Positions 1-64,000 of a stretch of DNA of 64,000 bases are shown piece by piece. The notes beneath the pieces are model-generated. The model was not told the origin of the DNA. It was given only the letters and a program-made list of their open reading frames with translations, and searched no databases. Origin of the DNA: a virus (Duplodnaviria > Heunggongvirae > Uroviricota > Caudoviricetes); IMG/VR virus record IMGVR_UViG_3300037510_000012, positions 21,267-85,266 of that record, one strand, 5' to 3'. Both the position numbers and the translations under genes were made by a program. Numbering within the stretch: the first letter of the stretch is position 1; every line of letters starts with the position of its first letter.

Positions 1-231
1 TGTAAGCGAAAGGGATACAATCTCTGTGTCGGACACAACCCAGGCCGTGACCTCGGTGCGACAATTGCGGCGGGTTTGCACAGAAAGGATATCCTCTGGG
101 CTTCCTATGAAGAAGGTATTGTTTATCCAGGATTGGCAAAGGATGCCGGTGACATGACGGACACTGAAATCCGTCAGTGCCTCAAGAATGCAGTTCCAAA
201 CTTCGTATATGAGGGTTGGCAAGTGTACTGA
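1..231 (+). CDS. 3' end of an upstream gene (partial), hypothetical
   Basis: Open frame from base 1 to the TGA at 229-231; no start in the window. Confidence 0.4.
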   Translation, partial: CKRKGYNLCVGHNPGRDLGATIAAGLHRKDILWASYEEGIVYPGLAKDAGDMTDTEIRQCLKNAVPNFVYEGWQVY

Positions 232-260
232 GGTACGGGAGGAACTTTCCTCCCAAGCTT

Positions 261-288
261 GCCTTTGCGAGAGCGAAGGTGGTACAAT
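261..288 (+). promoter_or_regulatory. sigma70-like promoter, -35 TTGCCT, -10 TACAAT (extended TGGTACAAT)
   Basis: TTGCCT-N16-TACAAT; the same GTGGTACAAT motif recurs at 18218-18227. Confidence 0.45.
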
Positions 289-343
289 AGTAGTTAGTAG
301 CCTCGGTAGTAGGCTCGAATATACATAGGAGATTACAAAACAA

Positions 344-1045
344 ATGGCAAAGGTTATTAAGGGACTCGCGTCCATTCAGGCAAACCAGAAGGCGCAGCAG
401 GAGCGTGCTGAGGCAGGTAACCGTCCTAAGGCGGAGTGGTTCAAGTTTCCGAAGGGTCAGTCTAATGTGACTGTTCGTTTCCTTCAGGAGCTTGATTCTG
501 GAATGGAGGGATACCGCGAGGACCGTGGAATCGGCTTTATTGCGACTGAGCACAATGCCCCTGGCCCTGATGGCTGGAAGCGTCGTGGTATGTGTACCAT
601 TGACGATGGAGCGTGCTACGCTTGTGAGCGTCACAAGTTGGACTACAAGGCTGGTTGGAGGCAGAAGCAGAACCTTTACATCAACGTTCTCGCTGACCTT
701 GGCGATGGACCTAAGGTTTACATTCTGACTCGTAACGGTAATTCTGCCTTTACTCAGTCTCTCATTGAAGAGGCTGTTCTTGAGGGTAGCATTACGAACG
801 CAAACTTCCGTATCACCAAGACTGGTGAGGGAACTTCCACGCAGTGGCTTCTTCGCCGTATGCGTGATGACCTGCTTGACGACAGCAAGGTTGAGGTCTG
901 GGACCTTGACAAGACTGCTGTGCGTGAGGTAGAGTACGAGAAGCAGCCGGAATACTACGGTGCTGTTGCCGACGAAGGCGATGCACCTGCGGTTTCTACG
1001 ACTAAGGCTTCTCCTTCCGTCAGCTCTGCTGACGACGAGTGGTGA
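344..1045 (+). CDS. hypothetical protein, possibly a gp32-like ssDNA-binding protein (CxxC/H zinc motif plus acidic C-terminal tail)
   Basis: ORF track; RBS GGAGAT upstream; CYACERH motif; acidic C-terminus SSADDEW; sits next to replication genes. Confidence 0.6.
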   Translation: MAKVIKGLASIQANQKAQQERAEAGNRPKAEWFKFPKGQSNVTVRFLQELDSGMEGYREDRGIGFIATEHNAPGPDGWKRRGMCTIDDGACYACERHKLDYKAGWRQKQNLYINVLADLGDGPKVYILTRNGNSAFTQSLIEEAVLEGSITNANFRITKTGEGTSTQWLLRRMRDDLLDDSKVEVWDLDKTAVREVEYEKQPEYYGAVADEGDAPAVSTTKASPSVSSADDEW

Positions 1046-1104
1046 TGTGATTTGGCTGGAACCCCCGCTGTTGATTCGGCGGGGGTTCTTTGCTATGATA
1101 AAGC

Positions 1105-1401
1105 ATGTACGAATTTTCAGAAGAGTATAAGAGATACATCGAGAGCGACCGATGGAAGCTTGTGTGTGCTAGATACTGGGCGAAGTTTGGCAGAAAGTGT
1201 CAAGCGTGTGGCTCAAGACAAAATCTGCACGTCCACCATAATACCTATGACAGATTCGGTCGGGAACGATTGTCAGACCTCACAGGAGTTTGTCAGCCAT
1301 GCCATAGAGCTATCCATGCGATTCATCGGCGGGATAGACGAAAGAGCCTCAGGTCTGTTACACTAAGCTTCGTAAACAAGAAGAGAATAAGTCGTCTGTG
1401 A
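1105..1401 (+). CDS. HNH endonuclease
   Basis: CQACGS...HVHH...CQPCH, the HNH Cys/His spacing. Confidence 0.6.
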   Translation: MYEFSEEYKRYIESDRWKLVCARYWAKFGRKCQACGSRQNLHVHHNTYDRFGRERLSDLTGVCQPCHRAIHAIHRRDRRKSLRSVTLSFVNKKRISRL

Positions 1402-1445
1402 CCCATAAGCCTATAAGCGTCACAGATTCATGAAAGGAAAAGGCT

Positions 1446-4400
1446 TTGGCATATACTGAACTACATTTGCACGACTACTATTCAACTCTGGATGGTCTTA
1501 ACTCTCCAGAGGAATACATGCAGCGCGCGAAAGAGCTGGGAATGACCCACCTTGCGCAGACTAATCACGGTACCCTTCTTGGTCACCGTGAATTCCAGAA
1601 GGCTGCCAATAACGCTGGAATCATTCCAATCCTTGGCGTTGAGGCGTACATTTCGCCAACCGACCGGTTTGACCGACGAGCCAAGGCTAAGCGTACTGAC
1701 GGTACAAACGTCTATAACCACCTTATCATTGTCTCTCAGAATGAGACTGGTTTGAAGACTCTTCAGACTCTCAATGAGAAGGCATGGATGGAAGGCTTCT
1801 ATAACAAGCCTCGTATCGATATGGAACTTCTTGAAGAGCACAACGAGGGTCTTATCGTTCTTTCTGGTTGTCTCAACTCGATGCTTTGTAAGGCGATTGA
1901 GGCAGGTAATTACGAAGAGGCTGAGCGTATTGCTCTGGAGTTCAAGCGTATTCTTGGTGACCGCTTCTACATTGAGGTGCAGGCTCACAACCCTGTGAAG
2001 ATGAATGAGGCTCTGTTCAAGATTGCTGACGACAATGGTATCAAGCCGGTCGTTACATCTGACTGTCACTATGCCCGTAAGGAAGACCTTTGGATTGAAG
2101 AGGCAATGCTTATTCTCTCGACCAATCCGAAGTTCAGCAAGGAGTACGACTTTAGCAAGTCTCAGAAGATGGACATGCTTGAGCGCTTCAATTACCTCTA
2201 TCCTGACCGTACCATGACGTTTGAGGAAATCCAGATTTACCTCAAGTCTGCTGAAGAGCAGCTTAATGATTTCCGAAGCCATGGATTCGACCGCGAGGAT
2301 ATCGTCAAGAACACTGAGGAAATTGCTTCTCGAATTGAGGAGTATCCTTTCCATCAGAACCTTGACCTTCTTCCGAAGCCTAAGAACGGTAACCCTGACG
2401 ACCTTCTGGAAAAGAAGGCGCGGGCGGGTCTGCGTAATCGTGGTTTGGACAAGAATCCAGAATACGTAGAGCGACTTGAGGAAGAGCTGGAGATTATCAA
2501 GTCTAAGGACTTCTCCACGTACTTTCTTGTTGTGGCGAATATGATTAAGTGGGCAAAGGACCAGGGAATTCTTGTTGGCCCCGGTCGTGGTTCTGGTGCT
2601 GGTTCTCTCGTGAACTACGCTCTCGGAATCACAGAGGTTGACCCAATTAAGTGGGGCTTGCTGTTCTTCCGCTTTATCAACCCTGAACGAAATGACTTCC
2701 CTGACATTGACACCGACTTTGAGGACCGTAGGCGTAACGAGATTAAGGACTACCTTACCAGGAAGTTCACTCATGTTGCATCTATTGCCACTGTAGGTTA
2801 CTTCAAGGATAAGGGTGTCGTTCGTGATGCTGCACGAGTTTTCAGAATTGACCCTAAGGAAACCGATGAGGCTCTGAAGACGATTGCAACATTTGAGGAA
2901 TACCAGACTTCATCTGCTACTGAGGAGTATCGTAAGAAGTATCCTGAGGTAGAGAAGTTGGCGAACGAGCTTCGTGGTCGTATTCGTCAGACTGGTATGC
3001 ACGCGGCCGGTATTGTAATCTCTAAGGAGCCTATTGCAAAGTATGCTCCAATTGAGACTGCTGCCGACCCTAAGGACAAGACAGCACCTAGGCGTGCGCT
3101 TGTTGCTTTGGACATGAATGAGGCTGCTGACCTTGGCCTGATTAAGTTGGATGCCCTTGGCCTTAAGACGCTTTCCGTTATGGGTGACGCAATCAAGATG
3201 ATTGAGAAGCGACACAATAGGAAGATTGTTCTTACTGACATTCCTCTTGAGGACCCAAAGGTTTACAACATGATTTCGGCTGGTCACACAAAGGGAGTCT
3301 TCCAGTGTGAAGCAACTCCGTATACTGGACTCATCATGAACATGGGTGGTGTTAATTCATTCGCTGAACTTGCTGCGTCTAACGCTCTTGTTCGGCCGGG
3401 TGCTATGAATACCATCGGTGCAGAGTATATTGCTCGTAAGAATGGCGAATCAGTCGTCACGTATCCACACGAGGATATGCGATGGTTCACTGAAGAGACG
3501 TATGGCGAGATTCTTTATCAGGAGCAGGTCATGCTTACCATGACTGAGCTTGCCGGAATGTCTATGGCAACTGCTGATAAGGTTCGAAAGATTATCGGTA
3601 AGAAGAAGGACGCTCGTGAATTCGACGCTTATCGTGACGAGTTTATTGAGGGTGCTTCAAAGAAGGTTTCAAAGGCTGTGGCTGAAAAGCTGTGGCACGA
3701 CTTTGAGGCTCACGCGGGTTACTCTTTCAACAAGAGTCACGCTGTTGCTTACTCGATGATTTCTTACTGGACTGCATGGCTGAAGACGTACTATCCTGTC
3801 GAGTTCATTTATGCTATGATGAAGAACGAAAACGACAAGGACGTTCGTACGACATACCTCATTGAGGCTAAGCGTATCGGCGTCAAGGTCAAGTTGCCTC
3901 ACGTCAATCACTCTGAACTTGACTTCTCTGTTGAGGACGATGGTATCAGATTCGGTCTTGCCAACATCAAGTTTATTTCTGACAACCTCGGAAAGAAGTT
4001 GATTGATGCTAGGCCGTATGAGAATTACGCAGCGCTTGAGGCAAAGGTCATGGAGAAGGGCAACGGACTGAACATCCGAGTGCTCAAGTCTCTGAACGCA
4101 ATTGGTGCAGCAACGTTCGTTGACAATCCAAAGCGTGGGGATGAACGGCATTTCTTCTACGAATACCTTAGCATCCCAGCGTTTGAAATTCCTGACATGC
4201 CACCGGGTGTTAATCAGCAGTTTACTCCACTCAGTGAATTCCGTGAAGATGGAAATAGCATCATCATGGGAATGGTCAAGAATGTAAAGCGCGGAAGTGG
4301 CTGGTCTCGAATTGAAGTTGTTGATGAAACTGGTGAGGCTTCGTTCTTCCACAAGGAAGACACGCTTATCGCTCCAGGCAATATGTATGCAATGCTTATC

Positions 4401-4736
4401 GCCAACAAGAGACTGGCACGATATGTAGAAATCAGCGATTTTGTCCGGGGTTCTAGTAACACATTCGTAAGATTCGTGTATACAAAGCATTTCACAACGT
4501 TGACCGATGGATTCTACTACGTTGTTTCCAATCAGACTCGAAAGACGAAGGCTGGAAAGAATATGGCAGACCTGGTGCTTGCGGATGCTGATAAGAACCT
4601 GTACTCTGTACTAGTGTTCCCACAGATGTTCCACAAGGCATACGGATTCTGTAAGGAAGGTGCCATTGTTGAGGCGACTATCAAGAAGACTCAGGATGGA
4701 GACAGCTACTTCCTTGACGAAGTAATTCCGCGTTGA
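1446..4736 (+). CDS. dnaE: DNA polymerase III alpha subunit (DnaE-like, with N-terminal PHP domain)
   Basis: 1096 aa; N-terminal HLHDYYS..DG PHP motif; finger region ~GxGRGSGAGSLV; TTG start after RBS AAAGGAAAAGG. Confidence 0.9.
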   Translation: MAYTELHLHDYYSTLDGLNSPEEYMQRAKELGMTHLAQTNHGTLLGHREFQKAANNAGIIPILGVEAYISPTDRFDRRAKAKRTDGTNVYNHLIIVSQNETGLKTLQTLNEKAWMEGFYNKPRIDMELLEEHNEGLIVLSGCLNSMLCKAIEAGNYEEAERIALEFKRILGDRFYIEVQAHNPVKMNEALFKIADDNGIKPVVTSDCHYARKEDLWIEEAMLILSTNPKFSKEYDFSKSQKMDMLERFNYLYPDRTMTFEEIQIYLKSAEEQLNDFRSHGFDREDIVKNTEEIASRIEEYPFHQNLDLLPKPKNGNPDDLLEKKARAGLRNRGLDKNPEYVERLEEELEIIKSKDFSTYFLVVANMIKWAKDQGILVGPGRGSGAGSLVNYALGITEVDPIKWGLLFFRFINPERNDFPDIDTDFEDRRRNEIKDYLTRKFTHVASIATVGYFKDKGVVRDAARVFRIDPKETDEALKTIATFEEYQTSSATEEYRKKYPEVEKLANELRGRIRQTGMHAAGIVISKEPIAKYAPIETAADPKDKTAPRRALVALDMNEAADLGLIKLDALGLKTLSVMGDAIKMIEKRHNRKIVLTDIPLEDPKVYNMISAGHTKGVFQCEATPYTGLIMNMGGVNSFAELAASNALVRPGAMNTIGAEYIARKNGESVVTYPHEDMRWFTEETYGEILYQEQVMLTMTELAGMSMATADKVRKIIGKKKDAREFDAYRDEFIEGASKKVSKAVAEKLWHDFEAHAGYSFNKSHAVAYSMISYWTAWLKTYYPVEFIYAMMKNENDKDVRTTYLIEAKRIGVKVKLPHVNHSELDFSVEDDGIRFGLANIKFISDNLGKKLIDARPYENYAALEAKVMEKGNGLNIRVLKSLNAIGAATFVDNPKRGDERHFFYEYLSIPAFEIPDMPPGVNQQFTPLSEFREDGNSIIMGMVKNVKRGSGWSRIEVVDETGEASFFHKEDTLIAPGNMYAMLIANKRLARYVEISDFVRGSSNTFVRFVYTKHFTTLTDGFYYVVSNQTRKTKAGKNMADLVLADADKNLYSVLVFPQMFHKAYGFCKEGAIVEATIKKTQDGDSYFLDEVIPR

Positions 4737-4740
4737 CGGG

Positions 4741-4764
4741 GCGGCCCTTCGGGGCCGCAAGCTT
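4741..4764 (+). repeat. hairpin-CAAGCTT intergenic element (representative copy)
   Basis: GCGGCCC-TTCG-GGGCCGC followed by AAGCTT, then TAAGGAGG and ATG 4782. Confidence 0.8.
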
Positions 4765-4781
4765 TTCTTGTAAGGAGGAAT

Positions 4782-4973
4782 ATGGCTGAGGAGCCTACAC
4801 AAATTGACCTTGCTCCATTTCTCGCGGCGGTAGTTGAAGAGGCTGGTGGGGAAGTAAGGATTCCATATGATGTATTCAGGAATCAGGTTGGCAGTAAGGC
4901 AATTGCGATTGATATTGAAGATGATGGTGCAACCATCGTTCTAAGTCTAGTTGAGGAGATTCCAAGTGAGTGA
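4782..4973 (+). CDS. hypothetical small acidic protein
   Basis: ORF track; RBS TAAGGAGG 8 nt upstream; follows a hairpin-AAGCTT element. Confidence 0.55.
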   Translation: MAEEPTQIDLAPFLAAVVEEAGGEVRIPYDVFRNQVGSKAIAIDIEDDGATIVLSLVEEIPSE

Positions 4974-5322
4974 TTACAGCATGTCAATGAATCAGTATCA
5001 GGACTATACCCTTGATACTGCAATGTATCCTGGTGCGGGTGAGGGTGACCTTCAGGCCATCCTTTATACTACGCTAGGTCTGGCCGGTGAGGCTGGAGAA
5101 ATTCCTAACAAGGTAAAGAAGATTCTCCGGGATGATAATGGTGTCCTGAGTGAAGAGAAGCGTAAGGCAATTCTTGACGAGATTGGCGACGTGCTGTGGT
5201 ACACTGCTCGACTGGCTCATGAATTGGGAGCGAGGCTTGGTGACATTGCTGAGGCAAATGTTGACAAGTTGGAGGACCGAGCAAATCGCGGGGTTATCCA
5301 GGGTAGTGGAGACTACCGCTAA
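4966..5322 (+). CDS. mazG: MazG-like nucleoside triphosphate pyrophosphohydrolase
   Basis: EAGE....IGDVLWYTARLA MazG core; GTG start 7 nt after GAGGAG (track ORF begins at TTG 4951). Confidence 0.7.
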   Translation: MSDYSMSMNQYQDYTLDTAMYPGAGEGDLQAILYTTLGLAGEAGEIPNKVKKILRDDNGVLSEEKRKAILDEIGDVLWYTARLAHELGARLGDIAEANVDKLEDRANRGVIQGSGDYR

Positions 5323-5339
5323 CCTGGTATAATCATAGT

Positions 5340-5540
5340 ATGATGAACGGCTACTTCCTCAGGGGAATCACAGAAGATAACATTTTGGTGTTCCGAAGTG
5401 ATGACCCTGAGGAGCTTCTGCGAATTATTAGGCGACTTTGCGCTAGCCGCGACAAACAAATAAGAGCGCTCGCACAGCAACTAGAAATCGACTGGAATAG
5501 TCGAGAAAATACAAGAAAAGGTAATAATCGTAACAGATGA
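5340..5540 (+). CDS. hypothetical protein
   Basis: ORF track only. Confidence 0.4.
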   Translation: MMNGYFLRGITEDNILVFRSDDPEELLRIIRRLCASRDKQIRALAQQLEIDWNSRENTRKGNNRNR

Positions 5541-6559
5541 GTTTTGAAGATTTCATGTCGAAATTGGACCCAAAGACGGCTAAGCGTCTTCAGGTTGCGC
5601 AGGAGATTGAGACTAAGCAGCTCCCTCTTGCGAGCATTGGTCTAACACACGCTCTGAATGGAGGAATCGGAACCGGCCGGGTTTCTACCTTCTACGGTAA
5701 TCAGAGTAGTGGTAAGTCCCTAGTTCTCATGCAGACAATTGGTTTGCTACAGAAGTTGGGTTATGTTTGCGTATATGCAGATGCAGAGGGTACCTACACA
5801 AAGGAATTCGGTAAGCGTCTCGGTATCAACAATGAAGAGTTGATTTATGTACGCAAGAAGTCTACTGGTGCAATGACTGACAGCATCATTCCTTATATTG
5901 AGGCTGGTGTTGACTTCATGGTCATTGACAGTATCAGTGACTTGCTTCCTGAGGTTTTCGTTGGAACTGATGGAAATGTAAAGGAGTTTGCTGACATGAA
6001 GCAGATTGGTGCTCACGCCAAGTCTATTACTGCCATGCTCAATGCAATTCACTATGCCAACGAAAAGACAGCGGTTGCAATGGTGAGCCAGACAACCACA
6101 AAGATTGAGGCAGCATACGTGCAGCAGGTTCCACACGGTGGGCAGAAGGTTCTATTTGGGTCTTCTCAAATTGTGAAGTTGACCTCAAGCAATACAGATG
6201 CAAAGCAGATTAAGGGTATGGTTCAGCAGGGTGATAGGCTAGTGGAAAAGCCTATTGGTCGTAGAGTTGACCTAATTGTTGAAAAGAACAAGTTGGGTCC
6301 TCAGCATCGTCGTTGTGCATACGATATGTATTACGATGGTCCCCAGGTCGGTGTAGACCTTGCTGGTGAGGTATTTGACCTTGCCGTTGATTTTGGTATC
6401 GTAAACAAGTCAGGCGCATGGTTCAATTACAATGACAAGACTGTTTATACACAGGGTCGTCCAGCCTTCCTTGAGGAGATTAAGCGAGATGATGAATTGT
6501 ACTCACAGTTGAAGAAGGAGGTCAACATCGCCCTGAATGGTGGTGTGATTGACGAGTGA
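5537..6559 (+). CDS. RecA/UvsX-like recombinase (P-loop ATPase)
   Basis: Walker A GNQSSGKS; YADAEGTYTKEFGKRLGI matches RecA FIDAEHALDPIYARKLGV; Walker B MVIDSIS. Confidence 0.8.
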   Translation: MSFEDFMSKLDPKTAKRLQVAQEIETKQLPLASIGLTHALNGGIGTGRVSTFYGNQSSGKSLVLMQTIGLLQKLGYVCVYADAEGTYTKEFGKRLGINNEELIYVRKKSTGAMTDSIIPYIEAGVDFMVIDSISDLLPEVFVGTDGNVKEFADMKQIGAHAKSITAMLNAIHYANEKTAVAMVSQTTTKIEAAYVQQVPHGGQKVLFGSSQIVKLTSSNTDAKQIKGMVQQGDRLVEKPIGRRVDLIVEKNKLGPQHRRCAYDMYYDGPQVGVDLAGEVFDLAVDFGIVNKSGAWFNYNDKTVYTQGRPAFLEEIKRDDELYSQLKKEVNIALNGGVIDE

Positions 6560-6747
6560 AATTCGGAGACTTTGTTGCTCAAAGTCAAGAGGCTGACAAG
6601 CCAGAAGGAATGCCTGTAGAAGGCGGATTCAGTTGCCAGACTTGCTATGAGCAGGTTGACGTTGCGGAGTATTTCCGCATTGAGAAAATTTTGAAGTGGA
6701 AGTGTTCGGAGGGACACATTTCCTATGTTGAGGAATTTGTTCTCTGA
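6556..6747 (+). CDS. zinc-ribbon protein
   Basis: CQTC...CSEGH; GTG start overlaps the upstream stop. Confidence 0.45.
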   Translation: MKFGDFVAQSQEADKPEGMPVEGGFSCQTCYEQVDVAEYFRIEKILKWKCSEGHISYVEEFVL

Positions 6748-6859
6748 GATTGTAGAGAACGTAAGTCTATTTCTCGGCGGTATGCTTTTGGGGGTGGCTT
6801 TGGGAATCATTGCCACCCTCATTGGCGTTACGGCTTATATGAATAAGGATAAAAATTAA

Positions 6860-7087
6860 ATGTGGTGGTCATGGATTTTGACCGCTGTCGGTGTGACAGG
6901 TCTGTATTTTGCAGGCAAGAACAATAAGATTGGTTGGGCCATCGGCATCTTTGCTCAGACCTTGTGGACAGCCTACGCTCTGACGACAGAGCAGTATGGA
7001 TTCCTGGTCTCAGCTTTTGCCTACGGCTGGGTTTATGTGAAGAACTACCTTGCATGGAGGAAAATTGAGCGAAGCGGAAGAGATTAA
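6860..7087 (+). CDS. small membrane protein
   Basis: Two hydrophobic helices. Confidence 0.5.
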   Translation: MWWSWILTAVGVTGLYFAGKNNKIGWAIGIFAQTLWTAYALTTEQYGFLVSAFAYGWVYVKNYLAWRKIERSGRD

Positions 7088-7373
7088 GCGAGACGGTGCC
7101 ACGCCAGTTAAGAATTCTGGGCGGGGTATGCACAAGGGTGATGCAATTCTTGAGCCGTTTCTGGTAGACTATAAGGAATACAGCAAGTCCTTTGGCGTGA
7201 CTCAGGAGATGTGGGCAAAGATTTCTACAGATTCCATTAAGAATGGACGTAGGCAGCCTGCACTAAAGTTGGTCATCGGTAAGGAAGGCGAGGTTCGTAC
7301 CCGTCTTTGGGTTATCGGTGACAAGATGTTCCATGAGATGCTAGAGGCATGGAAGGAAAAGTATGACGTGTGA
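7050..7373 (+). CDS. hypothetical protein
   Basis: ORF track; an alternative TTG start after GGAGG at ~7064 is possible. Confidence 0.45.
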   Translation: MHGGKLSEAEEIKRDGATPVKNSGRGMHKGDAILEPFLVDYKEYSKSFGVTQEMWAKISTDSIKNGRRQPALKLVIGKEGEVRTRLWVIGDKMFHEMLEAWKEKYDV

Positions 7374-7566
7374 ATATGAAGATGGCTGCTGTGACACATG
7401 CGACGGAAAGGGAACATCGAATGATGCCCAAACGAGTGGCAAGTGTTGGGATTGCAGAGGGACAGGTCACGTTCATGTAATCGTGGAGGTCAGAGGAGTA
7501 ATTACAGCAGACCAAATCAATCGTGAGATTGGTAGAATGATTCAACAGAGTTCGAGGTTTAGGTGA
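7363..7566 (+). CDS. Cys-rich protein with DnaJ-type zinc-finger repeats (CxxCxGxG)
   Basis: CDTCDGKG ... CWDCRGTG. Confidence 0.5.
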   Translation: MTCEYEDGCCDTCDGKGTSNDAQTSGKCWDCRGTGHVHVIVEVRGVITADQINREIGRMIQQSSRFR

Positions 7567-7892
7567 CAGACGAGAATCCACTAGAGACTGTCTCTGTTCT
7601 AACAGAGTTCAATGATTTGACTGAGTTCATGCAGGACGAGCAACTAGACCGTGCTCTTGAACTTGCCATCAAATGTATCGCGCAACCAGATATTGCTGCG
7701 GTAAAGGCTCCACGACTAATTGTTGAGCTTCAGGCAATTTCGTTCAAGTTCGCTGTGAAGGCTGTTGAGTACGCGACCATTAAGAAGGACCGGGCGGGTA
7801 CAGATAACAACCATCGCAAGAACGTTTATTACTCAACCAAGGAAGCACTAGACCGCTTGGTAGATGCATTGAAGTATGCCGCTAGGGCATAA
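7563..7892 (+). CDS. hypothetical protein
   Basis: ORF track; GTG start. Confidence 0.5.
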   Translation: MTDENPLETVSVLTEFNDLTEFMQDEQLDRALELAIKCIAQPDIAAVKAPRLIVELQAISFKFAVKAVEYATIKKDRAGTDNNHRKNVYYSTKEALDRLVDALKYAARA

Positions 7893-7953
7893 ACTAGTCA
7901 ACCAAGATTTCATGTGTTACAATGGTTACATAATAAACAATGATTGGAATTAA

Positions 7954-8736
7954 ATGAAGCGAGAGATTATTCAGGGTCTCAAGTTTCGTAAGCAGCCCGA
8001 GGGTTTCGATGCTAATGAGCTTTCCGAAATCCTTGAGGCTGCTTATCTGAAGCAGCGACGCCCTAACAAGCATACACAGAAGAAGACATTTTCACCTAGC
8101 ACTATCGGATATGGGCATGGCACATGCCCACGATATTGGTTCCTTGCCTTTACGGGCGGGATGTTTATTGACCAGGTAGATGCTCTAGGAATTGCCAACA
8201 TGTCCAATGGTACTCAGGCTCACGAACGTATTGAGAAGTTGTTTGATGACTCTGGGATTCGCCTAGGAAATGAGATTGAAATTACGATGGACAGCCCGCC
8301 TATTCGCGGGTTTGCTGACGTAGAAATCAATTGGAAGGGTGAAGAGGTAATTGGTGAAATCAAGACAACACGTCAGGAATCGTTCCTTGTACGTCAGTCT
8401 ACGATGAAGCCTACAGCCAATCACCTATTCCAAATTCTCATTTATATGAAGGCTAGGAATCGAAAGATGGGCTTTCTGTTGTATGAGAATAAGAATTCAC
8501 AGGAATTCCTCATTCTTCCTATTGAGATGAATGAACAGAACGAGAAGATTGTCAATAATGCACTTGAGTGGATGAGAGAGACATACAAGGCATATACAGA
8601 AGGCAATGTTCCAAACAGACCACTACAGAAGCGCAGCAAGATTTGTAAGGGCTGCCCATTCTATGATTGGTGCTGGAGTGACGATTCTCCTGAGGGAAAG
8701 ATTGATATTCCTGTAATGGAGGTTCCAAAGATTTGA
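7954..8736 (+). CDS. Cas4/RecB-like PD-(D/E)XK exonuclease with Fe-S cysteines
   Basis: N-terminal CPRYWF; C-terminal CKGCPFYDWCW four-Cys cluster; nuclease core D..EIK. Confidence 0.7.
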   Translation: MKREIIQGLKFRKQPEGFDANELSEILEAAYLKQRRPNKHTQKKTFSPSTIGYGHGTCPRYWFLAFTGGMFIDQVDALGIANMSNGTQAHERIEKLFDDSGIRLGNEIEITMDSPPIRGFADVEINWKGEEVIGEIKTTRQESFLVRQSTMKPTANHLFQILIYMKARNRKMGFLLYENKNSQEFLILPIEMNEQNEKIVNNALEWMRETYKAYTEGNVPNRPLQKRSKICKGCPFYDWCWSDDSPEGKIDIPVMEVPKI

Positions 8737-9014
8737 TTACGTGTGCATACGCTGAGTGTGGTCGTTTGTTTGAGGCAAAGACGCATAATCAGCGTTATTG
8801 TTCAGACGAATGTTGCCGAAAGGCGACCAACGCTCGTTTGATGGAGCAATACTACGAAAAGAAGGCTCGTAGACAGGGCCACATTCGTGTATGCAAGAAT
8901 GCTGACTGTAATACAAGACTGTCCAGATACAATGACAGTAATGAATGTCAGCGTTGTGCTTCGGCCAAGGAAACTGAGCGCCGTAAGCAGTTGCTTAATC
9001 TAGTAGGAATTTAA
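8733..9014 (+). CDS. zinc-finger protein
   Basis: Several CxxC pairs. Confidence 0.5.
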   Translation: MITCAYAECGRLFEAKTHNQRYCSDECCRKATNARLMEQYYEKKARRQGHIRVCKNADCNTRLSRYNDSNECQRCASAKETERRKQLLNLVGI

Positions 9015-9601
9015 TGTCACTTGTAGACCTAAAGAAAACTAAGGCGAGTAGGGTCATGGGCATTGACTGCTCGACTCACTCGCTTGCTTTTACCATCTTC
9101 TTCAATAGACGTCCCATCAAGTGGGGCAAGATTAATTTCGAAGGCGCTGACGTTTTTGACAGGCTGGAGGATGCAGCAAATAAGCTGCGGGCAGTCAAGG
9201 ACGAGTTTGATGTTGACTACATCGCTTTTGAGAGTGCCATCTTGGCTAGGACCAAGAACGCAGACGTGACAATCAAGTTGGCTATGGTGTATGGTGCTTG
9301 TATCGCAGAGCTTATGCGTAAGGGTGTCAAGGTCGTAACAGTCAAGCCCTTGACATGGCAGTCGTACATCGGTAATCCTAACTTCAAGCCAGCAGAGAAG
9401 CTAGCTCTGAAGAAGGAGTTCCCAGACAAGTCAGCTTCGTGGTACTCTACAAAAATCAGAGAGCTTCGAAAGCAGAAGACGATGGACTACTTCAATAAGA
9501 AGTGGCCGCACATGGAGCTAACAGATAATGATGTTGGTGACAGCGCGGGAATTGCCTATTACGCCTACTACAGTCTAACGACTCGTGGTAAGGTGGACTA
9601 A
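9014..9601 (+). CDS. RuvC-like Holliday-junction resolvase (possible)
   Basis: N-terminal MGIDCS resembles the RuvC/A22 GIDxG motif; sits among recombination genes. Confidence 0.5.
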   Translation: MSLVDLKKTKASRVMGIDCSTHSLAFTIFFNRRPIKWGKINFEGADVFDRLEDAANKLRAVKDEFDVDYIAFESAILARTKNADVTIKLAMVYGACIAELMRKGVKVVTVKPLTWQSYIGNPNFKPAEKLALKKEFPDKSASWYSTKIRELRKQKTMDYFNKKWPHMELTDNDVGDSAGIAYYAYYSLTTRGKVD

Positions 9602-9635
9602 GGCGCAGGGCTTCGGCCCAAGCTTAGGAGGAGAA

Positions 9636-9845
9636 ATGTCAGAATACATGGATTGTGATGCATGTGATTGGGTTGACATTGGGGTAGGAATGCAAATGGT
9701 TCGTCCTGACCATTTCTGCCGGGTTAAGAGTCATCGAATCGATGCTTATGCATACTATGATGAACTACGTGGTCAAGAACTTGTTGATGCAGTTGAGGAA
9801 AATTGGCCACCATTTTGGGACCCTGAGGCGGTGAGTGTAGATTGA
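9636..9845 (+). CDS. hypothetical protein
   Basis: ATG 10 nt after AGGAGGAG, directly downstream of the hairpin-AAGCTT at 9607-9625 (track ORF 9585 extends through the motif). Confidence 0.5.
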   Translation: MSEYMDCDACDWVDIGVGMQMVRPDHFCRVKSHRIDAYAYYDELRGQELVDAVEENWPPFWDPEAVSVD

Positions 9846-10330
9846 AGGTAGGAATTACTGGACATAGACCAGAGCGTCTTGAGGACCATGAAGATGCTGT
9901 TAAAGAGCTTATATCAGAAGCACTTCAGCAATTGAATGCCACCCGTCTTTATCAGGGAATGGCTGCTGGTGTTGACCTTTGGTCTGCTAAAGAAGCATGG
10001 AAGCTAAAGATTCCTTATGCTGCCGTGAAGCCTTGGGCTGGACATAAGCCAAGAGTAGCAGACCGTATTGAGTATGCTAAGGTTCTTAAGCACGCTACCG
10101 CAATTATTGATGTTGACCCATCAATCGAATACCCAGGAGCTTGGGTATACAACAAGCGAAATGAATTTATTGTTGATGAGGTGGGCACGATGATTGCCGT
10201 TTGGGATGGAAAGCCATACGGAGGTACATACAACTGCATCGAATACGCGTGGAAGAAGGCAATCCCAGTTTTGAGGATTGACCCTGAAGAAAGGGTTATT
10301 GAATATGTCAGCGAAGAAGTACCTTTCTAA
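9842..10330 (+). CDS. SLOG/DUF2493-like Rossmann-fold protein (DprA/Smf-related)
   Basis: MKVGITGHR N-terminus is typical of the phage DUF2493/YpsA SLOG family. Confidence 0.5.
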   Translation: MKVGITGHRPERLEDHEDAVKELISEALQQLNATRLYQGMAAGVDLWSAKEAWKLKIPYAAVKPWAGHKPRVADRIEYAKVLKHATAIIDVDPSIEYPGAWVYNKRNEFIVDEVGTMIAVWDGKPYGGTYNCIEYAWKKAIPVLRIDPEERVIEYVSEEVPF

Positions 10331-10453
10331 GGCTTGGCTTTATAGGCAATTTGTAGTCTTGAAAAGAGATGCTGATGCAATCGCAGAGGAATGCGGGGTA
10401 AATCGAAGAACGATTTATCGAAAACTAGAAGATTTTGGAATCGTAAAGAAAAG

Positions 10454-11095
10454 ATGATTGACAGATACAAGTATACAATCTTTAGCGTAGATGATTCTAG
10501 AGCGCACTATATTGAAAAGATGCGCCCTGTGCTTTCAAGTTTTATGGATGAAGTAGAAACATATTGTGTTGATGGCAGAATTCCAGAAGAGCTAAAGAAA
10601 GCACAAGAAAAGCATCCATATGAAGTGAAATATGATGCGAAGGTTGGACAGCTAGGAATCTGGTACACTGTGCTCAATGCGCTGGAGAATGCGCCAATCC
10701 TGACTCTAGAAGATGATGCGCTGCTGCATGAAAACTTCCCAGATAGGTTCGGATGGAATATCAGAGAGTGGCAGCACGATACCGACTTCTTCTCTTTGTT
10801 CCTTCCACGAGATAGTGACCATCTTTATGACGAAAATAGAGATAGGATAGGCCACTACACTTGTCGAACGTATCAGAGATACGGCGGGGTATCTATGTAT
10901 TACACAAAGCAGGGTGCTGAAAAGATTAAGGCTTTGCTTGAAAGAGATGGAATTACAGGACAGTACGATGATACATTGTACGCATACTCTAAGGCTGGTG
11001 AGCTTAACGGTTATTGCTCAATCCCATCACTACCTGACCTAGTTTATATCACAGGTCTAGAAGACAGTATCGTTCAGGAGACGGAATACGCATGA
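10454..11095 (+). CDS. glycosyltransferase (GT25-like, putative)
   Basis: Adjacent to a GT2 gene and a cytidylyltransferase gene; the in-frame ATG at 10391 is an alternative start. Confidence 0.45.
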   Translation: MIDRYKYTIFSVDDSRAHYIEKMRPVLSSFMDEVETYCVDGRIPEELKKAQEKHPYEVKYDAKVGQLGIWYTVLNALENAPILTLEDDALLHENFPDRFGWNIREWQHDTDFFSLFLPRDSDHLYDENRDRIGHYTCRTYQRYGGVSMYYTKQGAEKIKALLERDGITGQYDDTLYAYSKAGELNGYCSIPSLPDLVYITGLEDSIVQETEYA

Positions 11096-11748
11096 GAATT
11101 TTGGTTATTGTGCCTACTCGCGGTAGGCCAGACAATATCGTTCGACTCGACAGGGCGATGCTTGACACACAGGTTGATGTTGAGGTAATGTACTGTGTTG
11201 ACGAGGACGACCCAAGTCTTGCAGATTATGTGAGAACTGGAATCCCGCTGGTTATTGGAACACGAAAGAGGCTTGTTGGAACACTGAATGATGTTGCCAA
11301 AAGATTTGCTGACGATTATGATATCATCGGTTTCCTTGGTGACGATGTTGTTCCTCGTACAATGAGGTGGGACAATGCTATCCGTGACAACTTCAAGCCA
11401 AATATGGTAGCCTATGGAAATGATGGCCACCAGCGCGAGGGACTTCCAACCGGGGTGTTCCTTGACGCACGAATCGTAAGTGTGCTAGGGTACATGGTAG
11501 TTCCAACGCTGATTCACCTCTTCGCAGATAATTATTGGAAGACTCTTGGTGAAGCACTTGGTACGCTTACATACTTGCCAGATATTGACTTGGAGCACAT
11601 GCATCCGTATGCTGGTAAGGCAGACCACGACCAAACTTATGCCGAAGCAAATTCAGGTCCCGTATGGGAACATGATGAAAAGGCATTCAGGTGGTACGTG
11701 GAAAACGAACTAGCATTTGATGTGGAGATTCTAAGTCTAAATGAGTAA
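11092..11748 (+). CDS. glycosyltransferase family 2-like
   Basis: N-terminal ILVIVPTRGRP is a GT-A signature. Confidence 0.6.
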   Translation: MRILVIVPTRGRPDNIVRLDRAMLDTQVDVEVMYCVDEDDPSLADYVRTGIPLVIGTRKRLVGTLNDVAKRFADDYDIIGFLGDDVVPRTMRWDNAIRDNFKPNMVAYGNDGHQREGLPTGVFLDARIVSVLGYMVVPTLIHLFADNYWKTLGEALGTLTYLPDIDLEHMHPYAGKADHDQTYAEANSGPVWEHDEKAFRWYVENELAFDVEILSLNE

Positions 11749-12193
11749 TGTAGTTTATACTGGTGGAACATTTGATTTGTTCCATGAAGGTCACGTTGAA
11801 TTGCTCCGGTCCTGCAAGAGAATTGCGGGGCCGGATGGTCTTGTCGTGGTATCACTGAACACTGATGAGTTCATTAAGCGATTCAAGATTAATCCTCCGG
11901 TTCAGACGTACCGAGAGCGTGAGGTGGTGTTGACTTCCTGCCGATACGTTGATATGGTAGTGCCGAACGTTGGAGAAGAAAATTCAAAGTTGACTATCGA
12001 GAAGTTCATGATTGATAACAAGCGTGGCGTAGATATTGTTGCGATTGGCTCTGATTGGGCCGGACGTGACTACTATGGCCAAATGGGATTCACCAAGGCT
12101 TGGCTTGATAGTCTAGATATCACGCTTATCTATGTTGATAGGCGTACTGGAATGTCAACTACAAAGATTAAGGATAAGTTGAGAAATGGCTGA
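11741..12193 (+). CDS. cytidylyltransferase (TagD/glycerol-3-phosphate cytidylyltransferase-like)
   Basis: GTFDLFHEGH nucleotidyltransferase motif. Confidence 0.75.
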   Translation: MSNVVYTGGTFDLFHEGHVELLRSCKRIAGPDGLVVVSLNTDEFIKRFKINPPVQTYREREVVLTSCRYVDMVVPNVGEENSKLTIEKFMIDNKRGVDIVAIGSDWAGRDYYGQMGFTKAWLDSLDITLIYVDRRTGMSTTKIKDKLRNG

Positions 12194-12380
12194 TGGACAG
12201 CACTACTCCGCCTGGCCCGATGATGGTATGTATCGTGGAGTGAAGATTCCAGCACGTATCAAGGCTAATTGGAATAACGTTTCCGGCCGGTGGTGGAAGC
12301 AGGGTGTAGATGATACACTTGATGCTGTAGCAGAGACAGAGGTATCAGATATGCCTCAGTTTGGAAGGTTTTTCGGATGA
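12186..12380 (+). CDS. hypothetical protein
   Basis: ORF track. Confidence 0.45.
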   Translation: MADGQHYSAWPDDGMYRGVKIPARIKANWNNVSGRWWKQGVDDTLDAVAETEVSDMPQFGRFFG

Positions 12381-12865
12381 AAGAACTTGTATTTGTTGAT
12401 ACTGAAACTACGGGCCTTGATGCATCGTCTGATTACCTAGTTGAGCTTTCATACGCTCGACTTGATGGCGATATCAAGACGCTGTATTTTGGTGTCAAGG
12501 AGGTTCCTGATTTCATTGACAACCTCACGAAGTTTTACGAGCGGGGTGTCGATAAGATGCCAGAGGCGACAATGGATGAAATCAGAGAATTCCTGAATGT
12601 AATGGAAGGCAACACAATGGTTGCTGCTAATCCTGCATTCGATAAGGCGTTTCTTGAAGCAGAGGCTCTTTGGAGCGCTCACTACAGGATGCTTGACATT
12701 GAGTCATACGCTATGGCAAGGTTGGGTCTTGATGAGGTTCCTTCCATGTTCCAGATTGTAAAGGAACTTGAGAAGCGAGGCTATGTCTTGACACAGCCCG
12801 ACCACTCGTCATACAATGACGTAAAGGCCCTTCGAGAGGCATACAAGATTTTGAGGTATATGTAA
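12377..12865 (+). CDS. DnaQ-like 3'-5' exonuclease (DEDD)
   Basis: Exo I motif FVDTETTGLD. Confidence 0.75.
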   Translation: MKELVFVDTETTGLDASSDYLVELSYARLDGDIKTLYFGVKEVPDFIDNLTKFYERGVDKMPEATMDEIREFLNVMEGNTMVAANPAFDKAFLEAEALWSAHYRMLDIESYAMARLGLDEVPSMFQIVKELEKRGYVLTQPDHSSYNDVKALREAYKILRYM

Positions 12866-13429
12866 ATGCAAATTGTCGGTTTGAGCGGTTACGCAAGAGT
12901 CGGCAAGGATACGGCAGCCGAGGCTCTTTCGAGCCTCGGCTTTGTCCGTATTTCCTTCGCTGATAAGTTGCGAGACTTCCTGTATGAATTCAATCCAATT
13001 ATCGATGTTGAATACGAAATTGGCGGGGGTGCTGGAGTAAGGCTCCGTAGCATCATTGATTCATATGGATGGGATGGGTATAAGGAAACAATCTATTACA
13101 ATGAGATTAGAAGGAATCTTCAGGTTCTTGGAACAGAATGCGGTCGAAAGATTGTTAGCGACAACATTTGGGTAGATGCTTTGCTAGATGGTCTAAGTGA
13201 TGGCAAGTACGTCATTGCAGATGTTAGATTCCCAAATGAGGCTAATGGCATTCGTGACCGTGGTGGTAAGATTTACCGCATTGAACGTGATGGAATTGGC
13301 GCATTTAATGACCATCCATCAGAGGTGTCACTTGACCATTATGAATTCGACGGGTTTATCCATAACGATGGAACCCCAGCAGAATTTAAGCATAGTGTAA
13401 GGAGAAAGATTCTTGAGGGTAGGATTTGA
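12866..13429 (+). CDS. P-loop (deoxy)nucleoside monophosphate kinase-like
   Basis: GLSGYARVGKDT P-loop. Confidence 0.55.
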   Translation: MQIVGLSGYARVGKDTAAEALSSLGFVRISFADKLRDFLYEFNPIIDVEYEIGGGAGVRLRSIIDSYGWDGYKETIYYNEIRRNLQVLGTECGRKIVSDNIWVDALLDGLSDGKYVIADVRFPNEANGIRDRGGKIYRIERDGIGAFNDHPSEVSLDHYEFDGFIHNDGTPAEFKHSVRRKILEGRI

Positions 13430-13982
13430 TATCGATGGCGTAATGTACGATTTCGCTGAATCGCTTCGCCAATACATGAGGTACTTTGGTTATGACAAGA
13501 AGTATAAGATGTGTGAGGGTGAAGTCAGCGAATGGTACTTTTACCGTCATTGGGGCATGACAGACAGTGAGTTCGTAAACCACTGTCACAAGGGTGTGGA
13601 CGCAGGGTTCGTCTTTGCCCACGGAGGCACCCGTGACAATTCTTCTGACGCTGTGAGATTTGTGAAGGACCTAGGTCACTCGGTTCATATCATCACGGAC
13701 AGAAGTTTTGGTAGCACCCCTGAACGGTCCCACTTTGCCACTAGGCAGTGGCTCTATCTGAACGACATTCCGTATGATACGATTGACTTCTCTGCTGACA
13801 AGACGTGTCGAGAGACTGACATGTTCATTGAGGACAAGTTGGAGAACTATGATGCACTTGTAGCGGCGGGTGTAGACTGCTACCTTGTAAACAGGCCATG
13901 GAACATGGTTCCTGGAGATGACAGGAAGCGTATCAAGAGTATCCAAGAGTATGCTACAATTATTGGAAATCTTAGTGTTTGA
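13413..13982 (+). CDS. HAD-family 5'(3')-deoxyribonucleotidase/phosphatase
   Basis: FDIDGVMYDF matches the DxDG(V/T) HAD motif I; TTG start after TAAGGAGAAAG. Confidence 0.65.
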   Translation: MRVGFDIDGVMYDFAESLRQYMRYFGYDKKYKMCEGEVSEWYFYRHWGMTDSEFVNHCHKGVDAGFVFAHGGTRDNSSDAVRFVKDLGHSVHIITDRSFGSTPERSHFATRQWLYLNDIPYDTIDFSADKTCRETDMFIEDKLENYDALVAAGVDCYLVNRPWNMVPGDDRKRIKSIQEYATIIGNLSV

Positions 13983-14025
13983 CTTTTTGGTTGACTAAGA
14001 TTACAATTGTTTTAGAAAGGATAAA

Positions 14026-14202
14026 ATGCCAATTTATACATACTGGTGTCAGTGTTGCGATAACGACCAGGAGAAGATGGCGAAGATTGATGAAAGAGAC
14101 AATCAGCGCTGTGACACATGTGGCAACCGACTTGTTCGAGCCATTGATAAGCCTGGTGCAGTTTGGGCACCAACGAGCACTAGTGGAGGTTTGAGGGTAT
14201 AA
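14026..14202 (+). CDS. FmdB-like zinc-ribbon protein (58 aa)
   Basis: MPIYTYWCQCC...CDTCG; not in the ORF track because it is under 60 aa; stop overlaps the next start (TAATG). Confidence 0.5.
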   Translation: MPIYTYWCQCCDNDQEKMAKIDERDNQRCDTCGNRLVRAIDKPGAVWAPTSTSGGLRV

Positions 14203-14510
14203 TGGCACCAAGAACAAAGCAGGCGGCCAATCCAAATTCATGGTGGGAACATGCTTATGCAACTCACCCTGATATTGAGGCCACATACGAGTACGAGCAC
14301 AATGGAGATATCATGGTGCCCGGTACGAAGTTCAAGGTAAAATACAGTAGAGGTGAATTTAAGTTCCGTTGTCTAGCGACTAATAAGCGTACTGGTAAGG
14401 TATGGATTGACTGCATTGAGGTTGGTTCTGCTTTTCGGTCGTTCTACCCAGAAGCAATTAAGGGTGTCGTAAAGCCTAAGATTCGCAGGCGACGAACAAA
14501 GAAAGCATGA
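14202..14510 (+). CDS. hypothetical protein, basic C-terminus
   Basis: ORF track. Confidence 0.5.
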   Translation: MAPRTKQAANPNSWWEHAYATHPDIEATYEYEHNGDIMVPGTKFKVKYSRGEFKFRCLATNKRTGKVWIDCIEVGSAFRSFYPEAIKGVVKPKIRRRRTKKA

Positions 14511-14725
14511 GAAGATTTAATCTTGTAAGGAATGAAGACGAGTCCGGTGTCTCTGGCACCGGTACCGTCGCACAGGGAATCCAGTTTGATGATGGAACTT
14601 GTGCGATGCGATGGCTTACGGCTAAGGCTAGTGTAGCATTCTATGACTCCATTGGAGACCTAGAGGAAATTCACGGCCATGGTGGTAAGACAGTTATTGA
14701 ATGGATTGATACGGTAAATGTCTAA
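14507..14725 (+). CDS. hypothetical protein
   Basis: ORF track. Confidence 0.5.
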   Translation: MRRFNLVRNEDESGVSGTGTVAQGIQFDDGTCAMRWLTAKASVAFYDSIGDLEEIHGHGGKTVIEWIDTVNV

Positions 14726-15260
14726 CGAAGTTGAATTGCTCGACAGATATGAGCAAATCAATAAGGTTGCCCAACTATACATTAAGGGCACAACGAACCC
14801 AACTACTATTGCTAAGGAGTTGGGTATTAAGCGTGCCGAAGCAGTTGACCTCATTCAGGAGTGGCGAGAAATCGCACGGGGTAATGATGACATTAAGGAA
14901 CAGGCTGCCGAAGCATTGCAGGCTGGTATTCAGCATTACTCTTTGATTGTGGAACGCTTTTGGGAAACCGTCGAACAGGCAGATACCAACCAGGATTATA
15001 AGACAAAGAATGCCGTCCTAAAGAATATCGCTGATGTTGAAGCAAAGAAGATTGATATGCTTCAAAAGGCGGGTCTTTATGACGATGCTGCAATTGGTGA
15101 CGAGCTTGCTGAAATGGAAGAGAAGCAAGCTATCCTCATTAACATTCTGAAGGAAGTTACCAGTGATTGTGAACATTGTAAGTATGAAGTTGCACGTCGC
15201 CTAGCAAAGGTGACAGGCAAGACCGAACCAGTTACTATTCCTGGGGAGGTGACAAGCTAA
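14718..15260 (+). CDS. terminase small subunit (putative, HTH)
   Basis: Lies immediately upstream of the large terminase; helix-turn-helix-like N-terminus. Confidence 0.5.
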   Translation: MSNEVELLDRYEQINKVAQLYIKGTTNPTTIAKELGIKRAEAVDLIQEWREIARGNDDIKEQAAEALQAGIQHYSLIVERFWETVEQADTNQDYKTKNAVLKNIADVEAKKIDMLQKAGLYDDAAIGDELAEMEEKQAILINILKEVTSDCEHCKYEVARRLAKVTGKTEPVTIPGEVTS

Positions 15261-15278
15261 TTACCCTGCCACCGAAAG

Positions 15279-17114
15279 GTGGCGGGGCTATTGGCGTTTC
15301 TAATGTCATTTGATTTTAACGACCTACTAAATATCCTGGACGGTGAAGATTTTGAAGAGCGTCCAGTGACCATTGAAGAATTTGTGCAGTCTGAGGATTA
15401 CCTGGGGCTACCTCCCCTGTCCAAGTATCAGTACACCCTTATCAAAGCATCCACGCAGATTTACAAGCGTGAGACGTTGCATAACCTGTACGGGTTTGAG
15501 GAGGGTGAGAAGCGTTGGGCGCAGACCTGTAACGAAGTCATCTTCCAGCTTGGCAAGGGAAGTGGTAAGGACTACACTTCCACCATTGCCTGTGCTTACA
15601 TCGTGTACTTGCTGCTGTGTCTAAAGGACCCGGCCAAGTATTATGGCAAGCCACCAGGAGACACAATCGATATTCTGAACATCGCTATTAACGCACAGCA
15701 GGCTACGAACGTCTTCTTCAAGGGCTTCAAGAACCGCATCGAGCGTTCGCCATGGTTCACAGGAAAGTATGATATCAAGAATGGTCAGGTAACCTTTGAC
15801 AAGAATGTGAACGTTTATTCAGGTCACTCCGAGCGTGAGGCTTGGGAGGGATATAACGTTCTTTATGTTGTTCTTGACGAGATTTCCGGATTTGCTCTTG
15901 AATCTACTTCAGGAAATGAGCAGGCAAAGACTGCTGAGGCTGTCTATAAGATGTATAGAGCTTCAGTTTCATCACGATTCCCAGACTTTGGTAAGCTTGT
16001 GTTGCTTTCGTTCCCACGTTTCCGCGATGACTTTATTCAGCAGCGTTACAAGGCTGTAATTGCGGAGAAGGAAACAATTATTCGCAAGCACACATTTAAG
16101 CTGGACCCTGATTTGCCTGAGGGTACTGAAGGAAATGAGTTCTCAATTGAGTGGGAAGAGGACAACATTATCTCATACAAGACACCTAGAGTCTATGCAC
16201 TCAAGCGTCCTACATGGGAGGTTAATCCAACAAAGTCTATTGATGATTTCACTCGTGATTTCTTTGATGACCCGATTGATAGTTTGTCCAGATTCGCATG
16301 TATGCCGCCTGACGCTATCGACGCGTTCTTCAAGGACAGGCAGAAGATTGAGAAGGCTTTTTCTGCACAGGACACGCTAAATCCAGACAACACGTTCCGC
16401 CCCAACTTTATTCCGAACCCTGAGAAAAGGTACTATGTCCACGTAGACCTTGCTCGTGTTCACGACCATGCGGCAGTTGCTCTTGCTCACGTAGAAAAGT
16501 GGGAGCAGCGTAATATTGGTGGTAAGATGACGGAACCGGCACCGGTGGTCATTGTTGACCAGGTTCGTTTCTGGACACCATCCAAGACGAAGAACGTAGA
16601 TTTTACTGACATTCGAGAATATATCCTGAGTCTCAAGAGACGTGGGTTCAATATCCGTCTCGTTACATTTGACCGCTGGGAGTCTCACGACACCATGCAG
16701 TATCTTAACGAGCGCGGGTTGAAGTCAGAAAGGCTATCTGTGGCAAAGAAGCACTATGACGACTTTGCTATGGTTATTGCTGAAGAAAGAGTGGTTGGTC
16801 CAGTAAATGAACTTCTAATTGAAGAGCTTTTGCAGCTTCGTATTATGAAGAATGACAAGGTTGACCACCCTCGTAAGGGTTCTAAGGACCTTGCTGACGC
16901 GGTTTGTGGAGCAATCTTCAACGCTATCGCATATACTCCAAAGGAGGAGAATGAGGTAGTTGAGGTAAAGACTCTTGAATCTGTGAGACAGGAAGTTAGA
17001 AGAAACACTATCGATGAGTATGAGCAAATGAAGAGTGATGGTGTGATTCGTGCCCCGAAGCGGAAGATGCCGAAGGAGCTTGAGGAATATCTTGCCAGAA
17101 TCTCTACAATCTAG
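15279..17114 (+). CDS. terminase large subunit
   Basis: 611 aa; Walker A GKGSGKD; Walker B VVLDEISGF; C-terminal RNaseH-like nuclease. Confidence 0.85.
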   Translation: MAGLLAFLMSFDFNDLLNILDGEDFEERPVTIEEFVQSEDYLGLPPLSKYQYTLIKASTQIYKRETLHNLYGFEEGEKRWAQTCNEVIFQLGKGSGKDYTSTIACAYIVYLLLCLKDPAKYYGKPPGDTIDILNIAINAQQATNVFFKGFKNRIERSPWFTGKYDIKNGQVTFDKNVNVYSGHSEREAWEGYNVLYVVLDEISGFALESTSGNEQAKTAEAVYKMYRASVSSRFPDFGKLVLLSFPRFRDDFIQQRYKAVIAEKETIIRKHTFKLDPDLPEGTEGNEFSIEWEEDNIISYKTPRVYALKRPTWEVNPTKSIDDFTRDFFDDPIDSLSRFACMPPDAIDAFFKDRQKIEKAFSAQDTLNPDNTFRPNFIPNPEKRYYVHVDLARVHDHAAVALAHVEKWEQRNIGGKMTEPAPVVIVDQVRFWTPSKTKNVDFTDIREYILSLKRRGFNIRLVTFDRWESHDTMQYLNERGLKSERLSVAKKHYDDFAMVIAEERVVGPVNELLIEELLQLRIMKNDKVDHPRKGSKDLADAVCGAIFNAIAYTPKEENEVVEVKTLESVRQEVRRNTIDEYEQMKSDGVIRAPKRKMPKELEEYLARISTI

Positions 17115-17179
17115 GGGTTGACAGGGTACAGACGGGAGGGTTAGACTAGAAACTAATTAAAACAATTAGTAGCAAAGAG

Positions 17180-17419
17180 ATGAAGATTACTCTAGTTAAT
17201 ACTAATGAAGAATGTGCGTGCGTAGGGAAGCATATCCCAAAGCCTCACAAGCTCTATCAGGTTGACTATGACGGTGGGACAGTGTACGTTTGTCCTACTG
17301 CCTACTCCAACTTGGTAGCTCTTGAGGAAGAGTATGCAAAGTACGGCGGGCTTCCGCCCGGCTCTGTACGCAAGCACTATTCAGAGTTTACACATAACCT
17401 CTACCGCCTCTTGACATGA
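17180..17419 (+). CDS. hypothetical protein
   Basis: ORF track. Confidence 0.5.
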   Translation: MKITLVNTNEECACVGKHIPKPHKLYQVDYDGGTVYVCPTAYSNLVALEEEYAKYGGLPPGSVRKHYSEFTHNLYRLLT

Positions 17420-17469
17420 CGGCGGGTGAGGGCTTAAGCTTCTAACACATCGAACGAAGGGAAACGAAA

Positions 17470-17757
17470 GTGTCCACTGTTGAAGAGCGTTTTGAGCTTG
17501 CCAAGGGTGCTGTTGAGGCAGTCTCTCAGGTGACTAAGGACATGCACGCAATTGGTGTGTATGACGAGCCTGAGTACAAGGCTGCTGCGGTATTGCTTAT
17601 CACCCTGACTCGTGCTATGGTTGTTCTTGACCCTGAGGCGACGAGGCAGTACAGTAAGGAGTCTCTTGAGGCTGCTAAGACGGACATTCTTGCGAATCGT
17701 CCTGACCTTGCAAGTCTTTTTGAGAGTTCTAACAAGGTTGCTGGTCCTTACCTCTGA
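17470..17757 (+). CDS. hypothetical protein
   Basis: GTG start after AAGGGAAA. Confidence 0.5.
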   Translation: MSTVEERFELAKGAVEAVSQVTKDMHAIGVYDEPEYKAAAVLLITLTRAMVVLDPEATRQYSKESLEAAKTDILANRPDLASLFESSNKVAGPYL

Positions 17758-17845
17758 TTGCACAAATCGGCTGGTTATGGTAGACTGAAATTGCAGGTTG
17801 AGGCTAAGGCGTATAGACTTGCTATCGAGTGAGGCCGCTCGTAAC

Positions 17846-17926
17846 AACGGCCAATGTGGATATAGTGAAGTGGTATAACGGGTGTTTTGGGAACATCTGA
17901 CGTCGGTTCGATTCCGGCTATCCGCA
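17846..17926 (+). tRNA. tRNA, atypical (long D region; anticodon possibly TGG)
   Basis: T-arm GTCGG-TTCGATT-CCGGC; acceptor GTGGATA/TATCCGC; anticodon arm GGTGT-TTTGGGA-ACATC. Confidence 0.4.
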
Positions 17927-18111
17927 CGATGGGGAATGTGGAATCTCTCCAGGAGTATCAATCACCCCTATATTAATGGGGAGCGCATGAGAGGATACGA
18001 AAACGATACCTAGGGGACGCCCGGCGTAGTATTGTGTCGATTCCACAAGCTCATTCAATGTGCATTGAAGAACCTCGGTATAGGCACACCGGGCGAAAGA
18101 AGTGCCTGCTT

Positions 18112-18185
18112 CGGGATATGGCGCAGTTTGGTAGCGCGGCGCGTTTGGGGCGCGATGGACGGGGGTTCAAATCCCTCTATCCCGA
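18112..18185 (+). tRNA. tRNA-Pro(TGG)
   Basis: Acceptor CGGGATA/TATCCCG; D GCGC..GCGC; loop TTTGGGG; T-loop TTCAAAT. Confidence 0.65.
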
Positions 18186-18233
18186 CAACTGTTCAAGTCT
18201 GCAACATATATTTGAATGTGGTACAATTCTTAT

Positions 18234-18572
18234 ATGCAAACTGAAGCACAGAAGGCTGCCAAGGCAGCACATTATCAGGCAAATAAGGAAGCGTACAAAG
18301 CAAGATTTACAGCTCGTAAGCGATTGTTTTCTAGAATTGCGGTAGAGCTGAAAACGTTTAACCCGTGTATGGATTGTAAGAACTACTTCCATCCATGCGC
18401 AATGCAGTTTGACCATCGTCCAGGAACAAATAAGCTTTTCCATGTCTCTGATTATGGAAAATTTAGTTCAGTAGTAAAGTTTCTGGAAGAGATTGATAAG
18501 TGTGACCTAGTATGTGCAAACTGTCATGCAGTTAGAACATATACTCGGCGGGTTGAAGAAGACTCTCAATAA
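18234..18572 (+). CDS. HNH endonuclease
   Basis: CMDC...H..DH...CANCH; the first track ATG (18216) lies inside the TGGTACAAT -10, so a start at 18234 is preferred. Confidence 0.6.
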   Translation: MQTEAQKAAKAAHYQANKEAYKARFTARKRLFSRIAVELKTFNPCMDCKNYFHPCAMQFDHRPGTNKLFHVSDYGKFSSVVKFLEEIDKCDLVCANCHAVRTYTRRVEEDSQ

Positions 18573-18594
18573 ATTGCCATGCGAGGAAAGAGAT

Positions 18595-19116
18595 ATGAAT
18601 GACATAATGACACGCGAGGAGCTTATCCTTGCGATTGAGGCTAGAGACGGTTTAGACTGTTTCTTGTGTAAGAAGCCATTTTCTAAGGATGTAAATAGTG
18701 AATGGCATGAGGTAACCATTGACCACTGGTACCCACAGTCTGTAGCATATGCAGAGGGATGGACCTATGAGCAGGTCAATGACCTTTCAAACCTTAGAAA
18801 GGCTCACAGACCTTGTAATACTCAAAAGAGTGACATTGTTCCTAATCCAGATGGTACGCTTCCTGAGCGTCCAAAGAAGGATAGAACAATTCGGGTCCCT
18901 CGTCCAGTGTCATGTGATACTTGCATGAATGGTAGAATTCTTCTTCTTGGAGAGCTTTGCCCAGATTGTAATTCTGGACCACAACCGGCTGCATTTCCTA
19001 AGACGCTTCAGAAGCGACCAAAGGAATGTGACCACAGTAAGTTTCACTGTTGGATGTGTGTCATCGGACACATACCACGTAAGAGCGCTATCCAAGCGAT
19101 AATAATTGGAGATTAA
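18595..19116 (+). CDS. HNH endonuclease
   Basis: CFLC...H.V.IDH...N.....CN; RBS GAGGAAAGAG. Confidence 0.65.
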   Translation: MNDIMTREELILAIEARDGLDCFLCKKPFSKDVNSEWHEVTIDHWYPQSVAYAEGWTYEQVNDLSNLRKAHRPCNTQKSDIVPNPDGTLPERPKKDRTIRVPRPVSCDTCMNGRILLLGELCPDCNSGPQPAAFPKTLQKRPKECDHSKFHCWMCVIGHIPRKSAIQAIIIGD

Positions 19117-19475
19117 TGTCTGAGTGGGATTGGCCACTGGAGTCATTTAAGGATGAGCCTGACAAGATTGAGAAGCACTATGCTGAACGTTCGAAGTCAG
19201 GCTTTTCCACATTTGACTGGTGGAATTTTGATACATACATTGCTGGAGTTATCGGCCGGGCTGTGAGAGAATTTGCATACGGTCATGGTTACCACAGTGA
19301 CTTCACCAATATGGAAGATTTTGCGGCTTTTTGCAAGACAATCTACGAACCCCTTGAGTTTTACGCAAGCAAGGAGTACGGTAGACTTAAGTTCGATGAA
19401 CAGGCAGTCAAGTATGAAGAGGCTGTTGAGGCAATGAAGAAGTTTTCCGAGCGTCTTGGCGCTTGGTGGGACTGA
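19116..19475 (+). CDS. hypothetical protein
   Basis: ORF track. Confidence 0.55.
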   Translation: MSEWDWPLESFKDEPDKIEKHYAERSKSGFSTFDWWNFDTYIAGVIGRAVREFAYGHGYHSDFTNMEDFAAFCKTIYEPLEFYASKEYGRLKFDEQAVKYEEAVEAMKKFSERLGAWWD

Positions 19476-19476
19476 C

Positions 19477-19506
19477 TTGACAACCCCAGTCGTCAAGTGG
19501 TAAGGT
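19477..19506 (+). promoter_or_regulatory. promoter TTGACA-N18-TAAGGT at the head of the main tRNA array
   Basis: CTTGACAACCCCAGTC motif, shared with 26775. Confidence 0.5.
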
Positions 19507-19577
19507 AGTAACACGTCCACAGGAACCGACGAATTTGTTCCTCGCAGTTACATCTCTGCGATAGCAAAAGATGGCAA

Positions 19578-19649
19578 TGCTCATTGGTGTAATCGGCAGC
19601 ACACGGGTCTCTGGAACCTTTAGTCCGAGTTCGAATCTTGGGTGAGCAG
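19578..19649 (+). tRNA. tRNA-Gln(CTG)
   Basis: Acceptor TGCTCAT/GTGAGCA; D GTGT/ACAC; loop CTCTGGA; T-arm CCGAG-TTCGAAT-CTTGG. Confidence 0.55.
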
Positions 19650-19662
19650 CTTTGCAAAACAT

Positions 19663-19733
19663 ATCTCAGAGCGTAGGTTGTGTCGGTCGGTCTCCAAAAC
19701 CGACTCGTGAGAGTTCGAATCTCTCCTGGGGTG
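19663..19733 (+). tRNA. tRNA-Trp(CCA)
   Basis: Anticodon arm TCGGT-CTCCAAA-ACCGA; T-arm GAGAG-TTCGAAT-CTCTC; acceptor ATCTCAG/CTGGGGT with G-U pairs. Confidence 0.55.
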
Positions 19734-19734
19734 C

Positions 19735-19764
19735 TTGACTTCCAAGTCTTGGAGGTGCTAAGAT
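19735..19764 (+). promoter_or_regulatory. promoter TTGACT-N18-TAAGAT
   Basis: Sequence match. Confidence 0.45.
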
Positions 19765-19856
19765 GGTATATAGATTGAAGGCGCTGTTCTTCAAGTTCCG
19801 CCCGGTGGTTGACAAGCTACTGAGCAGATGGTACGTTAGAAGAACAAAGTAAGCAA

Positions 19857-19985
19857 CAAGCTTTCGGGTCGGCTGGATGAGGGTTATCTAACCTAAACAA
19901 TTATACAGTCAATGGTAATTCCTGGTGGATTCCAGGGAGTGTGGTGACTATAACACCTCTCCCTCGCCAATAACATATCCGAAAA
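19857..19985 (+). ncRNA. structured leader/sRNA unit U1 (5' AAGCTT-TCGGGTCGG ... AACATATCCG 3') immediately upstream of tRNA-Ile
   Basis: 5' GGATGAGGGTTATC pairs with 3' AATAACATATCC (5 bp + 5 bp); internal hairpins TCCTGG/CCAGGG and GGGAG/CTCCC. Confidence 0.35.
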
Positions 19986-19988
19986 CAA

Positions 19989-20063
19989 TGGGGTATAGCT
20001 CGGTCTGGTTAGAGCATTCCGCTGATAACGGAACGGTCGTCGGTTCAAATCCGACTGCCCCAA
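19989..20063 (+). tRNA. tRNA-Ile(GAT)
   Basis: D GCTC..GAGC; anticodon arm TTCCG-CTGATAA-CGGAA; T GTCGG-TTCAAAT-CCGAC. Confidence 0.7.
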
Positions 20064-20462
20064 CTTTATGGGTCGGATTCAGTAGTTTAACTTAAATCCA
20101 AACCGCGTGTCCTAGGTTCGAATCCTAGTCCCGGCTTTCTTGTCGGGGTAGCTCAGTGGCAGAGCAGTGGTCCTTAAAAAACACTATTGAAACAACATAT
20201 CCATTAAATAACTTAAAATTTGCGGGTCGGAAGAATTCAGTTATCTTTCTACCACAAACAATCAGAAAACCGCAGGTTCGACTCCTCGGAGGGATGAATG
20301 TGAGAGGTCACAGCTAGGCATGAAGCTTAGTGAATCCAGCTTCTGAATTCTATAATATATCCGCAAAAGCTTTGGGTCGGATGAAGACGTTTATCGTAAG
20401 TTCAACTCTTATCATCCCCCCTCATGGGGATGGGGCGTGGTGCCCACTCGTTTTCTACAACA

Positions 20463-20559
20463 TACCCATTATGGAAGGTCAATCCGATTGGCGACGGAAC
20501 TTGTCTTGAAAACAAGCGAGGTGTGAAAGCCCTTAGGAGTTCGACTCTCCTACCTTCCG
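20463..20559 (+). tRNA. tRNA-Ser(TGA), class II with a long variable arm
   Basis: Acceptor GGAAGGT/ACCTTCC 7/7; anticodon arm CTTGT-CTTGAAA-ACAAG; T AGGAG-TTCGACT-CTCCT. Confidence 0.6.
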
Positions 20560-20579
20560 CTTTACCCTAAGGAGTAAAA

Positions 20580-20765
20580 TTGACTGAGACAGAGAATGTC
20601 GGTCCTACATCGTATCAGCTAGCAATCATCCTTGCACTTCAGAGCAAGCATGTATACGCTAACACAGTTAGTTACGATGAGATTGCACGACGACGTAAGG
20701 CAAGCAAGCGAGCGCGGCTACAGCGCAGAACAAACAGAAGGCTTGACACGACACGTCGCTCGTGA
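20580..20765 (+). CDS. hypothetical small basic protein
   Basis: TTG start 5 nt after AAGGAG; lies between tRNA-Ser and tRNA-Asp. Confidence 0.35.
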   Translation: MTETENVGPTSYQLAIILALQSKHVYANTVSYDEIARRRKASKRARLQRRTNRRLDTTRRS

Positions 20766-20844
20766 TAAGGTTTTATTAGATGGTCGGCAAGCAGGGAAGA
20801 GAAGGCTACAGGAGCTTGAGCAACAACACCTTCCACCATCACAT

Positions 20845-20917
20845 GCGTCGTTAGTTCAGCGGTCAGAGCACTGCCCTGTCAAGGCAGAAGTCGCGGGTTC
20901 GAATCCCGTACGGCGCG
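20845..20917 (+). tRNA. tRNA-Asp(GTC)
   Basis: Acceptor GCGTCGT/ACGGCGC; anticodon arm CTGCC-CTGTCAA-GGCAG; T GCGGG-TTCGAAT-CCCGT. Confidence 0.85.
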
Positions 20918-20947
20918 CTTTCGTAAAGGAATAAAGAGGGAGTTCTA

Positions 20948-21148
20948 ATGGCACGAGTTAAGAAGTTTGACCTTGTTGAGCTTGACAAGGAAGGCTGGTT
21001 CTCTGCTAAGGTAAGTGGAAAGTTCCGGGGTTTGGTCGAGAAGACTGGACGAAGCAACTACACTCTTCACCTTGGCAAGAACGATGTAACTAACTTCAAG
21101 ACTAAGAAGGCTCTTGAGACTTGGCTCACCGAGAAGTGGGCATCATAA
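20948..21148 (+). CDS. hypothetical protein
   Basis: ORF track; RBS GGAATAAAGAGGGAG. Confidence 0.5.
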   Translation: MARVKKFDLVELDKEGWFSAKVSGKFRGLVEKTGRSNYTLHLGKNDVTNFKTKKALETWLTEKWAS

Positions 21149-21239
21149 TTAAATATTGATAAACGTTCGGGTCGGATGTAATTGCTTATCTATTATGGGA
21201 ATAAAACGCGATTACTCTAACATATCCGTTCTAAACTTC

Positions 21240-21395
21240 TAGCCCTAACAATTTCGGGTCGGAGTTTCTTGGTTACCTTACTATGCATGAGAAGTTGTCG
21301 GTTCGAATCCGGCCGGGTCCATTCATGGGCCTGTAGTTTAATTGGCAAAACTTACACCGAGGAACGTTTCATATCCGTCTTAATTGTTAGGGCTA
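21240..21395 (+). ncRNA. candidate Y RNA-like tRNA-mimic: a 14-bp terminal helix enclosing a tRNA-like T-arm module
   Basis: TAGCCCTAACAATT (21240-53) is the perfect reverse complement of AATTGTTAGGGCTA (21382-95). Inside are GGGTCGGAG, a T-arm GTCGG-TTCGAAT-CCGGC and tRNA-5'-half-like GGGCCTGTAGTTTAATTGGCAAAACT. It lies 650 nt upstream of the Ro60 gene. Confidence 0.4.
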
Positions 21396-21421
21396 AGCTT
21401 TTGTCTAGAAAAGGAGAGACA

Positions 21422-21607
21422 ATGCCTCGCTACGAGAAGAAGGTCAAGATTAACGCAAACCTCGTAAAGAAGTATGACGAGGAATACTACCGAGTCCTTG
21501 ACGATGTGCAGATGCGTGAGCTAAAGTTCAAGGGACATGTCCGGCCGGAAGGTAAGGTTGTTGAAACCAGGACACACATCATCAGCTATTACATTGAGGT
21601 GGATTGA
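21422..21607 (+). CDS. hypothetical protein
   Basis: ATG after AAAGGAGAG; the track ORF 21269 extends upstream into a structured-RNA region. Confidence 0.5.
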   Translation: MPRYEKKVKINANLVKKYDEEYYRVLDDVQMRELKFKGHVRPEGKVVETRTHIISYYIEVD

Positions 21608-21608
21608 T

Positions 21609-21974
21609 ATGCTTAACTGGCTTGGCCAGGACGTAAAGGTAGGCTCTGTGGTTTTTCGCGGGGCTCGGCAAGGTAACTCTTCCAGTCACAAGATTGGTGT
21701 GGTAGAGTCTCTTAACGAGAAGACGCGAAAGGCACGGGTGGCCTGGAAGTACGAGCTTGGTGTAGAGTGGATTCGTCCAGTCCAAGGACAGTCTTACTAC
21801 CTTGAGTGCCCACACAAGTTGAGTGAACGTGCAAAGGGGAGTCCTGACGTTGGTCCGCTTGTAGTTGTGCCCCATGGTCTGCTAACCTCAGCAGAGAACA
21901 TGATTAAGGGTGCAGAGATGGCTAAGGCACAGAATGTACCATCACATGAGGTTGACAACTTCATTCAGATTTGA
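21609..21974 (+). CDS. hypothetical protein
   Basis: Internal ATG after GAGGTGG; overlaps the upstream stop. Confidence 0.5.
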   Translation: MLNWLGQDVKVGSVVFRGARQGNSSSHKIGVVESLNEKTRKARVAWKYELGVEWIRPVQGQSYYLECPHKLSERAKGSPDVGPLVVVPHGLLTSAENMIKGAEMAKAQNVPSHEVDNFIQI

Positions 21975-22047
21975 TAATTTCATAGCCGGTAATACCGGCA
22001 AGCTTCCATAAACAATATGCCCAAAATGGGCCGAAAGGATTAGAAAA

Positions 22048-23664
22048 ATGTCTAATGCACTTGGTAAGTTTGCTGCTTCTCAGAAGCAGGAGCGCGTTGC
22101 TACGCCTCAGACAAAGCGTACCCCTGGTCGTACGGATGAGGTCAAGAACAACGCGGGCGGGTTTGTGTTCAAGGTAGACGACAAGTCTCGTCTTGAGCGC
22201 TTCCTGGTGTTGGGTACTGACAAGGGTACCTATTACGTTGGTGAGCAGAAGTTGACGGCTCAGAACATTTCCTTCCTGAAGGAGATGGTCCGTAAGGATG
22301 AGCGTCTGGTCGTGGACACTGCTGTTGACGTCTCTGTAAACGCTCGTGCGCTTAAGAATTCTCCTGCGCTGTTCGCTATGGCTCTGGTCATGACGGAGGG
22401 CAAGGACAAGGCTTACGCTCGTGAGGCCGTACAGAAGGTTGCTCGTACGTCTACCCACCTTTTCGAGTACGCACAGTACATCGATGACCTGGGTGGTTGG
22501 GGTCGAGCAAAGCGTCGTTCTGTCGCTGAGTGGTACGAGAACAAGTCTATCGATGCGCTTGCGTATCAGGCTGTGAAGTACCGTCAGAGGAACGGTTGGA
22601 CGCACCGTGACCTTTTCCGTCTTGCTCACCCTCAGGGTGTAGACCAGGGTGTTGGTAACTTCATCCTTGGCAAGGACGTTGAGGCTGAGGTGGAAATTCT
22701 TAAGGGCTTCGCTGCAATGCAGTCTGCGACTTCGGTCAAGGATGTTATTCGCACGCTGGAGACTTTCAAGAACCTTCCTTGGGAGACCATCCCTACTCAG
22801 TTCCTCAAGGATGTGAAGGTCTGGAAGACTCTGTTCTACAACGGTCAGCTTCGTGGCCAGGCTCTCATTCGCAACATTACTCGACTCGCTCGAATTGGTG
22901 CGTTTGATGACATGGTTTTCGCAACTGACTACGCGAACGCAATTGCTAACCAGGAAATGATTCAGAAGACTCGTCTTCACCCAATCAACTTCCTGAATGC
23001 GGTTGTTGTTCACGAGAGTGGACAGATTGACCGTAACGGTTACAGCATGTGGAGTGCCGGACGTAAGAAGGATTGGAAGTCTAACGGAAAGATTGTGGAT
23101 GCTCTCAATGAGGGATTCCACATGGCATTCAAGACTGTCGAGCCTTCTGGCAAGAGGACTCTGGTTGCGACTGACGTGTCTGGCTCAATGAGTCAGGCTG
23201 CCATCGGACTTGACCTCTCTTGTGCTCAGGTTTCTGCGGCTGTTGCTATGACGGTTGCGCGTTCCGAGCCTTACAGTGACATTGTTGGCTTCTCTAGCAG
23301 CATTGTTGACTTGGGCATTACCGCTAAGAGTTCTTTTGCCGACGCAATGCGTAAGGTGAGTAACAGGAACTTTGGTGGTACGGATGCGGCTGCTGCAATT
23401 AAGTACGCTAACCAGAAGGGAATTCAGGTTGACACCTTCGTAGTTATCACTGATAACGAGACGTGGGGCGGAAGCCAGAAGCCTTTCCAGGCACTTAAGC
23501 AGTACCGTCAGAAGACCGGAATTGATGCGCGTCTTGCGGTTCTCGGTGTGGCGTCTACGGACTTCACCATCGCTGACCCTACGGACCGTGGAATGATGGA
23601 CTTCGTTGGTTTCGATGCAAATGCGCCTAAGGCCCTCGCGGACTTCAGCGCTGGTCGTATCTGA
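22048..23664 (+). CDS. rsr: Ro60/Rsr ortholog (TROVE domain plus C-terminal vWA with a MIDAS motif)
   Basis: 538 aa; C-terminal vWA with DVSGSM MIDAS motif at ~370; N-terminal HEAT-like TROVE region; bacterial and phage Rsr genes usually sit beside Y RNA genes. Confidence 0.7.
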   Translation: MSNALGKFAASQKQERVATPQTKRTPGRTDEVKNNAGGFVFKVDDKSRLERFLVLGTDKGTYYVGEQKLTAQNISFLKEMVRKDERLVVDTAVDVSVNARALKNSPALFAMALVMTEGKDKAYAREAVQKVARTSTHLFEYAQYIDDLGGWGRAKRRSVAEWYENKSIDALAYQAVKYRQRNGWTHRDLFRLAHPQGVDQGVGNFILGKDVEAEVEILKGFAAMQSATSVKDVIRTLETFKNLPWETIPTQFLKDVKVWKTLFYNGQLRGQALIRNITRLARIGAFDDMVFATDYANAIANQEMIQKTRLHPINFLNAVVVHESGQIDRNGYSMWSAGRKKDWKSNGKIVDALNEGFHMAFKTVEPSGKRTLVATDVSGSMSQAAIGLDLSCAQVSAAVAMTVARSEPYSDIVGFSSSIVDLGITAKSSFADAMRKVSNRNFGGTDAAAAIKYANQKGIQVDTFVVITDNETWGGSQKPFQALKQYRQKTGIDARLAVLGVASTDFTIADPTDRGMMDFVGFDANAPKALADFSAGRI

Positions 23665-23716
23665 AACACTGCCCCCTCTTCGGAGGGGGCAAGCTTGTTA
23701 AAGGAGAACAGTTTGA

Positions 23717-24664
23717 ATGTTCATGTATAATGATGCGTATGTAACATACGAGCAAAGAGTAAATCACGAATATAAGGATGTTTATGCTGATGCATTTTCG
23801 CCACCATATCAGATGCTTGGTAGCGCTAGCATTGTCCACATCCTGAACGTTCGTAGTCTGGATGTTGAAGTTACAGTGACCGCTGAGACTGGCTACGGTT
23901 TTTCTCAGGCTGTCGTAATGTCGTGCCTAGCTGCTGCCGTCAAAAATATTGACGATGGCTACCTTTACACTCTGGTCCGCAAGAGGATTGAGAATCAGAT
24001 GGGGTTCGAGCTTGACGATTTTATTCCGGCCGGGGTTGCTAATCCAACCGACGTAGACCATTCTATTGATGGAACACATTGGAGATTCAACGTAATTGCA
24101 AGTCTGAATCACAAGTATGTTCGGAGACCAAAGTTCGAGCTTATCAAGAATGAGCATCAGTTCGGAATGGTCGAGATGAGGTTGAATTACTATTCTGGAG
24201 TACATCCCGGTCACATTAGTCTTCTGATTGAAGAGGGTGTTATCGCAGAAAGCGATTGGAATTCAGTTGAACATGCTCAGATGATGCTTTGGTATAAGGC
24301 TTATGAAGAGATGCCAATGCTTGCACCAGACCTATCCTACATGAGGTATACAGAAGGATTGCTAAACGGAAGTAAGTATCACACGGGCGGGTATTATGTT
24401 GATGCCCCCAATAAGGCACCAAACTTCTCAGGACCACTTGCCAAGCCTGCTGTTTCAGGGTATGGTAAGGATAGTAGGGTCAATGAGTTGCCGGGTGTGA
24501 AGGAAATGGTTACACATCCGCTAAGTAAGCAAAAGATGACTCTTGAACGTGCTATCATTAGTCTTAATGACCAGCACAAGTGGACAAGGGAACAAATCGC
24601 GGATTGGCTTGAAACCCTTGACATTGACATTACATTTAAGGTGAATACAGATGAACAAGATTGA
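23717..24664 (+). CDS. hypothetical protein
   Basis: ORF track; preceded by a hairpin-AAGCTT-AAGGAG element. Confidence 0.6.
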   Translation: MFMYNDAYVTYEQRVNHEYKDVYADAFSPPYQMLGSASIVHILNVRSLDVEVTVTAETGYGFSQAVVMSCLAAAVKNIDDGYLYTLVRKRIENQMGFELDDFIPAGVANPTDVDHSIDGTHWRFNVIASLNHKYVRRPKFELIKNEHQFGMVEMRLNYYSGVHPGHISLLIEEGVIAESDWNSVEHAQMMLWYKAYEEMPMLAPDLSYMRYTEGLLNGSKYHTGGYYVDAPNKAPNFSGPLAKPAVSGYGKDSRVNELPGVKEMVTHPLSKQKMTLERAIISLNDQHKWTREQIADWLETLDIDITFKVNTDEQD

Positions 24665-24857
24665 TGAGAAGGCAAAGGAACTTCAGGACACCATCAACGA
24701 GATTGGCATGAGCGTGCTTACGGGTTACACTCTTGCTGATGCAATTCGTGAGGGTTCCATGGTATCAAAGCAGGAGTATGGTTGGGGCGATGGGGCTACT
24801 GCATGTGCTCTTACTGCTGCTGTGATTGGTGCCAAGTCTCGTGGCTACGTCGATTGA
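24651..24857 (+). CDS. hypothetical protein
   Basis: ORF track. Confidence 0.45.
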   Translation: MNKIDEKAKELQDTINEIGMSVLTGYTLADAIREGSMVSKQEYGWGDGATACALTAAVIGAKSRGYVD

Positions 24858-24949
24858 CATTGCCCGAACTAAGTGTTAAGATGTAATAAGTCAGGTAGCA
24901 GTGGTTACTGCTCATAAGGAAGCGACGGTTGCTCGCCCGCCTGATTTAT

Positions 24950-25022
24950 GGTCCCGTAGCTCAGTGGATAGAGCAACGGCTTGCGGAGCCGTGTGTCGGA
25001 GGTTCGAATCCTCTCGGGACTA
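24950..25022 (+). tRNA. tRNA-Arg(GCG)
   Basis: D GCTCAGTGGATAGAGC; anticodon arm ACGGC-TTGCGGA-GCCGT; T-loop TTCGAAT. Confidence 0.75.
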
Positions 25023-25026
25023 CTTT

Positions 25027-25104
25027 GCCCCAGTATCGCCACTGGCTTCTAACCAGTCGTTAACAGCGTAATGGAGTATGCAGGTTCGAATCCTGTCTGG
25101 GGTA
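25027..25104 (+). tRNA. tRNA, atypical (possible TCT anticodon; D-arm unclear)
   Basis: Acceptor GCCCCAG/CTGGGGT 7/7; T GCAGG-TTCGAAT-CCTGT; internal hairpin ACTGG-CTTCTAA-CCAGT. Confidence 0.45.
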
Positions 25105-25276
25105 CGTGAGTCGTAGAGAACTAATTGTGATGTATGATGGTCTGAGCAATGAGGAAGAAGATGCTCTATTTGAAGCCATCGAAAACGTAATTTGTCCCGA
25201 CATTGAGGAGGAAGACCATTCCGAATCGTGTCGGCTTTTCTGTATGTCAATCAAAACAGTAGAAGAAAGTAATTAA

Positions 25277-25441
25277 ATGGATTGGTTGAGAAAAGATGAG
25301 AGGGTAGAAGTCATCGCAGGAGAATACGACGGTAAGCGAGGGAAGGTTACCAAAGTAATCTCAAATGACAGATATCTAGTCTCACTTAACGGAGGTTTTA
25401 CAGTTGAACTTCCGCGTAGGTCATTGAAGCGACTGGACTAA
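25277..25441 (+). CDS. small KOW/SH3-like protein (54 aa), member of a paralogous family
   Basis: Read by eye: MDWLRKDERVEVIAGEYDGKRGKVTKV...; under the 60-aa track cutoff. Confidence 0.45.
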   Translation: MDWLRKDERVEVIAGEYDGKRGKVTKVISNDRYLVSLNGGFTVELPRRSLKRLD

Positions 25442-25490
25442 GAATAATATGGATGGTAGGATACTCCTAAGAAGGTTTAGGAGGATGAAA

Positions 25491-26051
25491 ATGCCTAAGA
25501 GAAAGTTTTTCTATGATACCGAGTTTCACGAAGATGGTAAAACTATTGATTTGATTTCAATTGCTATGGTTCGTGGAGACGGTAAGGAATATTATGCTGT
25601 ATCATCTGATGCGGATTACAAGCGGGTTTTTGAGAACAGTTGGTTGATGAATCATGTTATGAATACAATCGACCATGTTGTTGTTGAAGACCATCACGGT
25701 GGCGGATATACAATTATCCCAAAGGGTCCTTTCGTAAGAACCAGAGAACAAATCCGTGATGAAATCCTTGAATTCGTAATGGAAAGTCAGGATGAATTTA
25801 ACGACCCTCATGGTGAGGCAAAGGCTGAGTTGTGGGCATGGTATGCTGACTATGACCACGTAGCACTTTGTCAACTGTTTGGTAAGATGATTGACCTTCC
25901 AACAGGTTTCCCTATGTTTACTAGAGATTTGAGGCAGCATTGGGAGTATAAGGGATATCCTGAGCTTCCAAGACAAGACGATGGTGAACACAACGCACTT
26001 GACGATGCACGTCACAACCTGGTAATGTATAACTACATGGAAGGTCTGTGA
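25491..26051 (+). CDS. DEDDh 3'-5' exonuclease (RNase T/oligoribonuclease-like)
   Basis: Exo I FYDTEF; Exo III H..ALDDARHN; start 6 nt after TAGGAGG. Confidence 0.6.
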   Translation: MPKRKFFYDTEFHEDGKTIDLISIAMVRGDGKEYYAVSSDADYKRVFENSWLMNHVMNTIDHVVVEDHHGGGYTIIPKGPFVRTREQIRDEILEFVMESQDEFNDPHGEAKAELWAWYADYDHVALCQLFGKMIDLPTGFPMFTRDLRQHWEYKGYPELPRQDDGEHNALDDARHNLVMYNYMEGL

Positions 26052-26056
26052 GAAGC

Positions 26057-26215
26057 ATGGAAGAGTATACTCTGACTTTGCAGTTGACTGTGAAGATTGA
26101 GGCACCAGACGCAGGTGACGCATTGGACGTAGCACTCGACACTTTTGGCAAGGGTTGCGCTGGTGGCGTGGATGTGGTAGAGTATGAGGTGTTGAAGATT
26201 GCTGAACCTAAGTGA
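26057..26215 (+). CDS. hypothetical small protein (52 aa)
   Basis: Translated by eye. Confidence 0.35.
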   Translation: MEEYTLTLQLTVKIEAPDAGDALDVALDTFGKGCAGGVDVVEYEVLKIAEPK

Positions 26216-26402
26216 ACTTGAAAAGGCCGGGGTTACGGTCAAGAAGTTCTGTGGCCTAGATATGAATGATATGGGTTGCACAGGAGAGGCAGTTGGTGAT
26301 ATCATCGCAGAGATGGAAGACGGAGTACAGATTCCAATTCCTGTATGCCAGCAACACCTTGACGTAATTCAGTCACAATATGATGTTGAAAGTCTAGGTT
26401 GA
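26199..26402 (+). CDS. hypothetical protein
   Basis: ORF track. Confidence 0.4.
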   Translation: MLNLSELEKAGVTVKKFCGLDMNDMGCTGEAVGDIIAEMEDGVQIPIPVCQQHLDVIQSQYDVESLG

Positions 26403-26439
26403 CACACACACGGACTCTTGCTATGATAGAAGAGTCAAT

Positions 26440-26512
26440 GGGGGCTTAGCTCATCTGGTAGAGCATCTGCCTTGCAAGCAGAAGGTGACCGGTTCAAGTC
26501 CGGTAGTCTCCA
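26440..26512 (+). tRNA. tRNA-Ala(TGC)
   Basis: G3-U70 pair; anticodon arm TCTGC-CTTGCAA-GCAGA; T ACCGG-TTCAAGT-CCGGT. Confidence 0.8.
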
Positions 26513-26774
26513 CTGGTCATATTTGACCTACAAGGAGGTATGCACTATGTTGTATACACTACTAGTAATCTTGGTAATCGTCATTATCTTGATGCTGATT
26601 TTCTAAGGAGGTTAGCATGAGAGGTAGCGACGTAGTATGGACCATCGCAGGAGTTCTTATCTGTATTGCTCTCATCGTATGGCTTGCAGATAACGTAAGC
26701 TTCTGATAGAGTAAAGCTCACGAACCTAGGTCGCCTCTGATGCAAGCTGCCTATCAAGTTGTAGTGCACTGCGC

Positions 26775-26804
26775 TTGACACCCCAGTCCTGGGTCGGGTA
26801 ATAT
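26775..26804 (+). promoter_or_regulatory. promoter TTGACA-N18-TAATAT upstream of tRNA-Lys
   Basis: GCTTGACACCCCAGTCCTGGGTCGGGTAATAT; the tRNA begins 9 nt after the -10. Confidence 0.5.
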
Positions 26805-26812
26805 GGACACAT

Positions 26813-26885
26813 GCTCCGGTAGCTCAGTTGGCAGAGCAGGCGGCTCTTAACCGTCGTGTCGGGAGTTCAAGTCTCCCTCGGAGTA
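26813..26885 (+). tRNA. tRNA-Lys(CTT)
   Basis: D GCTCAGTTGGCAGAGC; anticodon arm GGCGG-CTCTTAA-CCGTC; T GGGAG-TTCAAGT-CTCCC. Confidence 0.8.
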
Positions 26886-26907
26886 CGTAATATTGTAAAG
26901 TAAATTA

Positions 26908-26939
26908 AATCCCCGTTAGAATAATCTGGCGGGGATTTC
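26908..26939 (+). terminator. terminator-like hairpin after tRNA-Lys (AAATCCCCG...CGGGGATTT family)
   Basis: A homologous hairpin AAATGCCCCGCTGG...CGGGGATTTGTTGTTT sits at 49796-49835 after tRNA-Gly. Confidence 0.45.
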
Positions 26940-26964
26940 CTATTAAACAAACAAGGAGAAAACA

Positions 26965-27768
26965 ATGTTCGGTCGTCGTAAGGCTGCTTTCGTTCCCGAT
27001 ACCACCAAGCGTGTTCTTAAGACTGTCAAGGTTGTTAAGCGAGACCCTTCTACGGCTGCTGCGCCTGTTGACCTGATTAAGAAGGTTGGTGTTTCTTTCG
27101 AAAAGAAGGTTGAGTCTGCTGTTAATCTGAACAAGAATGTCAGTGGCCCTTCTCGCGGTGTTGTCTGGAATGTTATCGGTCTGCTTGATGAGTCGTACTC
27201 TATGGCTCCGTTCTTCAGTGATGGCACTGTTCAGGAGATTGTTGACCGTGTGCTTGCTTGGTCTGCCTCGGTTGATGCTGATGGCCTGGTGCCTTTCGGC
27301 GGATTTGCTGACAGCCACGTTTGGCACGGTGACGTTGACCTGACTAACGTTAATAACGTCGTTGCTACAAACGGCTGGTCGCCTTGGGGTGGTACCAACC
27401 TTGCTGACTCTCTTCAGGCTATCCTTGACATGGTTCGGGACATGGGAGATGCTTGGCAGGAGAACCCCATCCTTCTGTTCATTGTGACAGACGGTATGCC
27501 GTTCAATCGGGACCTTGTAAAGCAGCTTATTCAGGAACTTTCTCAGTACCCTGTCTTTATCAAGATTCTGCGGGTTGGCAATGACCCTGGTGCTAAGGCT
27601 TTCGTTGAGGACCTTGACAACATGGTTGGTGGTCGTCTGGTGGATAATGTTGAGGCTCCGGATGATGGTCTCCGTAAGGGAATGTCTGACGACAAGTTCA
27701 ATGCAGCGATGATTCACGACATGGACAAGTATGTCAACGATGCAACTGCGGTTGGCCTGCTTAGTTGA
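26965..27768 (+). CDS. vWA-domain protein (MIDAS DESYS)
   Basis: VIGLLDESYSM MIDAS motif; RBS ACAAGGAGAA. Confidence 0.7.
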   Translation: MFGRRKAAFVPDTTKRVLKTVKVVKRDPSTAAAPVDLIKKVGVSFEKKVESAVNLNKNVSGPSRGVVWNVIGLLDESYSMAPFFSDGTVQEIVDRVLAWSASVDADGLVPFGGFADSHVWHGDVDLTNVNNVVATNGWSPWGGTNLADSLQAILDMVRDMGDAWQENPILLFIVTDGMPFNRDLVKQLIQELSQYPVFIKILRVGNDPGAKAFVEDLDNMVGGRLVDNVEAPDDGLRKGMSDDKFNAAMIHDMDKYVNDATAVGLLS

Positions 27769-27821
27769 CAAGCCCTTGCTAGTCATGTAAGATATAAGAA
27801 CAAGGCGTCGAAAGACGCTAT

Positions 27822-27895
27822 GGCGGTATAGCTCAGTTGGTTAGAGCGTTCCCCTCATAAGGGAAAGGCCACTGGTTCGAGTCCAGTTGCCGCTA
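27822..27895 (+). tRNA. tRNA-Met(CAT)
   Basis: Anticodon arm TTCCC-CTCATAA-GGGAA; T ACTGG-TTCGAGT-CCAGT. Confidence 0.85.
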
Positions 27896-27896
27896 C

Positions 27897-27969
27897 TGCG
27901 CGGTAGTGAAGGTAGGTATCACGCGGGGCTCATAATCCCGAATCAGGAGTTCAAATCTCCTCTGCGCCA
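27897..27969 (+). tRNA. tRNA(CAT), second copy; initiator or Ile2 candidate with a 1:72 mismatch
   Basis: Anticodon arm CGGGG-CTCATAA-TCCCG; T AGGAG-TTCAAAT-CTCCT; position 1 U opposite 72 C. Confidence 0.65.
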
Positions 27970-27970
27970 C

Positions 27971-28046
27971 GGTCCTTTAGCTGAGATGGATTAGCGCGTG
28001 TCTGAAGAACACGAGAGGTATTAGGGTTCGATTCCCACAGGGACCA
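27971..28046 (+). tRNA. tRNA-Phe(GAA)
   Basis: Acceptor GGTCCTT/AGGGACC; anticodon arm CGTGT-CTGAAGA-ACACG; weak T-stem. Confidence 0.65.
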
Positions 28047-28199
28047 CATGGTTAATATCAAGAAGAAGCCATTGTATAAGGCTCAGTCCAAGATGGAAGC
28101 TGATTCTTGGATTGACAGCACCGGCAAGCGTATGTATCCTGGTCAAAAGCTAATCGTTCACCGGCAGGGTGACGAGTGGCACGTCTATAAGGGGTAAAA

Positions 28200-28352
28200 A
28201 TGGCACTATTTAAGAAGGATTCTAAGCCTGCAAAGACAGGCGATGATTCTACACCGGAAGAGAAGGCAGAGCAAGCCTTGAAGTTCCACACTGCATCTGC
28301 TAGGTTTGGTAAGGTCGGAAAGAGAGACAAGACATGGGAGCAGAGCAAGTAA
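28200..28352 (+). CDS. hypothetical small protein (50 aa)
   Basis: Translated by eye; RBS AAGGGG. Confidence 0.35.
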   Translation: MALFKKDSKPAKTGDDSTPEEKAEQALKFHTASARFGKVGKRDKTWEQSK

Positions 28353-28525
28353 CAGTCTACGATGAAACAATCGCTCGAATGGCAGTCCGGTTGGGCTTGA
28401 CAGTCGAAGAGGTTGATGCCATCATGGATATGTATACAGAAGAGTCCAAGCAAGTTCACATTGAGCGAGGCCACTTTAGGCCAAAGCCAAGGGTTGCATC
28501 AACTAACCGCACTGTGCTAGACTAA
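28334..28525 (+). CDS. hypothetical protein
   Basis: ORF track. Confidence 0.4.
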   Translation: MGAEQVTVYDETIARMAVRLGLTVEEVDAIMDMYTEESKQVHIERGHFRPKPRVASTNRTVLD

Positions 28526-28535
28526 GGAGAACAAA

Positions 28536-28724
28536 ATGGGATGCTGGGATATCGAGCCTAAGACTGAAGAGGAAATTCAGGAACAGGCAAAGAAGATGCT
28601 CAATCACCCACTTTACATCAAGTTTTTCAAGATTCCACAGGACGAAAGTTTTCAGGAAATCTCTGAAAAGATGATGGAAAATCCATCAACACGAGTTGAT
28701 TATCTCAGATTGATGGGAAAGTAA
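28536..28724 (+). CDS. hypothetical protein
   Basis: ORF track; RBS TAAGGAGAACAAA. Confidence 0.45.
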   Translation: MGCWDIEPKTEEEIQEQAKKMLNHPLYIKFFKIPQDESFQEISEKMMENPSTRVDYLRLMGK

Positions 28725-28746
28725 GTAAGACGCCCGAAAGGGCAAT

Positions 28747-28832
28747 GGATGTGTAACACGTAATTGGTAGCGTCGCGGCCTGTAAAGCCGTTGTCCGAAA
28801 GGGCTCTGGGGGTTCAAGTCCCTCCGCATCCA
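28747..28832 (+). tRNA. tRNA-Tyr(GTA), class II
   Basis: Anticodon arm CGGC-CTGTAAA-GCCG; long variable arm; T GGGGG-TTCAAGT-CCCTC. Confidence 0.8.
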
Positions 28833-28834
28833 CT

Positions 28835-28906
28835 GTGTCGGTAGCTTAATGGTAGAGCGTTGCGTTGTGGTCGCAATGGTTGCGGGTTCAAATCCCGTCC
28901 GACACC
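28835..28906 (+). tRNA. tRNA-His(GTG)
   Basis: Acceptor GTGTCGG/CCGACAC 7/7; anticodon arm TTGCG-TTGTGGT-CGCAA. Confidence 0.85.
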
Positions 28907-28908
28907 CC

Positions 28909-28980
28909 GGTCCTTTGTTGCGAGTGGCTAGCAATCGGTCTGCAAAACCGAATACGTGGGTTCGAATCCCACAAGGGCCT
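28909..28980 (+). tRNA. tRNA-Cys(GCA)
   Basis: Anticodon arm TCGGT-CTGCAAA-ACCGA; T GTGGG-TTCGAAT-CCCAC. Confidence 0.8.
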
Positions 28981-29344
28981 CTATACATTCTCCGCCTGAA
29001 TGTAGAAGGTAACCGCAAGTGTAAAACGCCTTGAAAGCGTGCCTGTGAAAGCGGAACGGGACTCCTCTAGCAGGGAGATTGAAACCATAGGGAATAGCCC
29101 GTATAGACCTATGGCACCACGGACTACGATGTGCTAGCATTGGTGGTGGTTCCGGAGAAGAGGCTAGTCACCTCCAACTGGGTATTATGGTAAGATGAGT
29201 TTCGGATGTTGGCTCTTGAAATACTAAGCATTCAGCGGGTAATGTGAGTTAGGCGGGGGAGCCTGCAAACCTCACAGAATGGCCAGGACTGATACATCCT
29301 CCCGTGAAACGTATTCAGAGCGTAAGCTGCTACTTACGCATCAT

Positions 29345-29417
29345 TCCCCTATAGCATAATCGGCAGTGCACCGGACTGTTAATCCGCAAAGTTCTGGTTC
29401 GAATCCAGATGGGGGAG
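29345..29417 (+). tRNA. tRNA-Asn(GTT)
   Basis: Anticodon arm CGGA-CTGTTAA-TCCG; T TCTGG-TTCGAAT-CCAGA. Confidence 0.7.
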
Positions 29418-29671
29418 CCACACGCACAGAATTGGGAAAAGAACGGATTTGGAAACCACGCAATAACCATGGTAAAGGTGGTGAAAGATGAAGGGGAGAT
29501 ACTGAAGAGCGGTGCGCCAAGACTATTATCTTGGTAAGGCACCCGCGTGGGACCAAGCTTAGTGGCATCGGTCGAGTGCCCATCTAGAACAATTCGTTTA
29601 TCCTGGTATACGCGCTTTCGCGGCGGATTGTTTGAAGATAAAGGGGTCACGCCCATTCGGCCTTTTTTAAT

Positions 29672-29744
29672 GCCTCCGTAGTGAAATGGACAATCACGCT
29701 AGTCTTCGGAACTAGAATTACGGGTTCGAATCCTGTCGGGGGTA
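29672..29744 (+). tRNA. tRNA-Arg(TCG)
   Basis: D GTGA/TCAC; anticodon arm CTAGT-CTTCGGA-ACTAG; T ACGGG-TTCGAAT-CCTGT. Confidence 0.75.
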
Positions 29745-29921
29745 CATGGCAAAGGAAGCAAAGGTAGGCTCCATCGTTTTGATTCTTACAGGAGAGGGCG
29801 AAGGAGATACTGCAACCGTAGATAGAGTTGACAGAAGTGGCAATATTCGGGCCAAGATGAATAGAGGTCCGAAGTCTGGCCAGTCTGTCTTGTCTCGAAA
29901 GGGAAATTACAGGGTGATTTC

Positions 29922-30095
29922 ATGATTAAGAAGAATGATAAGGTACGCATCTTATACGGAAACCGGGCGGGTGTAATGGCCAAGGTGCTCCGTGTGTATG
30001 ACACCAATAACATCAAGGCTAGGGTAATTACTGACGGACCCTTCAAGGGCGAAATCCTTGAGGTAGTCAGAGAAGGTCACTACGCCAAGGCTTGA
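29922..30095 (+). CDS. small KOW/SH3-like protein (57 aa)
   Basis: Translated codon by codon: MIKKNDKVRILYGNRAGVMAKV... Confidence 0.45.
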   Translation: MIKKNDKVRILYGNRAGVMAKVLRVYDTNNIKARVITDGPFKGEILEVVREGHYAKA

Positions 30096-30128
30096 CAGTA
30101 CGAAGCACAGACTGTAAGGTCTGTGTAT

Positions 30129-30200
30129 GCCCTTGAAGTTCAAAGGATGAACAACTCCCTCCTAAGGAGCAGGCTGCTGGTTCGAATCCAGTCAGGGGCA
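30129..30200 (+). tRNA. tRNA-Arg(CCT)
   Basis: Acceptor GCCCTTG/CAGGGGC 7/7; D GTTC/GAAC; loop CTCCTAA; T GCTGG-TTCGAAT-CCAGT. Confidence 0.7.
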
Positions 30201-30305
30201 CAAGAAAAAATATACAAGGCACAGGGGTTTGGCCCGTCCCCGAATCATGAGCCTTGGGTTCTCGTCCATAGAGAATTTAAGTCAACGGGCCTGCCAAGGA
30301 GTGAT

Positions 30306-30500
30306 ATGGCTAAGACAAGGAAAATGATTGGCGTCTACTTCGGCAATGATAAGAAAAAGAACTGGATTGGTTCTGCTCATAACAAAGCCATGGTAGAGTT
30401 GCTTATTGAAGCACATATGGGCGCTACTGGAAGAAAGCGCAATGAGTACAAAACGTTCAACTATACTGATGACCCTGAAAAATTGGGGCCACCAGACTAA
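30306..30500 (+). CDS. hypothetical protein (64 aa)
   Basis: Internal ATG after AAGGAG; the track ORF 30123 begins inside a tRNA. Confidence 0.45.
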   Translation: MAKTRKMIGVYFGNDKKKNWIGSAHNKAMVELLIEAHMGATGRKRNEYKTFNYTDDPEKLGPPD

Positions 30501-30779
30501 GGGGTAGCTTGGTTTCGACTTTGCTGGACGGGATATAAACGCAACCCTTCTTGGTCAAAGAAGTAAAACGGGCCAACCAAATAAATGCAAACTCTATGAA
30601 TGCATCTGCTTTCGCTCTAGCAGCGTAAAAGCCGGGTTTGTCGGGAACCTAGGAACAGAATCCCGACTAGTACAAAATGTGTAGATAATGTGTAAGACCC
30701 TTCAGTGTGATTGACAATGGTTGTAGAACGGTTATATGCTAGATAGTAAAGGACGCGGGTTCGACTCCCGCCTACTCCA
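30501..30779 (+). ncRNA. ssrA: tmRNA (ssrA) with tag reading frame ANSMNASAFALAA*
   Basis: 5' GGGGTAGCTTGGTTTCGAC...GGGATATAAACGCAACCC matches E. coli ssrA GGGGCTGATTCTGGATTCGACGGGATTTGCGAAACCC. 3' GGACGCGGGTTCGACTCCCGCCTACTCCA matches GGACGCGGGTTCAACTCCCGCCAGCTCCA. Acceptor has the G3-U70 Ala identity pair; tag frame runs GCA...GCT CTA GCA GCG TAA. Confidence 0.75.
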
Positions 30780-31561
30780 CACAGAAAGATATGGTAATGA
30801 GAGTAACAAATCTCTACATCTATGGTACTGTCGAGTACCTGCGTAGGCTTGAGGAAGACTACGTGTTCATGGGTAGACAAGTGAGACTTGAAGATGATAG
30901 GCTCATCGTGTTCGCGCTTCCCAGGAAGAAGCGAAAGAAGTCTCCCAGTAAGCAGCGCCGTAGGCGTTGACAGACAGGGTTGGAACCTGTTAAGGTATAA
31001 GTAGAAGGTCAGGCAGTCGGACAAGGCTTAGGCGAGTGAGAGTAGTTCAAGCGGTGGTAACTTAAATGCCCACTTAATGATGCTCAACAAATCGGTGGGA
31101 TGCGAGTGGACTAGTCCTGACCTTTTAAGCTTCAATCTGTGGATAACGAAAGGGGTCCGGCGTTCTGTGAACTGGCAGTCGGGTAGCCTGGCATGATACA
31201 ATAAACCTCTAGCGGGGTTAGTCACCCAAGAGTAAAGTTCATTGAGGGTGAGCAGATTGAAAACTAGGTTGCGAGAGGGACAACGGGTGTGCTAAGGTTA
31301 GGTACCGAATCAAGGCACCAAGGTAGATAAGGGGAGAACAGCAAAGGGTCTCCGTGTATCGCAACCAAGCTTTGCAGCAAGCAGGCCAAACGCTATAGAC
31401 AGGGATACAAGGTTCTGAAAAGATAACGCCCATTTGGCAGGGTAGAAAGTTATCACCTGATGCTATCCACGCTGCAACTATGGAGATGACCGGAAACTTC
31501 TCCATAAGCTTCCTTCGTACAAAGCTGTAGGAATAAAAACAAACACGAAGGGTATTAAAAT

Positions 31562-32446
31562 ATGTGGTACATTGGTTTCGCCAGTCTCTTTATTCTCGTC
31601 GGTCTGGTCGCTTTCGTAGTCGGTTTCATGACTAAGAATGACCCGAGCGTTCGAAAGGGGGCCTATGGTGTAACTGCCGCAATGGTTCTTCTGCTTGTGG
31701 TTGTCACTGCGTTTAATTCTGTGACTAAGGTTGATGCTCGTAACGTCGGTATTCAGACTGCTTTTGGTCGGTACCAGGGACAGCTTGACAATGGTCTTCA
31801 GATTATCGCACCTTGGTCTGAGCACGAGGATTTCTCGACGCAGATTCAGTACCTTGACCTTGATGGCGACAAGTGGGCTGATGGCGCTCCGGTCACGTTT
31901 TCTGGTGGTGGTCGTGGTGTTGTTTACGCTACTCCGCGTTGGTACATCAACAAGGAGGATGCTGGTCAGCTCTGGAAGAAGTACAAGACTCTTGACAACG
32001 TGAGTGACCGTCTTGTAAGGTCTTCTGTGAAGGACTCGTTCCGAGCCGTCATGACGGAGTACACCCCGAATGACGCTCGTACCAACGTTCGTGAGATTAC
32101 TCAGAAGGTCGAAGATGACCTTGCCCGTACGCTTGGTGATGATGGTATTAAGATTGACTCCATCAGCATCCGTGATATTCAGCTTGACGACCGTACTCAG
32201 GCTTCTCTCGACAAGATTGTTCAGGCGAACAACGACATTGAGCGAGCCAAGGCGGAGCAGCAGCGTGCTAAGATTGACGCTGAGACGCTGAAGATTAAGC
32301 AGAAGGGCGGTAACCTTACCGAGGGTGGTCTTACTGACAAGTGTCTCACGGTGATGGACAAGTGGGACGTCAAGAAGAATGGTAACCTTCCTGCGGGATT
32401 CTCCTGCAATGGTGTGGGTACTCCGTTCACTGTCACCAACAAGTGA
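31562..32446 (+). CDS. SPFH/band-7 (stomatin/prohibitin/HflK-like) membrane protein
   Basis: N-terminal TM helix; SPFH core; coiled-coil tail. Confidence 0.7.
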   Translation: MWYIGFASLFILVGLVAFVVGFMTKNDPSVRKGAYGVTAAMVLLLVVVTAFNSVTKVDARNVGIQTAFGRYQGQLDNGLQIIAPWSEHEDFSTQIQYLDLDGDKWADGAPVTFSGGGRGVVYATPRWYINKEDAGQLWKKYKTLDNVSDRLVRSSVKDSFRAVMTEYTPNDARTNVREITQKVEDDLARTLGDDGIKIDSISIRDIQLDDRTQASLDKIVQANNDIERAKAEQQRAKIDAETLKIKQKGGNLTEGGLTDKCLTVMDKWDVKKNGNLPAGFSCNGVGTPFTVTNK

Positions 32447-32451
32447 CAATC

Positions 32452-32475
32452 GCGGCCCTTCGGGGCCGCAAGCTT
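32452..32475 (+). repeat. hairpin-CAAGCTT element (identical stem-loop to the 4741 copy)
   Basis: GCGGCCCTTCGGGGCCGCAAGCTT. Confidence 0.8.
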
Positions 32476-32502
32476 ACCTGACAATTTACCTAAGGAGTTG
32501 AA

Positions 32503-32805
32503 ATGGCTACCGGCAAGGAGCGCGGCTACAAGGATTGGAAGCTCTCCAAGGAATTCAAGCGCAGTGCTCGAAACTACACTGAGACCGATGTTATGCCCGC
32601 TCGTAAGGTTCGACCCAAGAACGCCAAGAAGTGGTGCAAGAAGAAGATTGGTCGTGAGCACAAGTTTGAGAAGACCGGAATGACTTTCTTCTGGGCGGGT
32701 TACTTTCCTTGGCAGATTCGTGACGAATGGCGCACTAGCTACAAGTGTACTGACTGTGGTGCTACCAAGACCGAAAGCGTTTTTCGAGACGTTCCGGTTG
32801 ACTGA
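32503..32805 (+). CDS. hypothetical protein with C-terminal zinc knuckle
   Basis: RBS TAAGGAG; preceded by hairpin-AAGCTT. Confidence 0.55.
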   Translation: MATGKERGYKDWKLSKEFKRSARNYTETDVMPARKVRPKNAKKWCKKKIGREHKFEKTGMTFFWAGYFPWQIRDEWRTSYKCTDCGATKTESVFRDVPVD

Positions 32806-32839
32806 TTGGACACTCAATCTCTCACTGGTATAATGGAGA

Positions 32840-33286
32840 ATGAATCCATCAAGTTGGGAGGAAATTATGAGCGATACATTCCTAGAACAAATGGGATTTA
32901 AGTTCATTGCCGACCTTTTGACGGAAATCCGAAATGGCCAGTTGAGATTGGAGGAAATCATGGCAGACCTACAGACAGAAGTTGCAGAGCTTCGTGATGC
33001 AGTTTCAGGCGTATCAGCACGTGTTGATGCACTCGTTGGACCACTTACGGATGCCGTACGAGAGGCACAGGATGCTCTAGCAGCAGAGCGTGAGGCAGCG
33101 GCTAATCTAGCAGCAGCAGAAGACGCTGAGGACGTTGAGCAGAATCGTCAGCTAGATGAGGCTAAGGCAGCTACAGACGCAGCCCTAGCAAACGCTCAGC
33201 AGGCATCAGATGAAATTAGTGCGGAAACAGACCGTCTAAATTCAATTGCACAGCCAACCACAACTCCAGAAGAGCCACAGGCTTGA
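32840..33286 (+). CDS. alanine-rich coiled-coil protein
   Basis: RBS GGGAGGAAA; Ala/Glu-rich repeats. Confidence 0.55.
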   Translation: MNPSSWEEIMSDTFLEQMGFKFIADLLTEIRNGQLRLEEIMADLQTEVAELRDAVSGVSARVDALVGPLTDAVREAQDALAAEREAAANLAAAEDAEDVEQNRQLDEAKAATDAALANAQQASDEISAETDRLNSIAQPTTTPEEPQA

Positions 33287-33306
33287 TAATTAAATAACTT
33301 TCAGAA

Positions 33307-33335
33307 CCCCGCTTCGGCGGGGTTTCTGTTTTTGG
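33307..33335 (+). terminator. rho-independent terminator
   Basis: CCCCGC-TTCG-GCGGGG followed by TTTCTGTTTTT. Confidence 0.7.
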
Positions 33336-33342
33336 AGGATAA

Positions 33343-33525
33343 ATGAGAAAGTTCTACGCTATTGGATATGATGAAGCATCAGCACTAAAGGCATGTGTGA
33401 ATGGCTGGTACACAAACCAACCTTTCTGGCCTGAGTATGATACACTCCTTCCATATCTTGAGCAAGCAAAGAAGATTGTTCCTGAGATTCCATTGAGGAT
33501 TTACACAATCAAGGTTGGTGGATAG
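33343..33525 (+). CDS. hypothetical protein
   Basis: Follows the terminator at 33307-33335; RBS GGAGGATAA. Confidence 0.45.
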   Translation: MRKFYAIGYDEASALKACVNGWYTNQPFWPEYDTLLPYLEQAKKIVPEIPLRIYTIKVGG

Positions 33526-33787
33526 AATGTCAAAGAGCCGGAAGAAGTTTCTTTGCCTGGACTGTGGAGTTGATACGGGCCGGATTGGCGAACACTACAT
33601 GCTCATTGATGAGACGTGGCACTTGACAGGGCTTCGCAAGTATGGAATGCTCTGTATTGAGCACGTAGAGAAGCGCATCGGTCGTGAGCTTACGGCCAGT
33701 GACTTCAACGACTCGTACCTGAACAACGCTCGTACAGGTATCGTAAGCCAAAGACTTGCAGAGCGTATGGGTCTTATGGTAAGGTAG
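33515..33787 (+). CDS. zinc-finger protein
   Basis: CLDCG...C..H. Confidence 0.5.
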   Translation: MVDRMSKSRKKFLCLDCGVDTGRIGEHYMLIDETWHLTGLRKYGMLCIEHVEKRIGRELTASDFNDSYLNNARTGIVSQRLAERMGLMVR

Positions 33788-33809
33788 ATTTATCGCCCTT
33801 CGGGGCAAT

Positions 33810-33892
33810 GCACATATGGCGGAATGGCAGACGCGCTAGCTTGAGGTGCTAGTCTCAGAAATGGGGTGGGAGTTCGACTCTCCCTATGTGCA
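33810..33892 (+). tRNA. tRNA-Leu(GAG), class II
   Basis: Acceptor GCACATA/TATGTGC 7/7; anticodon arm CTAGC-TTGAGGT-GCTAG; T GGGAG-TTCGACT-CTCCC. Confidence 0.8.
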
Positions 33893-33893
33893 C

Positions 33894-34048
33894 GTCCTTG
33901 TAGCTTAAAAGGAAGAGCGCCGTAAAAACGGAGACGGGTCATAATAGGAAAGGTTGCGGATGCACCGAATGGCTCTAGTAGGGTCTGTAGGGAAGCGCGT
34001 TTTCCAAGCCTATTTACAGTGGTGTGAGTTCGAATCTCACCAGGGACA
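33894..34048 (+). tRNA. tRNA-like gene with an ~80-nt insertion between the D-arm and T-arm (intron-containing, split or degenerate)
   Basis: Acceptor GTCCTTG/CAGGGAC pairs 7/7 across 155 nt; D-arm GCTT..GAGC; T GTGAG-TTCGAAT-CTCAC; no canonical anticodon arm found. Confidence 0.4.
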
Positions 34049-34219
34049 CATGGCTTATCTAAGAGTAGGTGCACAGGTTACAATTTGTGAGAACTTCAAT
34101 AAGAAGGGTCGAAATTGGAAGAACGTAACTGGCTATATTCTTATGATGACTCGCAAGGAAGTGACAGTGCAAACAGAGTATGGTCAAATTATCGTACCTA
34201 GGAAAAAGGTGGTGGCTAA

Positions 34220-34495
34220 TTGAGCTACATTGTCTGGCGCGACCTTCTTGATATGGATGAGAATGACCCACTTTTCGAGCGGGTTAGCGGTCTTGATGAC
34301 ATTATCACTCAGAAATACCAGCAGGGTTGGGTAGAAGATGAATTCGGAATTGGCTGGACCATTGAACAGGCTGAGGAATACATGAAGGAAAAGGGTTATC
34401 CATGTATCTTTCCAGAGCCTAGTTGCTACAATACTCTACTTATCCTGGCATACATGATTAAGAATGGAGAAATTGACCTCAATGGGAATCTTTAA
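34220..34495 (+). CDS. hypothetical protein
   Basis: ORF track. Confidence 0.5.
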   Translation: MSYIVWRDLLDMDENDPLFERVSGLDDIITQKYQQGWVEDEFGIGWTIEQAEEYMKEKGYPCIFPEPSCYNTLLILAYMIKNGEIDLNGNL

Positions 34496-34652
34496 TCGAG
34501 ACGGATTCAAGAACGGTCAGAAGGTTTATATCCCTAAGATGGCTCAGTATGGTACCGTAAAGATGAAGCGTGGTGGTCTCATCAAGGTTAAGCCGTACAA
34601 GAGTAGTGATGAAATTTGGGTTCACCCTCATGAGATTGAGGATGGACGCTGA
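34464..34652 (+). CDS. small KOW/SH3-like protein
   Basis: ORF track; NGQKVYIPKMAQYGTVKMK. Confidence 0.45.
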   Translation: MEKLTSMGIFNRDGFKNGQKVYIPKMAQYGTVKMKRGGLIKVKPYKSSDEIWVHPHEIEDGR

Positions 34653-34666
34653 GCCCGAAAGGGCAT

Positions 34667-34756
34667 GGAAGTGTGGCTGAGTCCGGTTTAAGGCGCTTCA
34701 CTGCTAATGAAGTGGTTTCGTAAAGAGGCCCGCAGGTTCGAATCCTGTCACTTCCG
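34667..34756 (+). tRNA. tRNA-Ser(GCT), class II
   Basis: Acceptor GGAAGTG/CACTTCC 7/7; anticodon arm CTTCA-CTGCTAA-TGAAG; variable arm GGTTTCGTAAAGAGGCC; T GCAGG-TTCGAAT-CCTGT. Confidence 0.85.
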
Positions 34757-34770
34757 CTGGAGTTGATAAC

Positions 34771-34929
34771 ATGAAACTCTTCAAGAGAAAGTTTCCTTTT
34801 AAGAAAAAGGATTGTCCACACATGCATGTTCGTAATATCTACGGTGATGAAATCATTGCTGCTGGATGGCGTAGAAGTCAGTGTATGGACTGTAGTACAT
34901 TCTTTAAGAGCCTAAACGGAAAGGCATAG
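34771..34929 (+). CDS. small zinc-finger protein (52 aa)
   Basis: Translated by eye; CPH...C..C. Confidence 0.35.
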   Translation: MKLFKRKFPFKKKDCPHMHVRNIYGDEIIAAGWRRSQCMDCSTFFKSLNGKA

Positions 34930-34931
34930 AA

Positions 34932-35999
34932 ATGGTACACGTTTCGAAGATTTTCTCGCTCGATGCGTTGCAGAAGGATATCGATGCGGGATTGGTACGT
35001 TCACAGGTAAATGAGGATGGGACGCTCCGCATTTACAATTACACCGAAGAGGTTCAGTACAAGCGAATGTGGAATGACGTTACGCTGAATTGTCGTGGCC
35101 TTATTCTCGACAATTACATGCACGTTGTTGCTCGTCCATGGAAGAAGTTCTTCAATTTCGGTGAGCGTCCTCTTCTATTCAGCACTGACACTCCGGTTGA
35201 GGTGACTGACAAGAAGGATGGTTCATTGGGTATTCTTTATCGTCACCCAATGACCGGGGATTACCGAATTGCAACTCGTGGCTCTTTCTTGTCTGACCAG
35301 GCTATTCACGCTACAAAGGTCTGGGACAACAAGTACAGCCACATCGCACAGCCTTGGGATGGAGTTACATTCCTGTTTGAGATTGTGTACCCTGACAATC
35401 GCATTGTGCTGGATTACGGTGAGCTTGATGACCTAATCTTGCTGGGTGCCGTTCACAATCAGTATGGATGGTACTACGGTCCGAACGAGGCTGCTGGGAT
35501 GCTCAACTGGACTGGTCCTGTCACTGAGGTCTTTGAGTACCGGACCACGAACGACTGCTTCAAGGTGCACCGTTCAAATGCTGAGGGTCTGGTAATTCGG
35601 GCCGGTAGCGAGATGGTCAAGTTGAAGCAGGAGGACTACGTGGCTTTGCACAAGCTAGTCACAGGTCTGAACGAGCGTGCTGTATGGGAGCGCTTGAAGG
35701 CAGGCGAGACACGTGATAGTATCTGTGCATCGCTTCCCGATGAGTTCCACGGATTTGTTGACAAGGTTGCGGATGAGCTAGAGACAAAGTTCAACGAGAT
35801 TTACCACAGTTCCCACGTGGATTACTGTAAGGTGTTGAACATAATGCCTGGCAAATCAAGCATGAGTAAGGCAGACTGGCGTAAGATGTTCGCATCGCAC
35901 GCTGTTAAGATGCCTAACTACGACTTGATTTTCAACTACCTTGACAACCGTCCGGTACAGGAGTCTATTTGGAAAATGATTCGTCCTAAGGGCGAGTAA
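34932..35999 (+). CDS. ATP-dependent RNA ligase, T4 Rnl1-like
   Basis: Motif I KKDGSL (T4 Rnl1 is KEDGSL); motif III FEIVY; IV EGLVIR; V KLK. Confidence 0.7.
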   Translation: MVHVSKIFSLDALQKDIDAGLVRSQVNEDGTLRIYNYTEEVQYKRMWNDVTLNCRGLILDNYMHVVARPWKKFFNFGERPLLFSTDTPVEVTDKKDGSLGILYRHPMTGDYRIATRGSFLSDQAIHATKVWDNKYSHIAQPWDGVTFLFEIVYPDNRIVLDYGELDDLILLGAVHNQYGWYYGPNEAAGMLNWTGPVTEVFEYRTTNDCFKVHRSNAEGLVIRAGSEMVKLKQEDYVALHKLVTGLNERAVWERLKAGETRDSICASLPDEFHGFVDKVADELETKFNEIYHSSHVDYCKVLNIMPGKSSMSKADWRKMFASHAVKMPNYDLIFNYLDNRPVQESIWKMIRPKGE

Positions 36000-36038
36000 T
36001 TTTTCGGCGGGGTTCGCCCCGCCAAGCTTGGAGGAGAA

Positions 36039-36317
36039 ATGAAAAATCTGGATTATGAAAAAGTCATTGATGGATATAACGACCTTCGTGAAACATGCCT
36101 TGTAATTGCTAAGCTTAACGATGAGCTGATGGGTCCTGACAGATGGCTGAAGTTTGCCATCCAAGACTCGGATATCACGTTGATGTTTACAGAGCGAGGC
36201 ATCGTGTGCTATGGTAGTGCTTACACGACACAGACGATGGACAACGAACACTTCAGTTTCATGATTCCGTTTGAATATCTAGAGGAGTTTGAGGCAAATG
36301 CTAGAACTGGTGATTAA
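36039..36317 (+). CDS. hypothetical protein
   Basis: RBS GGAGGAGAAATG after a hairpin-AAGCTT. Confidence 0.5.
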   Translation: MKNLDYEKVIDGYNDLRETCLVIAKLNDELMGPDRWLKFAIQDSDITLMFTERGIVCYGSAYTTQTMDNEHFSFMIPFEYLEEFEANARTGD

Positions 36318-36717
36318 CCGGGGGATTCCTGGTAGTGGAAAGTCAACATATGCTCGTGAGTGGGTATTGAAGCCAGGAACCAGACGTGCTAGGGTTAATC
36401 GTGATGACATTCGAATGCAGCTCTATGGAGTTGAATTCGGTGTCCCGATTGAGGAGACTGTAGTAACGGCGGTTGAAGACCAGATGATTAACACCTTGCT
36501 TTCTGAGGGTGTCTCAGTCATCATTGATGACTGTAACATCAGTCAGCGATACATCAACAGGTTTACAAAGATGGGCGAGAAGCATGGCGCAGAGGTGAGA
36601 GTTAATCTCATCAACGTTGACCTTGCGACTGCTCTGGACCGGAATAGCAAGCGTGACCGTTTCGTTCCAACCCATGTAATTCAGGATATGTATAAGAGAC
36701 TTCAGGAGTCGCTGTAA
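36289..36717 (+). CDS. pnk: polynucleotide 5'-kinase (T4 Pnk kinase-domain-like)
   Basis: GIPGSGKSTYAREWV...VNRDD matches the T4 Pnk kinase domain (GCPGSGKSTWAREF...NRDD). Confidence 0.75.
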   Translation: MRQMLELVINRGIPGSGKSTYAREWVLKPGTRRARVNRDDIRMQLYGVEFGVPIEETVVTAVEDQMINTLLSEGVSVIIDDCNISQRYINRFTKMGEKHGAEVRVNLINVDLATALDRNSKRDRFVPTHVIQDMYKRLQESL

Positions 36718-36911
36718 TGTTTCTAGGAATTCTGGGCGGACTGCTAGTGACCTGGTTTCTCGCCGGGTTTTTCCTTGCAGGTGCTTGGGCCGGTATAGGA
36801 GGAGATAGATGGTATGACAGACTGTTTGGATGGTCTGTCAGCATTGTTTGTTTCCTTCTATGGTATTGGATTGTAGGCACCCACATCAATTGGGGAGGTT
36901 TGATTAAGTGA
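36717..36911 (+). CDS. small membrane protein
   Basis: Two TM helices. Confidence 0.45.
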   Translation: MFLGILGGLLVTWFLAGFFLAGAWAGIGGDRWYDRLFGWSVSIVCFLLWYWIVGTHINWGGLIK

Positions 36912-37129
36912 ACATTCCTGAGGCGGATTACTTTGATAACATTGAGGTAATGCCGCATGAAGAAGACTTCACTATGTGGAAGGTTGTTGGTGTCAGGGTT
37001 GACATTGACAATATCAAGATGACCACTCTTAAGGAGTACATCGCTAACAAGCCTCTTGCGGAAGCGTTCGTAAGATGGTACACTGATAAGTATTGGTCGG
37101 ACATGCTCGATGGTGCACAAGACTGTTGA
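36908..37129 (+). CDS. hypothetical protein
   Basis: ORF track. Confidence 0.5.
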   Translation: MNIPEADYFDNIEVMPHEEDFTMWKVVGVRVDIDNIKMTTLKEYIANKPLAEAFVRWYTDKYWSDMLDGAQDC

Positions 37130-37153
37130 GCAACTGCGGCTTCGGCCGCAAGC

Positions 37154-37183
37154 TTGACAACCACATCGGTTGTCTGTTAAGAT
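37154..37183 (+). promoter_or_regulatory. promoter TTGACA-N18-TAAGAT upstream of tRNA-Leu
   Basis: AAGCTTGACAACC ... TTAAGATAGAAT. Confidence 0.55.
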
Positions 37184-37199
37184 AGAATACATAACGCAA

Positions 37200-37283
37200 G
37201 CGGGTGTGGCGGAACTAGGCAGACGCGATAGGTTTAGGTCCTATTGTCCTTGTGGCGTGCAGGTTCGATTCCTGTCACCCGTA
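37200..37283 (+). tRNA. tRNA-Leu(TAG), class II
   Basis: Anticodon arm ATAGG-TTTAGGT-CCTAT; T GCAGG-TTCGATT-CCTGT; promoter TTGACA-N18-TAAGAT upstream. Confidence 0.85.
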
Positions 37284-37315
37284 CTTCAATCGTTGATACG
37301 AGGGAGTTAAATATA

Positions 37316-37489
37316 ATGCAGTTTAAGCGTGGAGATAAGGTTATGACTGGTGATGGCCATGAGGGTAAGGTCATTGCTACAGACGCACGTCGTGGCCTGG
37401 TTGCTGTGAAGGTCGAGAAGCCTGGTACAGTTGGTCGTAACAAGGGTGACGAGATTAGTTATCGAGAGTCCGAGTTGCGAAAGCGCTAA
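37316..37489 (+). CDS. small KOW/SH3-like protein (57 aa)
   Basis: ATG 8 nt after GAGGGAG; the track ORF 37244 begins inside a tRNA. Confidence 0.45.
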   Translation: MQFKRGDKVMTGDGHEGKVIATDARRGLVAVKVEKPGTVGRNKGDEISYRESELRKR

Positions 37490-37529
37490 AAAACAGGTGG
37501 GGTTCGCCCCACCAAGCTTAGGAGGTAAA

Positions 37530-37730
37530 ATGGCTAGGAAGGTCAAAAACGGTACTCCCGTAAGAGTGCATGACCCAAGAAACTTGAACGCCTCTTATAG
37601 GAACCAGCTTGGAATTATCAAGGATAGCACGAAACTAATTGGCGGGGTTTGGTCATATAAGGTCAAGCTAAACAGTGGTCGTGAAGCCTGGTTTGATGAG
37701 GGAGAGCTAAGAGTTCTAAAGAATACATGA
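37530..37730 (+). CDS. small SH3-like protein
   Basis: ATG after hairpin-AAGCTT-AGGAGG. Confidence 0.45.
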   Translation: MARKVKNGTPVRVHDPRNLNASYRNQLGIIKDSTKLIGGVWSYKVKLNSGREAWFDEGELRVLKNT

Positions 37731-37915
37731 AACTACCACATTACATTAGTAGATTGTCATGGCACCAGGGAGACCGGGTTATCGTGGCAGTTGGACAGTT
37801 CAAGGGCAAGCATGGTACAGTAACCATGAGAGCTGAAAAGGGAAACTATCTAGTCCTTCTCGATGGAGAGAAGCGACCAAGGAAGTTCCTCAAGGGAGCA
37901 CTTGACCCAGAGTAG
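37727..37915 (+). CDS. small KOW-like protein
   Basis: ORF track. Confidence 0.45.
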   Translation: MKLPHYISRLSWHQGDRVIVAVGQFKGKHGTVTMRAEKGNYLVLLDGEKRPRKFLKGALDPE

Positions 37916-37929
37916 AAAGATGGTATAAG

Positions 37930-38094
37930 ATGCCTAGAGAAGATTTGGCAGCCCCAGGGATGCCACCTAAGGCACTACATCCTGTAGACTGTGAAAAGGG
38001 TGGAAAGCATAGGCCAACCACCAGAGAAATGAAGCAGGAAAACGGACAACACTTGAAGTACAATTACTGTACTAAGTGTCGTAAGATTCCGTGA
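37930..38094 (+). CDS. small zinc-finger protein (54 aa)
   Basis: Translated by eye. Confidence 0.35.
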   Translation: MPREDLAAPGMPPKALHPVDCEKGGKHRPTTREMKQENGQHLKYNYCTKCRKIP

Positions 38095-38119
38095 AATACC
38101 GCCCCGTAAGGGGCATCAA

Positions 38120-38191
38120 GCCGGTGTAGCTCAGTGGGAGAGCGTCTGCCTTACAAGCAGAGGGTCGGGAGTTCAATTCTCTTCGCCGGTA
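38120..38191 (+). tRNA. tRNA-Val(TAC)
   Basis: D GCTCAGTGGGAGAGC; anticodon arm TCTGC-CTTACAA-GCAGA; T GGGAG-TTCAATT-CTCTT. Confidence 0.85.
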
Positions 38192-38308
38192 CGTTCAGAG
38201 GAATGACAGCGCTGGATTTCCTCAGCTTTGAAATTCTGGATGCATACAGAACGATAGGTGAATCGCAGAGGACGATTGGGGGCTGCGTTAAAAAACATCC
38301 CAAGGCTT

Positions 38309-38382
38309 GGCCGCGTAGCCCAATGGCAGGAGGCGACTCTCTCAAAAAGAGTACAGTGTGGGTTCGAATCCCACCGTGGCTA
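38309..38382 (+). tRNA. tRNA with anticodon CAA on a class-I (short variable arm) body
   Basis: Acceptor GGCCGCG/CGTGGCT; anticodon arm ACTCT-CTCAAAA-AGAGT; T GTGGG-TTCGAAT-CCCAC; CAA reads the Leu codon UUG but there is no long variable arm. Confidence 0.55.
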
Positions 38383-38408
38383 CTTCCCGAAACAAAAAGG
38401 AGAAAATA

Positions 38409-38621
38409 ATGCAGTTTACCCAGGTTGATGAAGACGCTTACAATGTTCTCGTGAATCTTAACACGATTTCTCGAATCGGTGAAGCGTTCGATGCTCTTGT
38501 TGCTTCTGGCAATGCTGACGAGCGGGATGAGGCTCTTCGTAACTCCTTCAATGGTGCTTATGCGAAGTTGTCTGAGCCTGAGACTGATGTGGTTGACGAG
38601 TCCGATTCCGGACTTGAGTGA
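38409..38621 (+). CDS. hypothetical acidic protein
   Basis: RBS AAAAGGAGAAAATAATG. Confidence 0.5.
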   Translation: MQFTQVDEDAYNVLVNLNTISRIGEAFDALVASGNADERDEALRNSFNGAYAKLSEPETDVVDESDSGLE

Positions 38622-38625
38622 CCGT

Positions 38626-38649
38626 GCGGCCCTTCGGGGCCGCTAGCTT
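38626..38649 (+). repeat. hairpin-TAGCTT element (same stem-loop, variant tail)
   Basis: GCGGCCCTTCGGGGCCGCTAGCTTTTT. Confidence 0.7.
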
Positions 38650-38668
38650 TTTGAGAGAGGGTAGGATA

Positions 38669-38896
38669 ATGTCCAAATGGATTCAGCCTGGTAACAGGAT
38701 TATGGACAAGGCGTATTTGCGCCATGGTCGCGTGACATACACAGGTGAGCAGCTTGTACTTGCATTGCTGCTACACACGAAGGGTAAGACCCGAAGAGGT
38801 CAGAATGAGCTAGAGCAGGTTGCTAAGATGCTTGATGACCCTAATATTAATAGAAATCGAAAGAGAACACCCCGTAGGAAGCCTAAGGCAGCCTGA
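38669..38896 (+). CDS. hypothetical basic protein
   Basis: After the hairpin-TAGCTT; RBS GAGAGGGTAGG. Confidence 0.5.
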   Translation: MSKWIQPGNRIMDKAYLRHGRVTYTGEQLVLALLLHTKGKTRRGQNELEQVAKMLDDPNINRNRKRTPRRKPKAA

Positions 38897-38924
38897 CGGG
38901 GTTTTCCCGTTTAAGGAGATAAAC

Positions 38925-39278
38925 GTGGCACAAATCATTATCAATCGCTCTGAATCCCGTTGTGGTAGTTGTGGACAAGGAGCTTTCATGGAAGAAACGG
39001 GACATTATACAATTGCAGGATACAAGAACAATGGCCTACCTGGTTGCGGTGAGGCTTGGGATGGTGTAAGCTCTGACTATCTCAACATCCCCGCGATGCT
39101 TGCGGCTGGTAGTGAAGGCTACTGGTTCGCTGAGAATTTGCGTGGGCTTCCTGTTTATGATGCAGCACATGCAGAGCCGATTGGAGTTTATGGTGGCCCG
39201 TCAAGAAAGAATGCGGAAGTGTCAGCGTTGCGGCGTCAGGCGGATATCTCCGTTTCTCAAGACAACGACGTGCGGTAA
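38925..39278 (+). CDS. hypothetical protein
   Basis: GTG start 5 nt after AAGGAG. Confidence 0.5.
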   Translation: MAQIIINRSESRCGSCGQGAFMEETGHYTIAGYKNNGLPGCGEAWDGVSSDYLNIPAMLAAGSEGYWFAENLRGLPVYDAAHAEPIGVYGGPSRKNAEVSALRRQADISVSQDNDVR

Positions 39279-39298
39279 CTGTCAAGCACTAGAAATTA

Positions 39299-39481
39299 TT
39301 GAAGGGATTCGTAATGGCGGATTGGTACAAGGACCACAATGTGAGTCCGGACGCAGTGAGTGAAGAAGAGTATCGTGATTGGCTTGCTGTGAACGTGGGG
39401 GTTGAAGAGGCAGACCGTTTCTGGTATGGTATTGACGATGCAGAGTTCCTAGGGGATGATGATTATGGCCGGGCTTCCTAA
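39299..39481 (+). CDS. hypothetical acidic protein
   Basis: ORF track. Confidence 0.4.
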   Translation: MKGFVMADWYKDHNVSPDAVSEEEYRDWLAVNVGVEEADRFWYGIDDAEFLGDDDYGRAS

Positions 39482-39698
39482 GAAGATGTACTATGTGCTT
39501 ATCAAGCCTGGTGGTAAGCCTCTAAGATATGGTAGAAAGGGTGGTGGCTCATACACCCTTGAGAATAACGCTCGTGGTCAGTATGAACACTTGAAGTCTC
39601 AGGGTTGCAAGGTTGAGCTTTACACTACCGAAGTTGAGTGGAACATGCTAGAGTCCAATGTAAACGAACCAATTGAAGGGCAGGAGCCTCTATGGTAA
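39456..39698 (+). CDS. hypothetical protein
   Basis: ORF track. Confidence 0.45.
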   Translation: MMIMAGLPKKMYYVLIKPGGKPLRYGRKGGGSYTLENNARGQYEHLKSQGCKVELYTTEVEWNMLESNVNEPIEGQEPLW

Positions 39699-40168
39699 CG
39701 TATGTCAAGGGTGATGCAACTAAGCCTCAGGGTGATGGCAGGAAGATTATCGCCCATGTTTGTAATGACGAAGGTGGTTGGGGCGCGGGATTTGTCCTTG
39801 CTGTGGACAAGTTGTCTTCGCAGCCACGAATCAGTTATCGAATGGCTTATGACCACTGGACTAAGGAAGAGGGGTTGACTTTCATCCCACTTGGATGGAC
39901 TCAGCTTGATTATGTTGGCAATAACATTTACGTTGCCAATATGGTTGCTCAGCATCGTACAATCCGTAGTGTTGAGAAGCCAATTTGTTACAAGAGCCTT
40001 GAGGTATGCCTGGAAAAGGTTGCTAAGAGTGCAATTGCTCTTGATGCTACAGTACACATGCCTCGCATCGGATGTGGACTTGCAGGTGGCGACTGGAATG
40101 TGGTAGAGTCAATCATCAACCGAACCCTAACGCTGAGGGATGTTCATGTCACAGTCTACGACCTTTGA
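39692..40168 (+). CDS. macro-domain protein (ADP-ribose / Appr-1''-p processing)
   Basis: VKGDATKP...IIAHVCNDEGGWGAGF and C-terminal RIGCGLAGG resemble MacroD/YmdB GDIT...NAAN..GGGGV and ISTGVYG. Confidence 0.7.
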   Translation: MVTYVKGDATKPQGDGRKIIAHVCNDEGGWGAGFVLAVDKLSSQPRISYRMAYDHWTKEEGLTFIPLGWTQLDYVGNNIYVANMVAQHRTIRSVEKPICYKSLEVCLEKVAKSAIALDATVHMPRIGCGLAGGDWNVVESIINRTLTLRDVHVTVYDL

Positions 40169-40379
40169 GCAGATTCCATTGTTTGACGTTGACGAAATTC
40201 CATGGGGATATTGCTATGACTGCTATCTCAAGGTGGAATTTGACATCAACCACAGACTTCCATGGTGTTCAAATTGCAGCAAGGAAGTTCATTCATATGA
40301 TTGGACAACGACTGCAAAGTTCAAGCCAATTCGTATCTCACCATCACAAGTGTTGAAGTCTAACACTGTACCCTGGTAA
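40140..40379 (+). CDS. zinc-finger protein
   Basis: CYDC...CSNC. Confidence 0.45.
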   Translation: MFMSQSTTFEQIPLFDVDEIPWGYCYDCYLKVEFDINHRLPWCSNCSKEVHSYDWTTTAKFKPIRISPSQVLKSNTVPW

Positions 40380-40444
40380 TCAGGGCGGGGTTCATAAAGA
40401 GCCCCGCAAGCTTCATTGGTTCGAAAACAAAGGAGATATAACCA

Positions 40445-42370
40445 ATGCGACCTAATGCAAATGTGGCTGAACGCAAGGGTGACCTTGGTGGCCAGAAGAT
40501 TGCAATGACGTTCGACCAGAATAGTCTTGCACATCTTATGTCGGTTATGACTGACCTGTATTCTGACCCTGAGCTTGCGGTAATTCGTGAGTACAGCACA
40601 AATGCGTGGGATTCCCACAAGGCTGCTGGGGTTACTCGTCCTATTGAGGTTACGCTCCCTAATGGTCTTTCTCCTTACTTCAAGGTCAAGGATTACGGCC
40701 TTGGTATGGATATTGACGACATTGAGAATATCTATTCTCAGTATGGTGCGTCAACGAAGCGTGACACTGATGACCAGGTTGGTATGCTTGGTCTTGGTTG
40801 TAAGTCTGCGCTGTCTTATACTTCCCAATTCACGCTTATTGCTGTGAAGGATGGAATGAAGTATAATGTAGCTATTAGCCGTACAGAGAATGGCTCCGGA
40901 GTCATGGAGGTTGTTCTTGCAACCGAGACTGACGAAGAGAATGGCGTTGAAATTGTCATTCCGGCTAAGCGTGGTAACAACTTTGCACACAAGGCAAATG
41001 AATTCTACCAGTTCTGGGAGAAGGGCAGTGTGCTTATTGATGGTGAAGAGCCTAAGTACATTTCTGGCCGGGAGGTCAAGAATGGAATTATGATGGTCTC
41101 TGACCTTTCCAAGGATTATCTTATCATGGGTAACGTCGGTTATCCTCTTGATGAGCGTCACCAGATTGGTGAGCGCAATTACTATTCCCGCTATGGCGTA
41201 GTGGCGCGGGTTGACATTGGAGACGTGAACTTTACGCCTTCTCGTGAATCCCTGCATTACACTAAGCGTACTGAGGACACAATCAATCGAATTCGGACTG
41301 AATTCAAGGCGGGTCTCGATGGTATTGTTGAGCGAGACGTTACGGCATGTGCAACTCAGGAAGAGGCTCTTACGACTTACCTTGAGTGGTACAATCTTCT
41401 TGGTGGTGGTTACAGCCGTTACAAGTTCCCTGAGGTTGAGTACCGGGGTAAGAAGGTTCCGATGAACATTCAGCACCCGTTCCTCTCCTACAAGGTGAAC
41501 CACACGCGGTATGCAGTTGATTCACACAACTGGATTGATATTAAGACTGCTCGTGATACCCCCATCATTTATGGGTTCGCTGGTGAAAAGATTAGCGGCC
41601 ATCAGCGTGAGAAGATGCGTACTTGGCGCACGCTCAATGGATTCACTTCTAGCAACATCCTGATTTGTGATGAACTGCCGGATGTTCTTGAAGAGGATTG
41701 GATTCCTGAGAGCAAGGTATATTCTTGGGAGGATGTTAAGACTGCTAAGGTTCCGGGACAGAAGTCTGGTCGTCCTGCTGCTGTTTACGATGTTTACCTT
41801 CCTGGTTCTACTCGTATCAAGCAGGTAAAGGCTGACGAATTCCCTGACGACGTTGAGATTGCCCTTGTGGCTCCGCGAGATGTTCCTAATTTCCGGACCG
41901 TTAAGGCTTTCCTTGAGGAGAAGACGGATGTTATGATTGTTCGACTTCAGCAGTACCGATGGGAAAAGTTCCGCAGGACATATCCTGACGCTAAGGACCT
42001 TACGTCATTCTTCAAGGAGATGTACGAGAGCGCAGTAAAGGGCCTTACCGATGAGGACAAGTTCAACCTTGGCCTTGACTATCGTGTCCGCAATCTGCTA
42101 CAGTCTCTTAATGAGACGGAGATTGAAGACCCGGAACTTGTAAAGGCTATCATTGCTGCAAAGCAGGTCAAGCCTAGTGATACTCTCAAGCGATATGAGG
42201 AAATGAAGGAAACCTATGGTACCTTTAACTTCGCTCGATATGGTCAGGCTGAAATTGACCGGGTTAACCCGCTTGAGCAGTACGTTCTTCTGAAGTACCA
42301 TTACTACGACATGGATGTTACGCACGCTACGGTTTATATCAATGCAGCGTACCACGCTTTCGTAAAGTGA
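40445..42370 (+). CDS. Hsp90/MORC-like GHKL ATPase
   Basis: Bergerat motifs: REYSTNAWDS (Hsp90 ELISNASDA), YGLGMD (DxGxGM), GMLGLG (GxxGxG). Confidence 0.7.
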   Translation: MRPNANVAERKGDLGGQKIAMTFDQNSLAHLMSVMTDLYSDPELAVIREYSTNAWDSHKAAGVTRPIEVTLPNGLSPYFKVKDYGLGMDIDDIENIYSQYGASTKRDTDDQVGMLGLGCKSALSYTSQFTLIAVKDGMKYNVAISRTENGSGVMEVVLATETDEENGVEIVIPAKRGNNFAHKANEFYQFWEKGSVLIDGEEPKYISGREVKNGIMMVSDLSKDYLIMGNVGYPLDERHQIGERNYYSRYGVVARVDIGDVNFTPSRESLHYTKRTEDTINRIRTEFKAGLDGIVERDVTACATQEEALTTYLEWYNLLGGGYSRYKFPEVEYRGKKVPMNIQHPFLSYKVNHTRYAVDSHNWIDIKTARDTPIIYGFAGEKISGHQREKMRTWRTLNGFTSSNILICDELPDVLEEDWIPESKVYSWEDVKTAKVPGQKSGRPAAVYDVYLPGSTRIKQVKADEFPDDVEIALVAPRDVPNFRTVKAFLEEKTDVMIVRLQQYRWEKFRRTYPDAKDLTSFFKEMYESAVKGLTDEDKFNLGLDYRVRNLLQSLNETEIEDPELVKAIIAAKQVKPSDTLKRYEEMKETYGTFNFARYGQAEIDRVNPLEQYVLLKYHYYDMDVTHATVYINAAYHAFVK

Positions 42371-42430
42371 TTGGTCGGCCCCGAAAGGGGCCAAGCTCCG
42401 GAAATGTCTAATATTAGGAGATAAAACAAA

Positions 42431-43438
42431 ATGAAGTATAATCTCGTTCAGGTTGAAGATGGCGGAGAGGCAAACCTTACCGTTGTCCACGATGGAGAGA
42501 TGTATGTGGCCACTGACACTCACCCTAATTTCGAGCGAATTGTCGCGGGTGTTGTCGCCGGAGATGAAAGTGTAGTTGAACTGTTTGATGTTCAGAAGAC
42601 TGCACAGAAGCGATTCGACAGGCTTTCCGAGCGTGTCACTGTTTCAAATGGTAAGGTCTACCTTGATGGTGAAGAGGTTGACAATGCACTTACCCAGCAG
42701 GTTATCAACTTTGTGAATAACGGAGTTGAGGACTTTAAGCCTCTCGTTGCTTTCTTCGAGAAGGTTGAGACTAACCCGAATTCTCACAGCCGAGTTCAGC
42801 TTTACGCTTGGCTTCGTGACCGTAACATTACCCTTACTGAGGATGGAAACTTCATCGCTTACAAGGGTGTGAAGGTCGAGAATGGCGAGTATTTCAGCAT
42901 TTCCACTGGAAAGGCAATTTCCAATGGTGTTGAGTACAATGGTGCAATTCCTAACCCGCTCGGTGCGATTGTTGAGATGCCTCGCTCTGAGGTTCAGCAC
43001 GACCCTAGCGTTGGGTGCCACACCGGTCTCCATGCTGGTACGTGGAATTACGCCAGTGGTTTTGCGCGGGGTGCGGTTCTGACCGTAGAGATTAATCCGC
43101 GTGACGTTGTTTCCGTTCCTACGGACTGTGATGCGCAGAAGTTGCGTGTCTGTCGCTACGTGGTTAAGGACGTGACTGAGACTGAGCTTGACACTCCGGT
43201 CTACAGCACTTACCCTGACCTTGATGGTTACGAGGATGAGGAGTACGACGACTACGGCTACGATTATGACGAGCCGGATGTTGACACAGACGAGCCTGTT
43301 GAGGTAGAGTCTGAGGACAAGGAAGGAACCGAGTCCACCGGTGTTGTAACTGCGGATGTTTCTAGCGCAATTACGTGGCGTCCTGTGGAGTCCACTTGGG
43401 CTCCGGAAGACCCCGATGCACCTTGGAACCGAGTCTAA
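42431..43438 (+). CDS. hypothetical protein with a long acidic C-terminal tail
   Basis: ORF track; follows the GHKL ATPase gene. Confidence 0.55.
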   Translation: MKYNLVQVEDGGEANLTVVHDGEMYVATDTHPNFERIVAGVVAGDESVVELFDVQKTAQKRFDRLSERVTVSNGKVYLDGEEVDNALTQQVINFVNNGVEDFKPLVAFFEKVETNPNSHSRVQLYAWLRDRNITLTEDGNFIAYKGVKVENGEYFSISTGKAISNGVEYNGAIPNPLGAIVEMPRSEVQHDPSVGCHTGLHAGTWNYASGFARGAVLTVEINPRDVVSVPTDCDAQKLRVCRYVVKDVTETELDTPVYSTYPDLDGYEDEEYDDYGYDYDEPDVDTDEPVEVESEDKEGTESTGVVTADVSSAITWRPVESTWAPEDPDAPWNRV

Positions 43439-43479
43439 TCGGTTCGCCCCTTCGGGGGCAAGCTTACTAAGGAGGAACA

Positions 43480-43638
43480 ATGACGGTAGCGGAATTGATT
43501 GCGAAGTTGCAGACGTATCAGAACCAGGATGCTATGGTTAAGGTCTTGGTTGACGACGGATGTGGTTGTTGTTCGAGTGGGGGAACTTACGAGGACATTG
43601 ATGTTGATGTAGTTGATGGAGAAATCCGAATCTCGTGA
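43480..43638 (+). CDS. small hypothetical protein (52 aa)
   Basis: AGGAGGAACAATG after a hairpin-AAGCTT. Confidence 0.4.
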   Translation: MTVAELIAKLQTYQNQDAMVKVLVDDGCGCCSSGGTYEDIDVDVVDGEIRIS

Positions 43639-43685
43639 TACACTAGCCTCTCCGGAGGCAAGCTTCCTAACGAAAGGAGATATTA

Positions 43686-44462
43686 ATGTCCAAGATTATG
43701 ATTCTGGGCGACGTTCACGGTGAGACAAAGTGGCTGGTGAACATGATTAACAAGGCCAGTCGAATGGGCGTCAAGAAGATTCTCCAGGTTGGAGATTTCG
43801 GAATCTGGACTCATGAGGCTGAGGGACACCGGTTCCTTGACCGCGCAAATGAGGAGCTTCGTAAGCATGGCATTAAGCTCTATTTCGTTGGCGGCAATCA
43901 TGAGAACTGGGACCACCTGAATTGGCACGAGAAGAATGGTGCTAAGGACTGGAATGGTCACACATTTATTCGGTCTCACATTCTTTACACTGGTCGGGTG
44001 AATCGCTGGACCTGGGGTGAGAAGGGTGAGGAGAAGGTCTTTCAGGCTGTTGGTGGTGCCTTTTCAATTGACCGGCGTCGGCGGGTTGTTGGAAAGACTC
44101 TCTGGCTTGATGAGGAGATTCCTGACCGGGTTGTTTATGGTCTGGAGAAGGCTGGTCGGAAGTGTGATTACCTTTTCACGCATGATGGTCCTAGCTGTCT
44201 TCCATTCGCAAATCTGAAGCCTGATATCGACTCTGATATGCACCGGCAGAAGATGGACCGAATTGGGCGGGCTACTCGGCCTAATCTTTGGTTCCACGGT
44301 CACTATCACAAGTGGATGGAGTACAGCTTTATGCACCAGGAGGGTTATTCCTTCGTGTATGGGCTTGACCGGGACTATCAGTTCTACTCTTACGCCATTC
44401 TTGATACTGCATCTGGTGACGTTGAGACTGCAACTGGTAAGATTATCGAGCACGGAAACTGA
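43686..44462 (+). CDS. calcineurin-like metallophosphoesterase (lambda-PPase/Pnkp-phosphatase type)
   Basis: GDVHG; GDFG; GGNHE motifs. Confidence 0.75.
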   Translation: MSKIMILGDVHGETKWLVNMINKASRMGVKKILQVGDFGIWTHEAEGHRFLDRANEELRKHGIKLYFVGGNHENWDHLNWHEKNGAKDWNGHTFIRSHILYTGRVNRWTWGEKGEEKVFQAVGGAFSIDRRRRVVGKTLWLDEEIPDRVVYGLEKAGRKCDYLFTHDGPSCLPFANLKPDIDSDMHRQKMDRIGRATRPNLWFHGHYHKWMEYSFMHQEGYSFVYGLDRDYQFYSYAILDTASGDVETATGKIIEHGN

Positions 44463-44548
44463 GATTTGCCATTTGAATAGTTATCCAATACAATGAAATG
44501 TATGGAGGTTAGTCCTCCGATAGATTTTTGAGGAGGTGTACTATTCAA

Positions 44549-44983
44549 ATGGCAAATGAAGAGAAGAACGAGTCACGCATTCTTTCAGCCGATGAGCGCG
44601 CTGCTGCTCTGAAGGAGTCTGACGCTAAGGCTGCAAAGGCAGACTACAAGCCTGTTACGGCTGTTGACGCTGTTGAGCCACACGGCCCACACGGTGTTGA
44701 GGAGGCTGCCGCTAAGCGTGCGAAGGACGCTGGTGTGACTGACCCTGCATTCGTTAATTACGCAGAGGCTCTAGAAAACTACCAGGCTCGTCCAGACGTT
44801 GAGCCACTAGACGAGCGTCGCGCTCGTGAGGGTGGACGTGATTTCCAGGCTGCATCTTTCCGCCGTGAAATTGGTGGAACGGACAACTCTGGAGTTACGA
44901 CTTCTGAGGATGTATCAACCGATTCAGGTGATGACAAGACAGCTAACAAGACTGCTGCTGTCCGTAAGCCTGCTGGTAAGTAA
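44549..44983 (+). CDS. hypothetical acidic Ala-rich protein
   Basis: ATG after GAGGAGG. Confidence 0.5.
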   Translation: MANEEKNESRILSADERAAALKESDAKAAKADYKPVTAVDAVEPHGPHGVEEAAAKRAKDAGVTDPAFVNYAEALENYQARPDVEPLDERRAREGGRDFQAASFRREIGGTDNSGVTTSEDVSTDSGDDKTANKTAAVRKPAGK

Positions 44984-45011
44984 GGTTTATTCTTTGTGGC
45001 GAAACCCGGTG

Positions 45012-45041
45012 TTGACAAAGCACCGGGTTTTTGCTTATACT
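45012..45041 (+). promoter_or_regulatory. promoter TTGACA-N18-TATACT upstream of tRNA-Lys, embedded in a terminator hairpin
   Basis: CCCGGTG-TTGACAAAG-CACCGGGTTTTT hairpin plus TATACT. Confidence 0.5.
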
Positions 45042-45052
45042 ATAACAACAAC

Positions 45053-45125
45053 GATTCCTTAGCTCAGTTGGTAGAGCAGCGGACTTTTAATCCGAAGCGC
45101 GTCAGTTCGAGTCTGACAGGAATCA
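45053..45125 (+). tRNA. tRNA-Lys(TTT)
   Basis: Acceptor GATTCCT/AGGAATC 7/7; loop CTTTTAA; T GTCAG-TTCGAGT-CTGAC. Confidence 0.8.
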
Positions 45126-45195
45126 CTATTGACACTCAGTTGTCAATCATGTTAAGATGTTTGTATAATGCAACTTAAGCGAAAGGTAAGGACTA

Positions 45196-45429
45196 ATGCC
45201 TAATCTCGATTACAAGGCAGCGCACCGATTTGTGCGGGAGCAGCGTCGGAATGGAAATGACGTTCGTTGGGAAGGCTGGGATATGGTATTCTGGAAGCCT
45301 ACTCGACATGGATTCACCAGCATTAACGGAGCGTTCAAGAACGGCCGTTGGGGTGTTGAGTCTCGAATTTCCGTCAATTCTGACGGGGTGTGGATGGTCC
45401 CGAATAAGAATGTCAAGTCTACTCGATGA
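45196..45429 (+). CDS. hypothetical protein
   Basis: ORF track. Confidence 0.4.
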   Translation: MPNLDYKAAHRFVREQRRNGNDVRWEGWDMVFWKPTRHGFTSINGAFKNGRWGVESRISVNSDGVWMVPNKNVKSTR

Positions 45430-45718
45430 ACTAGGACTAGACCCCGAAGATTTCCAGTGGCAAGACTTGGCTCTGTGCTCCAATATGCCAACATCTTTCT
45501 TCTATGATTCGTATGAGTCAGACCAAGAAACGGCAAAGGCAACAGACCAAGTCTGCCTTCATTGTCCAGTAATAAAGCAATGCTTTTTTGCCGGGTCAGA
45601 TGGAGAACACGGAGTTTGGGGTGGGGTTTACTGGAATGGTGCAGGTAAGCCCGATAAGAACAGAAATGCACATAAAACTGAACAGGTTTGGGTTGAAATC
45701 AGGAGCAAGGTCGAATGA
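45410..45718 (+). CDS. whiB: WhiB-like Fe-S transcription factor
   Basis: Four Cys (C..C.....C....C) and the G[VI]WGG motif (GVWGGV) diagnostic of actinobacterial WhiB. Confidence 0.7.
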   Translation: MSSLLDELGLDPEDFQWQDLALCSNMPTSFFYDSYESDQETAKATDQVCLHCPVIKQCFFAGSDGEHGVWGGVYWNGAGKPDKNRNAHKTEQVWVEIRSKVE

Positions 45719-45975
45719 GTCTATATACGAATAACGTACAGAAAATCTTTAAGACCATGAAGGCTCCGTATCCAAATTTCGTCGTGGATATTGTAGAATA
45801 TCATGACTACCTTGCACTGAGAGTTTACAAGGATAATATCGAATCGTTCAGCGACAATCATAAGATTGCACTCGCTGAATATCTCTATCAACTTAGAGAT
45901 GCAATTAGGTCCGAATGTAAATGCCACATTGAAGGAGTCGAAAATGCACCACCGTCTAGAGGAAGACCGCAATAG
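45715..45975 (+). CDS. hypothetical protein
   Basis: ORF track. Confidence 0.45.
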   Translation: MSLYTNNVQKIFKTMKAPYPNFVVDIVEYHDYLALRVYKDNIESFSDNHKIALAEYLYQLRDAIRSECKCHIEGVENAPPSRGRPQ

Positions 45976-46141
45976 TTATCCTCTTATTTACATCATTGAA
46001 GAGCGAGTGTGGGGGTTTCTCGTCCAAGAGAATGCCTACTTTTCCGAAGTGAAGTATAGCATTGGCGGTATTGAATATAATACTTGTCTGGAGAATGATG
46101 AATTCTTTATTCCAGACCAGATTGGATATGAGAAGGGTTAA
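45944..46141 (+). CDS. hypothetical protein
   Basis: Internal ATG 6 nt after GAAGGAG. Confidence 0.4.
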   Translation: MHHRLEEDRNSYPLIYIIEERVWGFLVQENAYFSEVKYSIGGIEYNTCLENDEFFIPDQIGYEKG

Positions 46142-46380
46142 TGAGCCAAGCGGAATGCAGTTCATGCGGGAAGCAGCACAATGACCTGAGAGCATATAAG
46201 TCGAAGTTGCTACTAGGTACAACTTTTCTTATGTGTCCACATTGCCGAGCCGGAAAGATGGAGCCGAGATTTGCCATCATTCTTGCTGGCAGGGCTCAGG
46301 GTGTTGATTCCGTAGTTGAGTATGTCAAGAATAGACGCTATTGCGGCAATGAGATTCTTGCCAAGGAATTGATGGTTTAA
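46141..46380 (+). CDS. zinc-ribbon protein
   Basis: CSSCG...CPHC. Confidence 0.5.
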   Translation: MSQAECSSCGKQHNDLRAYKSKLLLGTTFLMCPHCRAGKMEPRFAIILAGRAQGVDSVVEYVKNRRYCGNEILAKELMV

Positions 46381-46412
46381 CAACTAAAAACGGGCGGGTT
46401 TAGACCCGCTAC

Positions 46413-46484
46413 CCCTGGTTAGCTAATAGGTAAAGCAGCCGATTTATAGTCGGATATATATGGGTTCGAATCCCGTACCGGGGA
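46413..46484 (+). tRNA. tRNA-Ile(TAT)?
   Basis: Acceptor CCCTGGT/ACCGGGG; anticodon arm CCGA-TTTATAG-TCGG; T ATGGG-TTCGAAT-CCCGT. Confidence 0.55.
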
Positions 46485-46516
46485 CTTTTGACATTTAAGT
46501 ATACGGAAGTTATACT

Positions 46517-46951
46517 TTGATTATGTCCAGACTAGTGAACCTAGCTAAGGCTGTGTCAGAAAAGCCTACAGAGGCAATCGAGTACATCATTTCGATGGCA
46601 GTGTTCTTTGTAGGAATCTGGTTCCTAAGTCCTTTCTATAAGCCGTCTACGTCAGTTCAGTCACAGATTTGGGAAAGTACCCACATTCCTCAATATACTG
46701 GTGCTGTTCAGGCATTTCTAGCCGCGCTTCTATTCATTGCACTGGTCAGAAAGAATTGGGTGAGGAGGCAAGCGGTCCGTCGGCAGACAACGTTTGCCAT
46801 TTTTGTTCTTTACCTGTTTTATGGATTCTCTTCTACAATCATCCTTGGGATGGGGAGGGTTTCTTGGGTATCCACATTCGCAATTGCGCTAATCTCAGGT
46901 GTGGTGAACCTAAGGTTGAAGTGGGAGGAGGGTAATCATGCCGGAAATTAG
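46517..46951 (+). CDS. membrane protein (4 TM helices)
   Basis: Hydrophobic helices. Confidence 0.55.
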   Translation: MIMSRLVNLAKAVSEKPTEAIEYIISMAVFFVGIWFLSPFYKPSTSVQSQIWESTHIPQYTGAVQAFLAALLFIALVRKNWVRRQAVRRQTTFAIFVLYLFYGFSSTIILGMGRVSWVSTFAIALISGVVNLRLKWEEGNHAGN

Positions 46952-47237
46952 CCAGGCGTGGCTTGCCCTTATCGGGGCTGTTCTTGGTGGTTCAGGACTT
47001 AAGATTATCGAATATTGGCTAAACCGCTCGAAAGTGAGGGAAGATGCTGCTACGCAAATGCGTACTGAGCTTAGAGATGAAATCAAGTCTCTTCGTGAGG
47101 AATTGCGTACAGTTGAAGACGAACTAGACAAGTGGCGTGGCAAGTATTATGAACTAATGGATGAGTTCATGAAGGCCAAGGGCGACCTTGCAGAAGCCTT
47201 GCGTAAAGCACAAAGCAAGCCTAGTGAAGACTCTTGA
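46938..47237 (+). CDS. membrane-anchored coiled-coil protein
   Basis: N-terminal TM helix plus a coiled coil. Confidence 0.5.
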   Translation: MPEISQAWLALIGAVLGGSGLKIIEYWLNRSKVREDAATQMRTELRDEIKSLREELRTVEDELDKWRGKYYELMDEFMKAKGDLAEALRKAQSKPSEDS

Positions 47238-47320
47238 CCTAAGCTGCGAGCGAGCGGAGCGCTATATCTCCGCATTTTCTTTCTAAACGATTATGTAGTA
47301 GAATAGTTACTGATAAGGAG

Positions 47321-47611
47321 GTGCTAATTTTGGCATTTTACCAGGTAACATCATTCTATTATGATGAGACGACAGGAAACATTTTCATCCAGCTTGCAAA
47401 GGATGTAGACGTTTCATATACCCACCTACCAGAGGAGCAGCCACAGGACATTTTTGAAGCTCAGATTTTCCTAGATGGCGGAACAACCCTAGTTGGAAAG
47501 TATCGTCCATCAAGTGAAGATGGTACAGTTACAGGTGGTCACTACGGTCGTCAGGCGGGTGCATCACCAGACTCAGCAGTCGTTGCCCCACTTGAAGACG
47601 CTCCAGAGTGA
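47321..47611 (+). CDS. hypothetical protein
   Basis: RBS AAGGAGG. Confidence 0.5.
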   Translation: MLILAFYQVTSFYYDETTGNIFIQLAKDVDVSYTHLPEEQPQDIFEAQIFLDGGTTLVGKYRPSSEDGTVTGGHYGRQAGASPDSAVVAPLEDAPE

Positions 47612-47685
47612 GCTTGACAGACTCCTTGAAGGTCTGATAAGGTATTAAGTACAAGGTAAGGCAACCGCCAAAGAGTTGCCAACAT

Positions 47686-47761
47686 GCTCCGGTGGTCTAG
47701 TTCGGTCTAGGATACTGCACTCTCAATGCAGAGGTCACGGGTTCAAATCCCGTTCGGAGTA
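47686..47761 (+). tRNA. tRNA-Glu(CTC)
   Basis: Anticodon arm CTGCA-CTCTCAA-TGCAG; T ACGGG-TTCAAAT-CCCGT. Confidence 0.75.
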
Positions 47762-47922
47762 CAAGCATTGACAATCTAGTGTACTAGCGCTAGTATATAA
47801 AGAGAATCACGAAGTTGTCAGTGAATAGGTTGAGTAGCTACCATTACGAACGCTCAATAACCGCAGCGGATTTTCGGCCTTCAAATCCCGAGTTTACCGC
47901 TATAGAAAAGAAACCGGGACAT

Positions 47923-47997
47923 GCCCCGTTAGTCTAGCGGCCTAGGATTCCGGATTTTCACTCCGCGAGAACATCGGTTCGAATCCGATACGGGGTA
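47923..47997 (+). tRNA. tRNA-Glu(TTC)
   Basis: Acceptor GCCCCGT/ACGGGGT; anticodon arm CGGA-TTTTCAC-TCCG; T ATCGG-TTCGAAT-CCGAT. Confidence 0.75.
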
Positions 47998-47998
47998 C

Positions 47999-48193
47999 AT
48001 GGGACAAAAGGGAAAGACACCAAAGTATCACAGAGGTCAGAGAGTATATTCAAAGACCTGGGGGTGCAATGCTACGGTAGTTGCATCTGATAACACCAGG
48101 TCTTTCCAAACTGTTTTTTACATCATCAGACTTGATGGTGCTAAGCAAGACAGTTACAATATTCCGGAGCACCTACTTGCTCCACCAAGATAA
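47999..48193 (+). CDS. small KOW/SH3-like protein
   Basis: ORF track; starts 2 nt after a tRNA and has no RBS. Confidence 0.35.
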   Translation: MGQKGKTPKYHRGQRVYSKTWGCNATVVASDNTRSFQTVFYIIRLDGAKQDSYNIPEHLLAPPR

Positions 48194-48215
48194 AAACTAT
48201 GGGCTTCGGCCCTAT

Positions 48216-48286
48216 TCCGGTGTAGTCCAATGGTAGGACACCACTTTGCCAAAGTGGTAGCGCGAGTTCGATTCTCGTCACCGGGA
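48216..48286 (+). tRNA. tRNA-Gly(GCC)
   Basis: Anticodon arm CCACT-TTGCCAA-AGTGG; T GCGAG-TTCGATT-CTCGT. Confidence 0.8.
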
Positions 48287-48359
48287 CCATGAACAGGCAC
48301 ACCAGGTAATGCTGCACTGCCTGTCTCTTTTTGTCCGATTAACATAGTTAGGATTACAA

Positions 48360-48878
48360 ATGATTCAGCCTGGTATTCGTGTTCGAGTCCGTGACAACTA
48401 CGCTGGCGGACTTGACAACGTAGTGGGTCGTACTGGTAAGGTTCTTCGTGTCAGTCAGGATGGTCTTTACCTGCTTGACATTAAGGGTCGTCGTAAGGCT
48501 TCTTGGGGTGACTACACCTATGACCGTGAGGTTATTGTCAACGAGTCTGAAATTGAGACTGTAGACTTTGACCTGAAGGATGCCAAGGGTCGTAAGATTG
48601 AGCTTGGCGATGAGGTTGCCTATGGTCCTCTCGGTGGTGGTGTTATCATTGGAACGGTCGTTGACATTGACGAGCGTGAGGGTCGGTATGGTCGAAAGAC
48701 TGTGAAGTTCCGTCTTGAAACTAAGACGAAGGAGTTTTACACTGATGGTGGTGACCGTACGATTAGTGGTGCTAACGTTACTAGCTATCGCTGGTATGAG
48801 CACTCTGGTCGTTGTGTTGTCATCAGTAAGAATCCGATTAATGACAACGTATTTACAATTAAGGTTCCTACTTTCTGA
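48360..48878 (+). CDS. hypothetical protein (tandem SH3/KOW-like)
   Basis: ORF track. Confidence 0.55.
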   Translation: MIQPGIRVRVRDNYAGGLDNVVGRTGKVLRVSQDGLYLLDIKGRRKASWGDYTYDREVIVNESEIETVDFDLKDAKGRKIELGDEVAYGPLGGGVIIGTVVDIDEREGRYGRKTVKFRLETKTKEFYTDGGDRTISGANVTSYRWYEHSGRCVVISKNPINDNVFTIKVPTF

Positions 48879-49069
48879 TGGCTAAGAAGAAGCCGAAGCC
48901 AATTGGCTCAGGCAATTACACTGTTTGTAGAAAGTGCAGAGGCACTGGTCAGACATTCGATATCAAGAAGGCAAACAATCCAAAGGGTCAAGCGATTCTG
49001 TGGATTCCCTGCCCTGATTGTAAGGATGGTACCGGCCAGTCTAGAGGTTGGGTTGACGCAGAGCGTTGA
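48878..49069 (+). CDS. zinc-ribbon protein
   Basis: CRKCRGTG...CPDC. Confidence 0.45.
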   Translation: MAKKKPKPIGSGNYTVCRKCRGTGQTFDIKKANNPKGQAILWIPCPDCKDGTGQSRGWVDAER

Positions 49070-49081
49070 CATGTGTTAAGA
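49053..49081 (+). promoter_or_regulatory. promoter TTGACG-N17-TAAGAT
   Basis: GTGTTAAGATAGATACAT matches the -10 context at 37178. Confidence 0.45.
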
Positions 49082-49137
49082 TAGATACATCGGGTCGGAC
49101 GGTTGACAAATAATCCGACCTAACATACACTTAGAGT

Positions 49138-49587
49138 ATGAAAACGTGCTCTAAGTGTAAGCTTGAAAAGCCTCTTGAGGATTTTCCAAAGAAGGGTTTC
49201 GTAAAGGGTAAGCAAGTTTATCGTTCGGACTGTAAAGATTGTAAGTCCGAATTGGATAAGAAGGTTTATGCCAATACAGACCTAGAAAGACGAAGAATTC
49301 TACAGGCCGAAGCCACTAAGCGAAGGCTTGCTAATAACAGGAAATTGGTGTATGACTACCTGAAGAACCATCCATGTGTAGATTGTGGACAGGACAACAT
49401 CATTGTGCTAGAGTTTGACCACGTAAGAGGTGAGAAGACGCAAAGCATTTCAACAATGGTTGCTAGACATAGACCAGAGTCAGAAATCCTAGAGGAAATT
49501 GAGAAGTGCGATGTTCGATGTGCAAATTGCCATCGTATCGTAACGGCTCAACGTGGTGGTTGGAATGTACTTGACCACCTAGACTGA
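49138..49587 (+). CDS. HNH endonuclease
   Basis: CVDC...H...CANCH. Confidence 0.7.
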   Translation: MKTCSKCKLEKPLEDFPKKGFVKGKQVYRSDCKDCKSELDKKVYANTDLERRRILQAEATKRRLANNRKLVYDYLKNHPCVDCGQDNIIVLEFDHVRGEKTQSISTMVARHRPESEILEEIEKCDVRCANCHRIVTAQRGGWNVLDHLD

Positions 49588-49605
49588 ATGTGTTAAACTT
49601 GAATA

Positions 49606-49712
49606 TATCGGGTCGATTGGATAGGGTTATCTAACAATCAATTGGTGATGAGCCTTCGGGCAACCCTGCGGCGGGTATAGCCGCATCTCCCTTCCTCAAC
49701 ATATCCGATGTA
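49606..49712 (+). ncRNA. structured leader/sRNA unit U7, homologous to U1, immediately upstream of tRNA-Gly
   Basis: Shares TCGGGTCG-TTGGATAGGGTTATCTAAC at the 5' end and AACATATCCGA at the 3' end with the unit at 19857. Confidence 0.35.
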
Positions 49713-49715
49713 TTT

Positions 49716-49788
49716 GCGGGTGTAACTCAATTGGCAGAGTGCTAGCCTTCCAAGCTAGATGTTGCCGGTTCGACCCCGGTCACCCGCT
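49716..49788 (+). tRNA. tRNA-Gly(TCC)
   Basis: Acceptor GCGGGTG/CACCCGC 7/7; anticodon arm CTAGC-CTTCCAA-GCTAG; T GCCGG-TTCGACC-CCGGT. Confidence 0.85.
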
Positions 49789-49795
49789 CGAAACA

Positions 49796-49835
49796 AATGC
49801 CCCGCTGGTAAATAACTGGCGGGGATTTGTTGTTT
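49796..49835 (+). terminator. terminator-like hairpin after tRNA-Gly (same family as 26908)
   Basis: AAATGCCCCGCTGGTAAATAACTGGCGGGGATTT followed by GTTGTTTCT. Confidence 0.45.
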
Positions 49836-49853
49836 CTATGGTAAGATGGAGTC

Positions 49854-50051
49854 ATGGAAGAAATCGTATCCTACAGTTTTGCTGTAGACATTTACAAGAA
49901 TGAGTCTGGAACGTACACTTATGGTGTGTTCCAAGAGATTGAATCTGATGAAGAGGACGAACTACAGTTGCTTGAGTCTGGTGAGACTGATACACTAGCT
50001 GAAGCGGCAGAGGTTGCGGGCCGAAGCATCAAGACACTGTTCACTGTTTGA
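49854..50051 (+). CDS. hypothetical acidic protein
   Basis: ORF track. Confidence 0.45.
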   Translation: MEEIVSYSFAVDIYKNESGTYTYGVFQEIESDEEDELQLLESGETDTLAEAAEVAGRSIKTLFTV

Positions 50052-50071
50052 CTATGGCCCGAAAGGGTCAA

Positions 50072-50143
50072 TCCCCCTTAGTGTAATTGGCAGCACAACG
50101 GATTTTGGTTCCGTTAGTTCGAGTTCGAGTCTCGCCGGGGGAG
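50072..50143 (+). tRNA. tRNA-Gln(TTG)
   Basis: Anticodon arm ACGGA-TTTTGGT-TCCGT; T (T)CGAG-TTCGAGT-CTCG(C); acceptor TCCCCCT/CGGGGGA 6/7. Confidence 0.6.
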
Positions 50144-50164
50144 CTTCCATCGTAAAAAGGAGAA

Positions 50165-50404
50165 ATGATGGTTATTGCAGCAACTGTTATTTGGATTGTC
50201 GGATTTCTCTTCCTCCTGATTTTCGGAGGTGTGGTGATTGTTGATTCAGAGATTCATCATGAAGAGCCTTTCGAACAGTATTATGAGTCATGGGGTGGAG
50301 TCAGATTCTACTCCGTTGTATTCCTTGCGCTGCTCATTGCAACGTCTGTCTGGCCTATCACTCTGCTCACTATCTACATCGTAGCTCTTATTAGGAAGTG
50401 GTAA
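50165..50404 (+). CDS. small membrane protein
   Basis: Two TM helices; RBS AAAGGAGAAATG. Confidence 0.5.
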   Translation: MMVIAATVIWIVGFLFLLIFGGVVIVDSEIHHEEPFEQYYESWGGVRFYSVVFLALLIATSVWPITLLTIYIVALIRKW

Positions 50405-50405
50405 G

Positions 50406-50621
50406 ATGATTTTCCTGTGGATTTATTTGGCCGGGTTGACTGTCTGCATCATTGGTGGTACGGTTACAGCACTGTACGAGAAGCGCAAGTTCGGTGAAGA
50501 CAAGGTATCAGCTACCGCATGGGGTTCTATCGTCCTGTATTCTTTTTGGTGGCCATTCATCATGCTTCTCAATCTTATCTGCCTCCCCTTCGACATTCTT
50601 GAGAAGAGGCGGGGTCAGTAA
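50406..50621 (+). CDS. small membrane protein
   Basis: Two TM helices. Confidence 0.5.
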   Translation: MIFLWIYLAGLTVCIIGGTVTALYEKRKFGEDKVSATAWGSIVLYSFWWPFIMLLNLICLPFDILEKRRGQ

Positions 50622-50627
50622 GATATC

Positions 50628-50648
50628 GGGGGTTCGCCCCCAAGCTTC
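50628..50648 (+). repeat. hairpin-CAAGCTT element, GGTTCG-loop subtype
   Basis: GGGGGTTCGCCCCC-AAGCTT; related copies at 36006-36029, 37495-37519 and 43446-43465. Confidence 0.8.
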
Positions 50649-50668
50649 CATTACAAAAGGAGAAGATA

Positions 50669-51124
50669 ATGGATATTCTGTTCTGGATTTGGGTAGTACC
50701 GGCCGGATTCTTCACTACAATTTTCCTGCTGGTTGCACTATTCGCTTCGTTGATTAACATTCAGACAGGCGCTGTTCTTGGCGGATTGGCAATTGGAATC
50801 TTTGGTCCGCCTGTTGCTGTCGCTCTTGGTGCTCTCTGGCCTGTTACTTGGCCTCTGTTTTCACTTCTTGGTAAGCTGGATGAAAAGCGAACCGAAAAGC
50901 GCAATCAGGAATATGAGAAGCAGCTTGCTAAGGGAAAGAACTATGGCAAGTTGATGAAGATTACCGAGAGCTATCCTCACCTTCCCGATGAGTACCTTGG
51001 TGCTATCGTAAAGGTCATTCAGTGGCATGAGCCTGGCAAGCACAATGCTTACGTTGAGTTTATTGACCAGAAGATTCGCCCTGGTCGATTCTATTGGCGA
51101 CACTCCATGATGGAGGAAGTCTGA
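50669..51124 (+). CDS. membrane protein
   Basis: After hairpin-AAGCTT; RBS AAAGGAGAAG. Confidence 0.55.
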   Translation: MDILFWIWVVPAGFFTTIFLLVALFASLINIQTGAVLGGLAIGIFGPPVAVALGALWPVTWPLFSLLGKLDEKRTEKRNQEYEKQLAKGKNYGKLMKITESYPHLPDEYLGAIVKVIQWHEPGKHNAYVEFIDQKIRPGRFYWRHSMMEEV

Positions 51125-51167
51125 TAGAATGGGACTTCGGTCCCAAGCTTCCCGAAAGGAGATTGTT

Positions 51168-51467
51168 ATGGGATGGGTGTTGGTCGTTGCTATCCTGGCT
51201 GCGCTATGGTACCGTAGCAATTACAAGGGTGCCATGAAGATGTACGAGCATGAGCGTGAACTGAGTAAGCTTGCTAGTGGCGAAAACTACCGTCGTCTGG
51301 TAAGGTTCACTCATAACAACAGGAAGTACGAGGCTCGTATTCGTAGGTGGGATGTTCCTGAGTCAGACGAGAATGTTGCTGAACTTTGGTGCGTTGAAGG
51401 TTCCAATCCTGACGGATGGACACAGTTCTTTCTTTGGGATAAGGATGAACTGAAGTTCGTTGATTGA
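51168..51467 (+). CDS. membrane-anchored protein
   Basis: ATG after GAAAGGAG; the track ORF 51129 begins inside the hairpin motif. Confidence 0.5.
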   Translation: MGWVLVVAILAALWYRSNYKGAMKMYEHERELSKLASGENYRRLVRFTHNNRKYEARIRRWDVPESDENVAELWCVEGSNPDGWTQFFLWDKDELKFVD

Positions 51468-51517
51468 GAATCCGCCCGGTTTCGTAAACGGGCAAGCTTT
51501 AGTAATAAGGAGGAAGT

Positions 51518-51766
51518 ATGACCGCTTGGATTATGGGAATCTATTTCGTTGGTTTCGGCCTCTGTTTCCTGTTTCTGCTTGTTATGGCGGGAGTTGGCAA
51601 TAGTCCTGGCCTTGGCAGTTCACTTGGTTCTGAGGTAGTAACGTTCGTAATGCTCGGTTCCTTTCTGTGGCCTGTGCTTCTTGTAATTTCAATTATGGCT
51701 GGTGGCTGGTATGCCGTCAGGCGACTGCTTGGAAAGGAAAAGAATGGACTTCGTAACACTGCATGA
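51518..51766 (+). CDS. small membrane protein
   Basis: After hairpin-AAGCTT; RBS AAGGAGGAAG. Confidence 0.5.
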   Translation: MTAWIMGIYFVGFGLCFLFLLVMAGVGNSPGLGSSLGSEVVTFVMLGSFLWPVLLVISIMAGGWYAVRRLLGKEKNGLRNTA

Positions 51767-52358
51767 AATGATTCCTCGGGCAACCGGAGATAAACTTCAT
51801 GTGATGGAAATGAAGCCATATCCTAACATTACCCTCGCTATGCCGGGAAGGCATCAGAATGATACCGACCCTGTTGGCGGGGATTTTGTTGTTATGGTAG
51901 ATGATGTAAATATGGGTTGGGTAAAGCATCAGTTTACTCATGGCGACCTTTGGGATGACCTTGAGAGCAAGTTGATTGCCGACCCTATGAGTGCTAAGAT
52001 GCTCATGCGTGATTACGCGATGGTCGTTCGTGGTGCTGCGCCTGAAGACACAGCATGGGACTTTGAGAACGGTTTGGTTCCTGAGGACCTAGATGAGCCT
52101 TGGGACAATACGCTGTTGCCTCAAACGTTTCTGTACGCCGTTCAGTGCCTAGCTGTGGCTGAGCATCGACGCTACTGGAAGCACGAACGAGACGGAGGCG
52201 GAAGGTACTTGCCAGCACGCTTCTCCATGGGTATCATAGAAGGCAGATGGAAGGCAGAAGACGCCAAGGCTTATCAGTATCGTGGTCGTCAAGGGCTTGA
52301 GAATCTGATTAAGGAGAAGGGCCGTCCGACTTCTCTGAAGAAGTTTGCTGAACAGTAA
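51744..52358 (+). CDS. hypothetical protein
   Basis: Internal ATG after GGAAAGGAAAAG. Confidence 0.5.
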   Translation: MDFVTLHEMIPRATGDKLHVMEMKPYPNITLAMPGRHQNDTDPVGGDFVVMVDDVNMGWVKHQFTHGDLWDDLESKLIADPMSAKMLMRDYAMVVRGAAPEDTAWDFENGLVPEDLDEPWDNTLLPQTFLYAVQCLAVAEHRRYWKHERDGGGRYLPARFSMGIIEGRWKAEDAKAYQYRGRQGLENLIKEKGRPTSLKKFAEQ

Positions 52359-52404
52359 ATTTCGTGGGGTTTCGTAAAGAAGCCCCAAGCTGTATACTAG
52401 ACAC

Positions 52405-52674
52405 ATGGATGAAATTTGTGAGGAACTAGCGCACTGGTTTCTAGTGCATGATTACAAGTGGAAGTTTGATTACGGCCATGGCAATCCCGATGAAAAGGAT
52501 ATTGCAGCAGTAATCAAAAAGGCAATGCAACTGCTTAGTGTTGAAGAAACAGATACCAGACTTGAGGTTGGTAGGCTAATCTTCATGAAGAATGCTGAGC
52601 TTGGTCTAGTAGACATTTATGTTCACGCTGGGACTATTGAGGAGAATTCACTAAATGAGGACAGCAACGTTTGA
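52405..52674 (+). CDS. hypothetical protein
   Basis: After hairpin-AAGCTG. Confidence 0.5.
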   Translation: MDEICEELAHWFLVHDYKWKFDYGHGNPDEKDIAAVIKKAMQLLSVEETDTRLEVGRLIFMKNAELGLVDIYVHAGTIEENSLNEDSNV

Positions 52675-53077
52675 CTACACTGAGATGGCCGTAGTTGACA
52701 GCAGCTTTATCGACGCTGTTTACTACAACGACAAGAGCAGTGAGCTTGCCGTTTCAATGCTGAATGGCGACACGCATTTCTATGCGGATGTGCCTGCACG
52801 CGTTTTCTACAGCATGGTTGACGGTTCTTCCGCTGGTGCTGCCTATAACCGAGAGGTTAAGGACCAGTACACAAACATTGCGGGCGGACCTGTTCATGAG
52901 GTACAGTTTGTTGAGCACGAGGTTGGTGTAACCAAGCGCTTCAACGTAAAGGCTGTGGTAGTATTTCAGCAGTGGTTTGACGCTGAATCTGCTGCGGACG
53001 CTGCCAAGCAGATGGAGAAGTACATGGCTCCGAACTATGGCAACGTATCAATCACGGAGGTTAAGGAAGTTGGGTGA
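52655..53077 (+). CDS. hypothetical protein
   Basis: ORF track. Confidence 0.5.
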   Translation: MRTATFDYTEMAVVDSSFIDAVYYNDKSSELAVSMLNGDTHFYADVPARVFYSMVDGSSAGAAYNREVKDQYTNIAGGPVHEVQFVEHEVGVTKRFNVKAVVVFQQWFDAESAADAAKQMEKYMAPNYGNVSITEVKEVG

Positions 53078-53381
53078 GGTTCGTAAGGTCCGTACACTAA
53101 CGGAACTTCACGAAATTATGAACGACAATGATAAGGTCGTTCTTGACTTGGCTGCACCGTCATGGTGTGTTCCTTGTCAGAGGCTTGAGCCTCATTTTAA
53201 GAAGGCTGCTGAAAAGTCGGAGGCTGCGTTCGTTCAGGTAGATATTGAGGATGCCGAACAGGATATTCTCAACACCTATCCGACACAAAGTGTTCCAACG
53301 GTTCTTCTCTTGCAGAAGGGTGAGCCAACTGCTACGCTTAAGGGACGTACTTCGGTAGCACTTCTTAAGGAGATTGGGTAA
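53070..53381 (+). CDS. trx: thioredoxin
   Basis: WCVPC active site about 31 aa from a TTG start that follows GGAGG. Confidence 0.65.
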   Translation: MGEVRKVRTLTELHEIMNDNDKVVLDLAAPSWCVPCQRLEPHFKKAAEKSEAAFVQVDIEDAEQDILNTYPTQSVPTVLLLQKGEPTATLKGRTSVALLKEIG

Positions 53382-53388
53382 ATCTCGC

Positions 53389-53417
53389 GGGGGTTTCGTA
53401 AAGAGACCCCCAAGCTT
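53389..53417 (+). repeat. hairpin-CAAGCTT element, TTTCGTAAAGA-loop subtype
   Basis: GGGGG-TTTCGTAAAGAGA-CCCCC-AAGCTT; similar copies at 52366-52392, 56028-56059, 51474-51499 and 58674-58697. Confidence 0.8.
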
Positions 53418-53432
53418 CTCAACAAAGGAGAA

Positions 53433-53690
53433 ATGATGCTGAGCGATATTGACCTTCCTGAACTTCCTTCTGGATATCGATGGAAGTTTTATAGGAGCAA
53501 GGCAAGTGGGAGCGATATCTTGGCTATCCAGAAGCGCTGGCTTGGTGTTTGGTATAGCGAAGAAATCTCATTCCCTAGTATTTATAAGTCATATGGTGAT
53601 AGTAATGAGAAGGCTATTAAGAAGGCTGCACAGTCAGCTTTCAGACGATTCAATCAGGACTTCTCTCGATACTATGGTACTAAGCCGTAA
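53433..53690 (+). CDS. hypothetical protein
   Basis: After hairpin-AAGCTT; RBS AAAGGAG. Confidence 0.5.
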   Translation: MMLSDIDLPELPSGYRWKFYRSKASGSDILAIQKRWLGVWYSEEISFPSIYKSYGDSNEKAIKKAAQSAFRRFNQDFSRYYGTKP

Positions 53691-53708
53691 TTCTATAAAG
53701 GAGACATA

Positions 53709-53873
53709 GTGGCTAACATTGGTGGTGCTTCCCCTAAGAATCTGATTATGCGGGCAGAGTTGATGATTGATAGCCTGCCTGACTATAATGCAGACCTTAA
53801 GGCTGAAAAGGCTGAGTTGCTTCTTCGTCTTGCTGAGGCTAAGATGGAGTTCCTGAAGCAACCCGAGGAGTAA
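53709..53873 (+). CDS. small hypothetical protein (54 aa)
   Basis: GTG after AAAGGAG. Confidence 0.4.
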   Translation: MANIGGASPKNLIMRAELMIDSLPDYNADLKAEKAELLLRLAEAKMEFLKQPEE

Positions 53874-53932
53874 CACAATGGGCCGAAAGGCCCAAGCTTT
53901 CCTACTAACATACACAGAAAAGGAATAGGAAA

Positions 53933-54169
53933 ATGACTAACATTACCCCTGAGCAGGAGCAGCAGAGCCGCGATTTCGTTAAGGTTGCTGCGCTTGCAGC
54001 GGTTCACATTCAGGCAGTGAATGAGGCCGTGAAGTTGGGTGACATGGACCTTCTTCAGGGAAGCCTTGACTTCGGTAACGAGGTTTCCACCACGATTCTT
54101 TCTCAGATTCCTGAGGAGATTCGTATGGAGGTTCTGCTTGAGCTGCTTGGTTCCGCTCTGAGCATCTGA
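53933..54169 (+). CDS. hypothetical protein
   Basis: After hairpin-AAGCTT. Confidence 0.5.
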   Translation: MTNITPEQEQQSRDFVKVAALAAVHIQAVNEAVKLGDMDLLQGSLDFGNEVSTTILSQIPEEIRMEVLLELLGSALSI

Positions 54170-54183
54170 TATTGCAGTACAAT

Positions 54184-54214
54184 TGGGCTAGGGGAGAAAT
54201 CCCCTAGCCTTTTT
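54184..54214 (+). terminator. rho-independent terminator
   Basis: GGGCTAGGGGAGAAATCCCCTAGCC followed by TTTTTG. Confidence 0.75.
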
Positions 54215-54232
54215 GTATTGGAGGAAGCTTGT

Positions 54233-54457
54233 ATGTCCATTGAGAGATGGGAAAATGAAGGAGGATTTATCCAGATGACTCATTCATATTTTGACAGAAT
54301 GGGTTTTGAGGAAACACACGAAGGCAGTCAGACAGACTGTCCAACCAAGCAGTGTCGTAAGGAACGCGCCTACTACCGCAGGATTCCAGCGATGGACCCG
54401 TGGCCTGATGGTTCCGGGCCATACGGCACCGACCCATGGATGCAGGAGGGTATCTAA
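54233..54457 (+). CDS. hypothetical protein
   Basis: Internal ATG after GGAGG; follows the terminator at 54184-54214. Confidence 0.5.
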   Translation: MSIERWENEGGFIQMTHSYFDRMGFEETHEGSQTDCPTKQCRKERAYYRRIPAMDPWPDGSGPYGTDPWMQEGI

Positions 54458-54461
54458 ACAA

Positions 54462-54956
54462 ATGCACGTCGTACCAAAATTTGAAGGTGACCACTTCTTC
54501 CTGTCTAACTTTTACGAGGCTCCCATACGTTTTGTGATGGGTGATGAGATGGTGGTCATGGCTACTGGGGAGCACGCTTTCCAGGCTGCCAAGGGCAACG
54601 CCATCCTTGACAAGGCAGAGAAGATGAGATACGTTCTTTCTGTTGCCGATGCCCCAACACCTGCCAAGGCAAAGTACCTTGGTCGTTCAGTCAAGATAGA
54701 CCTTGACTGGTGGGAACGCATCAAGGTAGACTGTATGCGCGAAATTGTATTCCAGAAGTTTTTGCAGAACCCTGAGCTGAGAGTTAAGCTCTTGAATACA
54801 GGTGATGCTATGCTTGTGGAAGGAAATACCTGGGATGATAAATTCTGGGGGCGAGTAGATGGCAAGGGCTATAATAAGCTTGGTGTCATTTTGATGGAAG
54901 TGCGCGGATACTGGTATTGGCAGACACGTAGAAACAATCCGGAGATGGGGTCATGA
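54462..54956 (+). CDS. NADAR/YbiA-family protein (ADP-ribose N-glycosidase superfamily)
   Basis: FFLSNFY...EHAFQAAK and WGRVDGKGYNKLGVILMEVR match E. coli YbiA FSNFA...EHYFQAQK and WGDGGHGKGKNRLGYLLMELR. Confidence 0.75.
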   Translation: MHVVPKFEGDHFFLSNFYEAPIRFVMGDEMVVMATGEHAFQAAKGNAILDKAEKMRYVLSVADAPTPAKAKYLGRSVKIDLDWWERIKVDCMREIVFQKFLQNPELRVKLLNTGDAMLVEGNTWDDKFWGRVDGKGYNKLGVILMEVRGYWYWQTRRNNPEMGS

Positions 54957-55114
54957 GCGATAGACAGCCCAATTTTGCCGTGCGAGATGAAGTGGTGTAT
55001 CTAGGAATGCTGGGTATCGTAAAGCGAGTTCTTCCTGGCAGGGGTATAAGGTATGTCGTGGAATTCGAGCATGGTAGGCAGACAATTCCCGAAGGAAAGT
55101 TGAAGAGAGCGTGA
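54953..55114 (+). CDS. small KOW/SH3-like protein (53 aa)
   Basis: ATGA overlap with the upstream stop; RBS GGAG. Confidence 0.4.
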   Translation: MSDRQPNFAVRDEVVYLGMLGIVKRVLPGRGIRYVVEFEHGRQTIPEGKLKRA

Positions 55115-55278
55115 GTCAAAAGTATCGTAAGGCTCAGCGTCTTATTGCGTCCCGCCGTTATTTTCGGCGGGTTCGTAATAGATGGCGCAAATACGGTTGT
55201 TCGTGCGGAAAGCACAACATGAGAGGCGACAGATAGTCGCTAGGGTTAGGGAAATAGCCCTGAAAGGAAAATAAAATA

Positions 55279-55443
55279 ATGGAAAAGAAGCCTAAGTACA
55301 AGGTTGGACAAAGAGTGAAGTTCAATGGAGACACTGGTACCATTACGAAGGTCTGGACTACAGACAAGAATATGCCAAAGTACACTGTTGATTTCATCTT
55401 CCACACCCATGTACTAAGGGAAGACCAGATTAGAAAGGCGTAA
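55279..55443 (+). CDS. small KOW/SH3-like protein (54 aa)
   Basis: Translated by eye: KYKVGQRVKFNGDTGTITKV. Confidence 0.4.
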   Translation: MEKKPKYKVGQRVKFNGDTGTITKVWTTDKNMPKYTVDFIFHTHVLREDQIRKA

Positions 55444-55444
55444 A

Positions 55445-55720
55445 ATGTGTAACTGTCAGTGCCAATGCAATCAGACTAAGAAGGTTTTTGCAGTTGGCGA
55501 TGTTATTCATGGATTCTGTGGTGGACATTTCGGGCGGGATTCCTATTCGTGCAAGAAGGTGGAATACATTGGTCCTGATTACATCGTATTCCGCATCCTA
55601 AATGATTGGGGCGCTGGTGGTGTTACCATTTATTCTGGTACGCAAGAGGCGATTTATAGCGACCTGTCTGAGTATATGGAAAAGCCAGACTCCGAATACT
55701 ACGAGACTTGCGACTGCTAA
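55445..55720 (+). CDS. Cys-rich protein
   Basis: CNCQCQCNQ... Confidence 0.5.
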   Translation: MCNCQCQCNQTKKVFAVGDVIHGFCGGHFGRDSYSCKKVEYIGPDYIVFRILNDWGAGGVTIYSGTQEAIYSDLSEYMEKPDSEYYETCDC

Positions 55721-55828
55721 AAATCTTGGAGGGTAGCTCTTGACAAGCTACCCTCAAGCTAGTTAAACTAGAAAAAGAATAAAACAAGTTATAGCAAAGA
55801 GAAGAATATAGAATAGGTTAATATAATT

Positions 55829-56017
55829 ATGACTATTTCAGTTATGTTGGTTCTCGGTGCACTTGTTGCAATGTTCATCATCAAGGATGGACTTAACAAG
55901 TTCCAGGCCATTGTCCTCATTCTCTTTGGTATCTACCTTGGTGATACTGCTTTTGGTGGAAACCTGCATGAATGGACGGACAACTTTTTCCACATGATTT
56001 CTCAGATGAATTTCTGA
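55829..56017 (+). CDS. small membrane protein
   Basis: ORF track. Confidence 0.45.
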   Translation: MTISVMLVLGALVAMFIIKDGLNKFQAIVLILFGIYLGDTAFGGNLHEWTDNFFHMISQMNF

Positions 56018-56076
56018 GGTATCGTAAAGGGGCTTTCGTAAAGAAGGCCCCTTAAGCTTCCTAAAGGAGAGGTGAT

Positions 56077-56727
56077 ATGAGAGAGTATTCAAAGACCGAT
56101 AACCTTTACAAGCGTAACCCTAAGAAGAAGTCTGAGCTTATCGTCGGAGATTACACCCGGCCGGAATTCGCTCATATCGTTTCTTGGTGGGTTACCGAGA
56201 AGGTTGATGGTACTAACGTTCGTCTTTGGTTCGACAAGGACGAGAACAGTGAATATCGTGGGCGTACAGACAATGCACATTTCAGCCCGGTGCAGCATGA
56301 ATTCATGAACAACCTTCGTGATTCAATTAAGGAAGATGCAGTAAGCCTTATCCATCGTTTTGGGCTTGATGAGCTGCTTATCTTTGGTGAGCTTTATGGA
56401 CCGAAGATTCTTTCTGGTGGCAACTACTCTGACAGTCTGGAGTTCCGAGCGTTTGACATGATGGTTAACGATAAGGTATGGTTGCGACCTGACGCAGTTG
56501 AGGAGAACGCAGCAGACCTTGGGCTGACCATGGTTCCGAACCTTGGCATGATGACTACGGCTCAAATCTTTTTCATGGTAGCTGGCGGATTCAAGTCCAC
56601 CTTTGCCAAGAACAAGGATTTCGATGCTGAGGGTGTTATTGCACAGCCTGCGGTAAACCTGTATGACCAGCGTGGAGAGCGTGTTAAGTTCAAGTTGAAG
56701 CACAACGATTTGAAGCATGTAAGTTGA
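56077..56727 (+). CDS. ATP-dependent RNA/DNA ligase-like nucleotidyltransferase (Rnl2/DraRnl-type)
   Basis: Motif I KVDGTN; III FGELYG; V KFKLK. Confidence 0.65.
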   Translation: MREYSKTDNLYKRNPKKKSELIVGDYTRPEFAHIVSWWVTEKVDGTNVRLWFDKDENSEYRGRTDNAHFSPVQHEFMNNLRDSIKEDAVSLIHRFGLDELLIFGELYGPKILSGGNYSDSLEFRAFDMMVNDKVWLRPDAVEENAADLGLTMVPNLGMMTTAQIFFMVAGGFKSTFAKNKDFDAEGVIAQPAVNLYDQRGERVKFKLKHNDLKHVS

Positions 56728-56758
56728 AGTGTGTGATATTTCATGCTATGATTAATGC

Positions 56759-57235
56759 ATGATTACATTCACAGATAAGCACTGGAATAAAATTGCGATT
56801 ACCGGTCCAAATGATTGCTGGATTTGGACCGGTTCTTGCGATTCTAGAGGATATGGACAAATTAGAGTATCTAAAAATTACGCACCAAGGGTTACAAGAG
56901 TAATGTTGGCATGGGTTGATGGAATTGAAATTCCAGACAAAAATACGTTCGTTTTGCATTCATGTGATACACCCTCATGCGTCAATCCAATGCATCTGAG
57001 ATGGGGTTCTCACAAAGAGAATGTTAAGGATGCAGTAGGAAGAAAAAGATACAAGAATAATTTCAATATGCAGGGCGAGACGCATTGGCGTGCTAAGCTG
57101 GCAGAAAATGACGTTATTGAAATTCGTAATCGTCATGACAATGGAGAAAAGAAGCGGGCTCTGTCTACTGAGTATGGAGTCAGTTTTCAAACAATTAGTC
57201 ATATTGTAAATAGGGTCACATGGACCCATATCTAA
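56759..57235 (+). CDS. HNH endonuclease (HNH_3/AP2-like)
   Basis: CWIWTGSCDSRGYGQIRV...H..C....C.NP.H. Confidence 0.7.
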   Translation: MITFTDKHWNKIAITGPNDCWIWTGSCDSRGYGQIRVSKNYAPRVTRVMLAWVDGIEIPDKNTFVLHSCDTPSCVNPMHLRWGSHKENVKDAVGRKRYKNNFNMQGETHWRAKLAENDVIEIRNRHDNGEKKRALSTEYGVSFQTISHIVNRVTWTHI

Positions 57236-57246
57236 GGAGAAATAAA

Positions 57247-57453
57247 ATGGCTCAGATGCCTGAAGAGATGAAGAACCTTGGTGCCCTTATCGCAGTTTCC
57301 AAGATTATTGAGGTTTTTGGTAACCTCTGTGATGCTGCGGAGAAGGCCACTCCTGAGGTTAAGGCTTTCGTAAAGCCTTTCCAAGATGAGGTTGAGAAGT
57401 CAGCAGAGGCTCTTGAGGCTCTGTTTGGCAAGGGTTTTATGGACACTAAGTGA
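57247..57453 (+). CDS. hypothetical protein
   Basis: ATG after AGGAGAAATAAA. Confidence 0.5.
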   Translation: MAQMPEEMKNLGALIAVSKIIEVFGNLCDAAEKATPEVKAFVKPFQDEVEKSAEALEALFGKGFMDTK

Positions 57454-57497
57454 AATTGGGCGGGTTGTTCGTTGACCCGCCAAGCTTTGGAGGAAAC

Positions 57498-57695
57498 ATG
57501 GCTATTTACAAGTATGAGATTACTGTGGTAGAGTCAGAGCGTGGTTGGGGCAGAGACTCATGGACTGAAGAATTTGACACCCCAGAAAAGGCTCAGGAAC
57601 GAATTAACGAAATCAATTCAAAGAACAAGCCCGGTCCTGCACCAGACTATTACATGCAGGCGTACGACGAAATCCGTGCCGTTCGTAAGGATTGA
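57498..57695 (+). CDS. hypothetical protein
   Basis: ATG after hairpin-AAGCTT-TGGAGGAAAC. Confidence 0.5.
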   Translation: MAIYKYEITVVESERGWGRDSWTEEFDTPEKAQERINEINSKNKPGPAPDYYMQAYDEIRAVRKD

Positions 57696-57718
57696 CACAG
57701 CCACGACTAGGAGGTAGG

Positions 57719-57862
57719 ATGGCTGCAAAGTTGCCCGGACACAAGTGGCAAGTCACTGGTTCGGATAAGAAGAAGTCTGCTTTTGTGTATACCTGTCGCA
57801 AGTGCAAGTGTGTTACACTTAGTGGTGAGCCGCTACCGGCTCCGTATGATAAGACATGCTAG
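57719..57862 (+). CDS. small Cys protein (47 aa)
   Basis: RBS TAGGAGGTAGG. Confidence 0.35.
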   Translation: MAAKLPGHKWQVTGSDKKKSAFVYTCRKCKCVTLSGEPLPAPYDKTC

Positions 57863-57863
57863 C

Positions 57864-57893
57864 TTGACAACCAACAAGGAAGGTTGGTAGTAT
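57864..57893 (+). promoter_or_regulatory. promoter TTGACA-N18-TAGTAT (leaderless gene at 57901)
   Basis: AGCTTGACAACC again. Confidence 0.5.
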
Positions 57894-57900
57894 CTGAGAC

Positions 57901-58080
57901 ATGAGATACGAAGTGAGACCGGAAGAAACCAAAGACGGTCGGAAGGTGATAAAGCAATGGGTTATTTGGGATAACGTCGAGAACAAGGTTTTCGCGCGGT
58001 TCAGTAATCCAGAGCAGCCTACTGACATTGTTAACAAGTATCACGCTGCGCAAATGGCAGCCGAAGCAAGAGCGGAGTAA
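57901..58080 (+). CDS. small protein (59 aa), probably leaderless
   Basis: ATG about 7 nt after the -10 TAGTAT of TTGACA-N18-TAGTAT. Confidence 0.4.
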   Translation: MRYEVRPEETKDGRKVIKQWVIWDNVENKVFARFSNPEQPTDIVNKYHAAQMAAEARAE

Positions 58081-58082
58081 AC

Positions 58083-58463
58083 ATGATTGAGTATAACACC
58101 ACCTGTATTGTCGGTGGAAGTGAGATGCTTTGTGACCTTAAGTATGATGTTGATAGTCCTGCTGAGGTCAGCTTTACATTCCATACCCCCGACAAGTCTC
58201 CTGAGTGGGTTTTCTCAAGGGAGCTTCTTAAGGAAGCAATGTCTGACCGTGGAATGTCTGGAGAAGGTGACGTTCTTTTCTATGACCATGGTGATGCAGT
58301 CAGTATGCTTCTAAAGTCTCCGGAGGGAACTGGACTCGCCATTTTCCAGCGGGGTGTTATCAAGGAATTCGTTGAAGAAATCTACCATGAGGTAGAAGAG
58401 GACGACGACAAGTATTTCCTTCCAGACCAGGAACTTAAGGAATGGCTGGAAGGTTTGGTTTAA
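58083..58463 (+). CDS. hypothetical acidic protein
   Basis: ORF track. Confidence 0.55.
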   Translation: MIEYNTTCIVGGSEMLCDLKYDVDSPAEVSFTFHTPDKSPEWVFSRELLKEAMSDRGMSGEGDVLFYDHGDAVSMLLKSPEGTGLAIFQRGVIKEFVEEIYHEVEEDDDKYFLPDQELKEWLEGLV

Positions 58464-58499
58464 TAAGCTCTTGGGGGTACAATGGACTCAGGAGGCAAT

Positions 58500-58667
58500 A
58501 TGAATCTGGATTTCAGCATGAACCCTGGCTTGGAAGTATGGCTAGGAATTCTTCCACCACAATGGGATGACGATGACTTTGATGATTGGGAAGAGGAAGA
58601 CATGAGGGTTCAGCAAAAGAGACGAATCATTAAGATTCGCAAGTCAGATTTCAAGAGGAGTTCGTAA
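58500..58667 (+). CDS. small acidic protein
   Basis: ATG after GGAGGCAAT. Confidence 0.45.
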   Translation: MNLDFSMNPGLEVWLGILPPQWDDDDFDDWEEEDMRVQQKRRIIKIRKSDFKRSS

Positions 58668-58703
58668 AGGACTCGCCCCACGAAAGTGGGGCAAGCTTCA
58701 GGG

Positions 58704-58733
58704 GTTGACAAGGGGTCCCCCTCTCATCTAAGG
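58704..58733 (+). promoter_or_regulatory. promoter TTGACA-N18-TAAGGT (leaderless gene at 58742)
   Basis: Sequence match. Confidence 0.5.
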
Positions 58734-58741
58734 TGGTTCAC

Positions 58742-58945
58742 ATGCAGGTCGGAGGAATTTACAGGTTCCAGGGTGCATCTACCACGGTTCGTGTGGTAGG
58801 CTTTGAGCGTGTCGGATGGTTTCGCCGGTACGTCAAGTTCGTAACGCTGCATAATGGTCAGGTTTGTGGTCCGACACGTGAAGTTCTCGTAAGCTACGCA
58901 AAGAACAACTGGGAACCGGTTGACGTAGACCACTCGGTAGTGTAA
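58742..58945 (+). CDS. small SH3-like protein, probably leaderless
   Basis: ATG about 8 nt after the -10 TAAGGT of the TTGACA promoter at 58704. Confidence 0.45.
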   Translation: MQVGGIYRFQGASTTVRVVGFERVGWFRRYVKFVTLHNGQVCGPTREVLVSYAKNNWEPVDVDHSVV

Positions 58946-58983
58946 GGTAGTCATCATAACGACAAGCCAAGGAGGCTAACACA

Positions 58984-59334
58984 ATGAAGGTTTCGACTCG
59001 TGTCTCTCGCAAGGGCGGTATCTCCATCAAGAAGCTGGGGCGTCAGTCTCAGTCTCACAAGGCTGGCACGGTTGTCATGCGTAAGGTTCGCTTCAACGGC
59101 TCCATCCTGGGTGACCTGGTTGAGGAGTCTCAGAACCGCTACGTGCCTCGTGTGAAGTCTTCTGTCACCTTCACGTCCGATGGTGAGCTGAACATCGTTC
59201 AGGGTATCATGGACTGGGGTCAGGCTCGTTACATCAAGTCTCTTGGTGGTTACTACAACATCAAGAACGGTCAGCGTGTTGAGTCTGCGGAGTACGTCTA
59301 CATCGTTGGTGACAAGATTTTCTACACCAACTGA
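58984..59334 (+). CDS. hypothetical protein
   Basis: RBS AAGGAGG. Confidence 0.55.
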   Translation: MKVSTRVSRKGGISIKKLGRQSQSHKAGTVVMRKVRFNGSILGDLVEESQNRYVPRVKSSVTFTSDGELNIVQGIMDWGQARYIKSLGGYYNIKNGQRVESAEYVYIVGDKIFYTN

Positions 59335-59393
59335 TTGACACGCACCACCCAAGTCCTGTAAGGTATGACTACCGACAACGAAGGAGAAGGAAA

Positions 59394-59969
59394 ATGGCAA
59401 CTGAGCGTGAGTACCTGGTAACCCTTGGTCTGGCCAAGGCTGGTCGTGGCCGATTTTCGGCGGAAGCTAAGGCGGCCCTGGCAAAGGCTAAGTCTGAGGG
59501 AATGACGTTCGACATGACTGCTGCTGAGGTTGCGAAGGCAGAGCGTCAGAACAAGCCTCAGAAGGTTCGTAAGACTGTCCAGGCTGTGAAGGAGGTTCGC
59601 CCCTCTCAGGATGCCTACGACGCCAAGTCTGTGCGTTCCTGGGGTGAGCAGGTGGGTATGATTGAGCGTGGCAAGCGTGGTAAGCTTCCTACGGCTCTCA
59701 TCAACGCTTACCTTGCAGCGAACAAGACTGAGAAGAAGGTGACCGTTCGTCGGTCCGTTGGTAAGATTGACAAGGTTCGTGACGTTGCAGTAGGCTTCAC
59801 TTACGCTCGTCGTGGTCCGAAGGACCCTGCCTTTATCTCTGAGCCGCTGGTGGCTGTTCAGTCTTGCGGTTCCTGCTCTAAGGGTGTAGCGTACTGCAAG
59901 TGCCAGAGTGGTCCCGTCGCCCCGAAGTACCTTGGTGGTGAGGTTCTGCTTCTGACTCGTCCGGAGTAA
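59394..59969 (+). CDS. lsr2: Lsr2-like nucleoid-associated protein (two RGR-type DNA-binding motifs)
   Basis: RGKRGKLPTALINAYLAA resembles Lsr2 RGRIPADVIDAYHAA; the N-terminal GRGRFSAEAKAALAKA is similar. Confidence 0.55.
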   Translation: MATEREYLVTLGLAKAGRGRFSAEAKAALAKAKSEGMTFDMTAAEVAKAERQNKPQKVRKTVQAVKEVRPSQDAYDAKSVRSWGEQVGMIERGKRGKLPTALINAYLAANKTEKKVTVRRSVGKIDKVRDVAVGFTYARRGPKDPAFISEPLVAVQSCGSCSKGVAYCKCQSGPVAPKYLGGEVLLLTRPE

Positions 59970-60064
59970 AAGTTCCCCGGCTGGGGAGTTGACACAAGAC
60001 TCCCCAGCCTGATAGTCTTAGTACATCAAGGCAAGACAAACAAACTCTAAGGAGAATACAGAAA

Positions 60065-61087
60065 ATGCCCGCTGGTATCGAGACCTACAAGGAAATGGCC
60101 GCGTTCGCTTCTCTCCGTCAGCCTGCCTGGCACGACCTGGGAACCGTTTTCGATAAGCCTGTCTCTACCGCTGAGATGCTTGAGCTTGCTCACATGGCCG
60201 GATGGAACCTCCGCTTTGAGGACGCTTCCGACTGGATGCCCGGATTCACTTTCGTGGATGAGACGCTTCACGTGGTCCGCGATAACCCGTTCATTCCTGG
60301 TCAGAAGGATGTTCTCGGAACTGTTGGTGGTCGGTATAACATCTTCTCGAATGAGCAGATTTTCGACTTTGCCGACACTCTGACGGATGGTCGTCGTCGG
60401 TGGGAAACGGCCGGTAGCATTAAGAACGGCCAGAAGGTTTTCGCAACGCTTGTTGCAACCGATGACCTGGTTCTTGACCCGAATGGCTCTGGTGATGTTA
60501 TTCGCCGGTACATCATGCTGGTTTCGTCTCACGACGGTTCCACCACCATGATTGTTAAGATGGTGAATACGCGAGTGGTTTGCCAGAACACGCTCAACAT
60601 CGCTCTTGGCGAGAAGGGTGCAGAATTCAAGATTCGCCACACTCAGGGAATGGAAACCAAGATTCAGGATGCAAAGAAGGCTCTTGGACTTGCTACCATC
60701 TACGATGAGGTTTTTGAAAAGGAAATGCAGGCGCTCTTTGAGGCTGAGATGACTCTCACTCAGTTTGAGAAGATTGTCATGGATGTTTTCCCTGAGCCGG
60801 AAGAGGACGTTCGCGGAAGTCAGAAGAAGTGGGATGACAAGATGGACACCATTCTGAACATGTGGCAGAATTCCACTGGTTCGGTTGAGAATCTTCCGAA
60901 CAACGCTTACAAGGGCCTTCAGGTCCTTACCGAGCACAACCAGTGGTTCCGTGGAATTCGTAAGGACAAGACTGGTAACCCGAACACTGAGAACTTCCTC
61001 GCTGCGGGTGGCGGTTTCGACCTTAAGACGAATGAGTTCCGGACTGACATGTTCCTTCGAATGAAGGAATTCGCTCTCTCCGCGTAA
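60065..61087 (+). CDS. hypothetical protein (340 aa)
   Basis: RBS AAGGAGAATACAGAAAATG. Confidence 0.6.
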   Translation: MPAGIETYKEMAAFASLRQPAWHDLGTVFDKPVSTAEMLELAHMAGWNLRFEDASDWMPGFTFVDETLHVVRDNPFIPGQKDVLGTVGGRYNIFSNEQIFDFADTLTDGRRRWETAGSIKNGQKVFATLVATDDLVLDPNGSGDVIRRYIMLVSSHDGSTTMIVKMVNTRVVCQNTLNIALGEKGAEFKIRHTQGMETKIQDAKKALGLATIYDEVFEKEMQALFEAEMTLTQFEKIVMDVFPEPEEDVRGSQKKWDDKMDTILNMWQNSTGSVENLPNNAYKGLQVLTEHNQWFRGIRKDKTGNPNTENFLAAGGGFDLKTNEFRTDMFLRMKEFALSA

Positions 61088-61093
61088 TACCTA

Positions 61094-61119
61094 GCGGCCC
61101 CTTCGGGGGCCGCAAGCTT
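61094..61119 (+). repeat. hairpin-CAAGCTT element
   Basis: GCGGCCCCTTCGGGGGCCGCAAGCTTTTT. Confidence 0.8.
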
Positions 61120-61140
61120 TTTCCTAGGAAGGGAAAATAA

Positions 61141-61338
61141 ATGAATGAATTCGGCTGGTCGCTTATCGGTTCTGCTGTAGTTGGTGGCGGAATTACTATG
61201 GTTGCCAACGGTCATTTTGGTCAGCACTGGAATTTTCTGATTGTATCTGCTATAGTATTTGTTATCTACTGGCTGGTGCGTCTTGGTTTCGGTGATGATA
61301 TAGACTTTGACCTTAGTGACGTTAACCCGTTTGATTAA
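61141..61338 (+). CDS. small membrane protein
   Basis: After hairpin-AAGCTTTTT; RBS GGAAGGG. Confidence 0.5.
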   Translation: MNEFGWSLIGSAVVGGGITMVANGHFGQHWNFLIVSAIVFVIYWLVRLGFGDDIDFDLSDVNPFD

Positions 61339-61378
61339 GAAAGACCGGGGTTTCGGCCCCAAGCTGCAAGGAGGAAAT

Positions 61379-61717
61379 ATGGAAATGCTAAACGTATCCA
61401 AAACATTGGGTACGAAGGTGGTAGATGGTCGAGTATATTTCGACCTAGAACAATTGCTGTCCATTATGTATGATTCATGTAATGAGATGGCTGTCCTTGC
61501 TACCGAAACAAGGGACCCTGTACTGGGGACCATGAACCTAGGCGTAGCGAACATGTGCAAGGCTCTGGACGCCGTTCTAAGCCTCAAGAAGGAGGCTCAC
61601 GGTATCTGGGATGACCCTCGCCCCTGTGGCTCGTCTAAGCCTCATACAGAGCATCTACGCTCGGTAGGAAGCAAGATGGTTCGGTGTCCTGGGGTTGCTA
61701 AGCCAGAGGAAACCTGA
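61379..61717 (+). CDS. hypothetical protein
   Basis: ATG after hairpin-AAGCTG-CAAGGAGG. Confidence 0.5.
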   Translation: MEMLNVSKTLGTKVVDGRVYFDLEQLLSIMYDSCNEMAVLATETRDPVLGTMNLGVANMCKALDAVLSLKKEAHGIWDDPRPCGSSKPHTEHLRSVGSKMVRCPGVAKPEET

Positions 61718-61997
61718 TAAACTAAATACATGTTCGTTAGGTGATAGGACACCTTTTCTCTCAAAGGATTCCGGTACCTCTATCAGTCTAGTCAGGCGAG
61801 AGGCTAAGTAACAAGTCGGCTGTTATGCCGGAATCCATTCACTTTGGTATATGGTAATGTAAACTACTATGAATGGAGAAGAAAGATGCCCAACGTTTTT
61901 GATTACGATGACGAGTCCAACGACGTTCGCATTGAGGCGGATTCTCCGGAGGACAGCATTTACATTCGTGATGGACTTATCGATTTCTAGGAGTTAA

Positions 61998-62258
61998 TTG
62001 ATGACCGGACTTGAGAATACCAGTGATGCCGTAATTATTCAGCTTATTAGTAATCTTAAGTCCGGCATCCTTAAGGTTGCAGAAATGGGAGATGAGGCTT
62101 ACAAGTCTCGTGGACCCAAGGAAAACCCCCCGATTTCAGCAGTTGAAGTTAACATGAGTTTGATTGGCGCGTTTGAGCCTGAGTGCAAGAGGCGTGGAAT
62201 TGATGTTGATGCAATTGAGCCTGATATCCGGGAGATTAGTATTGTATGGACTTACTAA
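61998..62258 (+). CDS. hypothetical protein
   Basis: ORF track. Confidence 0.5.
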   Translation: MMTGLENTSDAVIIQLISNLKSGILKVAEMGDEAYKSRGPKENPPISAVEVNMSLIGAFEPECKRRGIDVDAIEPDIREISIVWTY

Positions 62259-62273
62259 GAAAAGGAAAAAACA

Positions 62274-62483
62274 TTGGCAATTGTACGTATCAGCACTATT
62301 CTGAAGAATGCTCCGTCTGTTGGTATCCAGTCTTGTATCTATGGTGTCGAGTGTGAAACCATTGAGGCTAATGACCCGGCCGGAATTGTCTTTGAACTAA
62401 TGGGAAGCCGAGAGAAGATTGCCAACGTTGTTGGCCGCACTGGTTCCCGCATTCTTAGTGTTGCTGAGCCTGTAGGTAAGTGA
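62274..62483 (+). CDS. hypothetical protein
   Basis: ORF track; followed by a terminator. Confidence 0.45.
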   Translation: MAIVRISTILKNAPSVGIQSCIYGVECETIEANDPAGIVFELMGSREKIANVVGRTGSRILSVAEPVGK

Positions 62484-62488
62484 GACTG

Positions 62489-62516
62489 CCCCGTCAGAAA
62501 TGGCGGGGTTTTCTTG
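62489..62516 (+). terminator. rho-independent terminator
   Basis: CCCCGTCAGAAATGGCGGGG followed by TTTTCTT. Confidence 0.7.
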
Positions 62517-62586
62517 TCTCACTGGTAGGTTGACAGACCTACCAAGCTTGCTGTAGAGTTCTTCTCAGAACGAAGGGAGACATAGA

Positions 62587-63267
62587 GTGTCCAAGGCAAC
62601 GTATCCTCTGGGTAAGCTGATGAAGCGTGACAAGGGTGTCTGCTGGCTTTGTAGGAAGCTTGTAGACCGTGACCATGCTACGCGTGACCACGTGATTCCG
62701 TACTCGCATGGCGGACCGAATCATGAGGCCAACCTTAAGCTTGCTCATCGTAAGTGCAACGAGAAGCGTGAGAACAAGGTCTTGATTTCTAAGGCTGAAA
62801 AGCTTACAATTCTCCTGAAGGTACAGAGCCACATGTGCTTTAGGTGTGTAAAGCCTTTGCACAGTGATGATGCAATGATTTCTCAGGACTGCCCGCGTGG
62901 CTCTCTTCGTGAAATCAAGATTGCAATTTGTAAGTCGGGATGCGAAAAGAACTATGGCATTCCCTTCCAGCAGCGTCGGAAGTTGAATGAGGTTCGCATC
63001 GCTAAGCGAATTGAGTCGAGAAAGAATAGGATTCCAATGGAAATGGTTGTTGCTGATTCTCTTTCTGCTGACCAGCTTGAGTCTGGCGATTACGTCAGGT
63101 TTTTCGCTGAGAATGCTCTTCGGTTCGGAATTGTCCGGGATGTAGTGGACAATGACGAATTCTTTACCATCACCCTTGAAGATGACGTTGAGGGAGATGT
63201 TGAAGAGTACGCGGTTGACCCTGAAACCGTGTTTTCTCTTCTTGTTCATGAGGCTGTTGCAGTCTAA
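62587..63267 (+). CDS. HNH endonuclease
   Basis: CWLC...DH.IP.S.GG.N...N...AH..CN; GTG after AGGGAGACATAG. Confidence 0.65.
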   Translation: MSKATYPLGKLMKRDKGVCWLCRKLVDRDHATRDHVIPYSHGGPNHEANLKLAHRKCNEKRENKVLISKAEKLTILLKVQSHMCFRCVKPLHSDDAMISQDCPRGSLREIKIAICKSGCEKNYGIPFQQRRKLNEVRIAKRIESRKNRIPMEMVVADSLSADQLESGDYVRFFAENALRFGIVRDVVDNDEFFTITLEDDVEGDVEEYAVDPETVFSLLVHEAVAV

Positions 63268-63353
63268 TTGAACGGGCGGGTTGACAAAACTCGCCCAAGC
63301 TTGCTAGTCTTCTTACATAAGCCCAATGAAGGGAGAATTGTAAGGAGAAGACT

Positions 63354-63740
63354 ATGCGTAAGAATTGGATTATAGGTGGCTCACTAGCCATCCTAACAGC
63401 ACTAGCCGTGCTGATGGTACTATTGCTGAGTGGCGACAGTCACCACAGTAAGTTTGACAATTACGAAAGGTATGCAAAGCAGGTAAACGTTGTTGATTGG
63501 TCAATCAGCGAAGATACTGCTAAGCAGTTTGCTGAGGCCAATTGCGATAAGCTCGCAGTAGGCGAAATGCCAGCAATTAAGTTTAGAAGCACTGACCATG
63601 TAAAGTCTAGTGCTGCTGTTCTAGCAGCCTATTGCCCAAACTCGCTTGACAATTTTGAGGCGGGTATTATTATGAAGTATCCAGAATACAAGAGTACAGC
63701 TCTCTACCTAAACGAAAGGCTTAAGGTTGATTCTCATTGA
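63354..63740 (+). CDS. secreted or membrane-anchored protein
   Basis: N-terminal signal/TM helix; RBS AAGGAGAAGACT. Confidence 0.55.
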   Translation: MRKNWIIGGSLAILTALAVLMVLLLSGDSHHSKFDNYERYAKQVNVVDWSISEDTAKQFAEANCDKLAVGEMPAIKFRSTDHVKSSAAVLAAYCPNSLDNFEAGIIMKYPEYKSTALYLNERLKVDSH

Positions 63741-64000
63741 GACTCTTGTCAAGGCAGTCTGTTACGGACTTGCGGCGGCTGCTGGTGTTGTGGTAGGGTT
63801 CTACCTGTTCATGTTTATGGCAACTCACGGATGGCTGGGATGAAGAAGAATAAGATAAAGGACCCTTGGGAAGAATTCTTTGAAGAACTAGTAGGTCCAT
63901 TCGTAATTGGTGGTGCCCTAGCTGCTCTTGCAATCTTTGTTCTTCCTCTGATAGGAATTGGAATCGGTATTGGCTACTGGATTTGGGGATAAGAGAATGA

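Follow-up and report, generated by a model that had tools for sequence, protein, structure and literature searches.

The T4-type phages RB49 and phi1 carry PeSL (promoter-early stem-loop) cassettes, whose core is a sigma-70-type promoter within about 100 bp of similarity and whose stem-loop terminates transcription effectively (Arbiol et al. 2010, PMC2839356). Cluster K mycobacteriophages carry SAS and ESAS motifs (Pope et al. 2011, PMC3203893); SAS is a 13-mer, GGGATAGGAGCCC, found near the start codon and taking in the ribosome-binding site, and the ESAS repeats are 17-bp conserved sequences. Here we describe a hairpin-AAGCTT signal in a Streptomyces phage and its subfamily, in which about 40 genes per genome are capped by a stable RNA hairpin followed by AAGCT(T). 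The window analyzed, a stretch of 64,000 nucleotides, belongs to a Gilson-like Streptomyces phage of the Loccivirinae (Stanwilliamsviridae) and contains 28 such elements, each a perfect GC-rich hairpin abutting C-AAGCT(T), where the original prediction had counted more than 30.

[quoted passage not shown] However, host, phage lineage and sequence are unrelated, 22 of the 28 elements are promoterless, and the core is only C-AAGCT(T), with the hairpin sequence free. With SAS/ESAS the signal shares its specificity for actinobacteriophages, its orientation and its absence outside the non-structural half of the genome. Each couples a short invariant sequence close to gene starts to inverted repeats immediately 5′ of it, and each is either present or absent as a whole at a given junction. 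In contrast to SAS/ESAS, the hexamer stands apart from the ribosome-binding site and is positioned relative to the stop codon upstream, next to a hairpin of unconserved sequence. Intrinsic (Rho-independent) terminators, including the U-less 'I-shaped' 3′ ends of Streptomyces (PMC8269248), likewise place a GC-rich hairpin directly 3′ of a gene, and the loop types of the element are those of the phage's own canonical terminators, but here a specific hexamer replaces the U-tract and the gene layout requires read-through. The element also resembles RNase E sites next to stabilizing stem-loops (selective RNA processing and stabilization): AAG↓CUU fits the mycobacterial preference RR↓CNU / RN↓CNU (PMC10641625, PMC6448022), and the site lies between cistrons, is single-stranded at least in part and adjoins a stable hairpin that could cap the upstream fragment. 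Known RNase E sites are degenerate, whereas this hexamer is invariant at five positions, and the consensus it resembles comes from mycobacteria. Extra-stable UUCG tetraloop hairpins between phage cistrons are shared with T4 mRNAs, in which Tuerk et al. reportedly found intercistronic C(UUCG)G hairpins in 1988; we know of no conserved 3′ hexamer or fixed stop-codon spacing there. Integron attC sites are imperfect hairpins of 57–141 nt with GTTRRRY cores, which the integrase reads as single-stranded DNA. They too end co-oriented, mostly promoterless cassettes with a hairpin-forming site and have a short conserved core that coincides with the cassette boundary, but the hairpins here are short and perfect, their loops are of RNA type, and no integrase is annotated.

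AAGCTT occurs 46 times in the window, against 20.4 ± 4.6 expected from dinucleotide-preserving shuffles. A perfect GC-rich hairpin ends at the hexamer, or 1 nt into it, in 24 of the 46 copies, against a background rate of 0.98% of positions (binomial P ~4e-36), so that the repeated element of the original prediction is real. The reverse arrangement was found only twice, and the remaining 22 AAGCTT copies equal the chance expectation and lack a stable upstream fold. Across ten Loccivirinae genomes or loci we counted 210 elements and 7 reverse arrangements; bases 1–5 of the hexamer are constant, the last T is 88–89% conserved, and other NRRCNU hexamers 3′ of hairpins are at background level. The sister subfamily lacks the element. 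In the window, position 6 varies at 42393 (AAGCTC), 52387 and 61361 (AAGCTG) and 55756 (AAGCTA), a single TAGCTT is found at 38644, and an AT-rich, atypical element at 49126 is counted among the 28. The hairpins have a mean stability of −13 kcal/mol and their loops are sense-strand RNA tetraloops (TTCG in 46 cases, GAAA in 40), with neither CGAA nor TTTC among the 25 commonest loops; by our reading of the element list, a C-G pair closes 9 of the window's 12 TTCG loops. The T-run rule of the terminator scan is satisfied by only 2 of the 28 elements. Loop types, missing U-tract and downstream Shine–Dalgarno sequence are thus as first described, and the strand-specific tetraloops support the proposal of an RNA-level signal.

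Of 32 coordinates originally listed, 27 are genuine and five lack the hairpin: the copy at 17436 belongs to a promoter, as its −10 TAAGCT; those at 19858 and 20367 immediately precede Y-RNA-like units; 54225 falls between a ribosome-binding site and its ATG, 3′ of a canonical terminator; and the fifth is 21395. The list also missed 55756 and placed several copies 1–10 nt off (57492 for 57482), and a site given as 57860 is TAGCTTGACA. The GGGTCGG units, whose small-RNA 5′ ends the motif had been thought to define, are Y-RNA-like genes and give no evidence for such a role.

All elements located below are on the plus strand of the window. The first, at 237..260 (gggaggaACTTtcctccc + AAGCTT), has a hexamer whose TT opens a −35-like TTGCCT, with TACAAT 18 nt on. 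At 4741..4764, 3′ of a DnaE-like polymerase gene, gcggcccTTCGgggccgc + AAGCTT is followed by AGGAGG and ATG, and at 9608..9625 (gggcTTCGgccc + AAGCTT) AGGAGG adjoins the hexamer. A Ro60-like gene is flanked 5′ by 21985..22005 (gccggtAATaccggc + AAGCTT) and 3′ by 23670..23696 (tgccccctcTTCGgagggggca overlapping AAGCTT), where Gilson has a wholly different hairpin. The element at 32452..32475 again reads gcggcccTTCGgggccgc + AAGCTT, and its orthologues retain the pairing with a different stem sequence. GGAGG adjoins 36006..36029 (ggcggggTTCGccccgcc + AAGCTT), 3′ of an RNA ligase gene, and AGGAGG adjoins 37496..37519 (ggtggggTTCGccccacc + AAGCTT); between them, 37135..37155 is fused to a promoter, tgcggcTTCGgccgca being followed by AAGCTTGACA as −35, 18 nt, TAAGAT and tRNA-Leu. 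The variant at 38626..38649 (gcggcccTTCGgggccgc + TAGCTT + TTTG) is AAGCTTTTG in Comrade, Stigma and Annadreamy. Elements lie 5′ of rIIA (40385..40413, gcggggTTCATAAAGAGccccgc + AAGCTT), at the rIIA/rIIB junction (42377..42398, ggccccGAAAggggcc + AAGCTC) and 3′ of rIIB (43446..43465, gccccTTCGggggc + AAGCTT), the last forming, with 43646..43665 (gcctcTCCGgaggc + AAGCTT), the 5′ and 3′ seams of a 180-nt cassette. Further elements follow at 50628..50647 (gggggTTCGccccc + AAGCTT), 51130..51150 (tgggacTTCGgtccca overlapping AAGCTT), 51474..51499 (gcccgGTTTCGTAAAcgggc + AAGCTT) and 52365..52392 (tggggTTTCGTAAAGAAGcccca + AAGCTG), and a 461-nt cassette has its 5′ seam at 53389..53417 (gggggtTTCGTAAAGAGaccccc + AAGCTT) and its 3′ seam at 53879..53899 (tgggccGAAAggccca + AAGCTT). 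Three elements are of promoter type, with TTGACA in the hairpin loop: 55729..55761 (then AAGCTA and −10 TAAACT), 62523..62549 (AAGCTT in the spacer, −10 TAGAGT) and 63274..63302 (AAGCTT, −10 TAGTCT). The others are 56027..56059 (aaggggcTTTCGTAAAGAAGgcccctt + AAGCTT), 57459..57487 (ggcgggtTGTTCGTTGacccgcc + AAGCTT), 58675..58698 (gccccacGAAAgtggggc + AAGCTT, then TTGACA within a second hairpin), 61094..61119 (gcggccccTTCGggggccgc + AAGCTT + TTTTC) and 61347..61366 (ggggTTTCGGcccc + AAGCTG).

The fixed point of the element is the end of the gene upstream and not, as had been proposed, the downstream ribosome-binding site. The spacing from stop codon to hairpin has a median of 6 nt and is 5–7 nt in 67% of 216 cases, whereas the distance from motif to start codon has an interquartile range of 17–32 nt and that to the Shine–Dalgarno sequence spans 0–29 nt (median 10), wider than the 3–12 nt first given. 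Only 6 of the 28 window elements overlap a promoter-like site, and the other 22 have none before the next ribosome-binding site. The overlapping promoters occur in two registers, with AAGCTTGACA as −35 or with the −35 inside the hairpin loop, in agreement with the suggested modularity. Canonical terminators with hairpin and T-run coexist with the element as a largely separate class, which, together with the missing U-tract, led us to reject a canonical terminator; a promoter was rejected as well, since a transcript starting 3′ of the hexamer would lose the Shine–Dalgarno sequence where the two abut. Both exclusions had been anticipated. The elements sit in long, co-oriented, non-structural transcripts of Loccivirinae phages, which are presumably early or middle.

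AAGCT is retained at 77 of 87 orthologous junctions, anchored on the downstream gene only. The 28-mers upstream mostly differ in sequence, but all 103 of 103 fold at −6 kcal/mol or better, compared with 17% of random 28-mers; at the junction 5′ of rIIA, ten phages have nine different upstream sequences. This retention of hairpin potential while the sequence changes again argues for a signal acting in RNA.

We tentatively read the element as a punctuation signal that marks gene ends in long Loccivirinae mRNAs. The 5–7 nt spacer would be about the shortest at which a ribosome at the stop codon does not yet draw the helix into its mRNA entry channel, so that the hairpin could survive translation. 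RNA polymerase would read through the elements, as efficient terminators in such runs would silence the genes downstream. The exposed hexamer might then be cut by a sequence-specific endoribonuclease, leaving the upstream cistron with a hairpin-capped 3′ end resistant to 3′ exonucleases and releasing the downstream cistron as a separate RNA that begins a few nucleotides 5′ of its ribosome-binding site. Host RNase E would be the leading candidate because AAG↓CUU matches the actinobacterial preference RR↓CNU, extrapolated from mycobacteria to Streptomyces. In S. coelicolor, encoded tRNA CCA ends are cut between the two Cs (PMC4681348). The originally proposed endoribonuclease site is therefore plausible in its sequence, with cleavage itself conjectural, but the hexamer varies far less than RNase E would require: that preference accounts neither for the invariant first A nor for the U at +2, and the U at +3, which RNase E prefers, is the sole variable base. 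This strictness suggests a more specific reader or extra constraints; a search for a Loccivirinae-specific nuclease identified none. Ensemble prediction has the hairpin formed in every case and leaves the first two A of the motif unpaired. GCUU is predicted to pair partly with the Shine–Dalgarno region in many copies, both stretches being only about 50% unpaired, which would count against cutting, and a downstream fragment with a 5′-monophosphate should be exposed to RNase J.

A leaky or factor-dependent terminator or attenuator, in which hairpin and AAGCUU stop some polymerases, or every one until a phage antiterminator comes into play, would grade or time expression along the non-structural region. 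The hairpins are built like those of the phage's canonical terminators (GC-rich, with UUCG or GAAA loops) and stand at gene ends, many Streptomyces 3′ ends lie at stable hairpins without a U-tract (PMC8269248), and a few copies have a T-run 3′ of the hexamer (61094, 4741, 38626). Moreover, one orthologous site (T47254) switches between ATTTTCTTTC and ATTAAGCTTTT, and in EGole, a phage of the sister subfamily, the place that the element takes 3′ of rIIB in this phage is filled by a canonical terminator and then a promoter. We nevertheless consider this reading unlikely: runs of at least six elements lack a strong promoter-like site between them (for example 50642–53894), 6 of 8 canonical terminators in the window are of the same type in the orthologues, weak termination needs just a degenerate U-poor tail and leaves the invariant hexamer unaccounted for, and neither an antiterminator nor an RNA polymerase is annotated in Gilson.

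The element could also act in DNA, as a recombination target or micro-homology like attC or the T4-type PeSLs, kept conserved because a nuclease or recombinase uses it repeatedly. In at least nine independent events a cassette was deleted, inserted or replaced with AAGCTT as the precise breakpoint on both sides, and a single intact element remains; Francob lacks the 180-nt cassette and Gilson the 461-nt one. Elements bound both ends of 13 of 57 clean indels, where only 4–7% of positions lie within 45 nt of one. AAGCTT is palindromic, the arrays are made up of small genes that share one orientation and have no known function, and the phage genomes code for RecA-like, RuvC-like, endonuclease VII and several HNH proteins. 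However, 30 of the 57 indels have no element at either end, and indels that merely respect gene boundaries would look similar because roughly a quarter to 40% of junctions carry the element, by our estimate. Strand-specific RNA tetraloops are needless for a DNA site, the hexamer is read asymmetrically (first A invariant, last T not), 6–7 bp of homology is very short, and no tyrosine or serine recombinase is among the annotations. A DNA-level seam as the primary function thus seems distinctly improbable.

We give little credence to a translational device, in which the hairpin would insulate cistrons by blocking re-initiation or scanning and pairing of CUU(CC) with the Shine–Dalgarno sequence would tune initiation. 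A hairpin 5–7 nt past the stop has the geometry of structures that meet the ribosome entry channel, C is mildly enriched at +6 and +7 3′ of the motif, and the partial pairing predicted above is compatible with tuning, but the motif-to-Shine–Dalgarno distance is variable, pairing is impossible in the several copies in which the two abut, some elements precede a promoter and tRNA with no coding gene (37135), and the invariant AAG is left unaccounted for. Least probable by far is that CAAGCT is a −10-like element or sigma-dependent pause site for host or phage-modified RNA polymerase: it has the A and T of a −10 hexamer at its second and sixth positions, and TAAGCT is the −10 of a TTGACA-N18 promoter-like site at 17404–17441, but at 9620, 36024, 37514 and 57482 a start 6–7 nt downstream would give a 3–4 nt leader without the abutting Shine–Dalgarno sequence, the overlapping promoters use two registers, and the annotation of Gilson has neither a sigma factor nor an RNA polymerase.

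With gene-end punctuation of mRNA as the tentative reading, the observed exchange of cassettes would be a side effect: since each unit boundary bears the same hexamer, recombination at shared hexamers may remove, insert or replace whole gene cassettes cleanly. We found no published description of the hairpin-AAGCTT element in the literature; it is a previously undescribed signal of Loccivirinae phages, kin to the known phage intergenic cassettes PeSL and SAS/ESAS.

Across most of its length, the window shares 83-87% nucleotide identity with Streptomyces phages of the Gilson group (Stanwilliamsviridae, subfamily Loccivirinae), and its counterpart in Gilson lies at roughly 47-111 kb. It carries replication and recombination genes, a terminase, rIIA/rIIB, and numerous small genes, together with 31 tRNAs and one tmRNA; the + strand appears to encode all of these. 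AAGCTT occurs 46 times, versus 20.4 ± 4.6 times in shuffled sequences. In 24 of these 46 copies, a perfect GC-rich hairpin ends at the hexamer, an arrangement with a background of 0.98% of random positions (binomial P ~4e-36), so that both frequency and placement exceed what base composition would give; the reverse arrangement is found in only two copies. Counting four variants at position 6 of the hexamer and one TAGCTT, the window contains 28 elements. The original prediction had listed 32 AAGCTT sites as copies of the element; 27 are genuine, five have no hairpin (17436, 19858, 20367, 21395, and 54225), and an element at 55756 had been overlooked. Strong hairpins in the window number 38; AAGCT comes next in 19 cases and a T-run in seven, the latter being canonical terminators.

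The window was compared with nine other Loccivirinae genomes or loci, namely Gilson, Comrade, Annadreamy, an IMG/VR isolate, a metagenome contig, Francob, Stigma, TunaTartare, and Ankus. Across these ten, AAGCTT follows hairpins 210 times on the plus strand versus seven times on the minus strand, a clear strand bias. Position 6 is the sole hexamer position that varies above background (AAGCTC 11, AAGCTA 10, AAGCTG 5), while all other one-mismatch variants and other NRRCNT hexamers after hairpins in the ten genomes or loci are at background. The base preceding the motif is C in 94% of copies; downstream, there is no conservation beyond a mild excess of C at +6 and +7. The loops are TTCG (46), GAAA (40), and a family containing TTCGTAAAG, and the complementary loops CGAA and TTTC are absent among the 25 commonest. 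UUCG and GNRA are RNA-stabilising tetraloops, so selection on the hairpin acts in the sense transcript. Ensemble predictions form the stems in every case (unpaired probability 0.02, mean −13 kcal/mol) and leave the first two A residues of the motif over 90% unpaired in most copies. They often pair GCUU weakly with the Shine-Dalgarno region, and over the whole motif the unpaired probability averages 0.55. The 8-mer TCGTAAAG is also found around these hairpins, occurring 15 times on the + strand of the window and never on the − strand (sites include 42360, 52372, 53396, 56022, 56036, 57368, and 58662), with + to − counts of 18:4 in Gilson, 17:2 in Francob, and 8:5 in EGole, a phage of the sister subfamily Boydwoodruffvirinae. 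It is located in loops of AAGCTT hairpins, just upstream of those hairpins, and in coding 3′ ends, such as that of rIIA (...TTC GTA AAG TGA).

Spacing on both sides was measured for 224 elements. From the end of the upstream stop codon to the start of the hairpin the median distance is 6 nt, with 67% of elements at 5-7 nt and 84% at 4-9 nt. From the end of the motif, by comparison, the Shine-Dalgarno sequence lies at a median of 10 nt (10th-90th percentile 2-29 nt) and the start codon at a median of 21 nt (interquartile range 17-32 nt). The tight spacing to the stop codon and the loose spacing to the Shine-Dalgarno sequence identify the upstream gene end as the anchor of the element, and not the ribosome-binding site to which it had originally been tied. 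To remain outside the entry of the ribosomal mRNA channel, a helix needs a spacer of at least 4-5 nt past the A-site codon, and we infer that the hairpin is placed as near the stop codon as possible without being unwound by the terminating ribosome.

Covariation among paralogous copies would be a circular test, as these copies were found by requiring perfect stems, and an attempted alignment with fixed geometry, which retained only 15 sequences, was dropped. Instead, we used 87 orthologous junctions anchored solely on the downstream gene. AAGCT is present at the expected place in 77 of them, and in the other ten the element is missing as a whole. All 103 upstream 28-mers at orthologous junctions fold at −6 kcal/mol or below (mean −11.7), versus 17% of random 28-mers. 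Their sequences mostly differ between orthologues, with nine different upstream sequences among ten phages at the junction before rIIA, showing that the hairpin is kept despite sequence change. Sequence homology 3′ of AAGCTT tracks the downstream gene, and that 5′ of AAGCTT tracks the upstream gene. In three relatives, AAGCTT stands in place of the TAGCTT copy of the window.

The element is a feature of a single subfamily. Gilson has 43 elements on the + strand and two on the minus strand, all but two of them within 47-120 kb, among non-structural genes, and none in its minus-strand gene block. Ankus, which belongs to a different Loccivirinae genus and has 52% GC, has 40; its "minus" matches are the same AAGCTT copies with hairpins on either side. 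No elements were found in EGole (Samistivirus) or in a 25-kb stretch of Bordeaux (Karimacvirus), both Boydwoodruffvirinae, where many gene-end hairpins are followed by T-runs and often then by a TTGACA promoter. Scanning IMG/VR for CCCTTCGGGN{1,6}CAAGCTT returned contigs with multiple elements only from Loccivirinae isolates and a few low-GC metagenome contigs, which we take to be relatives; single matches elsewhere look like chance. EGole has a repeated intergenic module of its own among the minus-strand genes of its terminal repeats (for example at 3388-3399, 8099-8110, and 127700-127711), consisting of a C(UUCG)G hairpin and then tGTCGGGCCCGGACA, which forms a second, overlapping hairpin.

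These features are most likely explained by a signal in RNA that marks the ends of genes within polycistronic transcripts. A less likely alternative is a role as a DNA seam at which gene cassettes are exchanged. In no fewer than nine independent events in which small genes were deleted, inserted, or replaced, both breakpoints lie exactly at AAGCTT and one intact element is left. A 180-nt cassette between rIIB and the phosphoesterase gene, for instance, is missing from Francob, and a 461-nt cassette after the thioredoxin gene is missing from Gilson and has another cassette in its place in Comrade and Stigma. We counted 57 clean indels among four genomes; both ends fall at an element in 13, one end in 14, and neither end in 30. 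Positions within 45 nt of an element make up only 4-7%. However, an estimated quarter to 40% of the junctions in the region carry the element, so that indels that merely respect gene boundaries would give a similar pattern. The seam role is thus real as a description and may be a by-product. This idea had been put forward before for the promoter-early stem-loop (PeSL) cassettes of T4-type phages (PMC2839356).

An intrinsic terminator would likewise consist of a GC-rich hairpin just past a gene, as is seen here (mean ΔG −13 kcal/mol, stop codon at a median of 6 nt upstream). The U-rich tract 3′ of the stem is missing, however; the 3′ flank is AAGCT(T), and only two of the 28 window copies have at least five T in 8 nt, the rule used in our terminator scan. 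In addition, the window contains runs of six or more elements without strong promoter-like sites in between, a layout that speaks for read-through into the genes downstream of them. The element is therefore not a canonical terminator, as had been proposed from the window alone. Six of eight canonical terminators of the window have a T-rich tail in every orthologue recovered, which indicates that elements and canonical terminators are largely distinct classes; one terminator site alternates with an AAGCTT-containing tail among orthologues.

The possibility that the hairpin and hexamer form part of a promoter was rejected, bearing out the doubt raised in the original prediction. A promoter-like site overlaps only six of the 28 window copies, and it does so in two registers: either AAGC-TTGACA or AAGC-TTGCCT, or with the −35 within the hairpin loop and AAGCTT in the spacer. 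In several copies, moreover, the Shine-Dalgarno sequence abuts the hexamer. A hairpin promoter of the N4 type, read by a phage RNA polymerase, was dropped because neither such a polymerase nor a sigma factor is present in the Gilson annotation. Restriction-site avoidance or enrichment was dismissed because the 22 hairpin-less AAGCTT copies in the window, which have no stable upstream fold, match the chance expectation of 20.4.

Several arrangements of hairpins and promoters were also noted in the window. Hairpins with a −35 TTGACA in the loop and a −10 (TAnnnT) just downstream are found at 45002-45041, 59979-60016, 55729, 62523, and 63274. The one at 45002, with an A-tract before it and a T-run after it, is conserved in this arrangement in six relatives and looks like a canonical terminator overlapping the next promoter. 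At 37151-37185, a −35 TTGACA lies within a second inverted repeat inside the promoter spacer (TTGACAACCacatCGGTTGTCtgtTAAGAT), and a similar sequence is found near 57855-57893. The repeat at 37151-37185 is conserved in eight relatives with covarying arms and looks like an operator palindrome. At 54185-54232, a canonical terminator is followed by TTGGAGG-AAGCTT-NN-ATG; this AAGCTT between ribosome-binding site and start codon is kept in Gilson, Francob, Stigma, and TunaTartare, while the next two bases vary.

Literature searches, which included papers on these phages, gave no description of the motif, in line with what had been suspected initially. Its closest analogues are PeSLs and the SAS/ESAS repeats of cluster K mycobacteriophages. 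In PeSLs, a stem-loop is coupled to a promoter, and the cassettes lie at the borders of ORFan indels (PMC2839356); the element shares the stem-loop and the association with ORFan indel boundaries but not the sigma-70-type early promoter present in every PeSL copy. In SAS/ESAS, inverted repeats precede a 13-mer that does not vary and is located at gene starts (PMC3203893). The SAS 13-mer, GGGATAGGAGCCC, lies near the start codon and includes the ribosome-binding site (PMC3203893), whereas the conserved CAAGCT(T) is separate from that site and lies 9-51 nt before the start codon. Integron attC sites differ in requiring an integrase and GTTRRRY / RYYYAAC core sites, where the element has AAGCTT; the Gilson annotation contains no tyrosine recombinase. 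The element thus fails the defining features of PeSLs, SAS/ESAS, intrinsic terminators, and integron attC sites, and we class it among phage intergenic regulatory cassettes, as an undescribed variant.

In a search of the window with Rfam covariance models, no family matches the element, and gathering scores are reached by tRNA and tmRNA alone. Rfam also reports one additional, weak tRNA (34 bits) at 25027-25104 that is not called by ARAGORN, and tRNA-Ser(tga) at 20473-20558 has a score exactly equal to the tRNA-Sec gathering threshold. Six units starting with GGGTCGG lie within 19866-21350 (starts 19866, 20070, 20224, 20374, 21169, and 21256), just upstream of a Ro60-like gene (22048-23664, 538 aa); in EGole, the counterpart of this gene carries the annotation "Ro-like RNA binding protein". 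Several of the units have a tRNA-like T-arm at their end, and there are sub-threshold matches to the Y-RNA-like family YrlA at 20079-20193 (E = 0.0014, full-length model match) and at 21292-21352; the units are probably phage Y RNAs. Two of them are directly preceded by the hairpin-less AAGCTT copies at 19858 and 20367.

If the element does act as gene-end punctuation in RNA, the hairpin would be a barrier to 3′ exonucleases that protects the upstream cistron, and the partly exposed hexamer would serve for recognition or cleavage. In mycobacteria, RNase E cleaves directly before a cytidine, with RR|CNU as its motif in vivo and RN|CNU as that found in vitro (PMC10641625). AAG|CUU matches both, making actinobacterial RNase E a concrete candidate for cutting there. 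Streptomyces coelicolor cuts encoded tRNA CCA ends between the two Cs (PMC4681348), so an activity exists that cuts 5′ of C just past a helix. The chief problem with this reading is how strongly the hexamer is constrained, far beyond what RNase E specificity requires; this calls for either a more specific reader or further sequence constraints.

Some 20-30 small proteins are shared by the sampled Loccivirinae and missing from EGole and the Bordeaux fragment. Pfam matches among them are limited to a Macro domain, a second RNA ligase, a zinc ribbon, HNH, a DnaQ-like exonuclease, an SsgA-like protein, and a weak, sub-threshold C5-methylase-like match; no endoribonuclease was identified among them by Pfam, and no clade-specific nuclease was found. 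The SsgA-like protein (window 58083-58460, 126 aa) matches the Streptomyces sporulation/cell-division family SsgA (Pfam E = 2e-13) and is found in all Loccivirinae sampled and not in EGole. Gilson gp143, the best-conserved unknown, was excluded as a trans factor, as its stretch has no counterpart in the window. Gilson gp7 (1641-2246, minus strand, 201 aa), annotated "DNA methylase", is found in Ankus (65% identity) and not in EGole, and matches C5-cytosine methylases only weakly, below threshold. The AluI site AGCT lies within AAGCTT; no link between gp7 and the element was found.

A more ambitious proposal, which we consider improbable, is that Loccivirinae use a dedicated, sequence-specific mRNA punctuation system. 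In this scheme, a factor of phage or host origin would recognise "helix end + CAAGCU" and would cut or mark each gene boundary of the non-structural transcripts, which are presumably early or middle. The invariant seam would let genes act as exchangeable cassettes, resulting in an integron-like modular gene array defined at the RNA level. Its logic would be comparable to mitochondrial tRNA punctuation, and, if true, it would represent a novel type of operon punctuation for bacteria and their viruses.

Should the element be a processing or stabilisation signal, it would provide a compact, portable part of ~25 nt with which neighbouring cistrons in Streptomyces could be made independent of each other in stability; Streptomyces is a host of industrial importance and has few tools for this purpose. 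Some 40 natural sites per genome would then be available to define recognition by actinobacterial RNase E, or by a new factor, and annotation of this phage subfamily would gain a reliable gene-end marker. Such a signal would also explain where some gene cassettes swap between these phages, and would mean that sister subfamilies differ in their gene-boundary signals, with hairpin and U-tract in one versus hairpin and AAGCUU in the other.

Follow-up and report, generated by a model that had tools for sequence, protein, structure and literature searches.

The 64,000-nt stretch of phage DNA analysed here (the window) carries a 538-aa orthologue of Ro60/Rsr, which relatives annotate as "Ro-like RNA binding protein" and which has homologues in 115 Streptomyces and 212 Mycobacterium phage records. 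The protein matched the Pfam families TROVE (3.2e-37) and vWA_Ro60 (5.4e-56), as well as D. radiodurans Rsr (PDB 2nvo) over residues 19-537 (E 6.6e-100) and the Ro60 entries 9nen (E 1e-87) and 1yvp (E 4e-85), so that a TROVE HEAT-repeat ring, a C-terminal vWA domain and full-length similarity to solved structures were all found. The array region near this gene is also the site of numerous tRNA genes, of a tmRNA gene and of RNA-repair-type genes, and seven units (U1-U7) bounded by a recurrent pair of motifs are present, six of them in this region. The features discussed below are the following:

19735-19764, + strand: promoter-like site TTGACT-18-TAAGAT with extended TG, a consensus match only
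approximately 19810-19838: second promoter candidate, TTGACA-17-TACGTT, a consensus match only
19862-19984, + strand: U1, predicted Y RNA-like gene with a non-tRNA head (YrlB-like)
20068-20204, + strand: U2, predicted YrlA-type Y RNA gene
20219-20367, + strand: U3, predicted Y RNA-like gene with a T-arm-like hairpin only
20373-20468, + strand: U4, predicted compact YrlA-type Y RNA gene
21168-21228, + strand: U5, predicted minimal Y RNA-like hairpin (H1, H2, CUUAUCU and a small loop)
21240-21395 (core 21255-21377), + strand: U6, predicted YrlA-type Y RNA gene
22048-23664, + strand: Ro60/Rsr orthologue, 538 aa, presumed protein partner of U1-U7
49602-49714, + strand: U7, predicted Y RNA-like gene, 27.5 kb downstream of Ro60

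U1-U6 share the strand of Ro60 and precede the gene by 671-2186 nt (U6 being the nearest, at 671 nt), which places them inside the 4 kb, same-strand limit that has been applied to YrlA loci (PMC4201824); U7, about 27.5 kb downstream, is the exception. The promoter-like site at 19735-19764 stands upstream of the block U1/tRNA-Ile/U2/U3/U4/tRNA-Ser, and a promoter-like TTGACC-17-TAAACT is found just upstream of U7.

That two motifs exist here and recur as a pair, as the original prediction had claimed, was borne out well above chance by shuffle counts over the 64-kb window. For GGGTCGG, 4.6 copies were expected and 14 are present, 10 of them on the + strand (none of 100 shuffles reached 14); for CATATCC the corresponding figures are 6.8 and 17. 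The composite 5' module G[GA]G[CT]CG-N4-16-TTA[TAC]C matched 10 times where 2.9 +/- 1.6 matches were expected, none of 200 shuffles giving more than 7, and seven of these ten are the units, all on the + strand. Three other GGGTCGG sites were discarded as units, namely 26791, which overlaps the 5' end of tRNA-Lys, 38162, within tRNA-Val, and 48680, within an ORF where phage Gilson annotates a coding gene. The 5' sites first proposed were real, although their positions were off by 1-5 nt; the motifs stand at 19866, 20070, 20224, 20374, 21169, 21256 and 49610. The 3' motifs, 8-9 nt long, start at 19972, 20194, 20355, 20459, 21219, 21369 and 49698, the fourth having been placed 13 nt away, at 20446. 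The unit lengths of approximately 60-140 nt were correctly given, and the extended 5' block ascribed to both U1 and U7, GGAT(G)AGGGTTATCTAAC, is present in both. Two further sets of proposed units did not hold up: the site at 49090/49092 is a short GGGTCGGA...TCCGACC hairpin before an ORF, with neither UUAUC nor AUCC, and the Glu (47681) and Trp leaders, which have no 5' partner, are ordinary leaders containing ACAT.

All seven units share one anatomy. The 5' (N)GGGU pairs with the 3' A(U/C)CC(N') to form a first helix (H1), inside which a conserved internal loop sets 5'-strand CG(G/A)A opposite 3'-strand (A)ACAU; beyond this loop come a second helix (H2), different in sequence in each unit, a UUAUC box and a variable head. 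The 5' motifs read GUCGGAUG in U4 and U5, GUCGGAAG in U3, GUCGGAGU in U6, GUCGGAUU in U2, GUCGGCUG in U1 and GUCGAUUG in U7. By sequence, the CG(G/A)A / (A)ACAU element corresponds to the GNCGAAN0-1G motif of YrlA and to the animal GGUCCGA, the predicted contact with the Ro60 ring, although the published GNCGAAN0-1G is exact in no window unit and only G-N-C-G is invariant. The YUAY box is UUAUC in U1, U3, U4, U5 and U7 and UUACC in U6, whereas UUAAC in U2 departs from it at the fourth position.

The proposal that the terminal motifs base-pair with each other was right in that the ends do pair, but the register suggested for them, CGGAUGU with ACAUAUCCG, is not the conserved one. We prefer the (N)GGGU / A(U/C)CC(N') register because it covaries, while CGGAU with AUCCG, which RNAalifold also chose on the long U6 alignment, cannot form in those units of phage Faust from which GGAUG is missing, or in U4, where the 3' end is ACCC. 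Moreover, the RNA is to be read from the + strand, since the invariant G:U pair of H1 would be C-A on the other strand. H2 duplexes of cognate 5' and 3' strands average -10.8 kcal/mol, and those of non-cognate strands -5.6. When orthologues were aligned, as had been suggested for this family, covariation was found between the 5' and 3' terminal motifs, in small sets of 5-8 related phages (7-8 for U2, U3 and U6) and with structures derived from the same alignments: compensatory pairs amounted to 14/31 in U2 (99% of cells paired; 0/500 shuffles), 20/44 in U3 (94% of cells paired; 0/500 shuffles), 7/33 in U6, 4/12 in H2 of U5 across 8 phages, and two in the acceptor-like stem of U4 among 5 orthologues. 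An extra outer helix of U6 (H0, approximately 15 bp, 21240-21253 with 21382-21395) has 5/15 compensatory pairs, or 6/20 together with H1.

The heads divide the units. In U2, U4 and U6 they hold, in this order, a T arm, a 7-bp acceptor-like stem-loop and a D arm, with T and D loops of tRNA-type sequence, and the minimum-free-energy folds of all three give the terminal helix, H2 and a T/acceptor-like stem/D three-way junction; the T, acceptor-like and D helices covary in the U2 and U6 alignments. In U2 (H1 (A)UGGGU / AUCCA(U); H2 20078-20086 with 20181-20191) the T arm is at 20112-20128, the acceptor-like stem-loop at 20129-20148 and the D arm at 20151-20165. The corresponding elements of U4 (H1 UGGGU / ACCCA; H2 20383-20389 with 20449-20455) are at 20396-20412, 20413-20432 (again 7 bp) and 20433-20445, and those of U6, at 21297-21313, 21314-21333 and 21336-21351, are preceded by an anticodon-arm-like V hairpin at 21277-21291. 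These tRNA arms in permuted order had been overlooked in the first reading of the sequence. U3 (H2 20233-20240 with 20343-20350) has a T-like arm only, a hairpin at 20270-20289 (GGUUCGACUCC), and a branched two-hairpin domain replaces the acceptor and D arms. No tRNA-like domain is found in U1, U5 or U7, and the heads of these three have no characterised counterpart. U1 has a terminal helix of UUUCGGGU / AUCCGAAA, an H2 of 19876-19883 with 19957-19965 and the GGGUUAUCUAAC box; H2 of U5 is 21178-21185 with 21208-21215; and U7, with an extended H1 (AUAUCGGGU / AUCCGAUGU) and the GGAUAGGGUUAUCUAAC block common to U1, has a head that resembles unit 1 of phage Faust.

In related Streptomyces phages orthologous arrays with compensatory changes are present; the original prediction had advised a search for the motif pair in related phages. 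U1 has orthologues in Forrest, Francob, Patelgo, Moab, Stigma and Karp, and the complete genome of Gilson has seven units, all on the + strand, of which the one at 96659 occupies the same position as U7 but has a different H2 and head. The exact GNCGAAN0-1G motif does occur among these relatives, as GUCGAAG in Coruscant and as GUCGAAUG in LukeCage and Limpid, and GGGCCGAAG at bacterial Ro60 loci also matches it exactly. Furthermore, the module G(G/A)G(C/U)CG...UUAUC stands upstream of Ro60 in Chthonomonas, Fimbriimonadia and Poribacteria metagenome-assembled genomes (MAGs) and in mycobacteriophage Alice. The unit RNAs are annotated in none of the 13 related phage records examined, and at least one record appears to annotate half a Y RNA as tRNA-His. 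In the literature searched, Y RNAs of Streptomyces phages are nowhere described, the genome announcements mentioning only the "Ro-like RNA binding protein".

Covariance models point in the same direction for two of the units. At Rfam gathering thresholds only tRNAs and the tmRNA were detected, and not YrlA (RF02553); at relaxed E-values YrlA was the best match outside the tRNA clan for both U2 (29.0 bits over the full model) and U6 (28.5 bits). No window unit thus reached the YrlA gathering score of 69 bits, but this was also missed by our control, the YrlA-type RNA of mycobacteriophage Alice (37.4 bits), and by all candidates from bacterial Ro60 loci (33-43 bits), so that the threshold looks too strict for these lineages. 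We also built an independent model (R1), whose only sources were Y RNA candidates from Ro60 loci of Poribacteria MAGs and from a further MAG contig (L016); it used a subset of six sequences, because the 5' modules came out misaligned when nine diverse YrlA candidates were aligned with MAFFT. With E-values that are rough owing to a shortened calibration, R1 matched U6 over the full-length model (42.3 bits, E 3.5e-10), U2 (36.4 bits, E 2.2e-8) and the Alice control (50.6 bits, E 1e-12), and it also matched the U2 units of Faust and Limpid. It gave no match to U4 at E<1 and none to the non-tRNA units at E<0.1, with U7 at only 11.9 bits. The Rfam model of animal Y RNAs (RF00019) had no match at E<=10 in 19700-21500.

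Motif enrichment, a covarying fold, an adjoining Ro60 gene and significant matches to independent Y RNA models were all observed, and we read the repeated motif pair as marking both ends of seven genes for small structured RNAs of Y RNA type, the predicted partners of Ro60, with a probability of about 0.88. On this reading the system is a recognisable, unannotated case of a known RNA-protein pairing, Ro60 and Y RNA, in a Streptomyces phage, and not a new type of tRNA flank. By their predicted anatomy, U2, U4 and U6 are YrlA-type Y RNAs, while U1, U5 and U7, with other, non-tRNA heads, would at best be called YrlB-like. The original prediction of a structured RNA family with pairing terminal motifs is therefore upheld by the covariation, but its functional reading as tRNA leader or spacer elements is not.

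In that reading the units were leaders, spacers or processing cassettes that would guide RNases P, E or Z, duplicated together with the tRNAs and having no function as stable RNAs. Their setting is suggestive, since they sit within a tRNA-rich region, with the motif cores of U1, U4 and U7 ending 8, 5 and 9 nt upstream of tRNA-Ile (19989), tRNA-Ser (20473) and tRNA-Gly(tcc) (49716), and that of U2 beginning 5 nt downstream of tRNA-Ile. However, a tRNA array "built from" such units was an overstatement: a unit stands just upstream of only three of the 31 tRNA genes that ARAGORN finds in the window (Ile, Ser-tga and Gly-tcc), and U5 and U6 touch no tRNA, being flanked by protein-coding genes. The same module also recurs at Ro60 genes of bacterial contigs with almost no tRNA genes nearby; on the Chthonomonas, Fimbriimonadia and Poribacteria contigs, an Rfam scan scored a single ordinary tRNA gene well, on the opposite strand. 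Elaborate covarying heads, including T/acceptor-like/D domains, would moreover be needless in a spacer. Because the units have Y RNA anatomy (a Ro60-binding-type stem in all and a YrlA-type tRNA-like domain in three) and six of them lie no more than 2.2 kb upstream of a same-strand Ro60 gene, we consider that they are not tRNA leaders or spacers, an explanation that we now hold to be improbable. Still less is to be expected of DNA-level repeats (promoter or terminator cassettes, recombination sites or miniature mobile elements) that have no RNA function, the least probable of the explanations weighed here. Such repeats would account for short conserved end motifs recurring beside AAGCTT and TTGAC-type promoter-like sequences, but not for helices kept through G:U and compensatory changes that make sense only for a + strand RNA, nor for the + strand orientation of 7/7 units in the window and 7/7 in Gilson; target-site duplications and minus-strand copies were not found.

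The tRNA-like heads raise another question, namely whether U2, U4 and U6 are circularly permuted tRNA genes whose products are recircularised and recut to functional tRNAs, with the flanks as processing signals. Such genes are present in Cyanidioschyzon merolae, where the products are circularised and recut to functional tRNAs, and in some archaea, and the units resemble them in the order 3' half, linker, 5' half and in their matching acceptor strands: the T arm and 3' acceptor strand precede the matching 5' acceptor strand and D arm. ARAGORN finds cloverleaves in U2 and U6 only after rotation, calling tRNA-Trp(cca) and tRNA-His(atg) when the units are tandem-duplicated. These cloverleaves, however, require 58 nt (U2) or 45 nt (U6) to be taken as an "intron" and have no conserved 7-nt anticodon loop. 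Unlike permuted tRNA genes, the units do not allow an anticodon loop to be re-formed, and their junction consists of a long conserved stem of Ro type in place of a bulge-helix-bulge. As in YrlA, a conserved loop of 6 nt caps the acceptor stem, and ordinary tRNA-Trp and tRNA-His genes are already present in the phage. The context is that of a bacterial virus, and no splicing endonuclease route is known from bacteria or phages. Functional permuted tRNAs were rejected since the "intron" is the conserved, covarying H1/H2 stem of Ro type, also present in U1, U5 and U7, which have no tRNA arms; we hold this explanation to be even more doubtful than that of tRNA cassettes, though less so than that of DNA repeats.

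As Y RNAs, the units have several known counterparts. The gene for bacterial YrlA (RF02553) likewise lies a short way upstream of Ro60/Rsr and in the same orientation (Chen et al., 2014; PMC4201824), and the RNA has a 5' G-N-C-G motif beside the end-to-end helix, followed by YUAY, and the T arm, acceptor-like stem-loop and D arm seen in U2, U4 and U6, with a 7-bp acceptor-like stem in M. smegmatis (PMC4201824). Several Y RNAs may also derive from one precursor, as they do in the YrlA systems (PMC4201824), such a precursor being putative in the phage. The phage units differ in that their 5' motif is GUCGGA(U/A)G instead of GNCGAA and in that they fall short of the Rfam gathering score; in that their 3' strand, (A)ACAUAUCC, is conserved as well, whereas in the Salmonella and M. 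smegmatis RNAs the 5' strand alone was described as recognisable (PMC4201824); and in that three YrlA-type paralogues are interleaved with genuine tRNA genes. YrlB RNAs are second, shorter Rsr-bound RNAs found beside YrlA in S. Typhimurium and M. smegmatis (PMC4201824), which U1, U3, U5 and U7 resemble, by description only, in having the common 5' motif and no full tRNA-like domain; in the M. smegmatis YrlB a T arm may be present (PMC4201824), which recalls U3, but in the window there are four such units and their heads are unrelated.

Among phages, mycobacteriophages encode Ro60 with Y-like RNAs upstream (PMC4201824), and Thermus phage phiLo forms a complex of phage Ro60, Yrl RNA and host PNPase, in which RNA binding to phage Ro60 and to host PNPase was shown experimentally (PMC12135203). 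In phiLo, Yrl1 and Yrl2 are also encoded directly upstream of the phage Ro60, and their stem, bulge, stem layout with a CGAA-type motif is like that of the units; however, phiLo has two RNAs, with no tRNA-like domain reported (PMC12135203), against seven predicted here, three of them with tRNA-like domains, and the motif here is of CGGA type and the host clade a different one. By analogy, the phiLo precedent suggests that the same mode of action may operate in the Streptomyces phage. Animal Y RNAs (RF00019) have paired ends, a conserved Ro60-bound 5' strand, GGUCCGA, where the units have GGGUCGGA as the predicted contact, and a variable loop or head thought to bind effectors, and several human Y RNAs carry a UUAUC-like box after the stem. 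Unlike U2, U4 and U6, they have no tRNA-like domains and are transcribed from individual Pol III genes, and their Rfam model finds no match here.

For the expression, processing, Ro60 binding and function of U1-U7 we infer the following course. Several units are probably cut out of tRNA-containing precursors: U1/tRNA-Ile/U2/U3/U4/tRNA-Ser and U7/tRNA-Gly would probably form polycistronic transcripts, from which tRNA-processing nucleases may release the units, while the long duplex around U6 resembles a substrate of RNase III and could be where this unit is freed. By homology, the stem would then dock on Ro60, and the heads would tether the protein, or gate it, towards partners (host PNPase, for example), with the outcome that RNA surveillance and decay might be redirected during infection. 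A more far-reaching scheme, speculative and on balance unlikely, would make the units a modular adaptor set in which one Ro60-docking stem with seven heads addresses different targets or partners, together with a recruited host nuclease, e.g., PNPase; after RNase P cleavage and addition of CCA, the three tRNA-like heads would serve as tRNA decoys or damage sensors, and the whole, together with approximately 35 phage tRNAs, the tmRNA, an Rnl1-type RNA ligase and a kinase, would be a countermeasure to host defences that cleave tRNAs.

Conservation of Ro60 and Y RNAs extends from bacteria to humans; Ro60 is a major autoantigen. No new type of system is revealed here. These Streptomyces phages would hold an unusually large set of paralogues, each genome having seven Y-like RNAs, of which three carry tRNA-like domains and four carry other heads, and both strands of the presumed Ro60-binding helix are conserved in these phages. 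In brief, the finding closes an annotation gap and offers a compact natural series, with the same stem and different heads, for probing how Y RNA modules direct Ro60.

The window derives from a Gilsonvirus-group phage of Streptomyces (Stanwilliamsviridae), with a genome of about 128 kb and with Forrest and Gilson as top DNA matches (about 91% identity). In it, the recurring motif pair described in the original prediction was real and above chance. Counts were 14 for GGGTCGG (4.6 expected; reached by no shuffle), 17 for CATATCC (6.8 expected), and 10 for the 5' module G[GA]G[CT]CG-N4-16-TTA[TAC]C (2.9 +/- 1.6 expected). Seven of these 10 matches are units, all on the plus strand, and were delimited by joining each 5' module to its best 3' partner; the predicted coordinates were a few nt off, one 3' site by 13 nt.

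Units (5' module joined to best 3' partner) and Ro60 gene in the window
19862-19984, plus strand: U1
20068-20204, plus strand: U2
20219-20367, plus strand: U3
20373-20468, plus strand: U4
21168-21228, plus strand: U5
21255-21377, plus strand: U6
49602-49714, plus strand: U7
22048-23664, plus strand: Ro60 orthologue (Pfam TROVE 3e-37; Ro60-type vWA 5e-56)

The additional sites at 49090 and 47681 and the tRNA-Trp leader are not units. A hairpin, CGGGTCGGACGG...TCCGACC (49092-49131), located before the ORF starting at 49139 and preceded by a promoter-like element (TG-n-TAAGAT) resembling that of U7, has GGGTCGGA in common with the units, and was rejected as a Y unit because UUAUC and the 3' AUCC are both missing.

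Arrays of five or six units occupy the same place in all nine relatives examined (Forrest, Francob, Patelgo, Moab, Stigma, Karp, Faust, Limpid, and Blueeyedbeauty). Both sides changed in 14 of 31 pairs in the U2 group (8 sequences; 99% of cells paired), 7 of 33 in the U6 group (7 sequences; 98%), 20 of 44 in the U3 group (7 sequences; 94%), and 4 of 12 in the U5 group (8 sequences); for U2, U6, and U3, 0/500 shuffles reached the cells-paired and covariation values, and each sliding control of the U2 group gave at most 5 both-side changes. The terminal pairing backed by comparison joins (N)GGGU to A(U/C)CC(N'), with a covarying flanking pair (C:G to U:A; A:U to G:C) and, in U4, G:U replaced by G:C. 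Hence, the two motifs do base-pair, as had been proposed, but the suggested CGGAUGU/ACAUAUCCG register is impossible in several orthologues. Since a G:U pair in the terminal helix is invariant, the RNA is read from the plus strand; a repeat acting at the DNA level fails against this strand-specific RNA covariation.

The Ro60 orthologue is the next sizeable gene downstream of the array, on the same strand, and matches D. radiodurans Rsr, the bacterial Ro60 (E 6.6e-100), and vertebrate Ro60 (about 1e-87). In a relaxed Rfam scan, YrlA (RF02553, "Y RNA-like") was the top family outside the tRNA clan for two units: U2, at 29 bits over the full-length model, and U6, at 28.5 bits. Neither reaches the YrlA threshold. 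YrlA in phages was first reported from mycobacteriophages (Chen et al., 2014; PMC4201824). A YrlA-type RNA lying upstream of the Ro60 gene of mycobacteriophage Alice reaches only 37 bits, and the candidates immediately upstream of Ro60 in MAGs of Chthonomonas and Poribacteria range over 33-43 bits; since these are also below threshold, the curated cut-off misses these lineages in general. The window units agree with the published account of YrlA except in the 5' motif, which reads GUCGGA(U/A)G, GUCGGCUG or GUCGAUUG, with only G-N-C-G invariant; the exact published motif is present in related units of Coruscant (GUCGAAG), LukeCage, and Limpid (GUCGAAUG).

Furthermore, a covariance model (R1) trained on six candidates, taken solely from MAG loci of Poribacteria plus a single further MAG contig, was searched against the window and other loci, with shortened calibration and hence rough E-values. 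R1 recovered the Alice control and Faust U2 (each 50.6 bits, E 1e-12), window U6 (42.3 bits, E 3.5e-10), and window U2 (36.4 bits, E 2.2e-8); U7 scored 11.9 bits (E 0.7), and U4 was not detected in the window search. A tRNA-Met tandem in the window (21.3 bits, E 1e-3) is a false positive of the kind flagged by Chen et al. (PMC4201824).

The same module occurs at other Ro60 loci. Alice carries three units upstream of Ro60, of the form AGGCCGA...CGGUUA(C/U)C...CCAUGUCU; Poribacteria loci carry as many as four, while a single unit is present in each of Chthonomonas and Fimbriimonadia. In CAINGU010000031.1, a 110-kb contig with more than 20 tRNA genes, probably from a phage binned with an "uncultured cyanobacterium" MAG, five Y-like units (3410-3965) lie directly upstream of a Ro60 61% identical to that of the window, one ending in AACAUAUCC exactly as in the window. 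The common form at the Alice, CAINGU010000031.1, and MAG loci is stem, G(G/A)G(C/U)CG(A/G), helix 2, (G)UUAUC on the 5' side, and helix 2', (C)A(U/C)N, (A/G)(U/C)CC, stem' on the 3' side. From this shared form, the two predicted motifs are the paired strands that make up the Ro60-binding-type helix in Y RNAs. The phage lineage conserves both strands, unlike Salmonella and M. smegmatis RNAs, where the 5' strand alone is recognisable (PMC4201824).

Minimum-free-energy folds close all six array units with the same terminal helix, and form in U2, U4, and U6 a T/acceptor-like/D three-way junction atop a two-helix stem. These three units contain tRNA arms in permuted order, overlooked in the original prediction: T arm (GGTTCGAATCC-type loop), 3' acceptor strand, 6-nt loop, matching 5' acceptor strand, D arm. 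ARAGORN called no tRNA in the native order of the units, and called cloverleaves after tandem duplication of U2 and U6. Functional permuted tRNAs nevertheless fail as an explanation, given that the sequence needing removal is the conserved stem, common to the non-tRNA units. The reading as tRNA leader or spacer cassettes also fails: U5 and U6 adjoin no tRNA, the bacterial module goes with Ro60 and not with tRNAs, and, since a unit lies directly upstream of only 3 of 31 tRNA genes, the description of the tRNA array as "built from" units does not hold.

As Y RNA-like genes, the units also vary. The second helix is unit-specific within the window (mean -10.8 kcal/mol for cognate vs -5.6 for non-cognate strands). 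In the complete Gilson genome, the module marks exactly seven plus-strand units, of which six lie upstream of Ro60 and the seventh precedes tRNA-Gly(tcc); the latter (Gilson 96659) differs from window U7 in helix 2 and head, the variable region beyond the UUAUC box, whereas U7 is closest to Faust unit 1 (locus L002, 2937-3051), which suggests that whole units or heads were exchanged between positions.

Several other RNA-related features were recorded.

Other RNA-related features of the window
30501-30780, plus strand: tmRNA, tag ANSMNASAFALAA (Rfam 84 bits)
34932-35999 and 36289-36717: T4 Rnl1-type RNA ligase (PF09511, 1.8e-13) and P-loop kinase (AAA_33, 1.3e-19)
21240-21253 with 21382-21395: inverted repeat TAGCCCTAACAATT / AATTGTTAGGGCTA around U6, adding about 15 bp to its terminal helix

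The 31 tRNA genes and one tmRNA called by ARAGORN are all on the plus strand. Rfam adds a tRNA directly after tRNA-Arg (25027-25104; 34 bits) that is absent from the ARAGORN calls, and places tRNA-Trp (19663-19734; 29.1 bits) barely at threshold. A manA-RNA-like element lies between tRNA genes in Faust (L002, 2580-2735; 46 bits, gathering score 55), with similar sequence between tRNA-Gln and tRNA-Trp in loci L011 and L012 (Blueeyedbeauty); it is absent from the window, where that gap is 12 nt. (A)CAU or UCAU/UCUU, giving U at -1, precedes several tRNA 5' ends (26807-26812, 47681-47685) as well as, in U2, U4, and U6, the acceptor-like loop sites where RNase P presumably cuts; all of these may have an RNase P context in common, which may account for some of the extra "AACAT" sightings. 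The ligase and kinase genes, the latter annotated as polynucleotide kinase in relatives, lie within the same tRNA-rich region as Ro60, and the three together resemble the bacterial rsr-yrlBA-rtcBA RNA-repair operon.

Regarding biogenesis, U1, tRNA-Ile, U2, U3, U4, and tRNA-Ser are only 5-21 nt apart, preceded by promoter-like sites at 19735 and about 19810, and U7 adjoins tRNA-Gly with its own promoter-like site upstream. In M. smegmatis, processing of a single precursor gives both YrlA and YrlB, and YrlA, with a 7-bp acceptor-like stem, is cleaved by RNase P and has CCA added (PMC4201824). Since the acceptor-like stems of U2, U4, and U6 are all 7 bp with U at -1, similar cleavage and CCA addition are plausible by analogy. 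The outer helix of U6, with 5 compensatory pairs and conserved in Faust, Limpid, and others, may be a candidate RNase III processing stem.

Y-like RNAs were annotated in none of 13 related phage records examined. In Blueeyedbeauty (NC_048720, 2685-2757), an annotated tRNA-His(gtg) overlies the 5' half of the unit orthologous to U6 (GGGTCGG through the T arm). No tRNA was called there by ARAGORN, the supposed "anticodon arm" corresponds to the Y RNA's V hairpin, and the annotation is probably a mis-called Y RNA. Our literature search found no published description of such RNAs in Streptomyces phages, whose genome announcements mention a Ro-like protein and nothing further on the system. Y-like RNAs accompanying a phage Ro60 were already described in 2014 (PMC4201824), and biochemistry followed in 2025 (PMC12135203): in Thermus phage phiLo, host PNPase is found in a complex with the phage Ro60 and its two Yrl RNAs encoded upstream (PMC12135203). 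In D. radiodurans and Salmonella, Y RNA tethers Ro60 to PNPase.

In brief, the window array is a rather rich example of an already known RNA-protein system and no new kind, in which, by analogy, Ro60 would dock on the unit stem, with its partners chosen by the variable heads.
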